A stretch of 64,000 bases of DNA from a virus (IMGVR_UViG_3300031413_000603:12150-76149), one strand, 5' to 3'. Numbered from the stretch's first letter, positions 1-64,000 are shown. Notes: generated by a model not told the origin, from the letters alone. Program-made: numbers and translations.

Positions 1-44
1 GCTACATCCCCACAATGACGCATGCCGTCACTGTCGCGTTTTGA

Positions 45-78
45 GCGCAAATGAATAAGGCCAGCAAATGCTGGCCTT
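45..78 (-). promoter_or_regulatory. Late promoter element 1 (upstream of tail genes left of the window)
   Basis: GCGCAAATGAATAA followed by palindrome GGCCAGCA-AA-TGCTGGCC (59-76); near-identical copies at 5887-5918 and 13438-13467. Confidence 0.75.
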
Positions 79-106
79 AGAGGAATGTGGGAGGGAGGGC
101 CGGTGT

Positions 107-1114
107 TTAAACCTTGCGCCAGCGGTAGTACTTGCTGATGCCTTCGCCGGTCTTCGTAGAGTCCTGCATGATGGAGCCGGTGACCTTCATATTGATGAAG
201 CCCTTTTCCTGCAGCAGTGCCAAGGATGATGCCACACCTTGGCTTGCGCGCCAAATGTTGACCACGGCAGGTTTGCCCGAGTCAGCTTCATTGAGTCCTT
301 CAAAGATCAGTTCGAGCTCTTTGGGCTTGCTGGTCAGGGCTTCGATGACGGCGTAGTCGGCAAACTCGTAGTCGACCAGGATCTCGTCATCGTCCGCCAG
401 GCCAGTCGCGTTGGGCACGATGTAGATACCGGCTGGCCGCACTTCATAGTTGCCTGCCGCAGGCACCTCGGGCCCCGAGGCCTGGTAGGTGTAGCTGATG
501 TAGAGCGTGGAGTCATCGGCGACATCAGGAGCTGCAGCATCGATCTGCACACCTGCAGGGGTGACGGTGTAGTTGCCGGGTGCCGAGAGAGTCGTTGCCG
601 TGGCCACGCTGGCACCAATGCGCACCGTCACATTGCTGGCATTGAGGTGTGCCAGGGGCACCAAAGCTCCTTTGTCCACGTTCAGATGCTCCTCATCGAT
701 GACGGTCGCATTGGTGGGGCTGCCCATCTTCTTCTTGACAGTCACCTTGGATGGGGCCAAGTGCAATGTGGGGCACAGGCCACCACGGGTCACCTTGAAG
801 AGCTCGTCTTTAACTGCACCGGCATCCACGCCAGAGAAAGTACCCTGGCATGCACGAGCCAGGTTGAGAACATTCAAGTCGGCCAGGGTCATGTTGATTT
901 CCATGTCCGTGACGCGGCGCAGCTCGGCGTAGGTGCCGCCACCCATTTGGGTCATGTCAGGCTGCTTCTCGACATCTTCCTTGTGGGTCAGCTCCAGCGC
1001 CAGGACATTGCCCACGGGCAACGGGATCTGGGTGGAGCCGTATTCACGGGCATAGACTTTTCCCGCAAGTGCTGCGGGCGCAAAGGTCTTCTTGATGAGG
1101 TTTTGTGCAGACAT
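107..1114 (-). CDS. Major tail (tube) protein with inserted Ig-like repeats
   Basis: Follows neck genes; Siphoviridae tube-like N- and C-termini; duplicated AAGNY.V.PAG segments; ATG at 1114 with AAGGA RBS. Confidence 0.7.
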   Translation of the reverse strand: MSAQNLIKKTFAPAALAGKVYAREYGSTQIPLPVGNVLALELTHKEDVEKQPDMTQMGGGTYAELRRVTDMEINMTLADLNVLNLARACQGTFSGVDAGAVKDELFKVTRGGLCPTLHLAPSKVTVKKKMGSPTNATVIDEEHLNVDKGALVPLAHLNASNVTVRIGASVATATTLSAPGNYTVTPAGVQIDAAAPDVADDSTLYISYTYQASGPEVPAAGNYEVRPAGIYIVPNATGLADDDEILVDYEFADYAVIEALTSKPKELELIFEGLNEADSGKPAVVNIWRASQGVASSLALLQEKGFINMKVTGSIMQDSTKTGEGISKYYRWRKV

Positions 1115-1116
1115 GG

Positions 1117-1326
1117 TCAATCCTTTGGAGAGTTGCTGATAACACCCTGATCGCGGAGCCATCGGGCGGTTTCGGGATGCACGGAGATTTGAGCGCCCGC
1201 AGGTTTGCGTTCGCCCTGGTGTTCGTGTTCACGGACCAAGGTTACGGACACCATTGCTGGTGAGGTGGCGACCAGGCGTGATGGCTTTTTGGTGGTGTTG
1301 GCAGTAGTGCTGGCTTTGGTACTCAT
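1117..1326 (-). CDS. Small virion-associated protein
   Basis: 69 aa, tightly coupled between tail terminator and tail tube genes. Confidence 0.6.
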   Translation of the reverse strand: MSTKASTTANTTKKPSRLVATSPAMVSVTLVREHEHQGERKPAGAQISVHPETARWLRDQGVISNSPKD

Positions 1327-1838
1327 TCGGTTCTCCATTCCGCCCAGTTGCGGGTGCGTAGCTCCAGGAGAGCGCTGTGGCACAGTACGCCGCAAAACAA
1401 CACAGGGCCGGCGCTGGCCACCTGCACACCACGCTCCTGGGCAACGCTTGCCCCAAGCAAGTTGGGAAGGCCCAAGGTGGGGGTGACGCGCACGGCATCG
1501 CGCATGTGCTCCACCAGTTCATCAAACACCAGCTCGCTGCCGATATCGTCTTGAAACGCCAGGTAGCCCCGGATGTGCCAGGTGTGCTCATTGAGGACAC
1601 GACCGTTCTCGGTGAGCTCGGTGGTCTCGACGCGGCGCACATACCAGCCTCGAATGTGCGGGGCAGCACCAAAGGCATCGATGCCAGGGTCGGCTGCGGT
1701 ATAGACGTACAGGCCACGAAAGGTCTGCTCGCTGGAGGCCCAGCGCTCGCGGTGGTGGACGATGCCCACGCCAGGAACGGAGCGCAGTAGGGACACCAGG
1801 GCGTCACGGCTTTGGGCCAGGGTGCTGGGCATGGTCAT
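1323..1838 (-). CDS. Tail terminator/completion-like protein
   Basis: Synteny; ATGA overlaps with neighbouring genes. Confidence 0.6.
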   Translation of the reverse strand: MTMPSTLAQSRDALVSLLRSVPGVGIVHHRERWASSEQTFRGLYVYTAADPGIDAFGAAPHIRGWYVRRVETTELTENGRVLNEHTWHIRGYLAFQDDIGSELVFDELVEHMRDAVRVTPTLGLPNLLGASVAQERGVQVASAGPVLFCGVLCHSALLELRTRNWAEWRTE

Positions 1839-2338
1839 GGTGCGGCACCTCCGGCCAGCAGCTGGGCGATCTGGCCGGCAGCGGTTTCAAACATGGCCAC
1901 GATCTGACCTTCGGTGGCCAGGGCTGCCCGCTCGAGCGGGCGCTGGGGCTTGGTGCCACGCTTGGCAATCTTGCGCGCCACCAGGAACGCCACGCGCTTG
2001 ACCTCTTTGGGATCTCGGATGCCAAGCACTGCTCGTACCCAGGGCTCCATGGCAGCCACAGGCGGCATGTGGGGCTTGGTGCCCAGTTCAAGAAATACCG
2101 CAGTCGGCTGGCTGCTACTGACCACGCCCAGCACTCCCGCTGGGGTGGTGAACACATCCGTGATGAAGCTGCGTGCCGTGATGCCTGTCACCTTCGGTGT
2201 GTTCTCCTGGGTTTCGCGCTGCACCAGCAGGGTTGCCTGGTGCATGGTCGCTTCTAGGACTTTCTGTGTTTCCGCTGGCGCTTCACGGAGCCCACGGGCA
2301 TACGTGGTCAGGTCGCCGATGCTGATGGAGACATTCAT
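1835..2338 (-). CDS. HK97 gp10-like neck/tail-completion protein
   Basis: Motifs TPKVTG..ARS, LELGTKPH, IAKRGTKPQ typical of this family. Confidence 0.75.
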   Translation of the reverse strand: MNVSISIGDLTTYARGLREAPAETQKVLEATMHQATLLVQRETQENTPKVTGITARSFITDVFTTPAGVLGVVSSSQPTAVFLELGTKPHMPPVAAMEPWVRAVLGIRDPKEVKRVAFLVARKIAKRGTKPQRPLERAALATEGQIVAMFETAAGQIAQLLAGGAAP

Positions 2339-3018
2339 AGGAATGGTTCTCCCCGGCGAAACAGGCGTCTGCGACCAGGCCAACTGGCGACAGCAGCAGC
2401 TGGAGTCAAGGCGCTGCCATTCTCTGCCTGAGTCAAAGGATCGACCACACCGATGCCAGCGTAGTAGCCAGCGCGGTATTCCTTGGCACGACGTGCATAC
2501 ATGCTGGCCTTGCTTTCCGTGCGCGAGACATCGGCCCCAATGGCTGATTCACGCTCGGCAGAAAAGCGGGTGGCCAACTGCTGGCATAGCAGATGGGCGG
2601 CATATTGCGCGACGGGCCATCTGTGCAGCGCAGGGATCGTGTCGGTATCGCCCTCCAAGATATGCGGAAGACTGAACTTTACGCGAACCACAGCGCCCTC
2701 AGGCAGTGACCGGACCGACTCCAGGCCCCAGGTGCCAATCAGATCGCGATACGCATCCACAAAGAGGAGCGAGGCTGGATGCTGCCCCACGGGATACTCC
2801 GCACTGCGCACGATGGCCTCGTCGGCCCAGCCAGCAGGCACTGGCCCAAAAACACCATGCTGGAGCCACACAACATCTTCCGTGAGCGCCCGAGGCACGT
2901 CTGCCCCATAGCGCAGTGCCGCTTCCTCAATGGCGCGGCGCTGAACGTCGGGTGCAACGTTGGAGGCCTGGTCTGGGACCAGGTCCGTCACGAGTTGCTG
3001 AAAATCGGCAAATGCCAC
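2335..3018 (-). CDS. Head-tail connector-like protein
   Basis: First gene after capsid; GTG start at 3018 after AAGGA RBS. Confidence 0.6.
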   Translation of the reverse strand: MAFADFQQLVTDLVPDQASNVAPDVQRRAIEEAALRYGADVPRALTEDVVWLQHGVFGPVPAGWADEAIVRSAEYPVGQHPASLLFVDAYRDLIGTWGLESVRSLPEGAVVRVKFSLPHILEGDTDTIPALHRWPVAQYAAHLLCQQLATRFSAERESAIGADVSRTESKASMYARRAKEYRAGYYAGIGVVDPLTQAENGSALTPAAAVASWPGRRRLFRRGEPFL

Positions 3019-3074
3019 TGTCGATCCTTTAAAGGCTGCTGGGTTTGTGAAGGTTCCGCAGGCTGCAGCCCCTT

Positions 3075-3100
3075 TACAAACCCACCCCTTACGGGGTGGG
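3075..3100 (-). terminator. Intrinsic terminator after the capsid gene
   Basis: CCCACCCC-GTAA-GGGGTGGG stem followed by TTTGT on the minus strand. Confidence 0.6.
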
Positions 3101-3173
3101 CCGGGTTCATTCACAAAGGAGAACCACTCCCTAGGCGCTGTGCGGCGCCTCGCTCTCCGCTGGGTGTGTCAGG

Positions 3174-5558
3174 TCAGGCAACCACCGATTTGCCGAATGC
3201 GCGGAAGTCCGTCACTGCGCCGCCGTAGATGTGGCGCAGCTTGTAGGTCAACTTGTCGGCGGTGAACATCGAGCCCACGGTGGGCGAGTCCTGCACGAAC
3301 AGCTCGGGCTCTTCCTTGCCGTTCAAGAAACCCATCTCGATGCCGGGAATGTCGGCAGGGTCGGCAGCGGTGCACCAGTCGTTCGCGTCCGTCCAGTACC
3401 ACACAGGAATGATGTTCATGGTCAGCGACTGCATGAACGTCTTTTCGTTGTTGGTGGCCAGCTTGAACAGATCGACTGCTGCTTCCTGCAGGTCCACTGG
3501 CACGATCATGCGCGTGGGCGTAATGCCAATGCGATCATTGCTGGACAGCTCGGTTTGCTTGAGCATGGCCAGGCGGTGGGCAGCGAGCGAGGTCTTGTCC
3601 AGGGCCGTCGTAAACAGGTTGTTATGGTCAGCGTGGAACAAGGCCTTGCCGTCGTAGATCACGGCGTTGGAGCGCAGGAAGTCGAAGGCGAACTTCGCCA
3701 GCGTGCGCTTAGCTGCGCGCGAGAGCTTGGTCGGGATGCGACGAATCACGCCCACGTCATCGTTGGTGATCATCTCCAGCGTCACGTCCTCGGTGCCGCC
3801 GCGCTTGGTGACACCATAGGTGGCCTCCTCGTCCGTAGGGCTGGTCAGAGGCAGGTAATCAGCACCTTCGGCCACCGCAGGCAAGTCACCATAGCCGCCC
3901 CAGCGCGTGCGATGCTGCATGCGGAAGTCGCTCACAGGCACCACGTTGACGATCTGACGCCAGCCATCGAAGTCCACGGCTGCACGATACTCGGAGAGCA
4001 TGCGGCGCGCCACGGCATCGCCCAGCACTTCGCTCAGCGAAGATGAGCCCAGAGATTCAACCAGGCGCGACTGATCGCATTCACGCAGGCGGCCGGTGAC
4101 GCGGCGGTCCCCCGTCATCTCGATGTAGCATTCCTTGAAGGATTGCACGCTGCCGTGGCTCTTGTGGGCAGGGTCAAAGAATGCGTCGAGCATGTCGCGC
4201 ATGTTGAGGCTGCGGTCACCCACTTCGATGGAGCCCTCGCCGAACATCGGAACGCGCACAGCACCGGATTCGGTCAGGCGGGCCACATACTCGCCCTCGG
4301 CTTTGATCATGTCGCCCACCGCTGCTTCTGTGAGGCGGTTGGCCGCTGCCAATGCAATCTGCGTCTGCAGGCGGTCCTTGGACGCTTGAGGCAGCTTGGC
4401 GGCATTGACGCGGTCACGGGCCGCATTGCGCTGCTCGAAGACCTGCAGATCTGCACGAGTCAGAGGCGTGTTGTCACCCTGCGCCTCGGTCACGCGTTGC
4501 ACGCCTGGCGAAGCAGCAGAATCAGGCACCAGCGAGCCGCACACGGCTTCGTAGAGGGTTGTCACTTCGTCGTCCGAGACGGTGTCCACCTGAATGGTGG
4601 CGTGTTTGGCTGGGTCTTTAGCCTTGATGGCTTCCAGCATGCGTTGCTTCCACAGAGGCATGGCGCTTCCTTCTTGGGTAGTTGAGATATCGGCGGCGGC
4701 TTCGGTCAAACGATCCAGGCCGCCACCAGCGCCTGGCTCGACAATCAGGTCCACCGAATGCACCTTCACAAAGCGCACTGCTTCGCGCAACTGCTCGGTA
4801 CCCACCTTGCGCTTCTTGGTGCGTGCGCTGGCATCGATGGACAGCCCTAGCAATCCCTGCATGCCTCGCTTGACTGCTTCCACCATCTTTTTGACAGTGG
4901 AATCGGTGGGGTCGATGGGTTTGAAGGTGCCAACGAGCGAGCCGGTATCGGGCGTCTTGCCTTCGACAAACCGCACGTCGTAGATACCGCCGATGAGGTT
5001 GTGGACGTCCTTTCCTTTGCCGGCCAGGTGGTCGGCGTCAGATTTGGAGAACACTCGCACGCCCTCGAACATCGGGACTGCTTCGCGCAATGGCGCATCG
5101 GGGTAGTAGTTGAGGTTGCCGCTGCGCCCGCCCCGGATGAGGGTTACCTCGATAGAGCCGTCTTGGGCCTCGCGGAAAGCCACGTCCAGCGATTCGCGCA
5201 GCACGGTCTTGTCGGCGGGAACGGTGGGCACATACGTTTCCACCACTTCCACAGGCGCAGTCAGGGTGACCTGGTCGCCCGAGGGCGTTGCGGCCACGGT
5301 GTAGCCGTACTGGTACTTGCGACCGCCCAGCTCCACAATGGCGCGGTCAGCGTAAATGGCTGTCAGGGACACCCAGCGGTCATTGGCAGACTTGGTTGGA
5401 TAGATGGCAGCGCCAACGGCGGCACGCACCAGGTCGATCAGCTGCCGAAAATCGCGCTCAGGAGACGCCGCAGCTTCGCGCATGGCCGATTCGACGGCAC
5501 CAGGCGTCTGCAGGCCGCCGCATGCGGCCAGCGCTGCAAGGATTTGAGCTAACGTCAT
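3174..5558 (-). CDS. Prohead protease-scaffold-major capsid fusion protein
   Basis: 794 aa; protease-like region (VTLIRGGRSGNLNYYP, VHSVDLIVEPGAGG), helical scaffold, C-terminal HK97-fold capsid region resembling Mu gpT and ClpP-fused capsids. Confidence 0.85.
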   Translation of the reverse strand: MTLAQILAALAACGGLQTPGAVESAMREAAASPERDFRQLIDLVRAAVGAAIYPTKSANDRWVSLTAIYADRAIVELGGRKYQYGYTVAATPSGDQVTLTAPVEVVETYVPTVPADKTVLRESLDVAFREAQDGSIEVTLIRGGRSGNLNYYPDAPLREAVPMFEGVRVFSKSDADHLAGKGKDVHNLIGGIYDVRFVEGKTPDTGSLVGTFKPIDPTDSTVKKMVEAVKRGMQGLLGLSIDASARTKKRKVGTEQLREAVRFVKVHSVDLIVEPGAGGGLDRLTEAAADISTTQEGSAMPLWKQRMLEAIKAKDPAKHATIQVDTVSDDEVTTLYEAVCGSLVPDSAASPGVQRVTEAQGDNTPLTRADLQVFEQRNAARDRVNAAKLPQASKDRLQTQIALAAANRLTEAAVGDMIKAEGEYVARLTESGAVRVPMFGEGSIEVGDRSLNMRDMLDAFFDPAHKSHGSVQSFKECYIEMTGDRRVTGRLRECDQSRLVESLGSSSLSEVLGDAVARRMLSEYRAAVDFDGWRQIVNVVPVSDFRMQHRTRWGGYGDLPAVAEGADYLPLTSPTDEEATYGVTKRGGTEDVTLEMITNDDVGVIRRIPTKLSRAAKRTLAKFAFDFLRSNAVIYDGKALFHADHNNLFTTALDKTSLAAHRLAMLKQTELSSNDRIGITPTRMIVPVDLQEAAVDLFKLATNNEKTFMQSLTMNIIPVWYWTDANDWCTAADPADIPGIEMGFLNGKEEPELFVQDSPTVGSMFTADKLTYKLRHIYGGAVTDFRAFGKSVVA

Positions 5559-5565
5559 AGCAGCG

Positions 5566-5823
5566 TTACTCTGCCTTGATGGCGCCGGTCAGCTTCTGGC
5601 CATCCTTGGTCACCACCACGACATAGTCGCCGTAGTCCTTGAAAGACAGCACCTCCGCTTCGGTGACAGGCACCTGCTTGGAACGGGCCACCTTGGCGGG
5701 CTTATCGTCTTTGCCTTTGCCGTCGACCAGCTCGGTGACGGTGCGCATGACGCATTTGGCCGCCTGCGCAGCGCTCAGCTGCCGGGCGAGTTGATTGGAT
5801 TTGGGGTCTTTGTCGTCTGCCAC
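5566..5823 (-). CDS. Small head-operon protein
   Basis: 85 aa, GTG start, directly downstream of late promoter element 2. Confidence 0.65.
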   Translation of the reverse strand: MADDKDPKSNQLARQLSAAQAAKCVMRTVTELVDGKGKDDKPAKVARSKQVPVTEAEVLSFKDYGDYVVVVTKDGQKLTGAIKAE

Positions 5824-5886
5824 TGGTCACTCCATCTGTTGAGGAACATCACGCGGATTTGTGATGGAGTGACTGTGCCTGGCGAG

Positions 5887-5918
5887 GCGCAAATGAATAA
5901 GGCCAGCATGTGCTGGCC
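5887..5918 (-). promoter_or_regulatory. Late promoter element 2 (head operon, analogous to Mu PI)
   Basis: GCGCAAATGAATAA plus GGCCAGCA-TG-TGCTGGCC (5901-5918). Confidence 0.75.
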
Positions 5919-5966
5919 CTTGAAGCGATTCATTCTGTCAGCTAACGAGTATCAACTGACCGAACT

Positions 5967-6743
5967 TTAGGCCTGGTTTTTCTTGTTAATTTGAGCGCTA
6001 AGCCACAGTATGTATTTCCTCAATCCTGAAGCAAACAACGGAGTTTTCAAAGCTTTGTAATCTATTTCATCCAAAGGATCTGAAACTTCGTCGGGCCAAT
6101 AACTGAAGTGATGGATGACAAGAGCTGAGTTAGCAGCAATTCCCTCTTCATGTTTTTGCAAATCGTGGTTGAAGTGAGTGAAAAAGAACTCAGACTTCAG
6201 CTTCGGTGAGTTGAGCGCCAAATGGAATTTTTGCCTCCAGTATTCCTCGTGCTCCTCCAGAATAATTTTAAGTTCTGATCCCACTATCAAATTGCCAATT
6301 TTTTGCGCGCGAGCCAGATGCCGAGCGCAAGTTAGCCAGCTCAACCTATCGTCTTTGGGATGTGGTGGAACATCGCTTATCCATACACTGTATGCCCACT
6401 CATACGACTTAATAGCTTGCTCTAGGTACTTTTCATCTCGTATCCATTGACGTTCATTTGCATAGGCTCTTCGAGTAAGGTCAGTACCAAGAGCGACAGC
6501 TGCTAGTGCAAGCGCGGCAAACAATGCATTCACACCTCCAAACAAGTCACCAAGCTGGCCGAGTTTTTCTAAATTGCAGTTGGCACAAGCGTAGTTGAGA
6601 AATAGCTGTGCTCCAATGCTCCCCCAAAAGAGCCAGAGTAGTGGTAGCGCGAGTACGATAGACCCGGCGATCACCACATAGCGATGCTTCTTCCAAAAAA
6701 CTCCTATCTTTTGCCTCTGTGCTTCGCATTCATCCATGTCCAA
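5967..6743 (-). CDS. AT-rich membrane-anchored moron, possible Abi or exclusion protein
   Basis: 258 aa; N-terminal TM helix; GQLGDLFGGVNALF motif as in putative AbiC-type N-termini; visibly lower GC than flanks. Confidence 0.7.
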   Translation of the reverse strand: MDMDECEAQRQKIGVFWKKHRYVVIAGSIVLALPLLWLFWGSIGAQLFLNYACANCNLEKLGQLGDLFGGVNALFAALALAAVALGTDLTRRAYANERQWIRDEKYLEQAIKSYEWAYSVWISDVPPHPKDDRLSWLTCARHLARAQKIGNLIVGSELKIILEEHEEYWRQKFHLALNSPKLKSEFFFTHFNHDLQKHEEGIAANSALVIHHFSYWPDEVSDPLDEIDYKALKTPLFASGLRKYILWLSAQINKKNQA

Positions 6744-6873
6744 ACCTGATTAGCGTTATTGAAAGGTTGCAACTCTACCTTTAAACATGGTTTAAATCGA
6801 CCGCCAAGGCATCTCTCTCGCATTTTTCATGGGGTAGCCGCAGCAGATGGCCTTAAAGGCTCCTAGCCGCTAT

Positions 6874-7818
6874 TCACTCCTGCCGCTGCCCAACCCGCTT
6901 TGCTGCCTGGTCAAGAGCGGCTTTCTTCCCATCCTGCTGTAGCTCAAGCTTGGTGAACGGCTTTGCACCAGGTGTGGTCATGCTCCACTCCTTCATCCAG
7001 GGAAGAGAGATACAGCCGCAATGAATGACCTGCTCGATGGGCGCACGGGGGTCATGCGGACACTGCATCAGATCAACCCCACCGCCAGGGTTTGGTACCT
7101 TAAACGGTTCTTTGGCACCCACTACCTGGCCATCAATGAGGTCATGGTTCCATCGACTGTGCGTCTTCCCGCTGCGACGCCATTGTTTGCCAATGCCAGG
7201 CACTAGTTCCTGGGCTTGCGCGAGGCGCTCATTAGATGCCAGAGCAAACGCGCGGCTTACCTCGGTGCGCACGATGGCCGCTGCTCGCTGGGGCGCATCG
7301 TTGCCAAGAATCTTCTGCACCTTCTTGATGGCGTCAAACGGTGACTTGCCGCCAATGGTGACCAGGCCGAGCTCGGTGCCGATCTTGCGCAGGGACTCGG
7401 TCCCAACGTCCCGCAGGCGCAGTGTTCCGAATGCACGCATTTGTTTGAGCACGGTGGCATCGAGCTGAGACAGCTGCAGCTCTACCCTGTGTCCGATGAT
7501 GGCCAGGGGCTTGTCCACAAATTCCTCGCCCAGGCTCCAGGCATCCTGCAGGCGTAAGCCGAACACGGTGCCGGCCTGGCCAGTCGCGCCCGTCAGCACA
7601 TCATCGATCTGCCCCAGCAGGCGAGACAGCTGCCACAGCTTCCAATCCGATGGCTGGCTGGCCAGAGTGGCCTGGATCTGGGTGCGGGCTTCCACCAGTG
7701 TTCGGAGCACCTCGGCTTCACTCGATAGCAGCAACCTGGCGCGCTCGCGCAAGCGAAGCGAGAGCTCAGCTTCAAATGCGCGGCGCTTCTTATCCGCTGG
7801 ATCAGGCTTGGTTGCCAT
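6874..7818 (-). CDS. Minor head protein (MuF/gp30-like)
   Basis: IVRTEVSRA, KQWRRSGK..SRWNHDLIDGQ, PHDP.....VIHCGC motifs. Confidence 0.85.
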   Translation of the reverse strand: MATKPDPADKKRRAFEAELSLRLRERARLLLSSEAEVLRTLVEARTQIQATLASQPSDWKLWQLSRLLGQIDDVLTGATGQAGTVFGLRLQDAWSLGEEFVDKPLAIIGHRVELQLSQLDATVLKQMRAFGTLRLRDVGTESLRKIGTELGLVTIGGKSPFDAIKKVQKILGNDAPQRAAAIVRTEVSRAFALASNERLAQAQELVPGIGKQWRRSGKTHSRWNHDLIDGQVVGAKEPFKVPNPGGGVDLMQCPHDPRAPIEQVIHCGCISLPWMKEWSMTTPGAKPFTKLELQQDGKKAALDQAAKRVGQRQE

Positions 7819-9352
7819 TTACCAGCTCGCTATCTGCATTGCCCTTGTCTTTGGCCTTGGCCGCAGCTTCATTTTTGGCTGCATTCAGGTCGCCGGGCAG
7901 GTTGGTGAACACGTCGCTGGCCGCTTTCTCTTTGGCACGCGTCTGGGCTTCCTGACGTGCAGCTTCCAGCTCAGTCTTGGCATCAAAGTCTTGGCCGAAG
8001 CGCTGGGCCACATCAGCAACGATCTTCAACGCAGTCTCTTCGGTCATCAGGCCTGCATCGATCAGCTGAATCACCGCTGTCACCACAGTCTGCATCGCGC
8101 TGGCAAACTTGGTGAGATCACGGTTGAGTAGCTCTGGGAATACGGCGGTGACCTGCCATTCATCCTCGGACCAATCTGGCGTTACACCTCTGGTACGGGC
8201 ATTGCACAGCAGAAGATAGCGGCCGATCTCTTCAAGCATCAGCTTCAGGAACGACTGCCGGCTGCTGTACATCTTGAAGGTGGGCTCACCCATCTCAGAA
8301 GCCGCTGCGCGGTTCACGTCACCCCCACCCCCAAACCAGTGCTCGGGCATGGTGCTGCCGCCTAGAACCTGATTGCGCAATAGGCGTGCGCTCTGGCTAG
8401 TGTCTGCCGATTGCAGCTCTGGTGCCATGGGTTTGAGCTCGACCTGGTCGTTATGCACAAAGGTGCTGTTGGGGCCAGGTGGCACAAACGTCTTCTCATA
8501 CTTGGCGACGGTCGCTTCATCAGCGCCCTTGAGGGTGACGTCCCAGACGAACGAGCGAAGATAGCCGATGCGGTCGATCTCACCAAACAGAAATTCGTCG
8601 TAGGCATCGAGCCAATCCATCTGACCCAGAAGATCGGACCGGCCACGGCTCCCATTGGGAAACTTGTTGAGCTGGTACAGCACGCAGTCGCCATCCGTGA
8701 ACGACTCGGCCCGGATGCGCGTGGTGTTAGCGCTGAACAGTTCTTGATCCTCTCCAAGGACGATGACGCGGTATTTGAACTGGCGTCCACGGCTATCACG
8801 CTTGGTGATCACGCCAATGGGCTGCTCTGGGTTGTCCGGGTCGTTGACCACGGTGGCGATCTGGCGCGGGTCCAAGTAGCCAAAGCGCACAAAGCCGTCA
8901 CCCTCACGCACATTAGCGATATAGCACTGCTCACCCATGAGACCCAGAGCACGCACTCGAGGCTGCAGCTTGAGCGGCCAGTTGTTGATGGGGTCAGACC
9001 AGAACGAATTGAGCAGCTTCTGGTGCTCTTCATTCTTGCATTGCAGGGTAACTCCCTCGGCCAGCAGATAGGCCAGTGGCAGCTCCACCAGGCGGTTGGC
9101 CAGGAGGTTGCTCTGCCACAGGTGTTCGGCCAGCTTCTGCATGCGGTCCTGGGCCATGGGCGCCAGGTCGCGCTCATTGATAGAGTCCAGGCCGTTGCCA
9201 GTCACCCGGCGCCAACCGGCTTCACCATCGCCCTGGGCGCTTGCGGCTTCCCGCATTGGTGCCGATGCTGGGCTTACGGGTGTGGTCGGTGCATCTGAGA
9301 GAGCTGAAGTACCAAGGCCTAGCGCGGCCTTAAATGTGTTGAACCATCGCAT
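7802..9352 (-). CDS. Portal protein
   Basis: 516 aa between terminase and MuF-like gene; RGRSDL and DVNRA motifs. Confidence 0.85.
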   Translation of the reverse strand: MRWFNTFKAALGLGTSALSDAPTTPVSPASAPMREAASAQGDGEAGWRRVTGNGLDSINERDLAPMAQDRMQKLAEHLWQSNLLANRLVELPLAYLLAEGVTLQCKNEEHQKLLNSFWSDPINNWPLKLQPRVRALGLMGEQCYIANVREGDGFVRFGYLDPRQIATVVNDPDNPEQPIGVITKRDSRGRQFKYRVIVLGEDQELFSANTTRIRAESFTDGDCVLYQLNKFPNGSRGRSDLLGQMDWLDAYDEFLFGEIDRIGYLRSFVWDVTLKGADEATVAKYEKTFVPPGPNSTFVHNDQVELKPMAPELQSADTSQSARLLRNQVLGGSTMPEHWFGGGGDVNRAAASEMGEPTFKMYSSRQSFLKLMLEEIGRYLLLCNARTRGVTPDWSEDEWQVTAVFPELLNRDLTKFASAMQTVVTAVIQLIDAGLMTEETALKIVADVAQRFGQDFDAKTELEAARQEAQTRAKEKAASDVFTNLPGDLNAAKNEAAAKAKDKGNADSELVNGNQA

Positions 9353-9355
9353 GGC

Positions 9356-9535
9356 TTAGCCCTCCATCTGCAGCTCGGCGCCCACCAGGGCGAATGCCAT
9401 GCGACCGTGGTCGTTGTGGACAGCGACGACCTCGCGCAGCTTGGCTGCTGCGAGCTCAACGCCATCACGGTCAGCAGGCGGCAGATCGGCAATGGCGCCT
9501 TTGATCAGCAGGAGGGTAGCTTGTTCTTCAGTCAT
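9356..9535 (-). CDS. Small hypothetical protein
   Basis: 59 aa (MTEEQATLLLIKGAIADL...), starts 2 bp after terminase stop with GAGG RBS. Confidence 0.6.
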   Translation of the reverse strand: MTEEQATLLLIKGAIADLPPADRDGVELAAAKLREVVAVHNDHGRMAFALVGAELQMEG

Positions 9536-9536
9536 T

Positions 9537-11207
9537 TCATCCTCGGCGATACATGCGCGCCGACTGGCGTGCATAGCGCTCGCGGGCGCTTTGGTGTTGG
9601 TGGTTGGTGTTCCCGCCCTGGGCTGCAGCGGCAATGCCGCCCGTGACGGCCAGCATGTAAAGCATCTGCACCATGTCGGGACCGTCATCGTGGTCGGCCT
9701 TGGGAAAGTGGCGGAACTGGTCGATCAGAGTGGTCTGGCTGGAATGCAGACGGATCAGGCCGTTATGCATATGGGGCTGCAGGCTCTCGATTCGCAGCAC
9801 CTTGTCGCTGATGGGGGTCAGGGCGCGCGCTGGCACAGGAATGCCAGCCTGGGCGCTGCGCTTGACCAGCTCGGTGCGCAGGAATTCCTGAAACTGCACC
9901 GACTCGATGCCCCAAACAATGCAGCAGTACTCGGCCTGCATCTCGATCACATCGCTGATGATGCGGTCGGGCACGCGCTTTTTGATGACAGCTTCGACCA
10001 CGTCCAGGATGCCGGTTTCGCGGTTGTAGCCGCCTACGCCAATGGCGCTGGGGTCGCGGCTGTTCCCAGCCTTGCCGAGCGACGGATCGCAGGCGCCATA
10101 GAAAATCCAGTCCGTCAGGCGATTGACCCAGAACCGGATGGAATTGGCAAACGGGGCATCGTCGCCCGCCGTAGGGTCGTTCTGCTGCTCGCTGTCAAAG
10201 GCTGCGTGACCTTCACGGGCGCGGCGAATCATGAGCTTGACCAGGGGCCGCAGCGCAGGCCAGGACACCTGGGCGCCCTTGTCCATTTCTGCCTGGTTCT
10301 CCTGGTAGAGCCGCATGGCAGCGGCCTCGCCCAACTGCGGCGTTTCGCCGGCGATCAAGAGGCCTTCAAACTGCTCCCACAGGTCCATGCGGTCGGGCCA
10401 CCGAATGACGGCTCTGAAAACCTTGTGATTCCAGAGCGGGTTCTTGAGGAAGCGGGCGAGCACGCTGTCATAGTGCAAGACAGTGCCAACCAGGATGGCA
10501 TCCATGGAGTCGTCTGGTGGTCCGAGCGACAACACGCTCTTGGTGACAAAGGCCTGCAGCTTGTCGCGCTGGGCCGGCGTGTTGACGTTCTCGTCGTTCT
10601 CGATGTCATCACAGATGGCCAGATCTGGTCGGTGAGCACCATGTCGTCGACCCCGGATTTTCTTGGACGAGCCAAAGGCCTCGACCTTACGGCCGTTGGC
10701 AGTGACGATCACGCCGGCACGCCACACGCGGCCCTGGCCACAGGCTTCGGGGAAGTCGCTAGCAATGCGCGGGTTGGCTTCGAGCTCGGCCTTGATGGCT
10801 TCGAGCATCTCGGCGGCCTGCTCGAATGCATCCATCACGATGATGACGTACCACTTGGCACCTGTTATCAGGCACCAAGTGGCAAAGCTCATGCTGATCT
10901 TTGTGGACTTGGCCTCACCTCGAGGCGCTGCAATGGCGTCGCGCTGGCCCGTGGATGCATTGACGATCTCGGGCAGGCGTTTGTAGAGGTATTTGTGCAG
11001 CTCGCTGGGCTCGGCCTTGCCATAGTGCGGGAAGTAGTGCCGATCCCAGTACTCAAATCCGTTTACCGGGTCACAGACCAGGCGGCGACGCTCTGCAATG
11101 GCTGCTGGGCTGTTGTCCCAGCCATCCATGTTGGCATCGACCTGCTTACGCAGATCGTCGGCCAGCGCTGCCAGGCCTGCCAAAAAGTCTTTACTGCTCT
11201 TGGCCAT
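9537..11207 (-). CDS. Terminase large subunit (Mu gp28-like)
   Basis: Walker A-like APRGEAKST, DDIEND, RNase H nuclease motifs CDPSLG and DHDDGPD. Confidence 0.95.
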   Translation of the reverse strand: MAKSSKDFLAGLAALADDLRKQVDANMDGWDNSPAAIAERRRLVCDPVNGFEYWDRHYFPHYGKAEPSELHKYLYKRLPEIVNASTGQRDAIAAPRGEAKSTKISMSFATWCLITGAKWYVIIVMDAFEQAAEMLEAIKAELEANPRIASDFPEACGQGRVWRAGVIVTANGRKVEAFGSSKKIRGRRHGAHRPDLAICDDIENDENVNTPAQRDKLQAFVTKSVLSLGPPDDSMDAILVGTVLHYDSVLARFLKNPLWNHKVFRAVIRWPDRMDLWEQFEGLLIAGETPQLGEAAAMRLYQENQAEMDKGAQVSWPALRPLVKLMIRRAREGHAAFDSEQQNDPTAGDDAPFANSIRFWVNRLTDWIFYGACDPSLGKAGNSRDPSAIGVGGYNRETGILDVVEAVIKKRVPDRIISDVIEMQAEYCCIVWGIESVQFQEFLRTELVKRSAQAGIPVPARALTPISDKVLRIESLQPHMHNGLIRLHSSQTTLIDQFRHFPKADHDDGPDMVQMLYMLAVTGGIAAAAQGGNTNHQHQSARERYARQSARMYRRG

Positions 11208-11344
11208 TACCGCTGCTCCAAAGAGTGCAGGTAGACAAACAGCCACTTAAACTGCCACTGCTTGTTGCCGTAGCATTTAAAGCGAGGCAGCAAACACCAG
11301 TCACGTGGGTCCATCAAAATGAGTACGAGATCACGTTGCGACAC
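11207..11344 (-). CDS. 45-aa micro-ORF (MSQRDLVLILMDPRDWCLLPRFKCYGNKQWQFKWLFVYLHSLEQR)
   Basis: Translated by hand; GGAGG RBS, GTG start, TAATG overlap with terminase start. Confidence 0.6.
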   Translation of the reverse strand: MSQRDLVLILMDPRDWCLLPRFKCYGNKQWQFKWLFVYLHSLEQR

Positions 11345-11432
11345 GGCAACCTCCACCAGCAAGCAGTAGTAGCAATGCCTTGCCCCAATGGCCTTCTACC
11401 AAAAGCCAGACAAACAAGATGGCGCTTAGCAT
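11331..11432 (-). CDS. 33-aa hydrophobic micro-ORF (MLSAILFVWLLVEGHWGKALLLLLAGGGCRVAT)
   Basis: Translated by hand; ATG 2 bp after the DUF1804 stop; hydrophobic. Confidence 0.5.
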   Translation of the reverse strand: MLSAILFVWLLVEGHWGKALLLLLAGGGCRVAT

Positions 11433-11434
11433 CG

Positions 11435-11932
11435 CTATCGCACCTTCGCAAGCTCTGCGCCAAATGGCTCCAACATCTCGACCAGCGCCGAGAGGTGCTG
11501 CGGGAACTGTTGCTGCGCAAATGAGGCAAAGCGCTGCAGGACGTCGAGCTGCACCGCCTGGCGGTCAAGCTCGGGATTGAGGCGCTTAAAAGCAGCCATC
11601 GTCTTGTTGAAACTGTCGCTCATGCTGGCGAGCGTTTCAGCACGGGCCATGGCGGACATGTCCTTGGCATCGCGCAGCAGATCCATGGTGGCCTGGTGCT
11701 GTACCAGGTAGTCCTCGAGCAGCTTGGTCGAGAGGGCTTTAAAGTTGTCATCCCCCAAGGCCACGGCTGCTCGGCCCGTATCCCAATCGTCGCCTTGGGC
11801 AGCGGCTTCCTGCTTCCAGCGATTGGCCGTGCCGCGTGGTACACCGAGCTTTTTGCAGGCAGCATCCATCGGCAAGCGCTGAAACACATACAGGCCGCGC
11901 AACTGGGTGCGTTTTTCCTTGCCGTGTGCCAT
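11435..11932 (-). CDS. DUF1804 / Mu gp27-like small terminase
   Basis: MAHGKEKRTQLRGLYVF...WKQEA..QGDDWD..RAA signature. Confidence 0.9.
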   Translation of the reverse strand: MAHGKEKRTQLRGLYVFQRLPMDAACKKLGVPRGTANRWKQEAAAQGDDWDTGRAAVALGDDNFKALSTKLLEDYLVQHQATMDLLRDAKDMSAMARAETLASMSDSFNKTMAAFKRLNPELDRQAVQLDVLQRFASFAQQQFPQHLSALVEMLEPFGAELAKVR

Positions 11933-12228
11933 CAGTTGCCCAGCCCGCCGCCGCCACGTATGAACTGACGAATGCCTTCGACCACTAAGGCAGTGCCAAC
12001 AGCGACCGCACCACCCGAGACTGCACCAGCCACGGCGGCTTTCTTCTCGACCTCGCGCAGACGCTCATCCAGGCCTTCGTAGTGCTCCTCCATGCGCGAT
12101 TCCATCCGGTCCATCCGGCGGTTTTGCAAGTCCTGGCCTTCCTTGATGGACTGCACCAAGCCATGGATTTGACCAAGGATGAAATCCTGGTTGCTGCTCT
12201 TTGGGGTGTTGTTATCCGATTGGTTCAT
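11932..12228 (-). CDS. Mu gp26-like membrane protein
   Basis: Coiled coil plus C-terminal TM (AAVAGAVSGGAVAVG); conserved position before DUF1804. Confidence 0.7.
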   Translation of the reverse strand: MNQSDNNTPKSSNQDFILGQIHGLVQSIKEGQDLQNRRMDRMESRMEEHYEGLDERLREVEKKAAVAGAVSGGAVAVGTALVVEGIRQFIRGGGGLGN

Positions 12229-12779
12229 GGCTGAGAGTTGGTCTTTGTGCCGGTCTGGTTGAACAATTGGGCGCGGCACGATGCGTAGGCCGCATTGATG
12301 GTTTCTGCCTCGGCAATTACTGCTCCAAGGCGCTCCGAATTTCCCTGTGGAAGTAGCCCGTAGGTTTGGGTTGGGTCTGCTGCACCAGAGTTGATGGCGG
12401 GGGCAGGTTGACCCTCGGAGCTTCCACCACCTGACCCACAGGCTGGGGTGGTGGTGACGATGCGCACCCGAACAGGCCGGCGCTTGAGCTCATCACCAAG
12501 GCGAGCAATTTCCAGTTTTGTGGATTCATCGGTTTTCTCCTGCTGCTGGCGGTTGCGATTCAAAGCAGCCTGTGCGGTATCGCGCTCAGTGGTGAGCCGG
12601 TCCAGCGTCTTTTGCGCATTGCGGTTTTGCTCTCGCACATCAGCCTGCAGGCTCTGCAGGTCTTTGGTCGCGATGGTCGCTTTGGATCGGTAGTGGTCAG
12701 TGCTCCAGGAGAGCAGCAGCACCAGCGCAGAGGCTGCGAGCAGGAGCCATCGCGTAATGGGACCAAGGATTGGGTTCAT
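12225..12779 (-). CDS. Rz-like i-spanin
   Basis: N-terminal TM and coiled coil, follows endolysin. Confidence 0.8.
   Translation of the reverse strand: MNPILGPITRWLLLAASALVLLLSWSTDHYRSKATIATKDLQSLQADVREQNRNAQKTLDRLTTERDTAQAALNRNRQQQEKTDESTKLEIARLGDELKRRPVRVRIVTTTPACGSGGGSSEGQPAPAINSGAADPTQTYGLLPQGNSERLGAVIAEAETINAAYASCRAQLFNQTGTKTNSQP
12317..12529 (-). CDS. Rz1-like o-spanin lipoprotein embedded in Rz
   Basis: Lipobox LFGC, Pro-rich mature part, alternate frame inside Rz. Confidence 0.8.
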   Translation of the reverse strand: MNPQNWKLLALVMSSSAGLFGCASSPPPQPVGQVVEAPRVNLPPPSTLVQQTQPKPTGYFHREIRSALEQ

Positions 12780-13414
12780 GGCTGCGCCTTCCAGGTGCTG
12801 GTGGCAAAGTCATAGTTGGCACGTAGCAAAGCAACGCCCTTCAAGCAGCTGCTGCGCTCTTTGAGACGCCGGTTGTAGAGCCCCTGCACATAGCGGTATT
12901 CCCATGCGCCATCGGCCGTGCGCTTTCCCGTCTTGGTATAGCTCCACGCTGGCGTGCCGTCAGGACCATGCGCCAAGGCATCGCAAGCTGCCTCGTATTG
13001 CTTGGTATTGAGCAAGCCCATGGCCCTGCTTGCGCAGGTCGAGGGCTCACCAAAGTTGTGCCCGTGGGAGGAGAAGGCGTCCAGAATGGGCTGCGAGACC
13101 GGCACCCTGATGCAGTTCAGCACCTTTGCCTGGCCGCGACCTGCGACCTGGCTGCCTACTGACCAGCATTGCTGATCGGACCAGTAGTCGCCCAGCACGA
13201 CAGGGACAGGACTGACGGCCTTGGTGAGTCCTACGCAGGCGGTGGGAATGCCGCCTGCTACGTTGTCTGCATAGACGATGTTTTTAAAGCGAGGCGTGCC
13301 ATCGGGCTTCGGCGGTCCATCTTCGTAGTTGGACAGATATGCGACATAGCCGGCACCGCCCAGCACAAGCGGGATGCCGAAGCGGATAACAGTTTGGCCG
13401 AGTGATTGAGACAT
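12776..13414 (-). CDS. Endolysin (GH24 lysozyme, SAR-type N-terminus)
   Basis: Weakly hydrophobic Gly-rich N-terminal helix, then E...VYAD..GGIPTAC.G catalytic region and GLYNRR motif. Confidence 0.85.
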   Translation of the reverse strand: MSQSLGQTVIRFGIPLVLGGAGYVAYLSNYEDGPPKPDGTPRFKNIVYADNVAGGIPTACVGLTKAVSPVPVVLGDYWSDQQCWSVGSQVAGRGQAKVLNCIRVPVSQPILDAFSSHGHNFGEPSTCASRAMGLLNTKQYEAACDALAHGPDGTPAWSYTKTGKRTADGAWEYRYVQGLYNRRLKERSSCLKGVALLRANYDFATSTWKAQP

Positions 13415-13437
13415 GCCTCGACTGTCGTTGCGCCGAG

Positions 13438-13467
13438 GCAAATAAATAAGGCCAGCATATGCTGGCC
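13438..13467 (-). promoter_or_regulatory. Late promoter element 3 (lysis operon, analogous to Mu Plys)
   Basis: GCAAATAAATAA plus GGCCAGCA-TA-TGCTGGCC (13450-13467). Confidence 0.75.
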
Positions 13468-13527
13468 CTAAGAAGGACGATGCCCTTTTTTAGGATACAT
13501 GGGCTATCGCAAAGATGCAATGCGTGG

Positions 13528-13974
13528 TCATCGCTGATTCTGAATTGATGTTACGACTCCATTATTGGTGTAAATGTAGACGTCGCTATCGCGGTAGACG
13601 AACTGCTTAAAAATGCCAGTTGCATTACGTGTGACATTCACCTTGCTTGCGGGAGAAACAACACCAAATCTTGAGCACTGCAGAAACCTATCTTCAGTCC
13701 ATCCTATTTCAGGGTAGCTGGGCAGATCATCCATTCCGCAAGTCTTTGCAGCATCACGGATTCTCTTGTCTAGGATGACACCGTAATTGTCTAGGGAGTT
13801 GGCTGATTTGGTGTTTCGGATGGTCACCTCTTGGCCTTTGTCCGATGCCGTGCAGGGCTGCTCCTGGTAGCTGACTTTGCCCGAAGCGTCAGTGCATTTG
13901 TTGATCGCCCATGTGGAAGGGCAATAGGCAGACCCCACGATAAGTGAGGCAGCTGCAATAAATCGAATAGTCAT
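13528..13974 (-). CDS. Secreted DUF4124-like protein
   Basis: Signal peptide then INKCTDASGKVSYQEQPC; 12 bp downstream of the repressor. Confidence 0.75.
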   Translation of the reverse strand: MTIRFIAAASLIVGSAYCPSTWAINKCTDASGKVSYQEQPCTASDKGQEVTIRNTKSANSLDNYGVILDKRIRDAAKTCGMDDLPSYPEIGWTEDRFLQCSRFGVVSPASKVNVTRNATGIFKQFVYRDSDVYIYTNNGVVTSIQNQR

Positions 13975-13985
13975 GAGTACCTCAT

Positions 13986-14684
13986 TCAATCAAAAGTAAT
14001 ACCACCCCAGCGCACACGGCCAAGTATTTCGAAGTCTCGACCTTCTTCGGTCACATCGATCTCGAACGATGCAAAGTCGGAGTTTGCGCTGCTGACATGG
14101 AACATCTTGTTTGGGAAACGTTGAATCATTTTTATAAGTAGAGCCCCATCGATTCTTATTCCATGAATGCCTTCCGCACGCACATCAGTCGCCCTTCGGT
14201 CAAGCATGACCGTGTCCTTGGACTTCAAGTAGGGCTGCATGGATTTGCCCTCAACGGAAACTAGGCTCAGGTCGTTGTGATGGATATCCAGTTCTTGGCG
14301 AATGTATTTGACATCAAAAGGGCGCATCGCAATGACACTCTCAACGTCAGCAAAGAGACCATTGCCCGCTGATAGAGCGACATCGAAGTGCGGCACAAAG
14401 ACGTAGTCGCCTTGCTCGATAGCTTTCGTATCGATTGGGACCTGAAGTGTCCTCATCTGGCCTGTGAGTAGCCATTCAGGTGTGCATTTGCCAATCTCTG
14501 CCATGCGCAAAAGTGTGAAGGCATCTGGAACGGTCAAGCCACGCTCGAACTTGCCAATGGTGTTGACGTGTAAGTCAAGTTGTCTGGCGAATTCATCACG
14601 CGAAATGCCGCTCCTGCACTCACGGATGCGGTCGCCCAAAGACGCCGCATATGCGTCACGAATTTCTGTGCTGTTTTCCGTCAT
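13986..14684 (-). CDS. Phage repressor, XRE HTH plus S24 autopeptidase
   Basis: HTH; ALSAG cleavage site; GKSMQP catalytic Ser; LLIKM catalytic Lys. Confidence 0.92.
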   Translation of the reverse strand: MTENSTEIRDAYAASLGDRIRECRSGISRDEFARQLDLHVNTIGKFERGLTVPDAFTLLRMAEIGKCTPEWLLTGQMRTLQVPIDTKAIEQGDYVFVPHFDVALSAGNGLFADVESVIAMRPFDVKYIRQELDIHHNDLSLVSVEGKSMQPYLKSKDTVMLDRRATDVRAEGIHGIRIDGALLIKMIQRFPNKMFHVSSANSDFASFEIDVTEEGRDFEILGRVRWGGITFD

Positions 14685-14686
14685 CT

Positions 14687-14871
14687 ACATATTTTAGTGT
14701 GTCCATGGACACTAAAGCACACCCAAAAATGTAAAAAAGCATTGGGCTATCAACAATTTAGTCATCCATGAGCACTTCAATTGGTGCATCAACACTTAAA
14801 TGAGTGCAAAAATTCCTTGGCTTTGCATTCTTTTGTGTTTATAGTCATGCTCATGGACACACAAAAATGTA
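14687..14871. promoter_or_regulatory. Repressor-ner divergent control region with operators and an IHF site
   Basis: Repeated (G)ACAC..AAAA(T)ATGTA motif at 14687-14703 (reverse), 14718-14733 and 14856-14871; IHF consensus TATCAACAATTTA at 14748-14760. Confidence 0.65.
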
Positions 14872-15158
14872 TGAACCAAACAGATTGGCACCCAGCCGAT
14901 GTGAAGGCTGCACTTGAAAAGAGGGGTGTAAGCCTGCGGAAATTGGCGCATGAGCATGGCTACTCACACTTTCAGCGCGTTTTGTCTACGCATTGGTGGG
15001 CAGCTGAGCAAATAGTGGCTGCGGCGCTAGGCCTACCTGCAGATGAAATCTGGCCATCTCGCTATGCCATGGAGAGAACAAAGGCAAAGGCTCGCACGGT
15101 AAAGATTGCAGTCAGCCGCTCCGGTCGCATTCGCAAGCTCGGAGGGACCAAGGCATGA
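14871..15158 (+). CDS. ner: Ner-like DNA-binding protein
   Basis: DWHPADVKAALEKRGVSLRKLA...IWPSRY signature. Confidence 0.9.
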   Translation: MNQTDWHPADVKAALEKRGVSLRKLAHEHGYSHFQRVLSTHWWAAEQIVAAALGLPADEIWPSRYAMERTKAKARTVKIAVSRSGRIRKLGGTKA

Positions 15159-17374
15159 TCTGGCTTACCGCTCGTGAACTAGCAGGCCTGCCCGGCATGC
15201 CAAGCTCTGAACGTCGCACCCGAGATCGCCTAGATGAAATGGCTGTTGCATCTCGTCAGCGCGAGGGCCGAGGTGGTGGTCTTGTCTATGACTGCTCTGC
15301 GCTTCCAGAAGATACCCGTGCCGCTATCGCGGCTCGCCAGATCACCGCAGCAGCAGCCGTTGCCTTGACTGTGGTCGACACACCTGCAGTGCAGTCCTTC
15401 GCACCTCCTGCAGCGCCTGAGAAACCCGGCACCTTAGTTCCTACTCCTGCGCCAGGAAGCCGCCAACCTAGCCAGGCAGACAAGGACGTTGCCGATGCAC
15501 GTATGCGTCTTGTGACCATGGTGCAAGGCATGGTGACGCTGGGTGGCTTGCGCCGCGCATGCCAGCTGCTGGCAGCCCAGATCATGACTGGTGAAGCTGG
15601 CGGTGAAGTCCAATCGATTGCCCGCCTGGCCAACCAGCGTGCCCGGGGCGACATGGTCAGCGCCCGCACCCTGGAGCGCTGGGTGGGGTTGCAGCGTGCT
15701 GATGGCTGGTGGGGCTTGTTGCCCGCCCAGGTAGAGAACGCCCGCATCCCATACTTTGAGGATGACGTGGCTGCAGTGCTGGGCATGTACCACAGCCGGG
15801 ATTCGCGCTTTCGCAAACTCAGCAATGCCGCCAAGGAAGTGACTCGCAGCATGGAGCGTGACTTTGACTCTTGGCAGAGCCTGTACCACCGCGCCCGCCG
15901 CGCTCTGGACAAGATCGGCCAGTCAGCAGAGGCCAATGTGGCTTTGATCAAAGCTCGCCACACCGGCGCACAACGCGATGCCAAGCTGCCATTTCAGCGC
16001 CGCGACTCCAGCATGCTTGATCCGCTGGACGTATGGGTGATCGACGGCCACACCTTTAAAGCCAAGGTTCGCCATCCTGACCATGGCGCTCCTTTTGCGC
16101 CCGAGCTCACGCTGGTGCTCTCTGCCAGCTGCCGGATGATCATGGGCTGGTCTGTGAACTTGTCCGAGAACGTGATGGCGGTGGGCGATGCTTTGCGCCA
16201 CGCCATCGGGCAGCACGGTGTGCCAGCCATTCTCTACGGTGACAACGGTGCAGGCGAAACCGCCAAGGCTATGGACTGCCCGATTGATGGATTCTGCGCA
16301 CGCCTTGGTATTGAGCACCGCCTGGGCATCCCTGGCAAGCCCCAAGGCCACGGCGTGATCGAGCGCAGCTGGCAGACCCATGCGATCAATGCAGCGCGCA
16401 GGTTCGGTAGCTACCAAGGCAGGGACGTAGACGGTGGAACATTCCGTAAAGTCGCGGCCGAGCTGGCGAAGGAGCAGCGCGCCATCAAGCGTGCATCAGA
16501 GACGGGCGAGGTGATCCAGCTCTCGCCCAAGGCTCCGACCTGGCAGCAGTTCCTGGATGGCATCGAAGTGATGGTGCAGCAGTACAACACTGAGCACCGT
16601 CACCGCAGTTTGCCAAAGCGCGCCGATGGCAAGCGCATGACGCCCGCAGAGGCCTTTGCAGCCAGCTTCAACGCTGAGCTGCAGATCAAGCCATCACAGC
16701 TCGAGCTGCGCATGCTCTTCATGCCCTCGATCATCCGCACTGCCAAGCGTGGCGAAGTGGTGTTCTTCAACCAGCACTACCAGGCGCCAGAGCTGATGCG
16801 CCGCGATATCGATGGCCGCGAGGTCAGCGTGCGCTACGACATCCACGACCCGAATTTTGTGATGGTCTACACCTTGGGCGGTGAGTTTGTGTGCGAGGCC
16901 CGCTGGAATGCCAACCGCAAAGACTTCTTCCCCAAGCCGGTCATCGAGATGGCACGCGAGAAGCGCGTGGGCGCGGCCATCAAGCGCCGCGAGCAGCAGA
17001 TCGATACAGCATTGCGCGAGCTCGGCCCCACTGTCGATACGCGCACCCTCACTGGTTTTTCCCTGCCGGAGCCGCGCAGCCGTTCGGTTGTGCCCACCAC
17101 CTTGGAGATGCAGTTGCCTGCTCTTCACACACTCCCTGTTTCCTCCGAGGCAGCAGCTGAGCAATCAGCTGCAGGCAGGCCTTTCTTTGATACCCCGAGC
17201 GACCGATACGAGTGGCTGATGAACAACCGCGAGCACTGGCAAGCAGATGACCAGGCATGGCTGAGCAACTACGTACAGACCGACAGCTTTGGCGATCTGA
17301 GGGAGTACTACGAAAACAGGGGGATGGGATGGAGCGGCGAGGAAAACGCCGGGGGTTTTAAGAGTGCCCTGTGA
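15155..17374 (+). CDS. Mu-like DDE transposase A
   Basis: N-terminal Mu DNA-binding HTH; WVIDGH, YGDNG and GVIERSW catalytic motifs; Mu-type C-terminus. Confidence 0.97.
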   Translation: MIWLTARELAGLPGMPSSERRTRDRLDEMAVASRQREGRGGGLVYDCSALPEDTRAAIAARQITAAAAVALTVVDTPAVQSFAPPAAPEKPGTLVPTPAPGSRQPSQADKDVADARMRLVTMVQGMVTLGGLRRACQLLAAQIMTGEAGGEVQSIARLANQRARGDMVSARTLERWVGLQRADGWWGLLPAQVENARIPYFEDDVAAVLGMYHSRDSRFRKLSNAAKEVTRSMERDFDSWQSLYHRARRALDKIGQSAEANVALIKARHTGAQRDAKLPFQRRDSSMLDPLDVWVIDGHTFKAKVRHPDHGAPFAPELTLVLSASCRMIMGWSVNLSENVMAVGDALRHAIGQHGVPAILYGDNGAGETAKAMDCPIDGFCARLGIEHRLGIPGKPQGHGVIERSWQTHAINAARRFGSYQGRDVDGGTFRKVAAELAKEQRAIKRASETGEVIQLSPKAPTWQQFLDGIEVMVQQYNTEHRHRSLPKRADGKRMTPAEAFAASFNAELQIKPSQLELRMLFMPSIIRTAKRGEVVFFNQHYQAPELMRRDIDGREVSVRYDIHDPNFVMVYTLGGEFVCEARWNANRKDFFPKPVIEMAREKRVGAAIKRREQQIDTALRELGPTVDTRTLTGFSLPEPRSRSVVPTTLEMQLPALHTLPVSSEAAAEQSAAGRPFFDTPSDRYEWLMNNREHWQADDQAWLSNYVQTDSFGDLREYYENRGMGWSGEENAGGFKSAL

Positions 17375-17434
17375 TGGCGGCAACCACCACAGAGCGTGCC
17401 TGAAGTAACGCGAAACAAGCGAAGGAAATATAAA

Positions 17435-18166
17435 GTGAAAAAAGGATTTGTGCAAACTCAGAATTTCCGCCTCCTCAAGGAAGCAGAAAAAATCGTGGCC
17501 CGTCGTGGGGCACGCGAAGCCGGCCTGGTGTTGATCCAGGGCGTGTATGGCATTGGCAAGTCCGAGCTCACTGAGCGGTGGGCAAGCGAAAGCGGCCATG
17601 TGTTTATCCGCAGCCAAAAGGTCTGGACCAGCAGAGCGCTGCTCGAAGAGGTCGCAACGAAGTTGGGTCTGTCCGTACGCGGAAGTGCCAAGGATGTGCA
17701 AAACCGCATTACCTCGCACCTGGCAGTCAGCATGCAGGCGCTGATCTTCGACGAGGCCGACTACCTGGCGGACATGCGCAACGCTTCGAAGCTGGAAACC
17801 ATCCGTGATATCTCGGACGTGACAGGCACGATGGTGTTCTTGGTGGGAATGGAAAACTTCCCGGCCATTGTTCAGCGATACGACCACATCGCCAGCCGTG
17901 TCGCCCGTATCGTCCAGCTGCATTTGCTCACCCTTGCCGACGTTCAGATGACTTGCAAAGCCAAGTCCGAGGTCGCGCTCACTCCTGCTTTGGTCGAGCA
18001 GATTCACCGGGACAGCAAGGGCCGCATGCGCCACGTGCTCAATGCCATTGCCAACATCGAAGTATGGGCCGAGGCCAACAGCTGGACCGAAGTGGACGTC
18101 GCGCACATCAAAGGCAAGTCCTTGTGCGCAGACTTCACCGGCCATCTCACAAAGCGAGGTGTGTGA
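17435..18166 (+). CDS. MuB-like transposition AAA+ ATPase
   Basis: Walker A GVYGIGKS, Walker B LIFDEAD. Confidence 0.92.
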   Translation: MKKGFVQTQNFRLLKEAEKIVARRGAREAGLVLIQGVYGIGKSELTERWASESGHVFIRSQKVWTSRALLEEVATKLGLSVRGSAKDVQNRITSHLAVSMQALIFDEADYLADMRNASKLETIRDISDVTGTMVFLVGMENFPAIVQRYDHIASRVARIVQLHLLTLADVQMTCKAKSEVALTPALVEQIHRDSKGRMRHVLNAIANIEVWAEANSWTEVDVAHIKGKSLCADFTGHLTKRGV

Positions 18167-18819
18167 TGGCATATCCAACATCTTGGTATGTGGTGCCAGC
18201 CCTTGCCGCGCTCGCTCAGCATGCAAGCGCCAAGAATCCGTTGGTCAATGCTGCGCAGCTAAGCGCCTGGGCAGATAGCGATCAGCTGGAATTCTCTCCT
18301 GGCACAGCGGCAATGGCGTTGAGCACCTTGCAAAGGAATGGCTGGTGCACTATTCCTGGTGGACGCCGTCGCCCTAACAATTTGGTCACCGAGTACCTGG
18401 TCACGTCTATTGGCTTACAGGCCGCACTTATGGCCTGGCGGAGCATGCCAAATGGGCCTGTGCCAGACAAGGATGAGCTGAGCACCCGTCTGTGGAACTT
18501 GCTGCGCATTCGCCGGCGCCTCACGCCCGAAGAAGCTGCAGAGACTCTGGTAGATGCAGACGCTGACTTCGCTGCCAAGAAAAAGCGCATTGGTGCCTTG
18601 CTGGCAGCATGGGCAAAGCACGCGCCAACTGCGGTTACCACTGGGTTGAAGCGAGAAGGTGGTCAGATTCGCTACGTTCTGACTGAGGACTGGGGGCGTT
18701 GGCCTGCACCATCCAAGGCCGGCCAGTTCCACCCGGTGATGTTTGCTCATGCCCAGGCTATCCCCGACCGTTATCGCAAGAAGGCGTCGCCGGTTTCTGA
18801 GGAGGCTGATCAAGCATGA
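18166..18819 (+). CDS. Early hypothetical protein (winged-HTH-like)
   Basis: 217 aa, TGATG-coupled to the B gene. Confidence 0.7.
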   Translation: MAYPTSWYVVPALAALAQHASAKNPLVNAAQLSAWADSDQLEFSPGTAAMALSTLQRNGWCTIPGGRRRPNNLVTEYLVTSIGLQAALMAWRSMPNGPVPDKDELSTRLWNLLRIRRRLTPEEAAETLVDADADFAAKKKRIGALLAAWAKHAPTAVTTGLKREGGQIRYVLTEDWGRWPAPSKAGQFHPVMFAHAQAIPDRYRKKASPVSEEADQA

Positions 18820-19259
18820 AGCCTTCCTACATGAATGAATCCTGGTTCGCACTCTTGAAGGCGCGCGCCGACATGCCTGGTGCGGTGCGGGCGCATATCG
18901 CCAAGAAGCTTGGCATTGGCCCAGCAGCGTTGAGCCAGGTGCTCAATGCGAGCGGCGAATACGGCAAGGGCACTGCGAGCACCAGCCGCATCGCTGACAA
19001 GGTTATCCATACCTTTGGGCGTTATGCCTGCCCTCATCTGACGGATGAGGCAGGTGGCGAGGAGTGCGTAATCACGGCAGATCAGTGCCGAGCCTATTCA
19101 CACCGACCAGCACCAACCGCACCCCGCGAGATGAAGCACTGGCAGGCCTGCAACCGTTGTGTCCACAAGGAATCTTGTGCGCCCCCTGTGCCGCGTGCGG
19201 TCCAGCACCGCAAGGTGATCCCGATAACGAAGACACCGGAGGCCCAAGATGCGAGCTGA
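18816..19259 (+). CDS. HTH plus Cys/His-rich early protein
   Basis: IAKKLGIGPAALSQVL HTH; CPHL...C..YSH...HWQACNRC. Confidence 0.75.
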   Translation: MKPSYMNESWFALLKARADMPGAVRAHIAKKLGIGPAALSQVLNASGEYGKGTASTSRIADKVIHTFGRYACPHLTDEAGGEECVITADQCRAYSHRPAPTAPREMKHWQACNRCVHKESCAPPVPRAVQHRKVIPITKTPEAQDAS

Positions 19260-19401
19260 TGACCTGAGCTGGATTCGCCGCCGCGCCCGCCGTCTGCAGC
19301 GCGCCTTTACCGTCACCCGCCGACGAGCTGTGCGTCAAGCAGCACAGGACTGGTGGCAAATGCACGGCCAAGCCCGTTCTCTGCGAGGAGCCGCAGCATG
19401 A
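19249..19401 (+). CDS. 50-aa Arg-rich early protein
   Basis: Translated by hand (MRADDLSWIRRRARRLQRAF...); overlaps both neighbours. Confidence 0.5.
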   Translation: MRADDLSWIRRRARRLQRAFTVTRRRAVRQAAQDWWQMHGQARSLRGAAA

Positions 19402-19628
19402 AGAAGTTTCTCTTTGCGCCTGGCGTCTTGGAACGGCACACGCGTGACGAATGGCGCAGGAGCGAGCGCCGCATTACCCGGTCTGATCGATTGAGTCGCG
19501 AACGCACTAATCCTGATAGCTGGTCGATGTACTTGCTCGTCTGCCTGTGCCTGGTCGCCTACGCCTTGCTGATCGGCGTGGTGGCTGGCTACCTGGACTG
19601 GTCGCTCAACTGGGGAGCCATGCGATGA
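19398..19628 (+). CDS. Small early protein with C-terminal TM
   Basis: MKKFLFAPGVLE...; ATGA coupling. Confidence 0.6.
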   Translation: MKKFLFAPGVLERHTRDEWRRSERRITRSDRLSRERTNPDSWSMYLLVCLCLVAYALLIGVVAGYLDWSLNWGAMR

Positions 19629-19879
19629 ATGAAGAGCAAATCAAAACCGAAGCTGTCGCACTGTGCGAGCGCCTGATGGATCAGGCCAATGGTCAGCGCT
19701 TGGACATATTCGTTTCTGCCCTGGCGCATGCCATCCGAGCATGTGCCGACTCATCACCGCCGCATGTGCGCATGGAGATCGGTCGACTGCTGTTGCGTGT
19801 AGGTGGTCTTGTGGTGGCAGAAAGCCAGTCGCAGCCCATTCCACATCCATCGCCCACCACTTCAACTTCTATTCACTGA
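19625..19879 (+). CDS. Small early hypothetical protein
   Basis: ATGA coupling within the early operon. Confidence 0.6.
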   Translation: MNEEQIKTEAVALCERLMDQANGQRLDIFVSALAHAIRACADSSPPHVRMEIGRLLLRVGGLVVAESQSQPIPHPSPTTSTSIH

Positions 19880-19888
19880 GGAGTCACT

Positions 19889-20500
19889 ATGACCAAAACC
19901 ATTCCTGCGGGCTATTGGGAAAATGCCAAGGGCAATTTTGTCCCGGAATCGAAGATCAAACCCATTGACAAACTGCGCGATTCCTTTGTACGCGAATGGT
20001 GCGCAAAGGCCAAGCAACAGAACGAGCTGCTCAAGAAGTTCAAGACCCAGAGCATGCAGGACTTCCTGGCCTTCGTCGAAACGAGCATTGAGCAGTACGA
20101 GGTCAAGATGCGCGGCAGCAAGGGCAATGTCACCCTGTTTGCCTTTGATGCTTCTTTAAAGATCGTCTACCAGGTGCAAGATCGCTTGGTATTTGGCGAG
20201 CAATTGCAAGCAGCCAAATTGCTTATCGACAAATGCGTAGTGCGCTGGTCTGAGGGCGCGAACGACAACATCCGCGTTCTGGTCAACGATGCCTTCCAGG
20301 TCGACAAGGCTGGAAAGATCAATACCGAGCGTGTGCTGGGTCTCAAGCGCCTAGACATCCAAGACTCTGACTGGAAGCTTGCCATGCAGGCCATCTCAGA
20401 TAGCACCATGGTGGCTGATTCCAAGCCCTATATCCGCTTCTACGAGCGAGATGCCGAGGGTACTTACCAGCCCATCGTTCTGGACATGGCGGCTGTATGA
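19889..20500 (+). CDS. DUF3164-family protein (Mu Gam-like)
   Basis: GYWENAKG..VPESKIKPIDKLRD, KGNVTL, AFQVDKAGKIN motifs. Confidence 0.85.
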   Translation: MTKTIPAGYWENAKGNFVPESKIKPIDKLRDSFVREWCAKAKQQNELLKKFKTQSMQDFLAFVETSIEQYEVKMRGSKGNVTLFAFDASLKIVYQVQDRLVFGEQLQAAKLLIDKCVVRWSEGANDNIRVLVNDAFQVDKAGKINTERVLGLKRLDIQDSDWKLAMQAISDSTMVADSKPYIRFYERDAEGTYQPIVLDMAAV

Positions 20501-21201
20501 CCAGAGACGAAGCCCTCAAGAAAATCAAGAAGTGCCTGGCGCTCGGCCGCAGTGCCAACCAGGCAGAAGCTGCGGCAGCACTACGGCAAGCCCAGAAGCT
20601 CATGGAGATGTTCAACGTCGGCGAGCAGGATGTATCGCTGCTGGATGTGGGAGAGACAGAGGCGCGCAGCGCGAGCACCGCCGTCAATGCATGGGAGCTG
20701 CGCCTGGTTGTTCTCATCGCCAAGGCCTTCGGGTGCGAGCAGTTCTCTCGGGCCATTGACAGCTACAGCGATGCAGGCAACCTGGTGCGCAAGCGCTATT
20801 GGGTATTCGTGGGGATGGGCGCAGCGCACACGGTGGCCGCATACGCCTGCGAGGTATTGGTGCGACAGTGCTCTCGCCAGCGGGCAGCGCACATTGCTAA
20901 ACAGCCTCGCAACTGCAAGCCCATCACCAAGACGGTACGCGGCGATCAGTTTGCCACCGGCTGGGTTGCAGGTGTTGCTCGCAATGTGGAAGCTTTTGCA
21001 CAGCCAGCAGGCGACAAGGCTTTGCTGCAGGCCTACATTTCCCGTGAGCATGGCGAGCTGCAGAAAGGCGATGTTCGCAATTCTTTAAATGGCAGGAAGG
21101 TCGATGGTCTCGGCCACCTGGCTGCAGGCTTCCGTGCGGGCCAGGATGTCCAGCTGCAGCACGGGATTGGCGGCATGCCAGACCAGGGGTTTCTGTCATG
21201 A
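20497..21201 (+). CDS. DUF2786-domain protein
   Basis: ALKKIKKCLALGRSANQAEAAAALRQAQKLM signature. Confidence 0.85.
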   Translation: MTRDEALKKIKKCLALGRSANQAEAAAALRQAQKLMEMFNVGEQDVSLLDVGETEARSASTAVNAWELRLVVLIAKAFGCEQFSRAIDSYSDAGNLVRKRYWVFVGMGAAHTVAAYACEVLVRQCSRQRAAHIAKQPRNCKPITKTVRGDQFATGWVAGVARNVEAFAQPAGDKALLQAYISREHGELQKGDVRNSLNGRKVDGLGHLAAGFRAGQDVQLQHGIGGMPDQGFLS

Positions 21202-21503
21202 CCCGAGTTACCAAACCCAAAAATGTACCGATGGCCATTCTCTCCATCGGGTACCAAAAATACGTAATGCCTTCGACCAAGGCCATGAAAGTGGCAGAGC
21301 TGATGCAGGGAGCGGCGACTGTCGATTACGACTTCCGTGCATCCTCCTCGAAGTACATCGTGCAGGAGGAGGAGCTGCGCATTGCATTCGAGCTGGTTCG
21401 CGCTGACCAGATTGTTATGCCAGAAGGCTCAATCGAGCCCGCTGCAGCTCCTCGGCGAAGCGCTGTTCAGCTGACCAATGAACCTCGGAGGCTGACACGA
21501 TGA
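21198..21503 (+). CDS. Early hypothetical protein
   Basis: 101 aa, ATGA overlaps. Confidence 0.65.
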   Translation: MTRVTKPKNVPMAILSIGYQKYVMPSTKAMKVAELMQGAATVDYDFRASSSKYIVQEEELRIAFELVRADQIVMPEGSIEPAAAPRRSAVQLTNEPRRLTR

Positions 21504-21970
21504 ATCGCCGTTTCACTTCCTACAGCTCGCCTGCCAATCTTGAGGCACAGCGCAAACGCGAGCTCGGACACATCCACCAGGGAAAGGCTGCGCTGGGCTG
21601 GACAGATGACGACTACCGTTTTCATCTGATGCAGAACACCGGCAAGAGCAGTGCTGCGGATCTGGATGCTGCTGGCCGCGCTGCAGTGCTCTCGCACATG
21701 GCAAAGCTGGGGTTCAAGCCGAAGGCGCGCGAATTTAAACCATTCGGCCAGCCCGAGAAGATCGTATGGCTGTGGAAGCAGATCGGCCTGGCGGGTGGTC
21801 TGCGCGACTCTGGCCCATCTGCACTGCTTGCATTTGTCGCTCGCACCACTGGCACGGGTGTATCGGATGTCAAGTTCTTGCCGACCCTCGATGCCAACAA
21901 GGTGATCGAGGCTTTGAAGTCCATGCTCGACCGCGCCAAGCGCGCTCAGAAGGCTACCAATGTCCAATGA
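21500..21970 (+). CDS. gemA: Mu gp16/GemA-family (DUF1018) protein
   Basis: IHQGKAALGWTDDDYRFHL...TGKSSAADL; KVIEALKSM. Confidence 0.85.
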   Translation: MNRRFTSYSSPANLEAQRKRELGHIHQGKAALGWTDDDYRFHLMQNTGKSSAADLDAAGRAAVLSHMAKLGFKPKAREFKPFGQPEKIVWLWKQIGLAGGLRDSGPSALLAFVARTTGTGVSDVKFLPTLDANKVIEALKSMLDRAKRAQKATNVQ

Positions 21971-22628
21971 ATTCAAACACACCATCGAGGCAGATATTCG
22001 TGGAGTAGAACACACTCAAGATGAGTTTGCAGTCCGTGAATCTGTGATTGGCCCGAACATCCTGATGGCCAGCGGTACCTATTTCCACTTCGACGATCCG
22101 TGGCGCACTGGCGTCTGCGTCGAGGACATTGCGCACGCGCTCTCCAACATCTGTCGCTTCACAGGCCATTGTCGCGAGTTCTACAGCGTTGCCCAGCACG
22201 CGGTCTTGGTGTCGCATCTGGTGCCAACAGAGTATGCGTACCAGGCGCTGCACCACGATGACGTGGAAGCTGTGATGGGCGATATGTCTAGCCCGCTCAA
22301 GAAGCTCATACCTGAATACAAGCGCCTGGAGCATGAAATCGAGCGCGTGATCCTGGCGCAATGCGGCATTCGGTTGCCAATGCCTGATGAAGTAAAGCGT
22401 GCGGACCTCATTGCTCTGCGAACAGAACAGCGCGACTTGATGCCAGAGATCGGCGGTAAATGGATGAGCTTGCATGGCATCAAACCTGCCGATATCGAGC
22501 TTATCCCAATGAACCCGGCAGCAGCGCGTGCAGCCTACCTGCTTCGCCATGAGGAACTGTGGTCCGAATACGCAGCCCGCCACCAGTCGCATGCCACGCC
22601 ACTTCAACCTCGCACGAGGAGCGCCTGA
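21960..22628 (+). CDS. HD-domain phosphohydrolase (YfbR-like)
   Basis: EDIAHALSNICRFTGH...YSVAQH...ALHHD...GDM. Confidence 0.88.
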   Translation: MSNEFKHTIEADIRGVEHTQDEFAVRESVIGPNILMASGTYFHFDDPWRTGVCVEDIAHALSNICRFTGHCREFYSVAQHAVLVSHLVPTEYAYQALHHDDVEAVMGDMSSPLKKLIPEYKRLEHEIERVILAQCGIRLPMPDEVKRADLIALRTEQRDLMPEIGGKWMSLHGIKPADIELIPMNPAAARAAYLLRHEELWSEYAARHQSHATPLQPRTRSA

Positions 22629-22630
22629 TC

Positions 22631-23617
22631 ATGGCTGAAAACACAAAGATCGAATGGACCGATCACACATTCAACCCGTGGGAGGGCTGCCAAAAGGTAG
22701 GCCCCGGCTGCGACCATTGCTATGCCGAGACGCGCAACGCGCGTTTCGCGGGTGGTCAGGCGATCAACTGGGGCCCAGGCGCACCGCGCCGCCGCACCAG
22801 CGTCAGCAACTGGAACAAACCTCTCATTTGGAATATGCACGCTGACGCCTTCATGGCCGAACATGGCCGGCGCCAGCGTGTTTTCTGCGCCAGCCTGGCT
22901 GATGTATTCGACAACGCGGTAGATCGTGAATGGCGCGACGACCTCGCTACGATCATCCTGGACACGCCAAACCTCGACTGGCTGCTGCTGACCAAGCGAA
23001 TCGGCAACGCCGGAGCCATGCTGGGTGAAATGTTTCTCGACGGCACTCCACCGAATGTGCGGATCGGGGTAACCATCGTGAACCAGCCCGAGGCTGACCG
23101 CGATATCGAAAAGCTGCTGGCACTGGGCTTGCCCAACTTCCTGAGCATGGAACCGCTGCTGGGACCAGTGGATCTGGAGCGGGCAAGGCCAGGCCCCGAT
23201 CTGGATCAAGAAGCCGGCGCGAAGATTTGCCCGCTGTGGGTGATTCAGAGCGGCATCGACTGGGTGATCGTCGGCGGCGAGAGCGGTCCAGGCGCTCGCC
23301 CTATGCATCCCGACTGGGTGCGATCCCTGCGCGATCAGTGCCAAGCTTCAGGTGTGCCATTCCTCTTTAAACAGTGGGGAGAGTGGGCCCCAGCCGATCC
23401 CATACCAGGCACTAGATTCGGCGACGAGCTCCGCCTTGGCAAGGTGCAGCATCTGCATGCGCCCGGCAACCCAGAAGGCTTCTTTCGACGAGGCGATGCA
23501 TATGTGCGCAACGTTGGCAAGAAGGCCGCTGGGCGCGTGCTCGATGGCTGCACCTGGGACGAATTTCCCGATGTGATTTCTTCGTCTGGAAGTGCAGCAC
23601 AGGAGACATTCGCATGA
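22631..23617 (+). CDS. DUF5131 (phage Gp37/Gp68) family protein
   Basis: MAENTKIEWTDHTFNPWEGCQKVGPGCDHCYA; WVIVGGESGPGARPMHPDW. Confidence 0.92.
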   Translation: MAENTKIEWTDHTFNPWEGCQKVGPGCDHCYAETRNARFAGGQAINWGPGAPRRRTSVSNWNKPLIWNMHADAFMAEHGRRQRVFCASLADVFDNAVDREWRDDLATIILDTPNLDWLLLTKRIGNAGAMLGEMFLDGTPPNVRIGVTIVNQPEADRDIEKLLALGLPNFLSMEPLLGPVDLERARPGPDLDQEAGAKICPLWVIQSGIDWVIVGGESGPGARPMHPDWVRSLRDQCQASGVPFLFKQWGEWAPADPIPGTRFGDELRLGKVQHLHAPGNPEGFFRRGDAYVRNVGKKAAGRVLDGCTWDEFPDVISSSGSAAQETFA

Positions 23618-23859
23618 TCGCGCAACTCTTTATTGCCCTGTTCGGCGTCACTGCCGTGGCGCTATCGCAATCAACCCTTGCTTCACGACGCCGCTGGGCT
23701 TCGGTGTTCGGCCTGGTAGGCCAGCCGTTCTGGTTCTATGCGGCGTGGGACACCCAGCAATGGGGCATCTTTGCTCTTTGCATCCTCTACACGATCACTT
23801 GGGGCAAGGGCTTTTACACGTACTGGATTGCCGTCAAGGCGGGAAAGGAGGCACCATGA
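23614..23859 (+). CDS. Small multi-TM membrane protein, homologous to 31977-32267
   Basis: 81 aa; GQPFWFY...QWGIFA motif. Confidence 0.75.
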   Translation: MIAQLFIALFGVTAVALSQSTLASRRRWASVFGLVGQPFWFYAAWDTQQWGIFALCILYTITWGKGFYTYWIAVKAGKEAP

Positions 23860-24035
23860 CCACGGGCACCAACATCCACCGGTTCCCTGGTGCTGAACTC
23901 CCGGAGCAGACGCTTTCAGTGGAAAAGAAGTACCGGAGCTTCTGCCAGCATGAAAAGATCACGCTGGATGACCACAGCCGTACAGTGCGCTGTGTTGCGA
24001 ATAGCTATGTCCGACGCCAGCCACCTTCCCATTGA
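23856..24035 (+). pseudogene. Probable N-terminal remnant of an early gene
   Basis: Good RBS and start (MTTGTNIHRFPGAELP...FCQH...VRC) but runs out of frame into the Mor start after about 50 codons. Confidence 0.4.
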
Positions 24036-24417
24036 GCTACTGCCGCCTCTGCTGCAGAACTTTGTGCGCCTGATTGGCCTGGCCCCCACCATGTCACTGG
24101 TGCAGGTATTTGGCGGGCGCAGAGTCTATTTCCCCAAGCAACCCACTCCCGAGCATCCTTTGGCCGCTATCGTCGGTCTGGAGAACCTTTTAAAGCTGAG
24201 CGAGGTATACGGTGGCTTGGAGCATTTCCAGCTTCCCAAGGCCGAGAGGGCGCTCCTCGCTGTCCGTAACTCCAGCATCGCAGCAGACTATGCTGCCCAT
24301 AAAACGGCCCGTGATTTGGCTGTAGAGCACGGCCTCACGGAGGGGCAGATCGTCCGAATCGTAGCCGCCCAAGGTGTAACAGCACCATTGGATAGACGGC
24401 AGAAGGCACTCTTTTGA
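24007..24417 (+). CDS. mor: Mor/C-family transcription activator
   Basis: FGGRRVYFPK and C-terminal HTH (TARDLAVEHGLTEGQIVRIV). Confidence 0.88.
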   Translation: MSDASHLPIELLPPLLQNFVRLIGLAPTMSLVQVFGGRRVYFPKQPTPEHPLAAIVGLENLLKLSEVYGGLEHFQLPKAERALLAVRNSSIAADYAAHKTARDLAVEHGLTEGQIVRIVAAQGVTAPLDRRQKALF

Positions 24418-24436
24418 CTTATCGCTCTGCCGTTTA

Positions 24437-24472
24437 AAGACGCCCTATTTCATTCGAGATAGGGCGTTTTTC
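24437..24472 (+). terminator. Intrinsic terminator of the early operon
   Basis: ACGCCCTAT...ATAGGGCGT followed by TTTT. Confidence 0.8.
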
Positions 24473-24494
24473 TTTGCCGAAGTGCTGTAATTTG

Positions 24495-24618
24495 ACGTCC
24501 GAGTTAGAGGAAGTCGGACGCGAGCGGCAGATCACGCCCAGGTTTCCTAACTGCTTGTTTTATTTAGATATGAGTAACTCGGACGTTCTACCTTGTCCGA
24601 GTTCGGCACGTCCGACTT
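24495..24618. repeat. Five copies of (A)CGTCCGA(G/C)TT near the prophage end
   Basis: 24495-24505 (+), 24511-24520 (-), 24576-24586 (-), 24595-24603 (+), 24608-24618 (+). Confidence 0.8.
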
Positions 24619-24763
24619 AAATGCCCCTGGTGCCTTGATGCTTCTGAGGCTTTAAACCGTCTGAACGCTATGTGGTGCAAGGCTAAGAGGACTTTCTCAC
24701 TCACTGCTCACATTGGCCGGTATTAGCCCATACTTACCGTTTTGGCCCTATAGGTGGCCCATT

Positions 24764-24873
24764 CTGTGCCAAAGCGGTTCGCAAGTGCCAAAGAACCCAA
24801 AACGCCCGGAATGCCGCGCCAACATTGGATTTCCCAAATTATCATCAGCCAATCATCTGTGCCAAAACGATCA
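24764..24873. repeat. Probable right end: three GTGCCAAA transposase-binding sites and terminal CA
   Basis: CTGTGCCAAA 24764-24773, GTGCCAAA 24785-24792, CTGTGCCAAAA 24857-24867, then CGATCA ending at 24873; host gene sequence starts immediately after. Confidence 0.65.
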
Positions 24874-25483
24874 CTCCCCCACTCGCCTTGCTGCTCTCGA
24901 CCATCTCCAGCGCCGCGCCATGCGGCACCCGGATCAGCCGATGGGCATCGACCCCATTGCTGGCGGCGATGGCCACCAGGCGTGTGTAGGTAGGTTCATC
25001 GATGCTCGGCGTGCGCGACAGAATCCAGGCGTACTTGGCCGCATCACCGACCACCACGGCGTGTCCTGCATCATGGTCGACATAGACCACATGGTAGCCG
25101 GCATATAAAGGGCGAAAGAACGACACCTTCAGCGAGCCCAGTTCCGGGCCGGACAGCAGCTTGGCCACCGCAGTTGCCGACTTCCATTGGCCACGCTCCG
25201 GGTCAAAACCGCGATTGGTGACCTGCACCGTGCCATTGTCTTGCAACAAGTAGTCTGCGGTGCAGGAGGTCAGTCCGCGCTCAAACACATAGTCAATCCG
25301 TGCCAGCTCATACCAGTGGCCCATGTACTGCCGGACATCGAAGTCCTGCACAGGGCGAACATTCTTGGGCACCCTCACCCGCTGGCCGGTGTACCACAGC
25401 GCAGACGCTGCTGCCGTCAAGGCCATGGCCAGCGGCAAGGAGGAGGTTCTGGAGGAGGCCGATGCCTCAGGTGTGCGGCGCAT
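24845..25483 (-). CDS. blc: Lipocalin (Blc-like) whose last codons come from the prophage end
   Basis: FDVRQYMGHWYELARID, YAWILSRTP motifs. Confidence 0.9.
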   Translation of the reverse strand: MRRTPEASASSRTSSLPLAMALTAAASALWYTGQRVRVPKNVRPVQDFDVRQYMGHWYELARIDYVFERGLTSCTADYLLQDNGTVQVTNRGFDPERGQWKSATAVAKLLSGPELGSLKVSFFRPLYAGYHVVYVDHDAGHAVVVGDAAKYAWILSRTPSIDEPTYTRLVAIAASNGVDAHRLIRVPHGAALEMVESSKASGGVIVLAQMIG

Positions 25484-25616
25484 AAGAGGGTTCCTTCCAA
25501 CAAAACCCTTTTGTACCGCCGATGGCAAGCGGCCTGCGTAGGCCTTGCCACGGCAGCGGCCTAGGTGCATTCCGACACATCGTCAGGGTCTGCACCCCGC
25601 GCCCTGCAGCGGCGCA

Positions 25617-26117
25617 TCAATTGCCTTTTTTGGGCACCACATTCTTGGGCAGCACCATCAGCACAAAGAGCGCAAACAAGGTGCACAAAATGGCAGCGGC
25701 CTCTTCACCTGCGCCCACCGCCATGCCTATCGCTGCGGTGAACCAGATGCCTGCGGCGGTGGTCAGGCCCTTCACATCCTCGGTGTTTTCCTTGGCGGGT
25801 TTCAAGATGGCGCCCGCTCCCAAAAAGCCCACGCCAGCAATCAGCCCCTGGATCACCCGGCTGGAGTCCATCGGCGTCATGCCCATCAGTTGCGCCACGG
25901 CCAAAAAGGTGGCAGCACCCATGGCCACCAGCATGTGCGTGCGCAGGCCGGCAGCCTTGCCGCTGGCCTCTCTTTCATAGCCCAGCATGCCGCCCAGCAG
26001 GGCCGCAAGCAGCAGCTTGAAAATGATGCGCGTGGCCTGCGCCAGATCGGTCAGATCAGACAGCTCGCCAGCGATGGTGTGAATGATGGTTTGGAACGCG
26101 GAGTCAGAAGCATTCAT
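25617..26117 (-). CDS. MgtC/SapB-family membrane protein
   Basis: GYERE..GKAAGLRTHMLV; GVGFLGAGAI; GLTTAAGIW. Confidence 0.92.
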   Translation of the reverse strand: MNASDSAFQTIIHTIAGELSDLTDLAQATRIIFKLLLAALLGGMLGYEREASGKAAGLRTHMLVAMGAATFLAVAQLMGMTPMDSSRVIQGLIAGVGFLGAGAILKPAKENTEDVKGLTTAAGIWFTAAIGMAVGAGEEAAAILCTLFALFVLMVLPKNVVPKKGN

Positions 26118-26182
26118 GGCTCGGGCCTTGGTGCATCACGCAGCAAGGCGGCCACGTTCCATGGCCGCCTGCATGCAGAAAG

Positions 26183-26216
26183 TAAAAAGACCTCCCTCGC
26201 AAAAGCCAGGGAGGCT
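26183..26216 (-). terminator. Terminator after csbD
   Basis: GCCTCCCT...AGGGAGGT followed by CTTTTT on the minus strand. Confidence 0.6.
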
Positions 26217-26223
26217 GCTTGAA

Positions 26224-26433
26224 TTACCAGCGGTAATTGTTCTTGGTTTCCCAATCCTTGACCTGCTGCTCGGCAGCATCTTTCGCAATACCTTCACGCT
26301 CTTGGATGCGGCCCACCAGCTGCTCGCGCTTGCCGTCGACCACGTCCAGATCGTCATTGGTCAGCTTGCCCCACTGCTCTTGGACTTTGCCCTTGAATTG
26401 CTTCCAGTTGCCTTTGATCGTGTCTTCGTTCAT
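26224..26433 (-). CDS. csbD: CsbD/YjbJ-family stress protein
   Basis: MNEDTIKGNWKQFKGKVQEQWGKLTNDDLD. Confidence 0.95.
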   Translation of the reverse strand: MNEDTIKGNWKQFKGKVQEQWGKLTNDDLDVVDGKREQLVGRIQEREGIAKDAAEQQVKDWETKNNYRW

Positions 26434-26711
26434 CTGTCACTCCTTGCGGGTTTGCGGGTTAATCGGCTTGTATGGTTTCAGTGTCACACCCTCACGGCCC
26501 CCGCATTGCAGTCGTGCAAGCAGCATTACCGTAGGGACTCTCCCACAGCGTGGCGAACACGGCGGATTTGCGCCCCCTATACAACAGAGCATGGCTTTGT
26601 CTATGGCCATTCCATACCCAGTACATCTTGTAAAGCGCATACTGGGGGTGGCGACGAGGAGCGGCCTCGCATAGAACCGGCATTCCAGCGATATTCAAGG
26701 AGTTGAAAGCC

Positions 26712-26936
26712 ATGACTTATGCATCCAAACCCCTTCCGGCTCAGGCACTGAGCCAAGAAGAGATTCAAGCCCGTTATGAAAAGGACCGAATTTCTTACCC
26801 CGACGGTGTTCCCCACTCCCGTATCACCTGGATAGAAAGGCCAGAGTACAAAGGCAATGAACTCAGTTACCGGGGCCAAAAGCCCAAGACGATCGTGACC
26901 TTGGCCAGCTCGGCAAGTCCGACCATCCCCTCTTAG
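26712..26936 (+). CDS. Small hypothetical protein
   Basis: GGAG RBS; compact ORF in an otherwise non-coding stretch. Confidence 0.45.
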   Translation: MTYASKPLPAQALSQEEIQARYEKDRISYPDGVPHSRITWIERPEYKGNELSYRGQKPKTIVTLASSASPTIPS

Positions 26937-27455
26937 AACCTGTTCAAAGTCTCCTCGCGCCGCGACAGTGTCTTTGCGAGATGGGATGCGAGGGGGGCGC
27001 CCAGCCGCGCAATACCGCAGCAATAGCCATGATGCTATTGCGAGGATTTGCAACGACGCAGACCGCTCCCTAGCCGGGCGCCCCTTCCCGGGCAGCGCAA
27101 AGCCACTGTCCCTATGGGTTGGAGTGAAATCGGGCGATTTCTGCGTGCTGGCCCTTGCTTGCACCCCGGTGCAAGCTGCGCTCCATCCCTTCGAACTCAT
27201 CCCGATTGCACTCCAACTCGGCTGCGTAGAGACTTTGAACAGGTTCTTAGCGCCATGCCTTTGGTGCACTAAACCTTGGCCCGTTGACGGGTGATCCTCC
27301 ACCCACCCTTGCCACTTTTGCAAGCCCTCTTGGAGGGCTTTTTTCTTGCACAGCGCGGCATGCGCCGCTTCTCGCAGCAGCCCGCGGGGTTGTAAGCTTG
27401 TATGAGGACTCGGGTGCTAGGATTGCGGCTCGCAACACAACCCTGTCTCTATCTG

Positions 27456-27752
27456 ATGTCTCCGCTGAACGGTGCGCAAGCCGCGCACGCCACTCCGCTT
27501 GCAGGAAAGCTCTCCAACCGCGCATTCAACGCCCTGGCCCGCCACAACATCACGACCGTGGAAGAAGTCATCGCCGCCTATCCCGAGCGGCTGCTCAAAC
27601 TGGCCGGCTTTGGCCTGCAGTCCCTGCGCGAGGTGGAGGCCGTTTTCTTTCCAGGTCAGTGCTATCTGGCTGAACTCAAAGATGGGCAACGCCCCACCAA
27701 GAAGATGCATGGCGCCCCGCTGGCTGCCTTGGGCCTGGCCACGGCGGCCTGA
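27456..27752 (+). CDS. Stand-alone RNA polymerase alpha C-terminal-domain-like protein
   Basis: LSNRAFNALARHNITTVEEV...LLKLAGFGLQSLREV matches the alphaCTD pattern LSVR..NCL....I.T...L......LLK..NFG.KSL.E. Confidence 0.75.
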   Translation: MSPLNGAQAAHATPLAGKLSNRAFNALARHNITTVEEVIAAYPERLLKLAGFGLQSLREVEAVFFPGQCYLAELKDGQRPTKKMHGAPLAALGLATAA

Positions 27753-27782
27753 GCCGCTGACGCGCCGATATGCGATCCCCAT

Positions 27783-27816
27783 ATCGCCATCGCCATCGCC
27801 AGCGCCAGCGCCAGCG
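27783..27816. repeat. Hexamer microsatellite (ATCGCC)3(AGCGCC)2AGCG
   Basis: Read directly from the sequence. Confidence 0.8.
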
Positions 27817-28162
27817 TGTGCAGCATGCCCCAGGCCAAGCTGACCTGCTCAACAACGAAGCGGCCATCTCGCAAGGAGACAGCGCCTTGTAACGCATGCG
27901 GCCCATAGCCCCGCACCGCCGACGCCAGCGCAGCCTCAGCATGTACATGCGCCCAGCGATCAACAGGCCGCCCACTCTGGGGCTATTTCGCTGCAGCAAA
28001 ACGCACCAAACGCTGAATATGCGCCCCCTTGATGGCTGCGGTATTCGGATGCGGTCGGGGAAGTATTTATGGCGCGCGATGAAACCATCAGCATATCGTG
28101 CTCTGTAAGATACTGCGATAAACACATCTGCATGGAGCTAGAGCATTGCAGCACCGCAATGG

Positions 28163-29485
28163 TTGAATCGCGCATCACGCCTTGTCGCCGCATCGCTTTT
28201 GGGGGCGGTCAACGCCGTTGCGGCTCCCGCTTCGCCTCCGCAACCCTATCCCGACGCTGCAGACAGCGACCCCGTCAAACTGGGCTGGATGGTGGGGTCG
28301 CCGCCGCCTGCAGACCGCATCCTGCGGTTTGACGACGGCTCGTATTTCCAATTTCCGGCAATGCGCTGGAGTGTCTCGCACTTTCGCGAGCTGATGCCGA
28401 CCGTCAATATCTCGCGAGGACTGCGGCCTGCCGCTCCGCTGCGCAGCGCCTTGCGCGATGATATTGACGGCGTGGAATTCAAGCGCCTCGATACCGGTGA
28501 AACAATGCGCTGGCGGGACTCACTGGCCGCCAACTACACCGACGGCATCGTCGTGCTGCACCAAGGCCGCATTGTTTACGAGCGCTATGCCGGCGCACTC
28601 CAGCCCGATGGCCAGCATGCGGCGATGTCGGTCACCAAGTCCTTTGTCGGTACCTTGGCAGCGATGCTGGTCGCAGAGGGAACACTGGACCCCGACCGCA
28701 AGGCTGCAGACTATGTGCCCGAACTCGCCATGTCTGCCTTTGGCAGCGCCACGGTGCGCCAGGTGATGGACATGACCACCGGCATCCGGTTCAGCGAAGA
28801 CTATGCCGACCCCCAGGCAGAGGTTTGGGCCCATGCGGCAGCGGGCAATCCACTGCCCAAACCCAAGGACTTCACGGGCCCGCGCAGCTACTATGAGTTT
28901 TTGCAAACGGTTCAGCCGCAAGGCATGCACGGTGAGGCATTTGGCTACCGCACCGCCAATACCGATGCGCTGGGTTGGATCATTGCGCGCGTCAGCGGCC
29001 AGTCCGTCGCGCAGCTCTTGTACAGCCGCATCTGGAGCCGCCTGGGCGCCGAGCAGGATGCCTATATGTCCGTCGACGCGACCGGCACCCCGTTTGCCGG
29101 CGGCGGCCTGAACACGGGCCTGCGAGACCTGGCGCGCTTTGGCGAGATGGTGCGCAACAACGGCTTTTTCAATGGCCAGCAAATCATCCCTGCAGCCGCG
29201 ATCGCCGACATCCGCCAAGGCGGCAAGCCTGCCGACTTTGCCAAAGCCGGCTACGCCCTCTTGCCGGGTTGGAGCTACCGCAATATGTGGTGGGTCACGC
29301 ACAATGCCCACGGCGCCATTGCCGCACGCGGCGTGCATGGGCAGGCGCTCTATATCGATCCGACAGCAGAGATGGTCATTGCAAGATACGGCTCGCACCC
29401 GGTGGCTGCTAATGCGGCAAATGATCCGACGTCATTGCCTGCGTTTGAAGCGCTGGCGCGGCATTTGAAGAAACACCCGCGTTAG
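28163..29485 (+). CDS. Secreted serine hydrolase (beta-lactamase class C / NylB-like family)
   Basis: Signal peptide; SVTKS (SxxK), FGYRTANT, GWSYRNMWW, RGVHGQ. Confidence 0.9.
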   Translation: MNRASRLVAASLLGAVNAVAAPASPPQPYPDAADSDPVKLGWMVGSPPPADRILRFDDGSYFQFPAMRWSVSHFRELMPTVNISRGLRPAAPLRSALRDDIDGVEFKRLDTGETMRWRDSLAANYTDGIVVLHQGRIVYERYAGALQPDGQHAAMSVTKSFVGTLAAMLVAEGTLDPDRKAADYVPELAMSAFGSATVRQVMDMTTGIRFSEDYADPQAEVWAHAAAGNPLPKPKDFTGPRSYYEFLQTVQPQGMHGEAFGYRTANTDALGWIIARVSGQSVAQLLYSRIWSRLGAEQDAYMSVDATGTPFAGGGLNTGLRDLARFGEMVRNNGFFNGQQIIPAAAIADIRQGGKPADFAKAGYALLPGWSYRNMWWVTHNAHGAIAARGVHGQALYIDPTAEMVIARYGSHPVAANAANDPTSLPAFEALARHLKKHPR

Positions 29486-29543
29486 GAATATTGAGATTTC
29501 GTGGCGAAAACCTTGCCACCCTCTGCAAAAAGAGGCCAGGAAT

Positions 29544-29570
29544 GAAAAAACCGCCCAGAAGGCGGTTTGT
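29544..29570. terminator. Bidirectional terminator
   Basis: AAAAAACCGCC-CAGAA-GGCGGTTTGTT. Confidence 0.75.
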
Positions 29571-29647
29571 TCAAAATAGAAACCTTGGAGAGGTTTCATA
29601 CCAAATCCCTGTTATCCTGAAGTCTGGTTCTCTTCAGAGGGAAAATT

Positions 29648-29671
29648 TGGTAGGCGCGATTGGACTCGAAC
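29648..29671 (-). repeat. att core: duplicated tRNA 3' end (probably tRNA-Val)
   Basis: Reverse complement GTTCGAGTCCAATCGCGCCTACCA is a T-loop, acceptor strand and CCA; no upstream tRNA body present. Confidence 0.85.
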
Positions 29672-29832
29672 TAATATAGCAGCCTAGCAGATACATGGCT
29701 TGAGAGTGAGGAGGCCTGCTCCTGACACCCTAGCACCCCCTGGGATACGCGCCAATGTCCCACGGATTTGTCCCCGGCTAGCGGGCCTCTGTCACCCAGC
29801 TAGGTGCTTCCGATCCTTCCCCTGCCTCCAGG

Positions 29833-30015
29833 CTAACGCAGCTCTGAGGCTGCCGCTTCACTCTCCTGCAGTACCTGGATGATCCTGCGTTTGAAATCTT
29901 TGCATACCCCAGGATCAGCAAGCTGCTCTTTCAGCCTTCTGCGCTGGTTAGGGTCCTTGGCCAACCCTTGAAGCCGTGGTGTAGGGTCTGAGTGACGACC
30001 TTTGTTGTGTCTCAT
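29833..30015 (-). CDS. 60-aa basic hypothetical protein
   Basis: GGAGG RBS before ATG at 30015. Confidence 0.55.
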   Translation of the reverse strand: MRHNKGRHSDPTPRLQGLAKDPNQRRRLKEQLADPGVCKDFKRRIIQVLQESEAAASELR

Positions 30016-30384
30016 GCTGCCTCCAGTTGTTGAGGTGCCAGTGTCGCAAGTCACACAGCCTTCCTTCTGCGGTCCAATTTCGCATCACTGTGGACGCATA
30101 GACCAGGCGCTCGGTCGCGGCCCGGCGGCCACGGCGTCGCCGCTCAGGTGCGGCGCTGGAGCGTCGTGCCTGCCGCCCTTCTCCTGCACAGCCCCCCGCC
30201 CTTTGCCGGGTTCGGAATCAATGTTGCAGCGGAGCAACGGGGGTCTCGCCAGTGTTCACCGGCCTATGGCGTCTCACTGGCAAATATCCGCACCTCTTCC
30301 AAATGTCCGGAGCTGGTTCGGACGTTTGCCTCACCCTGCAAACTGAAAGAGAGCCTGCCAAGACCTTGGCCATACACTTGGGAT

Positions 30385-30819
30385 ATGACCAAGCATCTAG
30401 AACATCTCGCTCTGCGCATACATGGCGCTTTTGAAGCGATCCCCTCACGCCTCTGGAGCAAAAGAGGAGGTCCATTCCCAAGAGGGTGGTGCTCAGATGC
30501 ATCACAAGTGTGCGGGGCAATTCTTAGCGACCATGGCCACACCGATTTCGTGTGCGTTAACGGAGCGCGTGGAGAGGACCGCAGCCAGAGCCACTCCTGG
30601 CTGTCAGGCTATGGATTGATTATTGACCTTACCGCCGGTCAATTTGATGATGCACCCGAGGGAGTTGTCATATTCAGAAATACTTCTTGGCATCAACAGT
30701 TCAAAGACCAAGAAGAAACTCTTGCGGACTTCAGAGAACTCACGCACAGCGGTTTTGGCGACATGAATAACCTGCCCGATATTTATCAATACATATCTTC
30801 CAAAATAATCAGCACGTAA
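30385..30819 (+). CDS. Cys-His-Asp (papain/transglutaminase-like) domain protein
   Basis: FPRGWCSDAS...SHSWL...IIDLTAGQF; lower GC than flanks. Confidence 0.7.
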   Translation: MTKHLEHLALRIHGAFEAIPSRLWSKRGGPFPRGWCSDASQVCGAILSDHGHTDFVCVNGARGEDRSQSHSWLSGYGLIIDLTAGQFDDAPEGVVIFRNTSWHQQFKDQEETLADFRELTHSGFGDMNNLPDIYQYISSKIIST

Positions 30820-30821
30820 AA

Positions 30822-31376
30822 TCAAGGCGCATTGGCAATGTCCTGCATCGACATATACATAACAGCATTGAGTTGCAAGCCGTCATACCAGCCGACGAAG
30901 CCATCAATGGATTTCCCCTGCATCGCATAGTCTACTTTTAAAGATCTCCAACCCACAGGAAAGCCATTTGGCGAAAGAAAATGCCATCTACCGTTGTGAG
31001 ATATGGCATTTCGCAAGTGTCTAGCCAATGAGTACCATTCCTCATCTTTAATTTTCTCCGGCGATGCCGCTTTGCATGCTTCAAAGGAGTCAGATAGCAT
31101 TGAGTAGAAACTATTTTGCACTACGGCCATTGCGGCACTCTGAGGAATTGAACGGCCAAATTCAAATCTATAAGATACCCCCTGCGCTGGTTTAAAATCC
31201 TCATGCGCAGCATTAACTGAGAGATCTATATTAGTCGCGCTTATACTATATTCAGAAATCAAAGATGCGGCAGGCTCTTTTGTGAGCAGTGCATAAGCTC
31301 CCAAGCTAAAAATGAAAGAATCCCGAGATTGCTTTAATTTAAATAACGCATCTTGCGCCGCCTGCTGTGAACCCAT
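30822..31376 (-). CDS. HEPN-like RNase, candidate defence protein
   Basis: RNAISH (R-X4-H) motif in a helical 184-aa protein; AT-rich. Confidence 0.7.
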   Translation of the reverse strand: MGSQQAAQDALFKLKQSRDSFIFSLGAYALLTKEPAASLISEYSISATNIDLSVNAAHEDFKPAQGVSYRFEFGRSIPQSAAMAVVQNSFYSMLSDSFEACKAASPEKIKDEEWYSLARHLRNAISHNGRWHFLSPNGFPVGWRSLKVDYAMQGKSIDGFVGWYDGLQLNAVMYMSMQDIANAP

Positions 31377-31627
31377 TTCACACCCCCTAAAAGCATTGAA
31401 AATTAATTATGGAATTGAGTATAGGTCGAGCCCGCCCCCTCTTGGCCCTGAGACTGAAATCACATAGTTGTACTATTGCAACGCCCGCTTGACTTCGCTG
31501 CGCCAAGCTGCGGGGGGAAAGGGGGTAAGCTGAACTTACACCCCTAGGGCAGAATAATTTCTGGAATATTTTTCGCTGGAAATTTCATAGGGTTGAGGTC
31601 TTGGCCAACCTTGCAAAAACCACGATC

Positions 31628-31712
31628 TGTCAACCAACGAACCCTGCAAATTTGGCGTTTTGTCAACCTCGCGCCTGCCTTTTGTCAACCTTAGGCAAGC
31701 GCATTGTCAACC
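31628..31712. repeat. Four TGTCAACC direct repeats spaced 33, 22 and 22 bp
   Basis: Starts at 31628, 31661, 31683 and 31705. Confidence 0.85.
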
Positions 31713-31713
31713 T

Positions 31714-31980
31714 TCACCCCCAGAACTGCCCGTGCAATAGCTTCAGCCGAGACGCCAGCGTTTCCGGGTCGTGCTGCATGTGCAGGATGGGTGTGGTGCC
31801 AATGCTTACATGCTCATACCAGATATGGAAGGCGCGGGCTTTGGGAAGCATTTGGGCTGTATCCCTGATGGCCCCAGCGATGGAGCTGGCGGTAAAGCTG
31901 AGAGCTTCTGAATGCTCGTTCATGACCCGGGCCAGGTACTGACCGGGCACGCTTTTTTCAATGTGCAGACTCTGGATCAT
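31714..31980 (-). CDS. 88-aa hypothetical protein, second gene of the LexA-boxed operon
   Basis: ATGA overlap with the stop of 31977-32267. Confidence 0.65.
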   Translation of the reverse strand: MIQSLHIEKSVPGQYLARVMNEHSEALSFTASSIAGAIRDTAQMLPKARAFHIWYEHVSIGTTPILHMQHDPETLASRLKLLHGQFWG

Positions 31981-32267
31981 TTTTTCACTTCGGGGACGAA
32001 TTGAATGGTGCCTATTTTCTCCGCCTCGATGTCGCCGGGCGTAGGCCGTATCCAATGGATCCACAGCCCCTTCATCCAGGCCAGCGCGTACAGCACGCTT
32101 ACTGCGAAGATCCCCCATTGCTCGGCCTTCCACGAGGCGTAGAACCAGAACGGCTGGCCCAATATGCCGAAGATGCAGGCCCAGCGCCTGAAGCTCTCAG
32201 AACGAGCCTGCGACAGCCAGGCGGCAGCTGCACCTAACACCGCGATAGCAACCTGATCGAATTGCAT
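31977..32267 (-). CDS. Small multi-TM membrane protein, homologous to 23614-23859
   Basis: GQPFWFYASWKAEQWGIFA; GAGG RBS. Confidence 0.8.
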   Translation of the reverse strand: MQFDQVAIAVLGAAAAWLSQARSESFRRWACIFGILGQPFWFYASWKAEQWGIFAVSVLYALAWMKGLWIHWIRPTPGDIEAEKIGTIQFVPEVKK

Positions 32268-32284
32268 GCGTTACCTCAAAACTA

Positions 32285-32300
32285 CTGTTTATACGTACAG
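32285..32300. promoter_or_regulatory. LexA (SOS) box
   Basis: CTGT-TTATACGT-ACAG, 18 bp upstream of the 32267 start. Confidence 0.85.
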
Positions 32301-32346
32301 CATACAGATGTGCCGATTGCACCCTTGACAAGACGGGATTTACAAG

Positions 32347-32571
32347 ATGGCGGACGACGCCCACTCCTGGAAAATTTTCCGGAAGTCGGTCGAGGATGTG
32401 GAAAATTTTCCACATCCTTATGAGCGCGTGGCAATTGGCGAGGCTATTGAGAAGGAATTGCAGGGACGCCAGTTGGCAACCCTGAAGCAGAACTCCGAGG
32501 TGGAAAATTTTCCACAACGGCACACACCAGAAGGCAAGACCCGCGACCTGGTAGCCAAGGCCACTGGGTGA
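32347..32571 (+). pseudogene. Remnant of a ParB/Spo0J-like phage gene
   Basis: ERVAIGEAIE...GRQ...VENFPQ...GKTRDLVAKATG resembles the HTH entry of phage ParB-like proteins, then stops. Confidence 0.5.
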
Positions 32572-32861
32572 AATGCGCATGAAGTCCGGGGTTGAGAACC
32601 CTCCGGAAAATTTTCCGGAGGGTAAGCTGGGACAGGTACGCGAGCAGGCAGACAAGCTACACGGCTGAATTCTCAGCCATCTGAGATTGAGGATTGGATT
32701 TCAAATCTCACCCTCTGCCTCTGGGGTAGGTTCACCGTGGCCGCCCAATAGCACAGCTCAGTTTTGAGCCATGACAGGGCCTACCCAAAATTTGGGTAGG
32801 CCCAATCAGATTTGAAATCCGATTGGGTCAGCCGGCTCAATTTTGAGCCCGTTGATATCAA
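32369..32861. repeat. Dense cluster of AT-cored palindromes
   Basis: GGAAAATTTTCC core at 32369, 32394-32417 (24 bp perfect), 32500-32515 and 32598-32623 (26 bp perfect); GGCTGAATTCTCAGCC 32663; GCTCAGTTTTGAGC 32756; GGGCCTACCCAAAATTTGGGTAGGCCC 32777-32803; CCCAATC..GATTGGG 32801-32827; GGCTCAATTTTGAGCC 32834; TTGATATCAA 32852. Confidence 0.9.
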
Positions 32862-32875
32862 TGGAGGATCTTGGG

Positions 32876-33238
32876 CTAGTGGCGCTTTGAAGCGATCCAA
32901 AGAACCGCGATGAACCAGAGCACCGATCCAATCACAAAGTCCTCAACGGTGGTCTTGCGATTGCTGGAAAGGATGGCGAAAGCTGCCCCGCCGAATGGTG
33001 AACAGAACAGCCCAACCATCACGACAAAGCTTCCAAAGTCGCTGTCGCCTGACCGGCCACTGAGTCGGTTTATGAACTCGCCAAGAGCCCCAAGTCCGAA
33101 CATCAGCCCAGCCATGACAGCAATGGCCAGGCCAACAACGATTAGTGAGCCCAAGCCGCCGCCCAGCCGCTCATTCGCAAAGGCAGGCAGCGCTGCTGAA
33201 GCGAGCAGGACTGCTGTAAATGATTTTGCTGGGCGCAT
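32876..33238 (-). CDS. Membrane protein (signal peptide plus about 3 TM)
   Basis: 120 aa, hydrophobic segments. Confidence 0.7.
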   Translation of the reverse strand: MRPAKSFTAVLLASAALPAFANERLGGGLGSLIVVGLAIAVMAGLMFGLGALGEFINRLSGRSGDSDFGSFVVMVGLFCSPFGGAAFAILSSNRKTTVEDFVIGSVLWFIAVLWIASKRH

Positions 33239-33310
33239 GTGCCTACACCTCAAGACGGGCTTTAGATGGAGCGATCATAGCCGCAGAGCGTTCGGTGAGC
33301 TGGATGGCGA

Positions 33311-33333
33311 GCACTACAAAAGTTTTGTAGTGC
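33311..33333. repeat. Perfect 11-bp-arm palindrome GCACTACAAAA-G-TTTTGTAGTGC
   Basis: Read directly; lies between the giant gene and the membrane gene. Confidence 0.85.
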
Positions 33334-33355
33334 AAGCGATCGGCTTGCCCGTGCC

Positions 33356-36300
33356 TTACTCTCCGGTGGAGAAGCGCCCAACATCCAGCGCATCGCGGCG
33401 CTTGCGCGGCAGGTACACACCGTCCTCTGCTTCCCGAATCCGCTTCTCACGGTTGCGCACGCTCTGAGCCAACTGCATCGGCTGGATTCGGCGCTCTGGG
33501 TTCTTGTCGTTGAACTTGGCAATTGCGGACCGGGCTTCAGCCTTGCCCTCCTCATCCTTTGCCATCGCCGCCATAGCAAATTGCTCCACCAAGGTGCGGC
33601 GCCTGGTCATCAACGCACGGTCATGCGAGATCACTGCTGACTTGCCCTCGAAGGCGTTGCGGGTCTCAGATGGAGAGAAGCCGGCGAACTGCCCGGCCAG
33701 CGCTGCTGCATCTACCTGGTCCTGTATGACGATCCCTGATTTGTCTTTGACCCCTTCGTTGTAGTAGCGCACAGTCTTCAGTGGCCCGCGCAAGGCGGTG
33801 GGCATCATGCTTTCCAGCCCGCGCTGGTACTGACCATGGCTCATATCCTGCAGGCCCTTAAGCCCGTTCACCGCAATGGCGGCCACGGGGCCCAGGGCCG
33901 CAGTCATAGCAGCCTCGCCCAGCCGCTGGCCTTCCAGCCCCTCTTGAACGTCGGGGAAGATCAGCTTGTCCAAGCCGACACGGCCCGAGATGTCCCAGGG
34001 CGTCAGCCGCGACAGGCCATGCGAGAGCACCTCGGCGGGCTTCTGGCCAAAGGCGTCTGCCAGCATGTTCTGCAGTGCGACCTGCGCATCCCATGGCTCG
34101 TCGTCATCGCCGCCCAGCATGGAAGCCGCCGCAAGCAAGGTGGTAACCATCGGCAGGCCCAGCACGCCGGCCGCCATGGCATGGCTCGTCAGCAGGCCGG
34201 CCAGCGTCTTGCGCGCCTCTGCCCGCACCTCTGGGGTCGCGCCTTTGAGCGACTGCTGCGCATTGCGCACGAAGGTGTAAACCATGTTCTGACTGTACTG
34301 CTTGAACAGCAGCAGCACCTTCTGCCAGTTGCCCTGCATGAAGCGCGGGCGGTTGTTTGCGCTGTAGTCGAAGTGGCCATCGTAGGTGGCCTGCACGGCT
34401 TGGCTGTACGCCGCTTTGCTGTCAGCGCCAGTTTCCCGAGCCAGGCGGTAGGCGGCCACGAAGGTCACCTGGCGGTTGAACTTCTCGGCATGGTGAAACA
34501 TCCAGCTAGCCCAGCGCATCGCCGGGCGCATACCGTTGATAACCTTCTGGTCTTCGCCCTGTGCGATGCCGGCCAAGTCGTGGGCCATGGTGACATCCAC
34601 CACCCCCGAGCGCACTGCCTCATCAAAGGCGGCCTTCTCATCGGCATTCAGCGAAGAGGTGATGTCGTTTTTGCCGCGCATCGTCTCTTGGCTGGCCTTC
34701 AGGAGGGCCGCGCCGGACTTGCTGAAGCCCCACTTAGCGCCCATCACCGGGTAAGCCACCAGGGCCGTCTGGGACAGGTTGACCATCGCCGATGCTGGGG
34801 ACAGGCCCAGGTAGAAGATGAAGCCCAGGCTGGTTAGTGTGGTGGACACGGCGTTTGACTTGGGGTTCATGGCCGCGTCATGGCGCTTGGCCATCTCGTC
34901 AATCACCTGCTGAGCCTTCACCGAATCAAAGCCTGGATCGGTCACGCCCTCGTCGGCGCGGCGCTGCATCTCGGAGAGCTGGTCCTGCAGCTGGTCGCCG
35001 TAGCGCAGCTTGGCCAAGTAGCTTGCCCCGTGAAAAACGTTCTGCGCAAAGGCGCGGCGTGCATCCTGGCTGAAGCCGGCCGTGCCCTTGCGATGAATGC
35101 CATGTTTGGCCCAGGACAGGTCTGGCAGGGATGACAGGTACAGCTGGCCCAGCGCGTCCTCGAGCTCGGCGCGCTGCTTGGGCTCCATGCCCTGCTTATC
35201 CAGCACCCCATAGAGCTGCTCCATGAACCCACGGCCCACGGTGTCGCGGTCGGCCACGAACTCTTTGCCCTTGAGCACCTTGCCCACGGTAAAGCCCTTG
35301 GAGGCGGGGAAGGCCTGTGCGAGCTGGCTGCGGGTGGTGTCGGCTTCGCGCATGGTCTCTGCGCGGCTGACGTTCGCCACCTTGCCCTCGGCATCCTTGA
35401 CCACCACCACATATTGGCCGAAGCGGGCCAGCGGGAAGTACACGCCCTTGATGTGGCCGAAGAACTCGTCGTCCATCCGCTTGAGCATCGCCGCCTTGCG
35501 CTCGCTCCCCATCTCTGAGCGCTCGATGCGTTCCTTGATGGCTGCGCGCACGTCCCGCATGTGGTTGCGGTGGATGTCGCGGGCACGCTCATAGACGCCT
35601 TGTGCCTCTGGCGACAATGCCTCAAAGCGCTTGCGAAGCTGCACGTAGCGCACGCGATTGTCACCCTGCACATAGTCCTTGGCTGGATCCATCTGCGCCA
35701 AGGTTGAATCGTGCATCAGGTCGGACAGCGCGTTCTCGTCCTTGAGCTTCTCCCAGTCCTTGGCCAGCTGGTCAGCACCGGCGCCGGCCTCGTTCTTGTC
35801 CGCATCCATGCGGGCCATGAGGTCGCTGTAGGTGCGCATCTCCGGCAGCATGTCGCTGTACACGTCCACCAGCTGGCGGCGTCCCAGCATCTGGAGGCTG
35901 AGCGGCCGAAAATCGGTAGCCTTGAAGCCGGCCTGCTGCTTGATGTTGGTCACGGTGACGGACTTGAGGGCATCGCCCACACGCTGGCCCATGGGGGTAT
36001 CACCACGAGAGCGAAACCGGGGCACGTCGCCGGCGGCATTGCGCGCGGCCGCCGCGTCACCCGAGTGCTCGATGGCCGACAGCACAAAGCGCTCTGCCTG
36101 GTTGTAGGTCATGTTGCGGACAGTGTTGGCCAGGCGCTTCATGCCCATCTTGTCGGCCACGCTGGCAAGCCAGTTGGCCAGCGTCCGGACACGCAGCCCC
36201 AGGCGCGTTCCTGCCTGCTTCTGGGCGCGCAGCTCCTCGGCCACCACCGCCAGCCCTTCCTCGATGGCCAGCGCCTCATAGCGACCGTTCAGTTCGCTGC

Positions 36301-39300
36301 CAGTAAATCCCAGGTTGCGCAGCTCCTCGCGCTGCTGGGTGGCCTCGGGTGCTTCACGCTTCCACTGGTTGGCATATTCCCGCACCCGCGCATCACGCTT
36401 TGCCAAGTCCAGCATTGTCTGCACATAATCAGCATCTGGCACAACATTGCGCAAACCATGGTGGAAAAGCTCATGAAAGACCGTCTCGATGACATCCAAG
36501 GGACTGCTGTGCGCCCCGGCGACGACAGCAAGCTGCCCGTCGGGTTTCCGCACCCCCTTCACGTAGTCCGGAATCCCTTGCCCAAGGTCCCCGGCCCGCA
36601 GCACGACATCAACTGGTGGCGGGTTGCTGAGCCCCGCAAGGGCATCATTCACCGCTTTCTGAGCCTGTTCAAGCGATAGGCCACGCTCGGGCATGCTCTC
36701 GCCCGTGCTGTTGAAGAACACCATCCCTGAGCCGTCACCCAGCTGCTGCTGGCCTTGGGCGGCCTGCACATCAGCGGCGCGGTCGCTGCCCGTCAGGGCG
36801 AAGGAATCCCGCTCGGCGTCGGCCTGGGCGCGGCGCTGAGATTCGGTATCAGTTCGGGATTGGTTGGCGGCGTCTTGCCGCTGTGCCTCTTCACGCGCTA
36901 CCAGGTCGGCCCTGGTGGGCGAAGTTAGGCGGAAGCTGCTGGCTTCTGGCTGGGCTGCAGGCCGCGGCGTTCCATCACTTGTTGGAGCGCTTGCTTGCGC
37001 TTGGCCTGGGGCAACTTCATCAGCGCGGCCACGGCCTGGGCCATCTTCTTGCGCTGTTCCGGGTTGCTGGGTAAGTTCATTTTGGATTTCCTGTTCGGTG
37101 AAGCCAAGCGCCCGCATGGCATCTTCGGCGCTCATATTGCTTGGGCCATCAAACACCACGTCGGCGTCTTCCAGCGCAAAGAGCGTCGCATCGTCCAGCT
37201 GCTCAATCGATGAGACAGCTGCATCTTCCTCCAAAGCCTGCTGCCGCGCAATACGGGATTGCATCTCAGCATCAACCTGCTCTGGTCGGTATTGGGCAAT
37301 CACGCGCTCGTTGCGCATGGCACGGTGCATCAGGTCTTCCAGCTGCTGGACGGCGTCGGGCGAGCGGATAAAGCCCTCCTCGTAGGCGGCCTGTGCCAGC
37401 TGGTCCAGCTGCTTTCCAGACTTACGGAATATGGGGCCGAAGCCGGGCACCATGGCAGTGCGCTGCTCGGCCGTGCCGGGCGCAAAGTCACGGCGCACAT
37501 CAGGCACCACGCCATGCTTGCCAAGGAATGCGCGCATGGGGTTAGAGGCCTCTGCATTCGCTCGCAGCGTGCGGCCAGGGGCGGTGCGCTTTCGTTCAGC
37601 GTCCCGGTACTCAAGGCGCTGCACATCAGCTGCGGGCAACGCACCGGTGGCTTGGCCTATTGGCCGCCCTGCTTGCGGTCCGCTTGCTTGCGAGAATTGC
37701 GCTTGAGCTTGCTGGGCTTGATCGGTTTCAGTGCCATTGGATACTCCATCAAAATCGGGGTTGTTGAACGGGGTTTGGGTCTGCTGTGAACGGGTGCTGA
37801 TTGGCTGGCCAACAAAGCCCAGCGATGAGTCGCCCCCGGCGGACACCACCTCATGCGTTGCCGCCAGGCCTTGGCGCTCGACTGCCTTCTGTGCAGCCTC
37901 TTGCGTGAGAAAGGGCGTGCCATTGATGCGCGTCACAAACTGCGGCGCGTCAGCCAGTGGCGCGGCGGCCTCCGTCTGCTGCTGGTCGCGGTTGACCACC
38001 TCGGCGCGCAGTTCGGGGCGCAGGCCTTCGGGGCTGGCAATCATTCGGCCAGTGGGCCCGTTGTCATATTCAAGCGCTGGCTGTGCCGACAGGGCCGTCT
38101 GCGGGCTTCCGTCGGGGATGGCTCGAACCGGGGTGAAGTTGCTCAGGCCTAGATCTGTGCGCTGTTGCCGCGCCGCCTCCACTGCGGCACGCTCTTGCTG
38201 AGCGGCGTTGGCCAGCGCTACCACTTCGCTGCGCGCTTCTGGCCTCACACCCGCCGCACCGGCAACCATCCGACCAGACAGGCTGGCGTCAAAAGGCAGC
38301 GCGCCCTGGCCTTCTGGCGCGGTGGATCGCTGCTGCTCAGGGGTCAGTAGTGCAGAGGGTTGAACGTCGTAGCCTCGGCCGCTTGGATGGGGCACCACAG
38401 ACAGGGGCAGACCTTCGTCGGCGGCGCGCCGGCGGATCGCATGGGCCTCATTGAGACGCATGGCAGCGCCTGGCTCAATGCTTTGCGCAGCTGCCAGTTC
38501 AGCAATGCGGCCAGAGATTCGGCTGGCCTCTGGGGCCGGCTGGTCGAATTCGATGGCGTTGTCAAACTGCGCGGCCTCCAAGGGCTCCAGAGCCAGGGCA
38601 CGACCAGGCGCGGGAGGAGCGCCATTGTCGCCACGCTGGCGAGCGTCATAGCCTGCCAGCACCGGCGCGGCCGGCATATCTTCTGGGCCCAAGTCCTGCT
38701 CTACAGGCGGTGCAGCCTCTGCCAATGCGTTCAGCTCGGATTCGCGGAATGCGCGAACGCTGGGCGGCAGGGCCTCGTTGGCCAGGTCGGCCCGGATCAT
38801 TGCGGCCTGTCGCTGCTGCTCTGCTGGCAGCCTGGCCAACGAAGCTGCGATGTCGGCACTATTGGGCTCGGTGGCCACCGGCGCTGCAATCGGCTCCAGC
38901 GACAGATCTACCGATGCGGCAGCAGCCTTGGATAAAGGACCAGCGGCAGGATCGATCCCCATCGCCTGCGACGGGGTCAAGGGTGGAGCAGCATCAGGGG
39001 TGGTCTCACCACCAGGCGCTGCGCTCTCCGTGCTGCTTGGTGCCGCTGCGTTCGGCATGGCCCCAAGCGCTTCAGGTTGGCTGTCCGGCGCAGCTTCGCC
39101 GCCAGGGCTGTCCTCTACCGCCTCGGGCTGGGTGTCGGCTTTACGGCCTCTCTGGCGCATGTGGTCCACAGCACCCGATGCACCGCCCATCACGCCGCCA
39201 CCAATACCACCCATGGCTGCAGCAAATGCGGTGTCTTCCAGGTTCTCGGCCTCTCGCGGATCCTTGAAGGCGCCCCACTGCTCGATCATGTTCTGGGCAC

Positions 39301-40006
39301 CTTCGGTCGCGCCTTCCTTGAGCACGCCCTTGCCAGCCTCTTTGAGCACGGTGGTGGGCCCCAGGCCGACACCCTTGGCGACCTTCAGGGCCTGGCCCAT
39401 ACCAATGCGCTCAAGCGCTGTTGCAGGGATGGCGGCGGCCAAAGCCCGGGTCTTGTCTTCCTGACCGGACTCTTGCTGCTCCTGGCGGATGCCGCCATAT
39501 TCCTGGGTGAAGATCGGCGCAAGGCTGCCCGCCACACCGCCGATGGCTGCACCGGCGGCGGCGCCTACGGGGCCCGCAATGGAGCCCAAAGTACGGCCAG
39601 CCTTGGCACCAGCCAGGCCACCGGCGCCTGCTGCAGCGATCTGTGGACCCAGTTGGCCGACCGCTTCTTTCGTCGCAAGCCAAGGGCTCTCGATGATGTC
39701 AGCAAGCTTGCGGACGCCTGCGGGGTTGCGGTCGATGATCCCCTGACCTGTGTCTTGCAGTGCTTTGGTAGCGAAGTTTGGCCCAGTCACATCCTCGGCA
39801 GAGGTTGCTAAGGTGGTGAGCATCTGGCCTGCTGTGCGCTTTACCGTTGGGATAAAGCCAGGCTCAGCCGGAGGGGGTGGTGGAATGTTGAACGCTTCTT
39901 CGTAGCTAACGCTCCCGTCCGACGCCGGTGCTTTTGCTTGCGCAGCAGGAGGCGGAGCTGGAGGCAGCCCGAAGGCGTCTTCGTAGGAGATTGATGTAGC
40001 AGCCAT
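33356..40006 (-). CDS. Giant internal virion/ejection protein of the polyvalent type (PLxRFG domain, HExxH motif)
   Basis: About 2216 aa; YFPLARFG; VFHELFHHGLR; helical C-terminus as in podovirus ejection proteins. Confidence 0.85.
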   Translation of the reverse strand: MAATSISYEDAFGLPPAPPPAAQAKAPASDGSVSYEEAFNIPPPPPAEPGFIPTVKRTAGQMLTTLATSAEDVTGPNFATKALQDTGQGIIDRNPAGVRKLADIIESPWLATKEAVGQLGPQIAAAGAGGLAGAKAGRTLGSIAGPVGAAAGAAIGGVAGSLAPIFTQEYGGIRQEQQESGQEDKTRALAAAIPATALERIGMGQALKVAKGVGLGPTTVLKEAGKGVLKEGATEGAQNMIEQWGAFKDPREAENLEDTAFAAAMGGIGGGVMGGASGAVDHMRQRGRKADTQPEAVEDSPGGEAAPDSQPEALGAMPNAAAPSSTESAAPGGETTPDAAPPLTPSQAMGIDPAAGPLSKAAAASVDLSLEPIAAPVATEPNSADIAASLARLPAEQQRQAAMIRADLANEALPPSVRAFRESELNALAEAAPPVEQDLGPEDMPAAPVLAGYDARQRGDNGAPPAPGRALALEPLEAAQFDNAIEFDQPAPEASRISGRIAELAAAQSIEPGAAMRLNEAHAIRRRAADEGLPLSVVPHPSGRGYDVQPSALLTPEQQRSTAPEGQGALPFDASLSGRMVAGAAGVRPEARSEVVALANAAQQERAAVEAARQQRTDLGLSNFTPVRAIPDGSPQTALSAQPALEYDNGPTGRMIASPEGLRPELRAEVVNRDQQQTEAAAPLADAPQFVTRINGTPFLTQEAAQKAVERQGLAATHEVVSAGGDSSLGFVGQPISTRSQQTQTPFNNPDFDGVSNGTETDQAQQAQAQFSQASGPQAGRPIGQATGALPAADVQRLEYRDAERKRTAPGRTLRANAEASNPMRAFLGKHGVVPDVRRDFAPGTAEQRTAMVPGFGPIFRKSGKQLDQLAQAAYEEGFIRSPDAVQQLEDLMHRAMRNERVIAQYRPEQVDAEMQSRIARQQALEEDAAVSSIEQLDDATLFALEDADVVFDGPSNMSAEDAMRALGFTEQEIQNELTQQPGTAQEDGPGRGRADEVAPGQAQASAPTSDGTPRPAAQPEASSFRLTSPTRADLVAREEAQRQDAANQSRTDTESQRRAQADAERDSFALTGSDRAADVQAAQGQQQLGDGSGMVFFNSTGESMPERGLSLEQAQKAVNDALAGLSNPPPVDVVLRAGDLGQGIPDYVKGVRKPDGQLAVVAGAHSSPLDVIETVFHELFHHGLRNVVPDADYVQTMLDLAKRDARVREYANQWKREAPEATQQREELRNLGFTGSELNGRYEALAIEEGLAVVAEELRAQKQAGTRLGLRVRTLANWLASVADKMGMKRLANTVRNMTYNQAERFVLSAIEHSGDAAAARNAAGDVPRFRSRGDTPMGQRVGDALKSVTVTNIKQQAGFKATDFRPLSLQMLGRRQLVDVYSDMLPEMRTYSDLMARMDADKNEAGAGADQLAKDWEKLKDENALSDLMHDSTLAQMDPAKDYVQGDNRVRYVQLRKRFEALSPEAQGVYERARDIHRNHMRDVRAAIKERIERSEMGSERKAAMLKRMDDEFFGHIKGVYFPLARFGQYVVVVKDAEGKVANVSRAETMREADTTRSQLAQAFPASKGFTVGKVLKGKEFVADRDTVGRGFMEQLYGVLDKQGMEPKQRAELEDALGQLYLSSLPDLSWAKHGIHRKGTAGFSQDARRAFAQNVFHGASYLAKLRYGDQLQDQLSEMQRRADEGVTDPGFDSVKAQQVIDEMAKRHDAAMNPKSNAVSTTLTSLGFIFYLGLSPASAMVNLSQTALVAYPVMGAKWGFSKSGAALLKASQETMRGKNDITSSLNADEKAAFDEAVRSGVVDVTMAHDLAGIAQGEDQKVINGMRPAMRWASWMFHHAEKFNRQVTFVAAYRLARETGADSKAAYSQAVQATYDGHFDYSANNRPRFMQGNWQKVLLLFKQYSQNMVYTFVRNAQQSLKGATPEVRAEARKTLAGLLTSHAMAAGVLGLPMVTTLLAAASMLGGDDDEPWDAQVALQNMLADAFGQKPAEVLSHGLSRLTPWDISGRVGLDKLIFPDVQEGLEGQRLGEAAMTAALGPVAAIAVNGLKGLQDMSHGQYQRGLESMMPTALRGPLKTVRYYNEGVKDKSGIVIQDQVDAAALAGQFAGFSPSETRNAFEGKSAVISHDRALMTRRRTLVEQFAMAAMAKDEEGKAEARSAIAKFNDKNPERRIQPMQLAQSVRNREKRIREAEDGVYLPRKRRDALDVGRFSTGE

Positions 40007-40056
40007 GGTTTCCAGTGTGTGGATACCATGTGCTGCTGTCGAACCCTGTGGGGTGG

Positions 40057-42075
40057 TCAGCGTGGCGGCTCGAACGCTTTGCCATTCCAGCGCAGATAGC
40101 GTCCGTCCGGCAGGGTGTACATATTGCCCTTCACCAGCTGCTCTTTTGGTGGGGGTGGCGTCTGCGTTTGTGCAGGTGGCCTCAGCCATTGCTCACGCAC
40201 AGAGTCATAGATGGAGGTTGGCTCTTTCACCGTCTGGCCGTCTTGAACATAGGTGCCACCACCTGCGGTGACGAAGCGGTCCTTGGTGCTCTCTGGCTTG
40301 CCCATCAGCGCAAGCAGCCGGCCCTGGGCGCTGCGTTGCTTTTCCGCAGTATCCGCTTGAGCTACCGCATCTTGTGCCGCTTCAAGGCGCGCAGCACCCC
40401 TGCTTCGGGCTGCAGCATCTGACTGTTCCAGCGCCAAACGACCGCGATCGACGGAGTTGCGCATTGCCTCTCGCTGGTTTGCACCCGCTTGCTGAATGCC
40501 TTCGCGCTGCAGGCCTGCGTTTGCATGCAGCGTCGCCTGTGCCGCCCTTGGCTGTTCGGACTGCAGGGCCAGATCGTTATCCAAAGCCGCCCGGTAGGCT
40601 CGTGCTGCTGGGTTGTTCTCCGCACCCCTGCCGCCCCATTTCGTGGTGTTCGTGATGCTGCTGGCAGACGTGGCCAGGTTCTCCAGCCGTTTGCGTGCTG
40701 AATAGTCGTTGGTGCTGTTGGCCACCTGAGGCTCCGCGAACTGCGGCGTTTCAGTCTGGCCAGCCTGCCCGGGTGCGCCACCTTGGAGCCGCTGGTCAAA
40801 AGCCGGGTTGTAGCCCACGCGCTGACCTACCAGGCCTTCCCTTTGTGCTTGCTCGACGGTCATGCCAACAGGGCTGCGCTGGCTTGCCGGTTGCGCACCG
40901 GTGGCCGTGTCAATGTTGCGCGCCGCCTGCTGGCCGCCCTGCTGAGCGCTGCTCGGCGTAGCGGCCGCGCCCGAGCCAGACTGCCCGGCATCCGAAGGGT
41001 AGACATAGCTGCCGTTGGGCCCCAACGACACCTGCGCGCCGCCGGGGGATACCCGAAAACCTCCGAAGCCATCGCCCCGCATGCCTGCGCCTTCCACGGC
41101 GCTTCCACGTTCGTTCGTATAGGAAACAGGCCCAGACACGTTGCCGCCGCTAAACGACGTGGAGCCATCAGCCAAGCGCTCCATGCGGACGCGGCCGTCA
41201 GGATTTGCCTGACCCACCTGTGCATTGGTCATGCCGGAGCGGTCCCAATTGGTTGGTGGGGCAACTTGAGCAGCGCTAGGCGGGGTGGCATTCGCGGTCG
41301 GCTCAGGGATGACGCGCCCAGAACTCTCGGGGTTGGAGGATAGGGATTTGGATTCGCCAGGCCCGGGGATCATGCTAGCCATGGCAGGCGTGCTGGCCGC
41401 GCCAATGGTTGCAGCGGATGCGCCCTCGACAGAGCTGAGGCCTCGGCTGAGCAGTGAGCTAATCGCCCCGCCAGTCTTTGCCACGGCCGGCAGCGCGCCA
41501 CCAAGGCCGCCAACTGAGCTGGCAATAGCCTGCAGGTTTCTGCCGGTGTCAGTATTAAACACGTTGTCCATGGAACCATCCGGCTTAGGCGCCTGCTTGT
41601 CGGTGTCCATGGGAATCTGGTTTGCCAAGGCATTGCCAGTAGCCTGTCCTGCGGTTGAAGGCGCGAGGGCTGCAGCCGCAGCTGTTGGTGCAGGAGCAGC
41701 TGGAGGAGGCGCGGGAGGGGTAGCAACCTGCTGGACGCTCGGGTCCTGTGCTGCCGCTGCAGCATCGCCAAAGCTGTTCGCACGGCGCATCGCCTCTTCA
41801 TCGATCACGCCACCATCTGCAAAATGCCCTGCCTTCTTAGGCTTGCCTGATTGCTTGTGCGTGCGCTCAATGAGGTCATTGAGGCGACTCACCCCAATTT
41901 TTCGGGTGGTGTCGGCCGGCAGCACGAATTCGCCTTTGGAAGCCTTGATGTCGACAGAATCTGAGGTGCCATCGCCTGGGCCATCGATCAACCCGCCATT
42001 GCGGTAACCCTTGGCTGGCACATTGGAGCCCATGGCGGCTAGGCGGCGGGCGGCGGGAGATTGGGCGTAAAGCAT
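40057..42075 (-). CDS. Internal virion/ejection protein
   Basis: 672 aa, Gly/Ala/Gln-rich; N-terminal GGLIDGPGDGTSDSV...GEFVLPA motif. Confidence 0.7.
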   Translation of the reverse strand: MLYAQSPAARRLAAMGSNVPAKGYRNGGLIDGPGDGTSDSVDIKASKGEFVLPADTTRKIGVSRLNDLIERTHKQSGKPKKAGHFADGGVIDEEAMRRANSFGDAAAAAQDPSVQQVATPPAPPPAAPAPTAAAAALAPSTAGQATGNALANQIPMDTDKQAPKPDGSMDNVFNTDTGRNLQAIASSVGGLGGALPAVAKTGGAISSLLSRGLSSVEGASAATIGAASTPAMASMIPGPGESKSLSSNPESSGRVIPEPTANATPPSAAQVAPPTNWDRSGMTNAQVGQANPDGRVRMERLADGSTSFSGGNVSGPVSYTNERGSAVEGAGMRGDGFGGFRVSPGGAQVSLGPNGSYVYPSDAGQSGSGAAATPSSAQQGGQQAARNIDTATGAQPASQRSPVGMTVEQAQREGLVGQRVGYNPAFDQRLQGGAPGQAGQTETPQFAEPQVANSTNDYSARKRLENLATSASSITNTTKWGGRGAENNPAARAYRAALDNDLALQSEQPRAAQATLHANAGLQREGIQQAGANQREAMRNSVDRGRLALEQSDAAARSRGAARLEAAQDAVAQADTAEKQRSAQGRLLALMGKPESTKDRFVTAGGGTYVQDGQTVKEPTSIYDSVREQWLRPPAQTQTPPPPKEQLVKGNMYTLPDGRYLRWNGKAFEPPR

Positions 42076-42104
42076 GAGAAAACCTTTGTGAATATTGCCG
42101 ACCG

Positions 42105-42776
42105 CTACCAGTTGGAATGCACCAATGGCGGGGAATCGTCGCGGTGCTTGCGTTGCACATTGGCATCTGGACGCTTGCCAAATGCCAACTCAAAAAGTGT
42201 CAGATGCTCTGCGGCCTTCACTGCATCGAACGTGTCTGCGTCCTGCTTGAGGTGTGCCCGGTACATCATCCAGTGCATGAGACGGGTGTGAAACCGTGAT
42301 GGAAGCTCTGGCACCTCCCCACATGCGCCCGGCTTGATCGGATTCAGCGCACCTCGGCATACCGTCAAAGCGATAGCGCCCGCGGCGTTTGGCCTGGGCA
42401 CAAGGCGCAGTTGTGGCGGCCGTGCACCACTAGCCGGCTCAAAAATGTAGCGGCGGGGCTGGCCCTCTCGCTGTTCCCAGCCGCAACTGTGGTCGTCCTC
42501 TGCCTCCACGCTGGTTTCGCAGATGACGCGGCCGTTGAAGGTAGCGCGCTTGATCTCCAGCACAGAGGGATGCAGCGGGTATGTGTCCTGGCCAACGACG
42601 ATGGACAGCGCGCAGACGGTGCTGGTGCTGCGGTCTTCGATCAGCTTGGCTCGTTCACACGCCTCCTGCACTGCTTCATTGAGAAAGCCGACGATCTCCT
42701 CTGAAGCCCAGAACGGCGGATCGGCCTGGTCCAGGCATGCATCCCTGAATGCTTTGATGAAATCACCGACGTTCAT
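42105..42776 (-). CDS. Head-to-tail adaptor (DUF6682-like)
   Basis: PFWASEEIVGFLNEAVQEACERAKL; HTRLMHWMMYRAHLKQDADTFD. Confidence 0.75.
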   Translation of the reverse strand: MNVGDFIKAFRDACLDQADPPFWASEEIVGFLNEAVQEACERAKLIEDRSTSTVCALSIVVGQDTYPLHPSVLEIKRATFNGRVICETSVEAEDDHSCGWEQREGQPRRYIFEPASGARPPQLRLVPRPNAAGAIALTVCRGALNPIKPGACGEVPELPSRFHTRLMHWMMYRAHLKQDADTFDAVKAAEHLTLFELAFGKRPDANVQRKHRDDSPPLVHSNW

Positions 42777-42780
42777 TGCT

Positions 42781-43134
42781 TCAGCCTTGCTCGGAGATGG
42801 AGGCGAACGCAGCGTCAGCTTCGGCGCGAGTCACTTCAAAGCCCGCCTTGGCCTTCAGCTTCATCAAGTTGGGCTTGCCGTCGGCGGTGAAGTTGGACTT
42901 GTCGCCTTCAGCGATCATCTGACGCAGCACCTCCTGCAGTTCGAGTTGGCGGTTGTAAATCTGCGTGCGCACCTCGGCCGTGCCGCCATCTACCAGCACC
43001 GCCCCACGGGCAATGGCCTGGCGGTGGAACATGGTGGGCACCTCGGTGCCTGCTTCGTCGGCAGCGATCACGAGGGTATGACCGCTGGTCAGCGCAACAT
43101 GCAAATCAAGTTCAGTGGGGGAGCGGAATTTCAT
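42781..43134 (-). CDS. Head-associated hypothetical protein
   Basis: 117 aa; FTADGKPNL motif common after N4-gp56-type capsids. Confidence 0.7.
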   Translation of the reverse strand: MKFRSPTELDLHVALTSGHTLVIAADEAGTEVPTMFHRQAIARGAVLVDGGTAEVRTQIYNRQLELQEVLRQMIAEGDKSNFTADGKPNLMKLKAKAGFEVTRAEADAAFASISEQG

Positions 43135-43213
43135 GATTGTTTCCTGAGAAAAGGCCCGTCGGCACCTGGCCAACGGGCGAAAGGGCGAGTGAACGCCCGA
43201 CCACTGAGAAGAC

Positions 43214-43615
43214 TCAGCCTTGGGTGAAAGCCGACCGGCCTTCAACGAAATACTGCACCGTCACGCGTGCCTGGCCGGCAGTGGCAGCCGCGCCGGTCTG
43301 GGCGAGCAGCGCATTGATCGCGCCTGCCACCTGGGTCTTGTAGCCAGTGACGGTCAGCTCGGTACGGCCAGCAGCTTTCAGATCGATGGGGGTAGCGGTG
43401 TAGCGGTCATCGTCACCTGCATCGCCCAACTTCAGGGTGGCAGTGGTTGCACTGTTCCAAGGGGTGATGACGGTCACATCACCGCCCACGACGACAGCGC
43501 CGCCTGGAAGATCAATGGCGCCCTCGGCGGTGCCGTAGGCAGTGGGATCACCAAAGGCAATCAGCATGGTGGCCACAATAAGTTCCTGGCGGCCGGCAAT
43601 TTTCTTAATGGACAT
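43214..43615 (-). CDS. Capsid decoration-like protein
   Basis: 133 aa beta-rich protein directly after the capsid gene. Confidence 0.65.
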   Translation of the reverse strand: MSIKKIAGRQELIVATMLIAFGDPTAYGTAEGAIDLPGGAVVVGGDVTVITPWNSATTATLKLGDAGDDDRYTATPIDLKAAGRTELTVTGYKTQVAGAINALLAQTGAAATAGQARVTVQYFVEGRSAFTQG

Positions 43616-43675
43616 GGTTTGCTCCGTGTTTCCAAATAAAGGGGAGCGAGGCCACGCGGCCCCGCTAGACCGTCA

Positions 43676-44779
43676 TCAGCCCTTCAGGTAGTGGTCGATG
43701 GACAGAACGCCAAAATCCTCGACGGACTTGTCGTAGATGGAATAGAACTCAGGCTTGAGCAGGCCCAGGATCTTGTCGATGTTCAGACCTACCTTGTTGT
43801 CGTAGTCGAACAGCTTTTCCACCCAGTCGCCAGGGCCGAGGTCGGCCATGGCCAGCGCTTGGGAACCGCACAGCAGCGTACGGGTGCCGTTGACGTTGCC
43901 GCCTGCACCCCACTTGGAGCCAGTTGCAGCGCCCAGGGTGCTGTACACCAGGTTGTGCTCATGGATCACGGCACCGTCCACGGTCACGGTCGCACCGGTG
44001 AACCATGGAGAGTCCATGCCCGACTTGGTGGCCACGGCGACCACTGCGCGCTGATAGTCGGGGTCCTTCTTCAGCTCAGCCAGGGTGCCTGGCTGCACGA
44101 AGATGACGTAGTACGCCTTGCCGTTCTTCATCAGCGGCTTGACGCGATGAGTCTTTGCATAGGCCACGGCATCCACAATCATTCCGTACTTGGGCACGAA
44201 AGCATTGGTGATACTGCTGGTGTTAGAGACCTGCAGCGAAGAGCCGTCCCACATCAGCGAACGCTTGGGGGAAGGTGGGCGCACGTCGCCGGCAAAGGCC
44301 AGGCTTGGGAACACCGAGCCGATGCGTGGGGAGCCATCGTTATTGAAGGCGTAGCTGATGCCCGACAGGGTCAGAAAGCCCAGCTGATCGCAACGGTTGC
44401 CCAACCAGTAGGCCAGCTTGTCGCGGCCCTGCTCACGGAAGTTGAGCACCGTGCGCTGATCGGACATCTTGCCCTTGTTCTTCACACCGTGGCTGAGCTG
44501 GTCGATGGCGATGATCTGCGAATGGTTGTCCATCGCTTCTTCATTGCCCTCGCGCTCGTTATCGCCTGCGACGCCGTCACCCACCAGGTCGGCAACCAAT
44601 TGGAAAATGGCGCCCCCGCCCTTCTCCGATTTGTTCATCTCTTTGATGATGTGCACCACGTTATTGGCGTCTTTGCCCGAGAAGTTCTTCAAGAACATCT
44701 GGTCGCGGGCGGCGCTCCAGGTCTCGCGGGCCCAGCAAATCTTCTCCATGGGGGTCAATGCTGCAAAATTCGTTTCCAT
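43676..44779 (-). CDS. Major capsid protein (N4-gp56/DUF4043 family)
   Basis: GDGVAGDNEREGNEEAM, IDQLSHGV..KGKMSDQRT, DFGVLSID. Confidence 0.9.
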   Translation of the reverse strand: METNFAALTPMEKICWARETWSAARDQMFLKNFSGKDANNVVHIIKEMNKSEKGGGAIFQLVADLVGDGVAGDNEREGNEEAMDNHSQIIAIDQLSHGVKNKGKMSDQRTVLNFREQGRDKLAYWLGNRCDQLGFLTLSGISYAFNNDGSPRIGSVFPSLAFAGDVRPPSPKRSLMWDGSSLQVSNTSSITNAFVPKYGMIVDAVAYAKTHRVKPLMKNGKAYYVIFVQPGTLAELKKDPDYQRAVVAVATKSGMDSPWFTGATVTVDGAVIHEHNLVYSTLGAATGSKWGAGGNVNGTRTLLCGSQALAMADLGPGDWVEKLFDYDNKVGLNIDKILGLLKPEFYSIYDKSVEDFGVLSIDHYLKG

Positions 44780-44945
44780 GTCATGCTCCAAAAATTGACG
44801 ATTACTTGTCGGGACATGACGCCGCCCATTGCGAAAACATGGCATGGGTGGCCAAGAGCACCAGCCTGTTTAACGCCCAGCCAGGGCGACAACCCGTTGT
44901 TTTGCGGCTGCAAGGTGGGTGAGACCCTGCAGCCGATTGCGCGCT

Positions 44946-45950
44946 TTAGACGAGATCGCCACGCAATTTCTTGCGCTCTGCTTCGGGCAAGGCTTCGTAT
45001 TCCTCATCCGTCAGCTTGGCTCCATCGATCAGAGGCGCTGTCGCTCGGTTGCCCATGCCTGCCTGCAGTTGTGCTGGCTGAAGCTGGGAATCCTGTGCGC
45101 CGCGCTCATTCGCTCGCTGTACCCGCATATCAACATGCCCTGCAGGGGGCTGTACACCCCTAGAGGGGGCAGAGGCTGGAGCAAAACGTGGAGCAATCGA
45201 GTTCACAGCTTCGTCCAATGCCTGTGCTTGCGACGCGCCTCTATTCACCTTCATGATCACCGACGCCTCAATCAGGTCCATTGCCTCAACACCTTCGGGG
45301 CCCTCAAGCCAGGGGTAGCTTTGCAGCAAGGTGTCGATCGTCTTGTATGCCGCAGCGGTTTGCTGCTGGGCTGCCGTCTCATGGGCAAATCGTGAGTAAG
45401 CGGCGTCCTGAAGAACACCGTTGATCTCCATGCGCAGCTTGGTCGCGGCCTTGGTGTCACCGTCCAGCACCAACTGCAGATAGCGCTCCTCGGCCGCTTC
45501 AATGTTGTACGGTTCAGGTGCGGCCTGTTGTGCCTGCTGTTGAGGCTGTGCCGGTGCTGCACCTGGTGTCGGCTGAGCGCTGGCCAGCTTGGCGCGCAGC
45601 TGCTCCACCTCGGTCTCCAATGCCTTGCGTTGGTTGAGCACCTCATTGAAGCGCACGCGGGGGATGCCTCCGCCGGTGGTGCCAGCAGCATCGGATTCTT
45701 CCGCCCCTGCCGGCTGAGCGCCTGGCGTCTGCTGCTGGCCGTCGCCGGAGGCCACGGCCGCTAGTGCCTCAGGGTCGACAGCGCCGCGTGCGTCATCGCC
45801 ACGCAGCCGGGCGCGCTCTTCCGCGCTCTTCTGCATGTAGTCTTCGTCTTCGTCCAGCACCTCCACCGCAGTGGCAGTGCCGCCGGCATCAGAGCCGTCA
45901 TCACCGGCTTCGTTCAGGCGCTTCATCATGTTGATCAGTAGCATGTTCAT
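44946..45950 (-). CDS. Scaffolding protein
   Basis: IPRVRFNEV; acidic coiled coil; C-terminal LTDEEYEALPEAERKKLRGD. Confidence 0.85.
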   Translation of the reverse strand: MNMLLINMMKRLNEAGDDGSDAGGTATAVEVLDEDEDYMQKSAEERARLRGDDARGAVDPEALAAVASGDGQQQTPGAQPAGAEESDAAGTTGGGIPRVRFNEVLNQRKALETEVEQLRAKLASAQPTPGAAPAQPQQQAQQAAPEPYNIEAAEERYLQLVLDGDTKAATKLRMEINGVLQDAAYSRFAHETAAQQQTAAAYKTIDTLLQSYPWLEGPEGVEAMDLIEASVIMKVNRGASQAQALDEAVNSIAPRFAPASAPSRGVQPPAGHVDMRVQRANERGAQDSQLQPAQLQAGMGNRATAPLIDGAKLTDEEYEALPEAERKKLRGDLV

Positions 45951-45973
45951 GGTTTCTTCCTCGCAGTGGTTGG

Positions 45974-48076
45974 TTAAGCGTTTCCACGGACGCCATCAGC
46001 GCCGAGGGTCTCTATCCCTGCCTCTTGCCCAAGGGCTGGGCTGGCTGGGGTCATGGGATTGGTGTTACTGGGCAGGTCAACGCTGGGGAGCGGGCCTGGC
46101 AGTTGCGGCACGATGGGTGCAGCGTCATGGTCCACCGCGCCTGCCGAACGCAGCAGGCCGTCTGCAAGCGTTGCGGTCTCTGGCGTTTGGGCGATGACCT
46201 GCGCCGTCTGCACAGCGCTGTATTGGCTCTTGACCTGCGTATCTGTTGCTCGCACATCAGCCTGGCGGGCCTGGGCGTCCAGCAGGCGCACACGCGCATC
46301 AACCACGGGGTCGGCCGGGGGCTTGTTACCCTCGATGGACGCCAGGATCTCTTGCTTGTCAGCCAAGTTGGAATAGCGCACCAGCACGGCTGGGGGGATA
46401 GGAGCCCCGGCCTTCATCATCTCCAGCGCTTGCTGGAACTGGCTGTTCTGGAAGGTCACCTGCATCGGCTGCTCGGAGATCACCACGTCATAGGTGCCCA
46501 CCGTCACGTCATTGAAGTAGCCGCCCGTCATCGGATCAAAGCGGTTGATCTCCAGCGCCTGCTCCACCTTCTTGCCCGTCATCGGGTCGGTCTCGGTGAT
46601 ACGAAATACCCGGTAGCTGTCGTAGTAGCGCTGGATGAGCTTCAGGATGCGGACGGCCAGCAGGTGGCGGGTATAGGCCAGGTTGTCCAGTGGCACGGCC
46701 AGCTGCTGCTGGCTGGCGAACTGCTTGGACTGGATGGCAATGCCCGAGACCTCCGGGCCTTGGCTGCCACGCATGGCGTCAGGCACCGTCACATCCTTGA
46801 GCGCCTTATCTGCGCGGTCGATGATCTTGTCGATGCCGGTGGGCACCTGGTTCGGCTGGATCTTCTGAGGCGCCGCGCTGCCCTTCTTGTACTCCACCAC
46901 AAGGCCGGTCTTGGCGCCCTGCTCCTGCAGCTGCTCCAGCGTCATGTTGGCTAGGGAGTCTTCTTGCACGATCCAGCCGCTGTTAGCGGAGGTGTTGACG
47001 ATGTGGACGTACTGGCTCACAGCCTTGTTCAGCGCCTCTTGCGGGCCCATGGCGTCATCCACCATGCCCACGGTCTGGCCGCGCCGGAAGTATGCGAAAT
47101 ACGGCACCACGGTGTAATGCTCGTAGGGGCTGTAGGTGTTATGCAGGGTGGCCGTGTATGTGGTCACAGTCCATTTGATGCGGCGCTTCATGCGCTTGGC
47201 ACGCACCGCGCCGTTGGCCAGGGCATCGGTAATAGAGTCGGCCGCCATGGTGGCCTCCACCTGCACATCTCCCGAGGCTGGCCAGACCAGACACTGAGTG
47301 AACTCGTAGACAAAGCGCTGGCGGTCAATGATGCGATAACGCTCCAGGCCGTCATCCTTTTGGGCCATGGCATCCGTCCAGCCGGTGCGGTCGCGGCTGC
47401 CGAACTTGCTGCGTGGCACTTCATCATCGAGGTCACCAAAGTCGCGGCCACCGTCGTTGCTCTCTTCGGCTGCCTTCCTTGCGGCCTTGCCGTACAGCTG
47501 CTCAATCTCGTCCAGCGTCAACCAGCGGGTGATGATCACATCGCCCCATTGGTCTGGGTCATAAGACTTGCTGTCAGGGTCTGGGACAACGTCCAGCGGG
47601 TCGAGCGTACCGATGACAATCTCGCCCTGGATGTTCTTGTCGAAGTCCATGCGCAGCTCGTAGTAGCCGCGCTGCTGGATCAGGCCATCCGAGAATGCCT
47701 GCGTCTCGTGCCAGTGCAGGTTGCACATGTCGGCCACCTGCATCGTCACCTTGGACAGGATCGTTGCGGTGTTCAGGTCCGCGTCTCCGCCCCGTGGCTT
47801 GAAGGCGATATCGGCGCGGTTGTGGATCTGGTAGCCAATGGCGGAATTCACCGACGGCTTGATCTGGTTGAACTCGTAGGCAGGCCGGCGCTCGCGTTGC
47901 AGTTGCGCCTTTTGCGCCGCCGTCCACTGCCGGCCGCCGCCCAGGTACATCTCCTCGCAACGGATGGCATGCGGCATGTAATCTAGGTGGCCGCGCACCT
48001 TGCCATACTCGTAGCGCTGCCAATTTTCACGGGCAGTCGAGTCGCTGGGGGAGTAGATGACGTCGAGGTTTGTCAT
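45974..48076 (-). CDS. Portal protein (P22/N4-like podovirus type)
   Basis: About 700 aa; RPAYEFNQIKP, DGLIQQRGY, VGTYDVVISE. Confidence 0.9.
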   Translation of the reverse strand: MTNLDVIYSPSDSTARENWQRYEYGKVRGHLDYMPHAIRCEEMYLGGGRQWTAAQKAQLQRERRPAYEFNQIKPSVNSAIGYQIHNRADIAFKPRGGDADLNTATILSKVTMQVADMCNLHWHETQAFSDGLIQQRGYYELRMDFDKNIQGEIVIGTLDPLDVVPDPDSKSYDPDQWGDVIITRWLTLDEIEQLYGKAARKAAEESNDGGRDFGDLDDEVPRSKFGSRDRTGWTDAMAQKDDGLERYRIIDRQRFVYEFTQCLVWPASGDVQVEATMAADSITDALANGAVRAKRMKRRIKWTVTTYTATLHNTYSPYEHYTVVPYFAYFRRGQTVGMVDDAMGPQEALNKAVSQYVHIVNTSANSGWIVQEDSLANMTLEQLQEQGAKTGLVVEYKKGSAAPQKIQPNQVPTGIDKIIDRADKALKDVTVPDAMRGSQGPEVSGIAIQSKQFASQQQLAVPLDNLAYTRHLLAVRILKLIQRYYDSYRVFRITETDPMTGKKVEQALEINRFDPMTGGYFNDVTVGTYDVVISEQPMQVTFQNSQFQQALEMMKAGAPIPPAVLVRYSNLADKQEILASIEGNKPPADPVVDARVRLLDAQARQADVRATDTQVKSQYSAVQTAQVIAQTPETATLADGLLRSAGAVDHDAAPIVPQLPGPLPSVDLPSNTNPMTPASPALGQEAGIETLGADGVRGNA

Positions 48077-48078
48077 GG

Positions 48079-49650
48079 TCAGGATGTGGCTTGGTCCCAA
48101 TGGCCAGCACGCGAGCTGAGGCTGTCTCTCCAGCTGGGCTTGGTCGGCTTGGTACGGGGTAATGGCATATCGCCAACGAAGGTCATGGCAACGCTGTCGC
48201 CCTTGTCGGGGCTGCGGCCGAGCGCCTTGCGGATGTCGTCTTTGCTGCTGATCTGGATGGCAGCACCCTTGCCCATGGTCACCACCTTGTACTGGGGCGC
48301 TGTCAGGTCTCCCAGCAGCTCTTGGTCAGGGGGTAGAGCAATGGGGTCTGGGCCGGTGGGGTCCAGCGCTTCACGCAGCAGCCAGTACATCTCAGCGCGC
48401 TTGTTGCGGAAGTGCAGCTGCCCGGCCTTGTCCATGAGACTGCTAGCCTCTGAGCCCACGACGGGATGCACATGGAGGTTGAGGCCCACCAGGAAATCGA
48501 GGGCGCTGGAGCCGATGCCGATGCTATCGACGGCAATAGGCGCACCATCACGCACCAGGGGCGTAACGAACCCGGCAGCCGTGGGGCCGTCCTTGGTCAC
48601 GACACCTGGAGCGGTCACCACCTTGTCAAACCAGCGGTCATGCCGGCGTGCCACAGAGGATTTATCCTGGCCGCCACGGGATGGATCGAAGCCAAGGGAG
48701 GTCATTGGCCCCTTCTGTTCGCGATCCTTCCAGCGGGCCTGCGCAGCCTTCACCCACTCGGTAGGGATCAGCTGCCAGACAGGGTCCTCTGCGCCTGCGT
48801 TGAAGTCGCCCTTGAGCATCTTGGAGCGAAGCGGCTCGGGCAGGGCCTGCAGCTTGGCCTTGTAGCCCGTGGTCATCAGGAACAGGTTGTCGTTGACGCT
48901 AGACGGGATGAAAGTGCGGCTCAGCGGCTGCACCATGTCTCCGCCCATCGCAATGGGCTCTGGCCCTGGAACCTCTTGGTCCTCGCCCTTTTCGTCGGTA
49001 ATGTACCAGCGCAGCTCACCTGGCTTAGCTGGGTTGGGGTGCATAGGGTCGAGCCACGCCGCCCAGTAACGCTTGACCCATTCGCCCTCTGCAGTCGTAG
49101 GCGGGTTGCCAGCACAGACCACACGCTGACGCACTTTTGGGTTGTCGGTGCGTAGCCAGCCCATCAGCATGCGGAACTGCAGCTCTGTGAAGTGGCAGAT
49201 TTCATCGAACAGCTTGGCGTCGTGTTCGCGGCCCTGGTACTTGATCCAGTCGCCCGGCTCTTTGACGCTGCCCAGCTCCATCACCCGGCCGCCTGGTAGG
49301 CGCCAAACGCCATCTTGGCTGTTGTAGCCCTTGCGCGTGCCAAGGATCTTGGTCATGCGCTCTTCGATGCCGACCAGCTGCACCGCCTCGCGCCGGAAGA
49401 TGATGCTGTGCTCTTGCTCTGTGGTGGCCAGGCCAAGCAGCAAGTCGGTCTTGCCGCCGCCGGCTGAGCCGCCGTAGAAGATGATGTCGGCGGGGCTGTG
49501 AAAGGCTGAGTGCTGTGGCCCGGCCTGGGGAACCCAGATGGCAGGGTCAGCTAAACGCAAAAATGCGTCCAGCTGCTCCCGCTGGGCAGCGGGCAGGTTC
49601 TTGAGCCGCGCCACGAGGTCTGCCGAGGTAGGCATAGGCTTGCGCATCAT
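48079..49650 (-). CDS. Terminase large subunit
   Basis: YGGSAGGGKTD, FDEICHF, GNPP, LGFDPSRGGQD, SPDKGDS. Confidence 0.95.
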   Translation of the reverse strand: MMRKPMPTSADLVARLKNLPAAQREQLDAFLRLADPAIWVPQAGPQHSAFHSPADIIFYGGSAGGGKTDLLLGLATTEQEHSIIFRREAVQLVGIEERMTKILGTRKGYNSQDGVWRLPGGRVMELGSVKEPGDWIKYQGREHDAKLFDEICHFTELQFRMLMGWLRTDNPKVRQRVVCAGNPPTTAEGEWVKRYWAAWLDPMHPNPAKPGELRWYITDEKGEDQEVPGPEPIAMGGDMVQPLSRTFIPSSVNDNLFLMTTGYKAKLQALPEPLRSKMLKGDFNAGAEDPVWQLIPTEWVKAAQARWKDREQKGPMTSLGFDPSRGGQDKSSVARRHDRWFDKVVTAPGVVTKDGPTAAGFVTPLVRDGAPIAVDSIGIGSSALDFLVGLNLHVHPVVGSEASSLMDKAGQLHFRNKRAEMYWLLREALDPTGPDPIALPPDQELLGDLTAPQYKVVTMGKGAAIQISSKDDIRKALGRSPDKGDSVAMTFVGDMPLPRTKPTKPSWRDSLSSRAGHWDQATS

Positions 49651-50624
49651 GCTTCGCCTCCTTGTCCCAACACGCCGCCCAGCACCCCCAGCATTGCCGG
49701 GTTGTCAGCCAGCATGCGCTCAATGCGCACAGCGCGCTCTGCATCCGTCATGGTGCGCAGCGACAGCGGGTCGGACTTTTGGTAGTTGTCGCTCGCGTAA
49801 ATTCCGAGGTGGCGGCAGAGCTTGTCCAGCACATCCAGCTGGTTGTGCATCTGGATCTCCACCCCGAACTTGGTTTGCTTGGCGCCGCAGTACAGCAGGC
49901 GGGCCGCCGGGCTCAGGTCTCGCGTGTCTTTCAGCACCACCCGTGATTCACCATCACCCGCGCAATGCGGGCAGGTTTCCACGGGAGGTAGCGCCAGGCT
50001 GAATCCAGCACCGCCCTTTTCGTTGAAGTGCTGGGGGTCCTTGCCTTGGCGCTCCCAGTCTTCCCGGTCCGCTTCCATCTCGTGATCGCTTCGCTGGTAC
50101 TTGTGGCCCACGCCGTAGCAGAAGCGGCAGCAGCTGACCTTGTTCTGCACCAGCTCTCGCGGGTCGGCCATGGCGATGGTGGCCAGCTTCTGGATGACGC
50201 GCTCTGCGTTGATCTCCAGCTTGGCTTGAAGCTTCTGCTGTGATTCCTCGATGGCGGCCTGAATGCTAAGTTTTGCTAAGAGCTGCGCAGCCTGCTCGTT
50301 TGCTGTGCGCGCGCTGTAACCGGCCCGGATTGCAGCCTGGGTGCCGTTCAGGTCCACCAGATACTCTTGGACGAAGCGCTGGTGGCGTGGGTCCAGAGCG
50401 GCCATCTTGGCGGTTACCGGCTTTTCCTTCTCCGGCCGGGTCCAGCCTTCCTTGCGTGCGCGCTTGCCGATGGCGGCATGGGTTACGCCGAAGGTCTTGC
50501 CGATCTCCCGCAGAGGTTCATTGGTGGTGGTGAAGGCGTGTTGAATCCCAGCCCAATCTGTAGGCTGAGCAGCGGTGCCCGTGTTGGGCGCTGAAGATGG
50601 CTTTTGAGGTTGTCCGGTTTCCAC
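49647..50624 (-). CDS. Terminase small subunit with extra HTH and Cys-rich insertion
   Basis: FVQEYLVDLNGTQAAIRAGYS; CCRFCYG...CPHCAG. Confidence 0.9.
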   Translation of the reverse strand: METGQPQKPSSAPNTGTAAQPTDWAGIQHAFTTTNEPLREIGKTFGVTHAAIGKRARKEGWTRPEKEKPVTAKMAALDPRHQRFVQEYLVDLNGTQAAIRAGYSARTANEQAAQLLAKLSIQAAIEESQQKLQAKLEINAERVIQKLATIAMADPRELVQNKVSCCRFCYGVGHKYQRSDHEMEADREDWERQGKDPQHFNEKGGAGFSLALPPVETCPHCAGDGESRVVLKDTRDLSPAARLLYCGAKQTKFGVEIQMHNQLDVLDKLCRHLGIYASDNYQKSDPLSLRTMTDAERAVRIERMLADNPAMLGVLGGVLGQGGEA

Positions 50625-50714
50625 ACTTCACATGGTTACCGGCACGGGGAAAGATTGGAAACCCCACAGGGGGGCTGGCACAATGGGGCACGATTGTCCA
50701 ACCTGCAATTCGGC

Positions 50715-51320
50715 ATGAACCACAACCCTAACGCTGAAGATCAATTACCTGGCAAGAAGCTGGCCCAAAGCATGAGCGAGTTCCCGCTTAAAGACGGTTT
50801 GCCGGATTTGCACCAGGCCGGAGGTATCCCTATGGGCGCAGGATCTGGAGGGGCGGCCTTGGCTGCGGGACTTAAGCGGTCTATGCTGGGAGAGCCAGCT
50901 TCCGCATCCGCCCGTATCGCCGGGGAGCTGAGTCTTTCAAAAGGAATTGACGCAGGGGGATTTGCTGCGTATCACGCTTCAGCACGGAAACCAGCAATTG
51001 CACAGCCTGATCCACCCCTACGAAATGCTGGGACGGAGGAGGTCAGGAGAATTCAGGAACACATTATTCGCCGTGAGCAATTGCAGAGGTTAAAGCAGGA
51101 GACACGAGCAGAGGAAGCTCTGGAGCTCCAGCGACGCGCTGTAGCCGCATCTGAAACAGCTCTTGAGGAGGAGCGAGAGCGCACTCGCGAAGCGCGGGTA
51201 GAAGCAGCTGTTCAAACCAAAGCTCGAAAAAAAGCTGATCGCCTCGCCCTGCTAGGTATTGTCGTGGGTGTAGTAGGCGCGCTTATTGGTGCGTGGCCCT
51301 ACATCAAAGATCAGCTCTGA
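50715..51320 (+). CDS. Counter-oriented moron: coiled coil with C-terminal TM anchor
   Basis: RLALLGIVVGVVGALIGAW at the C-terminus; opposite strand to late genes. Confidence 0.55.
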   Translation: MNHNPNAEDQLPGKKLAQSMSEFPLKDGLPDLHQAGGIPMGAGSGGAALAAGLKRSMLGEPASASARIAGELSLSKGIDAGGFAAYHASARKPAIAQPDPPLRNAGTEEVRRIQEHIIRREQLQRLKQETRAEEALELQRRAVAASETALEEERERTREARVEAAVQTKARKKADRLALLGIVVGVVGALIGAWPYIKDQL

Positions 51321-52138
51321 TAGGCTGCAATCCCACGCTCCCTCCTGGCATAAAACACGGATGTTCTTGTGCGGCCCAACCGCTTGGCCAGTGCTCCATC
51401 TGAGACGGTTCCAAGCAACGCCACCTCGGCCGGGCTCCAACGTTTCATGACAAGGTGAGCAGGGATTCCGAGTTTCTCTCTCAGCTTCCGAACTTGAGGC
51501 TGGGACTTATTCAGTCGCTTAGCAACCTCAGCATCAGACGCGGTCCCTAGCAGCACCGCCATCTCCTCTGGAACCTGCGAGGGTTCTACGTAGGCCGGAA
51601 TACCCCGCCTCTGGCGGTGATTCTGTATGGTCGCGGCGGCCAACCCGACCTTTTGCGCGAGCTCCGCATCCTTCATAGTGCCGAGGAGATGATCAAAAAT
51701 AGGCTTTGGTGCGATTCCAGGCTCGCAGAACGTAGCAATCCCCATCCTGAGCCGGCGGACACGCACGGCTGCATGCGTTCTCCCAAGCAATGCAGCCAAA
51801 TCTCGATCTTTCATCGTTCCTAGCAGTTCCACCTCATCTGCCGTCCACTTCGGGCGCCGGTGTGGTGCGCGCTCGATCCCGAGCTTGACTCGTTTCTTGC
51901 GCACGGTGGAAACATCGCGCCCGATTTTTTCTGCCAGCACAGCATCTGGAATTGATCCAAGCAGCGCAGTGTGCACAGGATCCCAATTAATTGCGGCAGG
52001 GACGCAAGGGATTTTGCGGCAATTTCTGCCAGTGGTCACCTGGGCAATACTCAGACCTGTCTTGCGCGCCACCTCTCGGTCGGTATCTGTCCCCAGCAGC
52101 GCCACCTGCTGTTGAGACAAGGTTATACGTTTTTTCAC
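51311..52138 (-). CDS. Protein of six tandem ~45-aa HTH-like repeats
   Basis: Repeat W...E.ALLGT..D..LA..LG.....V...R..LGI occurs six times. Confidence 0.85.
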   Translation of the reverse strand: MKKRITLSQQQVALLGTDTDREVARKTGLSIAQVTTGRNCRKIPCVPAAINWDPVHTALLGSIPDAVLAEKIGRDVSTVRKKRVKLGIERAPHRRPKWTADEVELLGTMKDRDLAALLGRTHAAVRVRRLRMGIATFCEPGIAPKPIFDHLLGTMKDAELAQKVGLAAATIQNHRQRRGIPAYVEPSQVPEEMAVLLGTASDAEVAKRLNKSQPQVRKLREKLGIPAHLVMKRWSPAEVALLGTVSDGALAKRLGRTRTSVFYARRERGIAAYQS

Positions 52139-52683
52139 TGTGCACCCTCCCCTTCGGTTGCCTTCATGCCTTGCCGCTGCTTGTAGTCATTCGAGCGGAA
52201 CATGGCCTGAACCATGTTTGCCATTTCCAGCACGGCATTGGCACCTTCCAGCGCAGCTACCTGAGCGGCGGCGCCCGCTTGCAGCTCGGCCAGCATCCGG
52301 TTTTCCTGTGGCGTCAAGGTCAGCACTTCGTCGCCAATCTCCAGCTTAATGAGGCCGCCTGGCAAAATAGTCTTGCTGATGGCTCGCGCTGGCGGATGCA
52401 CTGCTACCGGCCTGTAAACGCCACGTTCTGGTGCCCAGATCAAACTGTCCTCCTTCAACGCCTTGAGGTTGTCGTCGACAGTGCTGAGCTTTAGCCCGCA
52501 TGCCCGCATGATTGCCTCCCGCGTGACAGGCAGCCCTTGGTTGTGAAGAGTGTGAACCGCGTCCAGCACTACTTGCTTTGCTACAGGGCCAACAGCAGGC
52601 CTTCTCCGGTCTGGTGCACCTGGAGCATCTTTGGAACCCAGAGTTTCCACGGTAGGCATTGGTGATGTGGTTTCAGAATTCAT
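52135..52683 (-). CDS. Winged-HTH hypothetical protein
   Basis: VTREAIMRACGLKLSTVDDNLKAL...ERGVYRP. Confidence 0.7.
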   Translation of the reverse strand: MNSETTSPMPTVETLGSKDAPGAPDRRRPAVGPVAKQVVLDAVHTLHNQGLPVTREAIMRACGLKLSTVDDNLKALKEDSLIWAPERGVYRPVAVHPPARAISKTILPGGLIKLEIGDEVLTLTPQENRMLAELQAGAAAQVAALEGANAVLEMANMVQAMFRSNDYKQRQGMKATEGEGAQ

Positions 52684-54103
52684 CGGGATACCTCTTTGAA
52701 ATGCGTTGACCGGTGGTGGTGTTGCTGGTGAGGGATTCGGTCGATTCGGACCAGCGCTGATACTTGCCGTCGAAGTGCAGCGCCATGTCGCTCTGCCCCA
52801 CATCCCGGCCCTTGATGGCGCCAAGGCCCTTGATGGATGGCTCATCGATGCCGCCCTTCTTGTGGTCCCACAGCACCAGGATTACGTCGGCGTCTTCCTC
52901 GATCGCGCCGCATTCCTTGAGGTCCGCCATGATTGGTTTGGGATTGGAGCGCTTCTCGACATCCCGGTTGAGCTGGGATAGCAAAGCAATGGTGATACCC
53001 AGTTGGCCAGCCAGGCGCTTTAGGGTGCGGGTGATCTCTTCCAGCTGCACCCGGCGGTCTTTTCGCTCATCGGTGGCCGTCATCAGTTGCAGGTAATCGA
53101 TGACAACCAGCTTGACCTTGTGCTTGCGCACCAGCTTGCGCGCCTTGGCAGAGATCTCCGCAATGTTTGCGCCTGGGCAGAATTCGAAGTACAGCGGGAG
53201 ATTTCTCATGCGCTCGATGGCATCCGGCACCCGGCCCAGGTCATCGTTGCTGAGCTGGCCTGTCTTCAGCAAGCGCAAAGGCACGCGGCCCAGGTTTGAT
53301 ACAGCACGCCGCATTAGCTCCTGCTCTACCATCTCCATACCTAAGAACGCAGAGGGATAGTCTCGTTCGGCCTGATTGATCGCGATTTGCTGTGCAAAAG
53401 AGGACTTCCCGATGGATGGACGCGCAGCGATGATGATCAGCTGCCCATCGAATAGGCCGCCTGCCAGGATGTAATCCAGTCCAGGGATGCCTGTTTCCCG
53501 CGCAAGCTCGATCTTCCCGTCTACCAAGTCCTCAAGATGTGCCAAGAACGGCAGGGCCAGCTCACCTACCGATTTCGCCTCAGAGGTTATACGGTCGTCG
53601 ACCACCTCTTCGAACATCGACACGGCGCGGCCGGTGATCTCCTCGGCAGACAGCGCCTTGTCGCGCAACAGGTCACCCAGCTTGTCGTATGCCTCAGACA
53701 CCAGGCGCAGCTTGTGCAGGTTCGCCACAATCTGGGCGTGGTGCGCAACCCTTCGCACGGAGGCGAAAGAACTGGCCAGGTTGTTCAGGTAGTTCGGCAG
53801 ATCGAAGGCATAAGCCTCGTCCACCTTGCCCTGTAGGCCCTGCAGCACGATCACAGGGTCGATGTCCTGCCCGGCCAGCACCAGAGCCTCCACCGCAGTC
53901 CAAATGCCTTTGTGCAGGGGGTGAGCAAAGCTGCCTGCCGAAATCAGCCCTGCAGCCTGGTCGAATGCTTCCGCGCCGCCACTGAGCAATGCACCCAGCA
54001 CGCTCTGCTCTGGAACCAGCGACGGATCCTTCCACATTGGCACTGCCTCGGGCGGAAACTGCCCGTCAAATTCGTTCATAGCGATATCGTTCCTGGCGTT
54101 CAT
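52673..54103 (-). CDS. dnaB: Replicative DNA helicase (DnaB family)
   Basis: AARPSIGKS, IDYLQL, LSQLNR, GAIEEDADV. Confidence 0.95.
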   Translation of the reverse strand: MNARNDIAMNEFDGQFPPEAVPMWKDPSLVPEQSVLGALLSGGAEAFDQAAGLISAGSFAHPLHKGIWTAVEALVLAGQDIDPVIVLQGLQGKVDEAYAFDLPNYLNNLASSFASVRRVAHHAQIVANLHKLRLVSEAYDKLGDLLRDKALSAEEITGRAVSMFEEVVDDRITSEAKSVGELALPFLAHLEDLVDGKIELARETGIPGLDYILAGGLFDGQLIIIAARPSIGKSSFAQQIAINQAERDYPSAFLGMEMVEQELMRRAVSNLGRVPLRLLKTGQLSNDDLGRVPDAIERMRNLPLYFEFCPGANIAEISAKARKLVRKHKVKLVVIDYLQLMTATDERKDRRVQLEEITRTLKRLAGQLGITIALLSQLNRDVEKRSNPKPIMADLKECGAIEEDADVILVLWDHKKGGIDEPSIKGLGAIKGRDVGQSDMALHFDGKYQRWSESTESLTSNTTTGQRISKRYPDEF

Positions 54104-54852
54104 AGCCCTCCCGTCCGGTGGCTAGGCCACTTGCACAACAGCAGCTGCGAGTTCTCCCGCAGCCGGTCGTATGCGCGTTCGCCCAGCGTCTTCTGCATGT
54201 CCGGGCCCTTGAGGTTGGACAGCACCACCGTTGGACGGCCGAGCTTGTAGCGAAGGTCGATCACGTCCAGCAGCTGCATGCGCTCCTTATCCGTGTCGAA
54301 TCCCACGCCGACCTCGTCGATCACCAGCAAGCCCATGCGGCCAAACCGATCAATCACCTCGCCCTCGGTTTCCAGGCCTGCGCCGCTTTTGCGGCCCCAG
54401 GTATCCCGGAGCAATCGAACCAGCTCCCGAGCGCTGAAAATCGCCGCCTCGGAGTGTCGCGCATGGATGAAATGGCTCACCATCGCGCTGCCCAAATGGG
54501 TTTTGCCGGTGCCCGGCGGTCCGACAAGCCAGAGATTCGTGCCCGCGTCCGGCTCTGCGGCGTCCACAAACGCCTGGCAGGCCGCTAGCACTTCGTTCTG
54601 AGCTGGGTGGCTGGTGTCGAAGTTTGCGAAGGTGGCGCGCAGCATGCGGCCTTCCATACCGCTTTGGCCCAGCATGTAGACCACCTCCTTGGCGCGCTGT
54701 TCGGCCTGCGCTTGCAGCCGAGCCTGTTGGTCACGCTCATTGATCTCAGCCTGCACACACCCCCAGCACCGCGTCCAGAAGCCCGTAAAGCTGGTTTTCC
54801 GGGATTCATAGTCGCCATGTACGGCGCAGTGTTCTTTTCGTGTTTCAGTCAT
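54100..54852 (-). CDS. DnaC/IstB-like helicase loader ATPase
   Basis: GPPGTGKTHL, LLVIDEVG, PTVVLSNL, YDRL. Confidence 0.92.
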   Translation of the reverse strand: MTETRKEHCAVHGDYESRKTSFTGFWTRCWGCVQAEINERDQQARLQAQAEQRAKEVVYMLGQSGMEGRMLRATFANFDTSHPAQNEVLAACQAFVDAAEPDAGTNLWLVGPPGTGKTHLGSAMVSHFIHARHSEAAIFSARELVRLLRDTWGRKSGAGLETEGEVIDRFGRMGLLVIDEVGVGFDTDKERMQLLDVIDLRYKLGRPTVVLSNLKGPDMQKTLGERAYDRLRENSQLLLCKWPSHRTGGL

Positions 54853-55733
54853 CTCCAGTTCTCCGCACCTTCGTAGTAGGCGGCATCAAAGCCCGATTGC
54901 TTTGTGCCCGGCGTCGCGGCCTTTGCGCCGTCGTTCGCCTTGCGCAACGGGAACAGGCCCTGCCAGCCGTTGGCAATTGCGTTCTCGATCACCGCAACCG
55001 GGTCCTGTCCTTCTTCGCGGTACTTCCCGAGGTTCCGCAGTTGCAGCTTGGCACCGTCTTCGGTGATGGGCCGCTTGGCCTGCTTGCGATTGCGAACCCA
55101 CATCTGCCAGGTCTCGTTTGGCAGCCAGTCAGGCAAGGCGATGGAGGCAGCGTCAAAGGCTTGAGAAGCTCGTGCGCGCTTATGTATTGGTTCCTTTACT
55201 GGTTCCATTACTGGTTCCTTACTGGTTCCGTGTCCCGTTTTTGGTACTGTTTCATGGGAAATTTGGGACTCTTTCATGGGAAAAACGGTACTGTTTGATG
55301 GGAAACCCGGTACTGTTCCGTTTCCGGTACTGTTCCGTTTTTGGGCTTCTTTAACAGTGCCAATTTCGGGACTGTTATCGTCGTCGTTCGGGGGGTAATC
55401 TGCCCCCTGGTTTTGGGAAAATTGGGACTCTTTCACATCAGCCTCAACAGGCCCAAAATTGGGTGTCTTTAGCCTGAAAATTGCGATCTGTTTTGTCCTG
55501 CCGGCCTTGCCTCCTGTGTCCTCGATGTAGCCCTTCTCCAGCAGGTATTTCATGCCCGCCAGAACTGTTTTGCGGTCCTGCGCGGTGGTTTCTGACAAGT
55601 GGGCAACCGATGGCCAGCACAACCAGTCTTCGGACTTTTCATTCACGCAGTCAGCCAAGGCCACCAGCAAGAATTTCGCGGGTGACTTCTGTAGTGGTTG
55701 AGCCAAGGCCCAGCGGATTGCGTCAAAGCTCAT
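54849..55733 (-). CDS. Phage replication initiator (wHTH)
   Basis: AKFLLVALAD...CWPSVAHL..T.QDRKTV; C-terminal NAIANGWQGLF. Confidence 0.9.
   Translation of the reverse strand: MSFDAIRWALAQPLQKSPAKFLLVALADCVNEKSEDWLCWPSVAHLSETTAQDRKTVLAGMKYLLEKGYIEDTGGKAGRTKQIAIFRLKTPNFGPVEADVKESQFSQNQGADYPPNDDDNSPEIGTVKEAQKRNSTGNGTVPGFPSNSTVFPMKESQISHETVPKTGHGTSKEPVMEPVKEPIHKRARASQAFDAASIALPDWLPNETWQMWVRNRKQAKRPITEDGAKLQLRNLGKYREEGQDPVAVIENAIANGWQGLFPLRKANDGAKAATPGTKQSGFDAAYYEGAENWR
55199..55334. repeat. Iterons inside the initiator gene (probable ori)
   Basis: GGTACTGTT at 55243, 55287, 55309 and 55326; ACTGGTTCC repeats at 55199-55229. Confidence 0.7.
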
Positions 55734-55806
55734 GCACCACCTTTCGTGGCGGTGCCGGAGGCCTTCAATGCATCGTGGACAGGCCCAGCGGCAGGCGTGC
55801 TGCCAT

Positions 55807-56205
55807 TCATCCCACAGCCCTCAGGTTTGTCGTGTCTCCCGTCTGCGCTTGCAGCTTGGCCAACGCCTTGAGCGCGATGTTCAGAGTTGCAGTGGCGCTG
55901 TCGATGGTGTCTGCAATGCGGGCGGCTTGATCCCCAGCAGCCTTACGATCTGGCCGGGCGTGCAGCGTCTCGTCGCATGCGTAGTAGAGTGGGTCGAAGG
56001 AGCCACAGAAGCGCATGGCGGCGATGATCTGCCCGAAGGTCAGCCGTTCATCCTTTTCTGGATTGAGGCAAGCACGTAGACGTGCGTGTGCCGAATCCAG
56101 CTTCATGTGGGGATAGAGGAATGCCGCGACCTCCTTGGCAGACTTCTCGCTGCTGGAGATCATTTGGGTCAGTGCGTCGTATTCGTCTTCGTAGATGGTC
56201 TTCAT
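55807..56205 (-). CDS. CII-like regulatory protein
   Basis: Position after cro; AHARLRACLNPEKDERLTFGQI. Confidence 0.7.
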   Translation of the reverse strand: MKTIYEDEYDALTQMISSSEKSAKEVAAFLYPHMKLDSAHARLRACLNPEKDERLTFGQIIAAMRFCGSFDPLYYACDETLHARPDRKAAGDQAARIADTIDSATATLNIALKALAKLQAQTGDTTNLRAVG

Positions 56206-56574
56206 ATATAGTTCTTTGAAATTAAATGAAAAAAGTACGTTACCCCTCACCTCCCCTCAAGCTGAGGGGTCCTGAGGGGTGCTTTTTTCGGCCAAAAAAA
56301 AGATGATTCAGTCATCGACAAATCAACCACTGAGTCAGCCATGAACAACTTCACTTCCAACGCCTTCCACACCAGCGCCAAGACCAGCATCTCTACCAAC
56401 ATGGATGCCGATACAGGAGCGCAGACACGCCGGCTCACCACATCTACGATTGAGATGTTCTGGCGCGACGGGTTGCTGGTGATAAAGGGGAAGGCATCGG
56501 CGATTACGCTGCCGGTGAGGGAGACGGTTGGGCGTGGCCGGATGGCTAGCAAGCGTGCGGCGCGATGAGGACAC

Positions 56575-56835
56575 TTAGTCACGACCGGCCTCCAGTGGCT
56601 CAGCCAGTTCTGGCCAAATCTCTTGCCAATCGTTCGGACGAAGTTCTTTGCGCGTGGCTACGCCGCGTGACTCCGCCAACGGTGCAAGGCGAATTAGCTT
56701 GTCGCTAGGGATACGCAGCACACAACGTCCATCCCTCCATGCGGAGACAGAGGGGGACTTGATGCCTAGAAGCGTGGCAACTGCGCCTGTTCCTCCAAGC
56801 GCATCCACAAATTGGGTAGCGGTCATAGTGATCAT
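56575..56835 (-). CDS. cro: Cro-like (YdaS-type) repressor
   Basis: ALGGTGAVATLLGIKSPSVSAW; ELRPNDWQEIWPEL. Confidence 0.88.
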   Translation of the reverse strand: MITMTATQFVDALGGTGAVATLLGIKSPSVSAWRDGRCVLRIPSDKLIRLAPLAESRGVATRKELRPNDWQEIWPELAEPLEAGRD

Positions 56836-56850
56836 ATGGCCTCCATTATT

Positions 56851-56910
56851 TAGGAGTTGCTAATGATCGTCAATAGCCACTCCTAACGACATACCGATTA
56901 GCATCTCCTT
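56851..56910. promoter_or_regulatory. OR-like operators
   Basis: TAGGAGTTGCTA 56851, TAGCCACTCCTA 56874, TAGCATCTCCTT 56899. Confidence 0.8.
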
Positions 56911-57621
56911 ATGACTCTCGCTGACCGACTTATTGCCGCCCTGGCGCACGCCAAAATTAGCCAAGCTGAGCTAGCACGACGCTGTGGTGTGAGCGCTCCC
57001 AGCGTTAACGGCTGGCTTAGCGGGAGGGCAAAATTCTTGCGCGGTGAAAACCTGTTGAGCGCTGCCCAAGCCCTTGGTGTGAACCAGCAATGGCTGGCTA
57101 ATGGTGAAGGCCCAATGCTTCCCTTGGATCCAAAGTCCCAGAACGAATTGGTCGGTCTGCCGTCGCTATCTCCAACTCCCCAGCCGGGTGAAATGGCAGT
57201 AGACATTCCACTGCTCGCAAACGCTGGGAGCATGGGCCCGGGAACTGACGTTGAGCACGATGATGTGATCATCGGGGCACTCAGGTTATCGTCAGAATGG
57301 GTCCAGAAGCGCATCCGCCCTACATCCTTAGCGGCGCTTAGCTTTATCCACGCCTATGGTGACTCTATGAGTCCCACTTTTGAGGATGGCGACATTCTTC
57401 TGGTGGACACGGGCCGCAAGGATCCCTCCATGGCGGATGGTGTTTATGTCCTGGGAACCCACAAGAGAGTCTTCATCAAGCGAGTCAGCGAGCGGTTTGA
57501 CGGCTCCAGGATGGTATCCAGCGACAACAAAAACGTACCCCTTGTCCAGGAGCTAAATGGAGACAGTGAAATCGAGGTGCTCGGTCGTGTGGTGTGGGCT
57601 TGGAATGGGCGAAAACTTTAG
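56911..57621 (+). CDS. cI: CI-like repressor (HTH plus S24 autopeptidase)
   Basis: SQAELARRCGVSAPSVNGW; NAG cleavage site; GDSMSP; FIKRV. Confidence 0.95.
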   Translation: MTLADRLIAALAHAKISQAELARRCGVSAPSVNGWLSGRAKFLRGENLLSAAQALGVNQQWLANGEGPMLPLDPKSQNELVGLPSLSPTPQPGEMAVDIPLLANAGSMGPGTDVEHDDVIIGALRLSSEWVQKRIRPTSLAALSFIHAYGDSMSPTFEDGDILLVDTGRKDPSMADGVYVLGTHKRVFIKRVSERFDGSRMVSSDNKNVPLVQELNGDSEIEVLGRVVWAWNGRKL

Positions 57622-57672
57622 ATCGCATCGGGACTGGGCCTCTACTTACCGCCTCCCAACCGAGCTCAAGCG

Positions 57673-57696
57673 AACCGCCCTATGAGGCGGTTTTTT
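57673..57696 (+). terminator. Terminator after cI
   Basis: AACCGCC-CTATGA-GGCGGTTTTTT. Confidence 0.8.
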
Positions 57697-57737
57697 CACG
57701 TCCATGAACCACGGAGACAAAAAAATATTCAGAAAGT

Positions 57738-57778
57738 TAGCCACTCCTATTGACATATAGATTAGCCACTCCTAACAT
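57738..57778 (+). promoter_or_regulatory. PL/OL: sigma70 promoter overlapped by two operators
   Basis: TTGACA 57750-57755, 17-bp spacer, TAACAT 57773-57778; TAGCCACTCCTA at 57738 and 57763. Confidence 0.88.
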
Positions 57779-57806
57779 GAAGGCTCTTATTTACCTAAGG
57801 ACCGAC

Positions 57807-58271
57807 ATGCAAACCCCCTCTCCCGCTGTACTCACCTCCATCACCGGTGACGGCCCAATGATGACGCTCGACCTGGCAAAGGTCCCCGCCTCTGCTATTG
57901 GAGCTCTGGTGGCCGCGGCCACGGTCGTGATGCTCGACTGGGACAATTTGGATCTCATCGCCGTCGTGGGCTCTGCCGCCGCAAACGATATGGATAACCT
58001 GACCTCTGCACTGGAACTGCTGAACGGGTTGTACCAGGAGACGATTCCCAGCCGCGAGGTCATCGTCAACTGCGGCTATGGCAGCGCCTGCGACCCGCTT
58101 GGCTACCTGGTCATTCGCAACGATGCCCCGACCTTCGTGCCAGCGCAAGAACTCACCGAAGTGGAGAAGGTCGCCACCCGACGCTGGCTCCAGCATTGCG
58201 CACAACGTGCGCAAGAGAGTGCCGAGAGCTTCACCGGCCGTCTGGCTCAATTCGAACGGGAGTCCGTATGA
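57807..58271 (+). CDS. Early hypothetical protein
   Basis: First ORF after PL, AAGGA RBS. Confidence 0.65.
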   Translation: MQTPSPAVLTSITGDGPMMTLDLAKVPASAIGALVAAATVVMLDWDNLDLIAVVGSAAANDMDNLTSALELLNGLYQETIPSREVIVNCGYGSACDPLGYLVIRNDAPTFVPAQELTEVEKVATRRWLQHCAQRAQESAESFTGRLAQFERESV

Positions 58272-58849
58272 CCAAGGGCGTAACGTTGGCCAAGCGTGGC
58301 TTGTGCGAGTTCTGCCAGGGTCAAACCTCCCATGGCCCTTGGACCGACGCGCAGATGCAAGAGGTTTGCCATGAAATCGGCATCGATCCGGTAGCTTTCG
58401 GCGATACCTGCGATGACTGTTTTGTCACCGGGGTAGGCCGGAAGGATGCGGTTTACGCCCAGTCGCTCGTCAAACGCCCCTTGGAAGTGAGAAACACGGA
58501 GTATCAGCGCCAATTGAAATTCATGGCTGCTGGCTTGGCCCTGCAGGCTTTCCGCGACAAGTATCCAGACAGCTATCGCCAACGGCGCGAAGAATCCGCG
58601 CATCTCTTCCAAGAGCTGATGGAGCATGCGCCTCCCGAGGTGCTGGAGCAGTTCAGGGCGAAGGCAAAGGAGCTTGATCTGTTGCCCGAGACAAAGTTTG
58701 TCGATGACAACGGGCGCCCTCTTTACACATCCGTCCAGATCGCAACGAAGCTGGGGATGTCAGTCGAGGATGTGGAAAAAGACATCCGAGAAAACCTGGG
58801 CGAAAAGTTGGAAGCCCGCCCGGTTGGCCGGATCCATCAGGTCCATTGA
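58268..58849 (+). CDS. Early protein with CxxC...CxxC and a C-terminal HTH
   Basis: CEFC...CDDC; YTSVQIATKLGMSVEDV. Confidence 0.6.
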   Translation: MTKGVTLAKRGLCEFCQGQTSHGPWTDAQMQEVCHEIGIDPVAFGDTCDDCFVTGVGRKDAVYAQSLVKRPLEVRNTEYQRQLKFMAAGLALQAFRDKYPDSYRQRREESAHLFQELMEHAPPEVLEQFRAKAKELDLLPETKFVDDNGRPLYTSVQIATKLGMSVEDVEKDIRENLGEKLEARPVGRIHQVH

Positions 58850-58882
58850 GGCTCAGCCAAGCCACCGAAAAAGGAAAACAGA

Positions 58883-59161
58883 ATGAAATCAGCACTGACG
58901 CCTATCCACTGGGAATGCTATGCGGCGGAGAACGGAAAACCCAGCGAGAGCGCCCGGGTTGTCGACCTCCGCACCCTCCCAGAAGATGTCAAGGTCGCCA
59001 TCATCCAGGCAGCGCTGAATGTCAGCTTCCGCTTCTCCAATGGGCAATTCGACGTCGTCCAGGAAGATTCCGAAGAGGATGCAGCCCTTGCCGACTTGGC
59101 TTGCGCTGTGGAGGGTATCCGCCCGCATATGCACGATGTGGCGCTGAAACACTGCCCGTAA
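58883..59161 (+). CDS. Early hypothetical protein
   Basis: 92 aa, AAGGA RBS. Confidence 0.6.
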   Translation: MKSALTPIHWECYAAENGKPSESARVVDLRTLPEDVKVAIIQAALNVSFRFSNGQFDVVQEDSEEDAALADLACAVEGIRPHMHDVALKHCP

Positions 59162-59172
59162 GGAAGAGCGAC

Positions 59173-59922
59173 ATGAATGAGCTCATACCTGTATCGCCGG
59201 ACCTGATCGGCACCGACACAACCCTGTCAGCAAATGCGCGGGATCTCCATGAGTTCCTCGCCGTGGATACCGATTTCAAGGACTGGATGCCTCGCCGCAT
59301 CGAAGAATACGCATTCGAAGAGGGCAAAGACTTTCGCTCATTTTTGGGCGAAAGTACCGGAGGCCGTCCGCCAAAGGAATACATGCTCAGCCTGGACATG
59401 GCCAAGCAGCTGGCAATGGTCGAACGCACGCCCAAGGGCAAGATGGCCCGTCAGTATTTCATCGACTGTGAACGGCGCGCTATGGCTGGCGTGCTGGCTA
59501 TCCCCACCTCAATGCCGGAGGCGCTGCGCCTAGCTGCCGACCTGGCAGAGCAGAAGCTTATTGCGGAAGCGGAGCGGGACGAAGCCATCCGAACCAAGGC
59601 CCAGATCGGGAACAAGCGTGAGGCGACTGCCATGGCGACCGCCTCAGCAGCGACACGCGAGGCCAACCGCCTCAAGGCCGAACTGGGATTCAACGCGAAG
59701 CACGCGACCATCGGCGCCGTTGAAAACGCCAAGAGCATCAGCCTTCCTAAGTCGGCTTTCGTTGACCTGCGCCGCGCCACAAAGCGGCATGCCTTGGAAG
59801 CGCCTAGCGTGCCGGACAAACGCTGGGGCAAGGTCCGCGCATGGCCGGCCGTCGCCTGGCTGGAGTGCTTCGATATCGATTTGCAGGAGCTGTTTCCTGC
59901 GCCCTGCGGAGAACCCGCGTGA
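59173..59922 (+). CDS. AntA/AntB-type antirepressor
   Basis: NARDLHEFL...FKDWM.RRIEEY.F.EG.DF; LSLDMAKQLAMVERT.KGK.ARQYFI. Confidence 0.9.
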   Translation: MNELIPVSPDLIGTDTTLSANARDLHEFLAVDTDFKDWMPRRIEEYAFEEGKDFRSFLGESTGGRPPKEYMLSLDMAKQLAMVERTPKGKMARQYFIDCERRAMAGVLAIPTSMPEALRLAADLAEQKLIAEAERDEAIRTKAQIGNKREATAMATASAATREANRLKAELGFNAKHATIGAVENAKSISLPKSAFVDLRRATKRHALEAPSVPDKRWGKVRAWPAVAWLECFDIDLQELFPAPCGEPA

Positions 59923-59998
59923 ATACAAAAGGCGAAACCCCTGAGCAGGTGAGAGCGCTCAAGGGTTTCTAGACCCGAACCCTTACCAGGAACGAACC

Positions 59999-60808
59999 AT
60001 GGAAGCAATTATCTCGCGTCCAAAGACGGACGCCAAGCAGAGCCCTACGCGCAAGCAGGCAAAGCACAGCGAGCCAGTGCCAGCGCGCCCAACTGAGGCC
60101 GAGAGCCTGCAGACGGAAGCTCTGCATATCCTCCACTACCTGTGCAGAGAGCTGTCCGAGACGGAACTCAGTTTGATACCCCATGCGAAGGCCGAGGCAA
60201 TCGAATGCGACACGGTGATCTTCAATCTAGTGAACCCTGAAGAATCGGATAGCCCTCAAATCGGCACCTTGGAAAGCCTGGTGATGCTGCGTCAGTGCGT
60301 GCAAAACACTTTCGCATGTCTTGAGGATGCTTCTGGCCCGAATGTGCCGGCGGCTGCAGCTTCTGCCGCCTTGCTGGAGTTCATCGACACACTCGCGGCA
60401 AGATTGCACACAGCAATTGCAGGCTTGCCAGGCACCCTGGAAGATCTCCGAGCATTAACCACTTTCGCTGGCATCAAAACCTTCCGCGACCGGCCTATAC
60501 CGCCAATCCAGCCGACAACTGCGCCCGCACACCAGCCCACTCATGAGACTGGCGAGGTGGGTACACAGCTTGCTCTGCGGTGCACTTGGGACATCGATGC
60601 ACTTGCTTGTGAGATCGCTAAGCTCGCCGGCAGGGTGCGCGAATATGACCCCCTGCCTTTGGAAAGTGTGTTGCTCTGCTACAGCCATCGTATGCAAGCT
60701 CTCAACAACCTGGTCATGGCACACCTCGACCAGGACGGCACGACCGCTGGCGAAATGCATAAGGGACTTTTCTTTGGCTCACGCGCCTTCACAGGAGAAG
60801 AGCAATGA
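59999..60808 (+). CDS. Early hypothetical protein
   Basis: 269 aa ORF, operon-coupled. Confidence 0.65.
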   Translation: MEAIISRPKTDAKQSPTRKQAKHSEPVPARPTEAESLQTEALHILHYLCRELSETELSLIPHAKAEAIECDTVIFNLVNPEESDSPQIGTLESLVMLRQCVQNTFACLEDASGPNVPAAAASAALLEFIDTLAARLHTAIAGLPGTLEDLRALTTFAGIKTFRDRPIPPIQPTTAPAHQPTHETGEVGTQLALRCTWDIDALACEIAKLAGRVREYDPLPLESVLLCYSHRMQALNNLVMAHLDQDGTTAGEMHKGLFFGSRAFTGEEQ

Positions 60809-61290
60809 ACGCCGTACTGGAAAAGCCCGCAAGGAAGATTCGCGCTCCAAAGGCTGCACCAGCGCCTGAAGTGAATGCACGAGCGGCATCGGTTGAGCAG
60901 ACCCTGAATCTAGCGGCAGCCGTTGCACCGGAAGTGGCTTCCAAGCAGTTCTCCAAGGAACAACTGAAGAAGCTTCACTGGGAAGCGTTCGGGTGCATGA
61001 CGAACGCATTCTCTGTCCTTCTTCACTACGCCCAACACGCCGAGGATTCAGCAGTTTTCGCCATGCGAGACCTATTGGAGGTCTATCTAGCCGAGGCTGA
61101 GCCGAGCTTTAATAAAGATGGGGATGTTCATGATCACCTCTCCGATATTTCGGTTGACCTCTCAAAGATTCTCGCATTGGTTGACGCGCATGCGATGAGC
61201 AACGACGACACCGTGATGCATGGGATCGCCGACCTTCTCTCTTGCGCTCAGCGGATCGCCGGTGGTGACAAGGGGGTGCTTGATGCCTGA
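60805..61290 (+). CDS. Early hypothetical protein
   Basis: 161 aa, ATGA overlap. Confidence 0.65.
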   Translation: MNAVLEKPARKIRAPKAAPAPEVNARAASVEQTLNLAAAVAPEVASKQFSKEQLKKLHWEAFGCMTNAFSVLLHYAQHAEDSAVFAMRDLLEVYLAEAEPSFNKDGDVHDHLSDISVDLSKILALVDAHAMSNDDTVMHGIADLLSCAQRIAGGDKGVLDA

Positions 61291-61567
61291 ACTGAACAAT
61301 ACCAAAGAGGCCCAGGACGCAGTCAAGGCCTGCGAGTACGCGCACCTGTACCTTCAAGTACTGGGCGACGTGCTCCGCGGCTATGAGCGCTATTTGCCCG
61401 CGGCGCAGATTGAAGAAATCACTCGTCTGCGAAATGCGATGTGGAATGAGATCGCAGCTGCCAAGCATGTTGTTTTGCCCAAGAGCGACGAGGCGTTTCT
61501 TCAGTTCAAGGCGAAGGTGGCTAAGAAACCGCGCAAAAACTCTCGCCTGTACAAGGAGATGCTATGA
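61283..61567 (+). CDS. Early hypothetical protein
   Basis: 94 aa, overlaps neighbours. Confidence 0.6.
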   Translation: MPELNNTKEAQDAVKACEYAHLYLQVLGDVLRGYERYLPAAQIEEITRLRNAMWNEIAAAKHVVLPKSDEAFLQFKAKVAKKPRKNSRLYKEML

Positions 61568-61968
61568 CCAACAGGACAGACGCCGCCGTAGCAACGCTGG
61601 AGAACCTCGGCTACACCCATGAGGGCGGCATGCTCTGGAAACCGCCGCTGGGAAAAGCGCCCGACTTCAATCTGCTGGATACCTTGCACGCCCGCATCGC
61701 CTCCCTGGAGGGCCAGCTCATCACCCAAACGAATCGCGCCGTGGCGGCCGAGCAGCTACTCGCGCTGCGCGCCATGCCTACTTGGGAGCCGACATTTGAT
61801 GCGATGGTGCCTGGTCAGGAGGATCTGGTGATGCAGTTCTGTATGGAGATCGCGGGCCCCAAAGGAACGCCAGGACGCTTGCCCGATCCAGTCCGCCTGA
61901 TGGAAATGGCCGAGGCGCTGTACCAGATTGAGCGAGCGCACGCTACTGCAGAAATCATTGAGGGATAA
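61564..61968 (+). CDS. Early hypothetical protein
   Basis: 134 aa, GGAG RBS. Confidence 0.65.
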   Translation: MTNRTDAAVATLENLGYTHEGGMLWKPPLGKAPDFNLLDTLHARIASLEGQLITQTNRAVAAEQLLALRAMPTWEPTFDAMVPGQEDLVMQFCMEIAGPKGTPGRLPDPVRLMEMAEALYQIERAHATAEIIEG

Positions 61969-61970
61969 GC

Positions 61971-62306
61971 ATGAGCAAAAACCTAATCCTGGCCGGGGAC
62001 AGCAACATCCCCGCCCTACCGATGACCGAGGCCCAGGTAAACCACCTGCGCCGGCTGCTGGCCTGGCTGCGCTGCGAGTACATGCTGGATGAAGACATGC
62101 AGCGCGGATTTATCAGCGGCGCGGCCCTCTCCGTTCAGCATGGTTGCTCAACGCCTGAGCGCGCTGGCGAGATCCTGCAGCAGCAGGCCGACAAGATCAA
62201 CCAGGTGCCCGCATACATTCGCCAGGGCCACAAGATGCTCAGCAAGGCCTTGCTGGAGCATGACAAGAGATCCGGAATCGTGGAGGCAACTGATGACCTT
62301 TCCTGA
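61971..62306 (+). CDS. Early hypothetical protein
   Basis: 111 aa, GAGG RBS. Confidence 0.65.
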   Translation: MSKNLILAGDSNIPALPMTEAQVNHLRRLLAWLRCEYMLDEDMQRGFISGAALSVQHGCSTPERAGEILQQQADKINQVPAYIRQGHKMLSKALLEHDKRSGIVEATDDLS

Positions 62307-62643
62307 TTCAACGCGCGAAGTCTTTGAGAGGAACTACGCCCCTTGCATGTCGGCTGAAGATTCAGCCCTCATATTTCGACGATGGCAAAACGGCCGCTAC
62401 TTCGAAAGCGAAGTACAGGTGCGTTATGAGGGCTGGCAAGCAGCGATGGAGCACATTCAGGCCGGCTGCCGCGGTGGCGCAATCCACCTTGAGACGGCGG
62501 AAACCCGCATGGATGCAGGGCCCGCCGTGGTGGCCGACAGGTGTTGGTCAAAAGAAAACCTGCAGGCCATGCCGGTGAGCGAGAAACCTGCAGGTGCTGC
62601 AGGGGTTCCAAAGATTGCTGGGAAAAAGGGAGACCAACCATGA
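62293..62643 (+). CDS. Early hypothetical protein
   Basis: 116 aa, GGAGG RBS. Confidence 0.55.
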   Translation: MTFPDSTREVFERNYAPCMSAEDSALIFRRWQNGRYFESEVQVRYEGWQAAMEHIQAGCRGGAIHLETAETRMDAGPAVVADRCWSKENLQAMPVSEKPAGAAGVPKIAGKKGDQP

Positions 62644-62849
62644 TGATGGAAGCTCCAGTTCAAGTAGCACCAGCGCGATACGTCACGATCAAGCTGGCTG
62701 CAAGCATTACCGGATTAACCGTGAAAGCTATTGAGCGAAAGATTGCCCGAGGGGTATGGCTCCTCGGCAAGCACTACAAAAAAGCCGATGGCGGCATTTT
62801 TATTGATATGAAAGAAATAGAGCAATGGGTCGCGAAGGCAACGGCGTAG
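62640..62849 (+). CDS. xis: Excisionase
   Basis: RYVTIKLAASITGLTVKAIERKI..GVW..G.HY.K; directly before integrase. Confidence 0.88.
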   Translation: MMMEAPVQVAPARYVTIKLAASITGLTVKAIERKIARGVWLLGKHYKKADGGIFIDMKEIEQWVAKATA

Positions 62850-64000
62850 AGCTGCGAGAAAAGTCCATCCGAGTGAGCTTTACGCTCGATGGAGTGCGGC
62901 AACGCATAACTCTCGAGATCCCCCCCACCCCGATCAATGAGCGGTATGCGGCAAAGCTGGTAGTCCGAGTCCGCAAAGCAATTGCTGATGGGTCGTTTGA
63001 GTGGAAGGAATATTTCCCAAACTCCGCGCAAGCAAAGGCAAAGCAACCTGCACATACGTTTGGCGGGTGGTGTGATTTATGGTTCGATACCAAGGGCCGG
63101 TTGTCCAAGAGCACTCTGAACCAGTATCGAAACGCCTTGATCGTTTGGAAAGCCTTACTTGGGGCGGATACTCCAATGGATCAGGTCTCGCATGCAGTGG
63201 TAGCAGCCACCGTCGGCAAGACCCCATGGAAATCAGCGAAGCTTCTGAACAACTATTTGATTTGCCTGCGAGGAGTATTTGCTCTGGCTGGTCGCAGCCT
63301 CAAGATGGATAACCCCATGGAGGGGATCGAGAACAGCAGGCACCAGATCCCGCCGCCAGACCCTCTTTCCACTTTTGAGATGGAAAGAGTGCTTTCACAC
63401 CTGAAAGAAAGATTCGACGTCCGGGCCTGGGCGTATTTTGAATTCGCTTTCATGACCGGAATGCGGCCAGAAGAGTTAATCGAACTTCGCTGGGGTGATG
63501 TGGACTGGGCAAGCTCATCCATCCGCGTAGAGCGCGCCAGGACTTCGGGCGAGGTGAAGCCGCTCAAAACATACAACTCCCGCGATGTCGACCTCGTCAG
63601 CCGTGCCCTCGGCGCGCTTGAGGCCATGAAGACCTGGACGATGCTGGGCGGGGTTGACCATCTTGATGGCGAGCAAGGCCGCCGGATCTTTGAGAACCCA
63701 GGGACCAATAAGCCTTGGCACGATGAACGCAGCCAGCGGGACACGTATTGGCGCCCCGCCCTTCGGGCGACCGGCATCCGGTGGCGCCGGCCGTACCAGA
63801 CGCGACACACCTACGCCACCAACGCACTAAGCGCTGGCGTGAACCCCACCTACATTGCCAGACAGATGGGGCACAAGAACGCGAAGATGCTTTTCACCGT
63901 CTATGCCAAATGGATTGACGGGTCGGATCGTGGGCGGGAGAAGGCGAAGCTGGAGCTGCTGCTCGGAAATGAAAAAACCGCCCTAAAAAAGGCGGTTTGA
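62825..64000 (+). CDS. int: Tyrosine integrase with arm-binding domain
   Basis: TGMRPEEL (catalytic R); PYQTRHTYA (usual H-x-x-R reads YQTR); QMGH; YAKW; stop at 64000. Confidence 0.97.
   Translation: MGREGNGVELREKSIRVSFTLDGVRQRITLEIPPTPINERYAAKLVVRVRKAIADGSFEWKEYFPNSAQAKAKQPAHTFGGWCDLWFDTKGRLSKSTLNQYRNALIVWKALLGADTPMDQVSHAVVAATVGKTPWKSAKLLNNYLICLRGVFALAGRSLKMDNPMEGIENSRHQIPPPDPLSTFEMERVLSHLKERFDVRAWAYFEFAFMTGMRPEELIELRWGDVDWASSSIRVERARTSGEVKPLKTYNSRDVDLVSRALGALEAMKTWTMLGGVDHLDGEQGRRIFENPGTNKPWHDERSQRDTYWRPALRATGIRWRRPYQTRHTYATNALSAGVNPTYIARQMGHKNAKMLFTVYAKWIDGSDRGREKAKLELLLGNEKTALKKAV

Follow-up and report, generated by a model that had tools for sequence, protein, structure and literature searches.

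A head-forming, tail-less mobile element of Comamonadaceae that may borrow tails and lysis functions from short-tailed phages

The window analysed here, a 64,000-nucleotide stretch of a viral contig (IMGVR_UViG_3300031413_000603:12150-76149), holds a mobile element with the genes for a phage head and none that we could recognise for a tail or for lysis, which raises the question of how such an element passes from cell to cell. The gene content and its recurrence in related genomes suggest that the absence of tail and lysis genes is by design, a trait of a conserved Comamonadaceae family. The element is probably a helper-dependent, capsid-forming satellite of podophages related to Acidovorax phage AP1 (OM049504, a 55.6-kb podovirus; PMC11597636). 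By analogy, such a satellite appears functionally cf-PICI-like and of independent origin, with lambdoid control and its own ejection and anti-defence proteins.

The element encodes a head, an adaptor ring and head-carried proteins

The element spans about 35 kb, from a tRNA-Val att fragment at 29648 to the integrase at the contig end (Table 1). The fragment reads TGGTAGGCGCGATTGGACTCGAAC, which on the opposite strand is the 3′-terminal 24 nt of tRNA-Val(GAC). Three related prophages (G001, G006 and G009) have the identical 26–27 nt at both ends, adjoining an intact tRNA-Val, and the integrases next to tRNA-Val in these genomes are 66–69% identical to that of the element. A preliminary description had taken the integrase gene to be intact; it starts at 62825 and is cut off where the contig stops, which leaves attR and the intact tRNA beyond the available sequence. 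Between att and integrase are genes for immunity, replication and packaging, then head, adaptor, ejection and polyvalent genes; PHROG and Pfam searches and comparison with homologues bore out the gene order and the absences that had been described for this interval.

Table 1 Features of the element, in window coordinates
Feature	Position	Strand	Evidence or remark
att fragment	29648..29671	-	24 nt; distal end of the integrated element
Low-GC variable cargo	29672..33355		GC 0.51
Cys-His-Asp gene	30385-30819	+	convergent with HEPN-like gene
HEPN-like gene	30822-31376	-	convergent with Cys-His-Asp gene
96-aa membrane protein	31977-32267	-	TM scan
GGAAAATTTTCC palindrome array	32369-32623		in cargo; repeat search
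125-aa protein	32876-33253	-	signal peptide, three TM segments
Polyvalent protein, 2216 aa	33356..40006	-	LPD39 (Pfam), DarB-like PHROG families
672-aa gp61-like virion/ejection protein, partner of the polyvalent protein	40057..42075	-	phrog_11341
SU10/T7-type head-to-tail adaptor, short-tail docking ring	42105-42776	-	Pfam PF24175
154-aa small head protein	42781-43245	-	homologue in tailed AP1
133-aa jellyroll capsid cement protein	43214-43615	-	predicted fold
Capsid protein, Phage_capsid_3 coat	43676-44845	-	PHROG and Pfam matches
Scaffold	44946-45950	-	PHROG and Pfam matches
P22-like portal (PF16510)	45974-48100	-	PHROG and Pfam matches
terL	48079-49650	-	PHROG and Pfam matches
terS	49647-50624	-	PHROG and Pfam matches
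Early-right operon	51311..56835	-	PHROG matches
Multi-HTH regulator, candidate late activator	51311-52138	-	PHROG
phrog_8117 protein	52135-52845	-	PHROG
DnaB-like helicase	52673-54103	-	PHROG
DnaC-like loader	54100-54852	-	PHROG
O-like initiator	54849-55733	-	PHROG
cro-like	56575-56835	-	PHROG
cI-type repressor	56911-57621	+	PHROG
Ant-like regulator	58846-59922	+	PHROG
Small genes without assignment	within 56911..64000	+	in the region of the two regulators and the integrase
Tyrosine integrase	62825 to contig end	+	PHROG

The element thus has immunity and replication genes and a pac-type terminase of its own. It also codes for all components of a head, namely portal, scaffold, capsid and cement proteins, together with an adaptor ring and two head-carried proteins, one a gp61-like ejection protein and the other a polyvalent anti-defence protein. 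Control lies with a cI/Cro switch of the ordinary kind, whose repressor is S24-type (the homologous repressor of relatives carries Peptidase_S24), and not with a helper-sensing regulator, which counts against reading the element as a satellite. The scaffold is separate, and PHROG and Pfam gave no match to a prohead protease or an HNH nuclease in the element. Compared with a relative (L003), the terS-to-capsid module shows dN/dS of 0.02–0.15. The 133-aa protein had been weighed as a possible nozzle or fibre; its predicted fold (pLDDT 89) is instead that of a jellyroll cement protein, with capsid cement or decoration chains of Pam1, KHP30 and GP4 as best PDB matches, and the tailed phage AP1 also has counterparts of both the 133-aa and the 154-aa protein.

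The adaptor scores 95 bits against PF24175 (cut-off 27) and has homologues in AP1 (a 219-aa protein) and in Pseudomonas phage Epa33, an F116-like Hollowayvirus phage (gp48; NC_073676). Between it and the 672-aa gene lie 29 nt (42076-42104), as first described. Both ends of the 672-aa protein are homologous to gp61 of Epa33, a phage in which gp61 precedes the giant gp62; the protein is likewise homologous to an 848-aa protein of AP1 that also matches phrog_2534, 'released from the phage upon host infection'. In its AF2 model (pLDDT 58) the N-terminal half is disordered, residues 458–590 form a helix and there is a small beta domain, and Foldseek returned no fold match in the PDB; the protein is in these respects unlike the nozzle that it might have been.

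The giant protein combines an N-terminal effector region that varies, an LPD39 domain (Pfam, 1.8e-46) and a C-terminal region of PLxRFG/DarB-like type. Its size, LPD domain, C-terminal region and position as the last of the virion genes are those of a polyvalent protein. We place its start at M62 of a long open reading frame (ORF), at 40006, because a close relative has in-frame stops upstream, and the length of about 2216 aa estimated beforehand proved right. Homologues are giant virion proteins of ~60-kb podophages, and the giants of relatives carry LPD1, LPD5, LPD38 and ART-PolyVal domains. The protein, with dN/dS of 0.13, presumably travels inside the head and enters the host by injection. 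Beyond it lies the cargo slot, whose content differs in each relative and in which no tail or lysis family was matched (29672..33355); the 125-aa protein there has no phage match. The element also retains many small ORFs without functional assignment.

The layout recurs in a family that appears to be under selection

Five prophages with both att repeats share the layout, at sizes of 35.4–38.4 kb. Three lie at tRNA-Val (G006 in Alicycliphilus, 38.4 kb; G009 in Acidovorax, 37.6 kb; and G001, 37.9 kb), one at tRNA-Leu (G007 in Acidovorax, 36.0 kb) and one at tRNA-Pro (G008 in Ottowia, 35.4 kb). In all five, the giant gene ends 0.5–6 kb from att, and in G007 merely 470 nt separate it from the tRNA. 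Two circular metagenome contigs, NODE_125 (37,844 bp, 20-nt end overlap) and NODE_323 (37,231 bp, 34-nt end overlap), run from the giant gene through attP to the integrase, and contig G004 likewise spans attP. The layout is found in at least six deep sublineages and several genera, at three tRNA sites and with different integrases. Giant ORFs of the family are intact (2200–2860 aa), and late-gene dN/dS against a relative with the same layout is 0.02–0.17 at dS of 0.15–0.45. Two checks put forward in the preliminary description therefore have answers: adjacency of adaptor and ejection genes recurs together with the absence of lysis genes at three att sites and in two circular genomes, and the dN/dS values indicate strong purifying selection on the head genes. 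Taken together, the comparisons indicate a conserved family that is actively moving in Comamonadaceae, not a one-off deletion.

In both capsid and portal trees, one branch with 100% support parts the tail-less elements from the tailed AP1-like podophages. The tail-less clade contained no cultured phage out of 50,697 records. Cultured relatives among the matches listed have genomes of 55–66 kb, except for one distant 39-kb phage with a capsid identity of 31%.

Tail and lysis genes are missing from the element and its relatives

No ORF of the element matched a PHROG or Pfam tail or lysis family, and the element yielded no gene for a nozzle, head closure, a fibre, a holin or an endolysin. Homologues of the tail and lysis proteins of AP1, Epa33 and POI1126 were absent from the element and from nine family members. 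By these same searches, no lysin emerged among the hypothetical proteins, where one had been thought conceivable. No holin–endolysin cassette follows the giant gene, and the 125-aa membrane protein encoded there is not conserved in the family; in the F116-like L056, our control for the lysis search, a holin and a muramidase directly follow the giant gene. The 419-aa protein of AP1 is the head-closure protein Hc3 (phrog_8040), of which no homologue was found in the element, family members or five host genomes (G006–G010). Nor did four host genomes (G006–G009) contain a second SU10-type adaptor gene besides the element's own.

Could the element still be an autonomous temperate phage, with tail and lysis functions in unrecognised proteins such as segments of the 672-aa protein, the giant's N-terminal half or the small ORFs? 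Such a phage would account for the full lambdoid control and replication set with its own SOS-type repressor and for the circular genomes in metagenomes, and the many unannotated ORFs and the low-confidence 672-aa model leave room for it. However, the gp61 and giant homologues of F116-like phages occur alongside a complete tail block of 13 kb and a lysis cassette, which means that these two proteins are not the tail, and in relatives the N-terminal half of the giant consists of polyvalent-protein effector domains. Apart from the 672-aa and giant genes, late-region ORFs reach at most about 390 aa, and the 470 nt in G007 stand against further genes beyond the giant. Hc3, fibres and holin of the sister clade are without counterpart in the element. 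Autonomous podophages of the AP1/F116 type measure 55–66 kb, above the range of complete family members, and have Hc3, a nozzle, a fibre block and a holin–endolysin cassette, none of which was found here. We consider an autonomous phage unlikely.

Short-tailed phages are the candidate helpers

Tail-less elements and tailed phages are intermixed in the adaptor tree, with at least three changes forced, and an AU test rejected monophyly of the tail-less adaptors (p = 6e-62, delta lnL 246). Between the window and its nearest relative, heads are 97–99% identical, the adaptor 82% and the 672-aa protein about 60–69%. In the sole case of co-residence, G011, a metagenome-assembled genome (MAG) that may mix strains, a tail-less element (C55) and a tailed AP1-like prophage (C10) occur together; adaptor identity between the two is 74%, compared with 54–55% to other adaptors, and their capsid proteins, at 70%, are no closer than usual. 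The adaptor mosaicism could also reflect ordinary recombination at a module boundary. The adaptor phylogeny also fits the earlier guess that a podophage, rather than the Mu-like neighbour, is the helper.

On this evidence we infer helper dependence, with related short-tailed phages as the most likely source of the tails and lysis functions that the family needs to spread. Derepression would act through the SOS-type cI, possibly aided by the Ant-like protein, and the element would then excise from tRNA-Val, replicate and fill the heads that it makes with its own DNA. An AP1-like podophage, co-infecting or co-induced, would supply the tail parts that complete these heads and the lysis genes that release them. 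Repeated exchange of the adaptor gene with tailed phages may keep it fitted to the locally available tail. In podoviruses the tail is assembled step by step on a head that is already filled, so helper and element probably have to share a cell for borrowing to work. G006–G009 have no other SU10-type adaptor and G006–G010 no Hc3, which weighs against the satellite reading; the helper would usually be an incoming phage.

Tail-less filled heads might alternatively be the end product, let out by any lysis and then joining free tails extracellularly or serving low-efficiency transfer, with no dedicated helper, in a GTA-like mode or as cf-PICI-like 'chimeric particles'. A precedent exists in cf-PICIs, whose tail-less capsids, once released, join free tails extracellularly (bioRxiv 10.1101/2025.02.11.637232), and a co-resident podophage is absent from most host genomes. 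The published cf-PICI case, however, relies on pre-assembled long tails, and without a head-closure protein DNA retention may fail. Free pre-assembled short tails are not known. Heads as the end product therefore seem quite unlikely.

A satellite served by the neighbouring Mu-like prophage, as source of lysis genes and a siphovirus tail, is improbable. That prophage (endolysin, spanin, terminase, portal, protease–capsid fusion, major tail protein and tape measure) has the lysis genes and the long tail attributed to it, but it does not directly adjoin the element: its right end lies left of 27414, at least 2.2 kb away, across host DNA (27414-29647) that includes a 440-aa beta-lactamase-family gene and is common to the flank of a relative. 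Nor is its layout B3-like, the early arm being inverted relative to the late arm. Its proximity and inverted repeat I1, by which the cargo 96-aa membrane protein has a homologue in its early region, favour it as helper. Against it, the adaptor belongs to the SU10/T7 class found with short tails and clusters with those of AP1-like podophages, and the element sits at other sites in other genomes, with no such neighbour in the stretches fetched there; the close relative G003 shares the att flank on a contig too short to show the Mu-like prophage.

A defective lineage, a tidy deletion derivative passively inherited without particle-based spread, would explain why, relative to AP1, tail, lysis and small genes are lacking beside attP as a single contiguous block, why truncated giant-gene remnants occur in L043, L054, L065 and L077, and why CheckV completeness of such proviruses is 57–73%, but it is very improbable given the shared layout across sites, integrases, sublineages and genera, the intact giants, the low dN/dS, the assembled circular copies and the combination of AP1-like heads with an F116-like gp61–giant pair, which is no simple deletion of either layout. 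Recurrence, dN/dS, the 672-aa and 133-aa folds and the lack of any lysin thus support the satellite reading that had been proposed over a deletion derivative.

Comparison with known systems

Like cf-PICIs (for example, EcCIEDL933 and KpCIDSM30104), the element is integrative, has its own capsid, portal, terS, terL and adaptor, and has neither tail genes nor a holin (PMC10085698; bioRxiv 10.1101/2025.02.11.637232). Tail genes and holin are 'forbidden components' of SatelliteFinder (PMC10085698). Accessory cargo is present, and adaptor and packaging module vary independently, just as identical cf-PICI packaging modules are paired with different adaptor/connector genes (bioRxiv 10.1101/2025.02.11.637232). 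There is, however, no sequence relationship to the cf-PICI core. In cf-PICIs the head is HK97-type, with prohead protease and HNH, the connectors serve long siphovirus tails, and control and replication rest with an AlpA/Stl regulator and a primase-replicase. The element differs in each of these: its head has a P22-like portal, a scaffold and a Phage_capsid_3 coat, its adaptor is of SU10/T7 short-tail type, and control and replication are lambdoid (cI/Cro and O/DnaC/DnaB). Of the PICI-type left arm (integrase, AlpA/MerR/Stl regulator and primase-replicase), it has only an integrase, and it adds its own ejection protein and a polyvalent protein of 2200–2860 aa in the family. cf-PICIs are much smaller than 35–38 kb, the element being two to three times larger.

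With AP1, the terS-to-adaptor module is collinear and 55–75% identical (capsid protein 71%), the adaptor is followed by the gene for a homologue of the 672-aa protein, and the integrase is found on the opposite flank of the late genes. AP1 then continues with Hc3, tail and fibre genes over ~12 kb and a holin–lysozyme cassette, and has no polyvalent giant; in capsid and portal trees AP1-like phages are the sister clade. F116-like Epa33 shares the adaptor homologue and the succession of gp61-like protein and giant, but such phages have 13 kb of tail genes between adaptor and gp61 and a lysis cassette after the giant, both absent from the element. The C-terminal 850 aa of the giant are 30–33% identical to those of the PLxRFG/DarB-like giants of ~60-kb podophages (Epa33, POI1126, PEp14 and Parlo) and 65% identical in a Pseudomonas prophage. 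Satellite P4 and classical PICIs, which take the capsid proteins of their helper and are far smaller, resemble the element in tRNA integration and in drawing virion parts and lysis from a helper, as the element probably does; unlike them, the element supplies everything through the adaptor.

Gene content and extent of the element

The window corresponds to bases 12150–76149 of the 76,149-bp record, and the contig stops at window position 64000, within the integrase gene. At the opposite end of the element, the plus-strand sequence of the att fragment matches the terminal 24 nt of tRNA-Val(GAC) in reverse complement. In relatives, a 26–27-nt att repeat is found twice, at the end of the intact tRNA-Val by the integrase and beyond the gene encoding the giant protein. 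The true start of the giant lies at 40006 (2216 aa), and the nearest relative has in-frame stops upstream of this position. By similarity, the host belongs to the Comamonadaceae; copies in two Comamonas genomes match the C-terminal part of the giant at 93% identity.

Using PHROG and Pfam scans, we recognised terS, terL, a P22-like portal and a capsid protein (Phage_capsid_3), as well as an SU10-type adaptor (95 bits against a Pfam cut-off of 27). The 672-aa ejection protein was also matched, as was the giant, which contains an LPD39 domain and ends in a DarB-like region. The early genes encode a multi-HTH regulator, DnaB-, DnaC- and O-like proteins, Cro, CI, an Ant-like protein and the integrase. 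Tail, holin, endolysin and spanin families gave zero matches among the element ORFs in these scans. Likewise, tblastn with 41 tail and lysis proteins from AP1 (a tailed Acidovorax podophage), the F116-like phage Epa33 and the giant-encoding podophage POI1126 found none in the family elements, while a control search detected the lysis cassette directly after the giant in an F116-like Pseudomonas prophage. The preliminary description, which had reported tail and lysis genes as missing, was therefore borne out. Between the replication genes and terS, a 275-aa protein matched a D5-like transcriptional-regulator PHROG in two stretches and several HTH families; four relatives also have this protein, a candidate activator of the late genes.

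Features of the window and of a related cargo slot
Feature	Position	Strand or direction
Neighbour, capsid-protease fusion protein	3174-5558	
Neighbour, repressor	13986-14684	minus
Neighbour, transposase A	15155-17374	rightward, with ner-like gene, B and early genes
Counterpart of the 96-aa protein in the neighbour	23692-23810	inverted
Host DNA	27414-29647	
att fragment	29648-29671	minus
Low-GC cargo	29672-33355	
Candidate defence gene pair	30385-31376	convergent
Cargo 96-aa multi-TM protein	31977-32267	
Palindrome stretch	32369-32623	
Giant	33356-40006	minus
275-aa protein	51311-52138	
Rhs-family (YD-repeat) toxin, 1508 aa, tRNA-Val cargo slot of relative G001	L025:2962-7488	opposite

Comparison with tailed podophages

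Podovirus AP1 has a 55.6-kb genome, and its particles have heads of 70 nm and tails of 45 nm (PMC11597636). It has terS through adaptor in common with the element, at 55–75% identity, and its next gene encodes an 848-aa protein that matches phrog_11341, as does the 672-aa protein, and also phrog_2534, 'released from the phage upon host infection'. There follow a 541-aa protein, the head-closure protein Hc3, ~12 kb of structural and fibre genes, holin, lysozyme and integrase. In Epa33, the adaptor homologue gp48 precedes 13 kb of tail genes, gp61, the giant gp62, and then holin and muramidase; gp61 is homologous to both ends of the 672-aa protein. The 672-aa protein and the giant thus represent a conserved pair of internal virion proteins, and in tailed phages this pair coexists with a full tail. 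Relatives of the giant carry LPD1, LPD5, LPD38, LPD39 and ART-PolyVal domains, identifying the giants as polyvalent proteins.

We also considered whether a tail component might be hidden among these products, as the preliminary description had allowed for the 672-aa or a 133-aa protein folding as a nozzle or fibre. In the AF2 model of the former, which is of low confidence (pLDDT 58), half of the chain is disordered, and the ordered features are a helix of 130 residues and a small beta domain. Foldseek returned no PDB match for this model, and PDB sequence searches with the 672-aa protein and the giant gave none. Together with the homology to gp61, which occurs alongside a full tail, this disfavours a nozzle. 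The confident model of the 133-aa protein (pLDDT 89) has a jellyroll fold of the capsid cement type, and the fibre reading was rejected.

Unlike the autonomous AP1 and F116 kinds, the element has neither Hc3 nor a tail block or lysis cassette, and members of its family measure 35–38 kb; on these grounds it belongs to neither kind. None of the cultured phages in 50,697 records fell within the tail-less clade, which we regard as weak support because the sampling of phages from Comamonadaceae is sparse. Genomes of the cultured relatives listed span 55–66 kb, except for one distant 39-kb phage.

The neighbouring prophage and host flank

Our initial suspicion was that a Mu-like phage had transposed into a complete podophage, splitting off its tail and lysis genes. 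This was ruled out: the 12 kb from the window upstream to the contig start carry nothing but the transposable phage's own siphovirus head and tail genes, and the tRNA att fragment at the end of the element is followed by host DNA. This host DNA, which includes a 440-aa beta-lactamase-family gene, shares 85–90% identity with the DNA flanking a related element inserted at this att site. As the rest of the contig comprises only the neighbour's genes and this conserved host DNA, the element ends, uninterrupted, at 29648.

The neighbour spans from the contig start to approximately window position 27400 (locus L002 plus window 1–27400), with divergent arms. Its minus-strand genes encode terminase, portal, a MuF-like protein, a protease-capsid fusion, major tail protein, tape measure and distal tail proteins, and its lysis, head and tail genes, together with a DNA methyltransferase, run leftward from 13441. 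The other arm carries the repressor, a ner-like gene, transposase A and B, and early genes. Of its earlier designation as B3-like, the long-tailed transposable character stands, whereas the early arm is inverted relative to the order in Mu and B3. Such an arrangement has reportedly been described for BcepMu.

The layout recurs in relatives

Searches with the adaptor and with the C-terminal part of the giant recovered 22 viral contigs and 41 genome loci. Both att repeats were present in five prophages of 35.4–38.4 kb at three tRNA sites, each with the adaptor, then the 672-aa homologue, then a giant ending 0.5–6 kb from att (a giant-to-tRNA gap of 470 nt in G007).

Prophages with both att repeats
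Genome	Source	Site	Repeat (nt)	Length (kb)
G006	Alicycliphilus denitrificans	tRNA-Val	27	38.4
G009	Acidovorax MAG	tRNA-Val	27	37.6
G001	provirus record	tRNA-Val	26	37.9
G007	Acidovorax sp.	tRNA-Leu	58	36.0
G008	Ottowia thiooxydans	tRNA-Pro	56	35.4

The ends of two ENA contigs (37,844 and 37,231 bp) overlap exactly, by 20 and 34 nt, respectively, and these contigs continue from the giant through 1.6–2 kb of small ORFs into the integrase and early genes, indicating circular genomes that cross attP; contig G004 likewise spans attP. The repressor of the circular contigs was also found in an integrated copy within a sequenced genome. Thus, the direct passage from adaptor to ejection genes and the missing lysis functions, first noted in the window, are not a one-off. 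CheckV scored such elements as 57–73% complete proviruses.

In the G007 element (Acidovorax sp. WCS2018Noco2-16; loci L081–L083), terL is ~895 aa; relative to the window's terL, it contains a ~1.1-kb in-frame insertion between residues 59 and 67, which may be an intein. Separately, 3' end remnants of the giant (last 90–540 codons) without upstream head genes occur in Comamonas, Acidovorax and Delftia genomes (L043, L054, L065, L077), which suggests decayed or rearranged copies of the tail-less family.

Variable cargo beside att

The cargo between giant and att is unlike in each copy, and in G001 the slot holds an Rhs-family toxin, an ORF that we had considered, and rejected, as a tail spike. 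A 125-aa three-TM ORF after the giant was similarly rejected as a holin, as it has a signal peptide, lacks a phage homologue and is not conserved. The window's cargo includes a low-GC gene pair: one product, of 184 aa, contains the HEPN-like Rx4H motif RNAISH, and its ~144-aa partner shows a Cys/His/Asp pattern; neither had PHROG or Pfam matches, and the pair is candidate defence cargo. Between the two membrane-protein genes of the cargo, a GGAAAATTTTCC-core palindrome occurs four times at spacings of 31, 102 and 103 nt; the relative G003 shares part of this stretch at 96% identity, and the palindromes look like operator or iteron sites. The 96-aa protein matches phrog_22312 ('membrane protein') and is 90% conserved in G003. 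It has a 72%-similar, inverted counterpart in the early region of the Mu-like neighbour, forming a 119-nt inverted repeat.

Head genes are under purifying selection and adaptors are exchanged

We compared the window with its nearest relative of the same att site and layout using the Nei-Gojobori method. The head genes are under purifying selection, with dN/dS of 0.02–0.15 (terS 0.03, terL 0.04, portal 0.04, capsid protein 0.02, 133-aa protein 0.02, 154-aa protein 0.11, scaffold 0.15); values were 0.09 for the adaptor, 0.17 for the 672-aa protein and 0.13 for the giant. Head-gene dS was 0.15–0.45, while the adaptor and the 672-aa protein reached ~1.4, with amino-acid identities of 82% and roughly 60–69%, respectively, against 96–99% for neighbouring genes. 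Divergence so far above that of the adjacent genes points to replacement of both by recombination.

Trees were then built from rows labelled beforehand by gene content, as tail-less (adaptor, 672-aa homologue and giant) or tailed (AP1-type tail genes). A single branch, supported at 100%, divides tail-less from tailed rows both in the trees of the capsid protein (29 and 31 rows) and in that of the portal (26 rows); the tail-less side contains at least six deep sublineages, each with a copy checked end to end for the absence of tail genes. The adaptor tree mixes the two labels, with strong support: here, the adaptor from the window clusters with those of tailed contigs L006 and L007, that of the tailed prophage C10 with those of tail-less G007 and C55, and tailed L018 falls inside a tail-less group. 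At least three label changes are forced, and a single tail-less group is rejected (AU test, delta lnL 246, p = 6e-62).

C10 and C55 belong, with C24, to one Acidovorax MAG, G011 (loci L100–L107), in which three elements have SU10-type adaptors: a tail-less element (C55, tRNA-Leu) co-resides with AP1-like and F116-like tailed prophages, the latter with its own giant. The adaptors of C55 and the AP1-like prophage share 74% identity, compared with 54–55% between that of C55 and other adaptors, while capsid identity between the two is the usual 70%. If the bin is a single strain, this trio is a candidate natural satellite-helper set. Among nine host genomes searched for helper adaptors of the SU10_adaptor family, extra copies were found only in G011, and four held only the element's own; a homologue of AP1 Hc3 was not found in five host genomes. 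Helpers would thus usually be incoming phages.

Interpretation and relation to known satellites

The family encodes all components from the DNA to the adaptor ring and none beyond, lacks lysis genes, and shows signs of mobility (three att sites, different integrases, several genera, circular forms). Given these features, purifying selection and adaptor exchange, the family is most simply read as satellites that form their own capsids and depend on AP1-like podophages as helpers, an account we consider fairly probable. Exchange with tailed phages is confined to the adaptor, the part that would have to touch a tail. Short tails are built stepwise on the head, so that borrowing them probably requires co-infection. 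The regulatory switch of the element looks autonomous. We lean, a little less firmly, towards this being the first capsid-forming satellite lineage to parasitise short-tailed phages: an independently evolved 35–38-kb family that makes all parts up to and including the adaptor, with its own ejection protein and giant injected anti-defence protein, and that would take only external tail parts and lysis functions from AP1-like helpers and re-tune its adaptor by swaps with them.

If so, capsid-forming satellites extend to podovirus-type particles and to elements the size of small phages, and satellites can bring their own ejection and anti-defence proteins. The element's core genes do not match the cf-PICI (capsid-forming PICI) core sought by SatelliteFinder, so current tools would miss or mislabel it. 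A lineage-specific capsid and portal set against an exchanged adaptor offers a testable rule for pairing satellites and helpers from sequence, and names candidate helpers. The cargo varies, with a HEPN-like gene in the window and an Rhs toxin in G001, and the family is spread across several Comamonadaceae genera that include plant-associated bacteria; it may therefore influence gene flow and resistance to phages in these genera.

No account of a tail-less podophage-type satellite family emerged from literature searches. The capsid-forming satellites published so far, cf-PICIs and cf-PISPs, belong to the HK97 type; the former reportedly rely on the long tails of siphoviruses. In cf-PICIs, identical packaging modules occur with different adaptor or connector genes, which has been read as a fit to different tails (bioRxiv 10.1101/2025.02.11.637232). 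Like cf-PICIs, the element brings its own head and packaging functions, without tail or holin (PMC10085698); unlike them, it is without the HK97-type protease/HNH module and the PICI-type left arm, and carries a short-tail adaptor.
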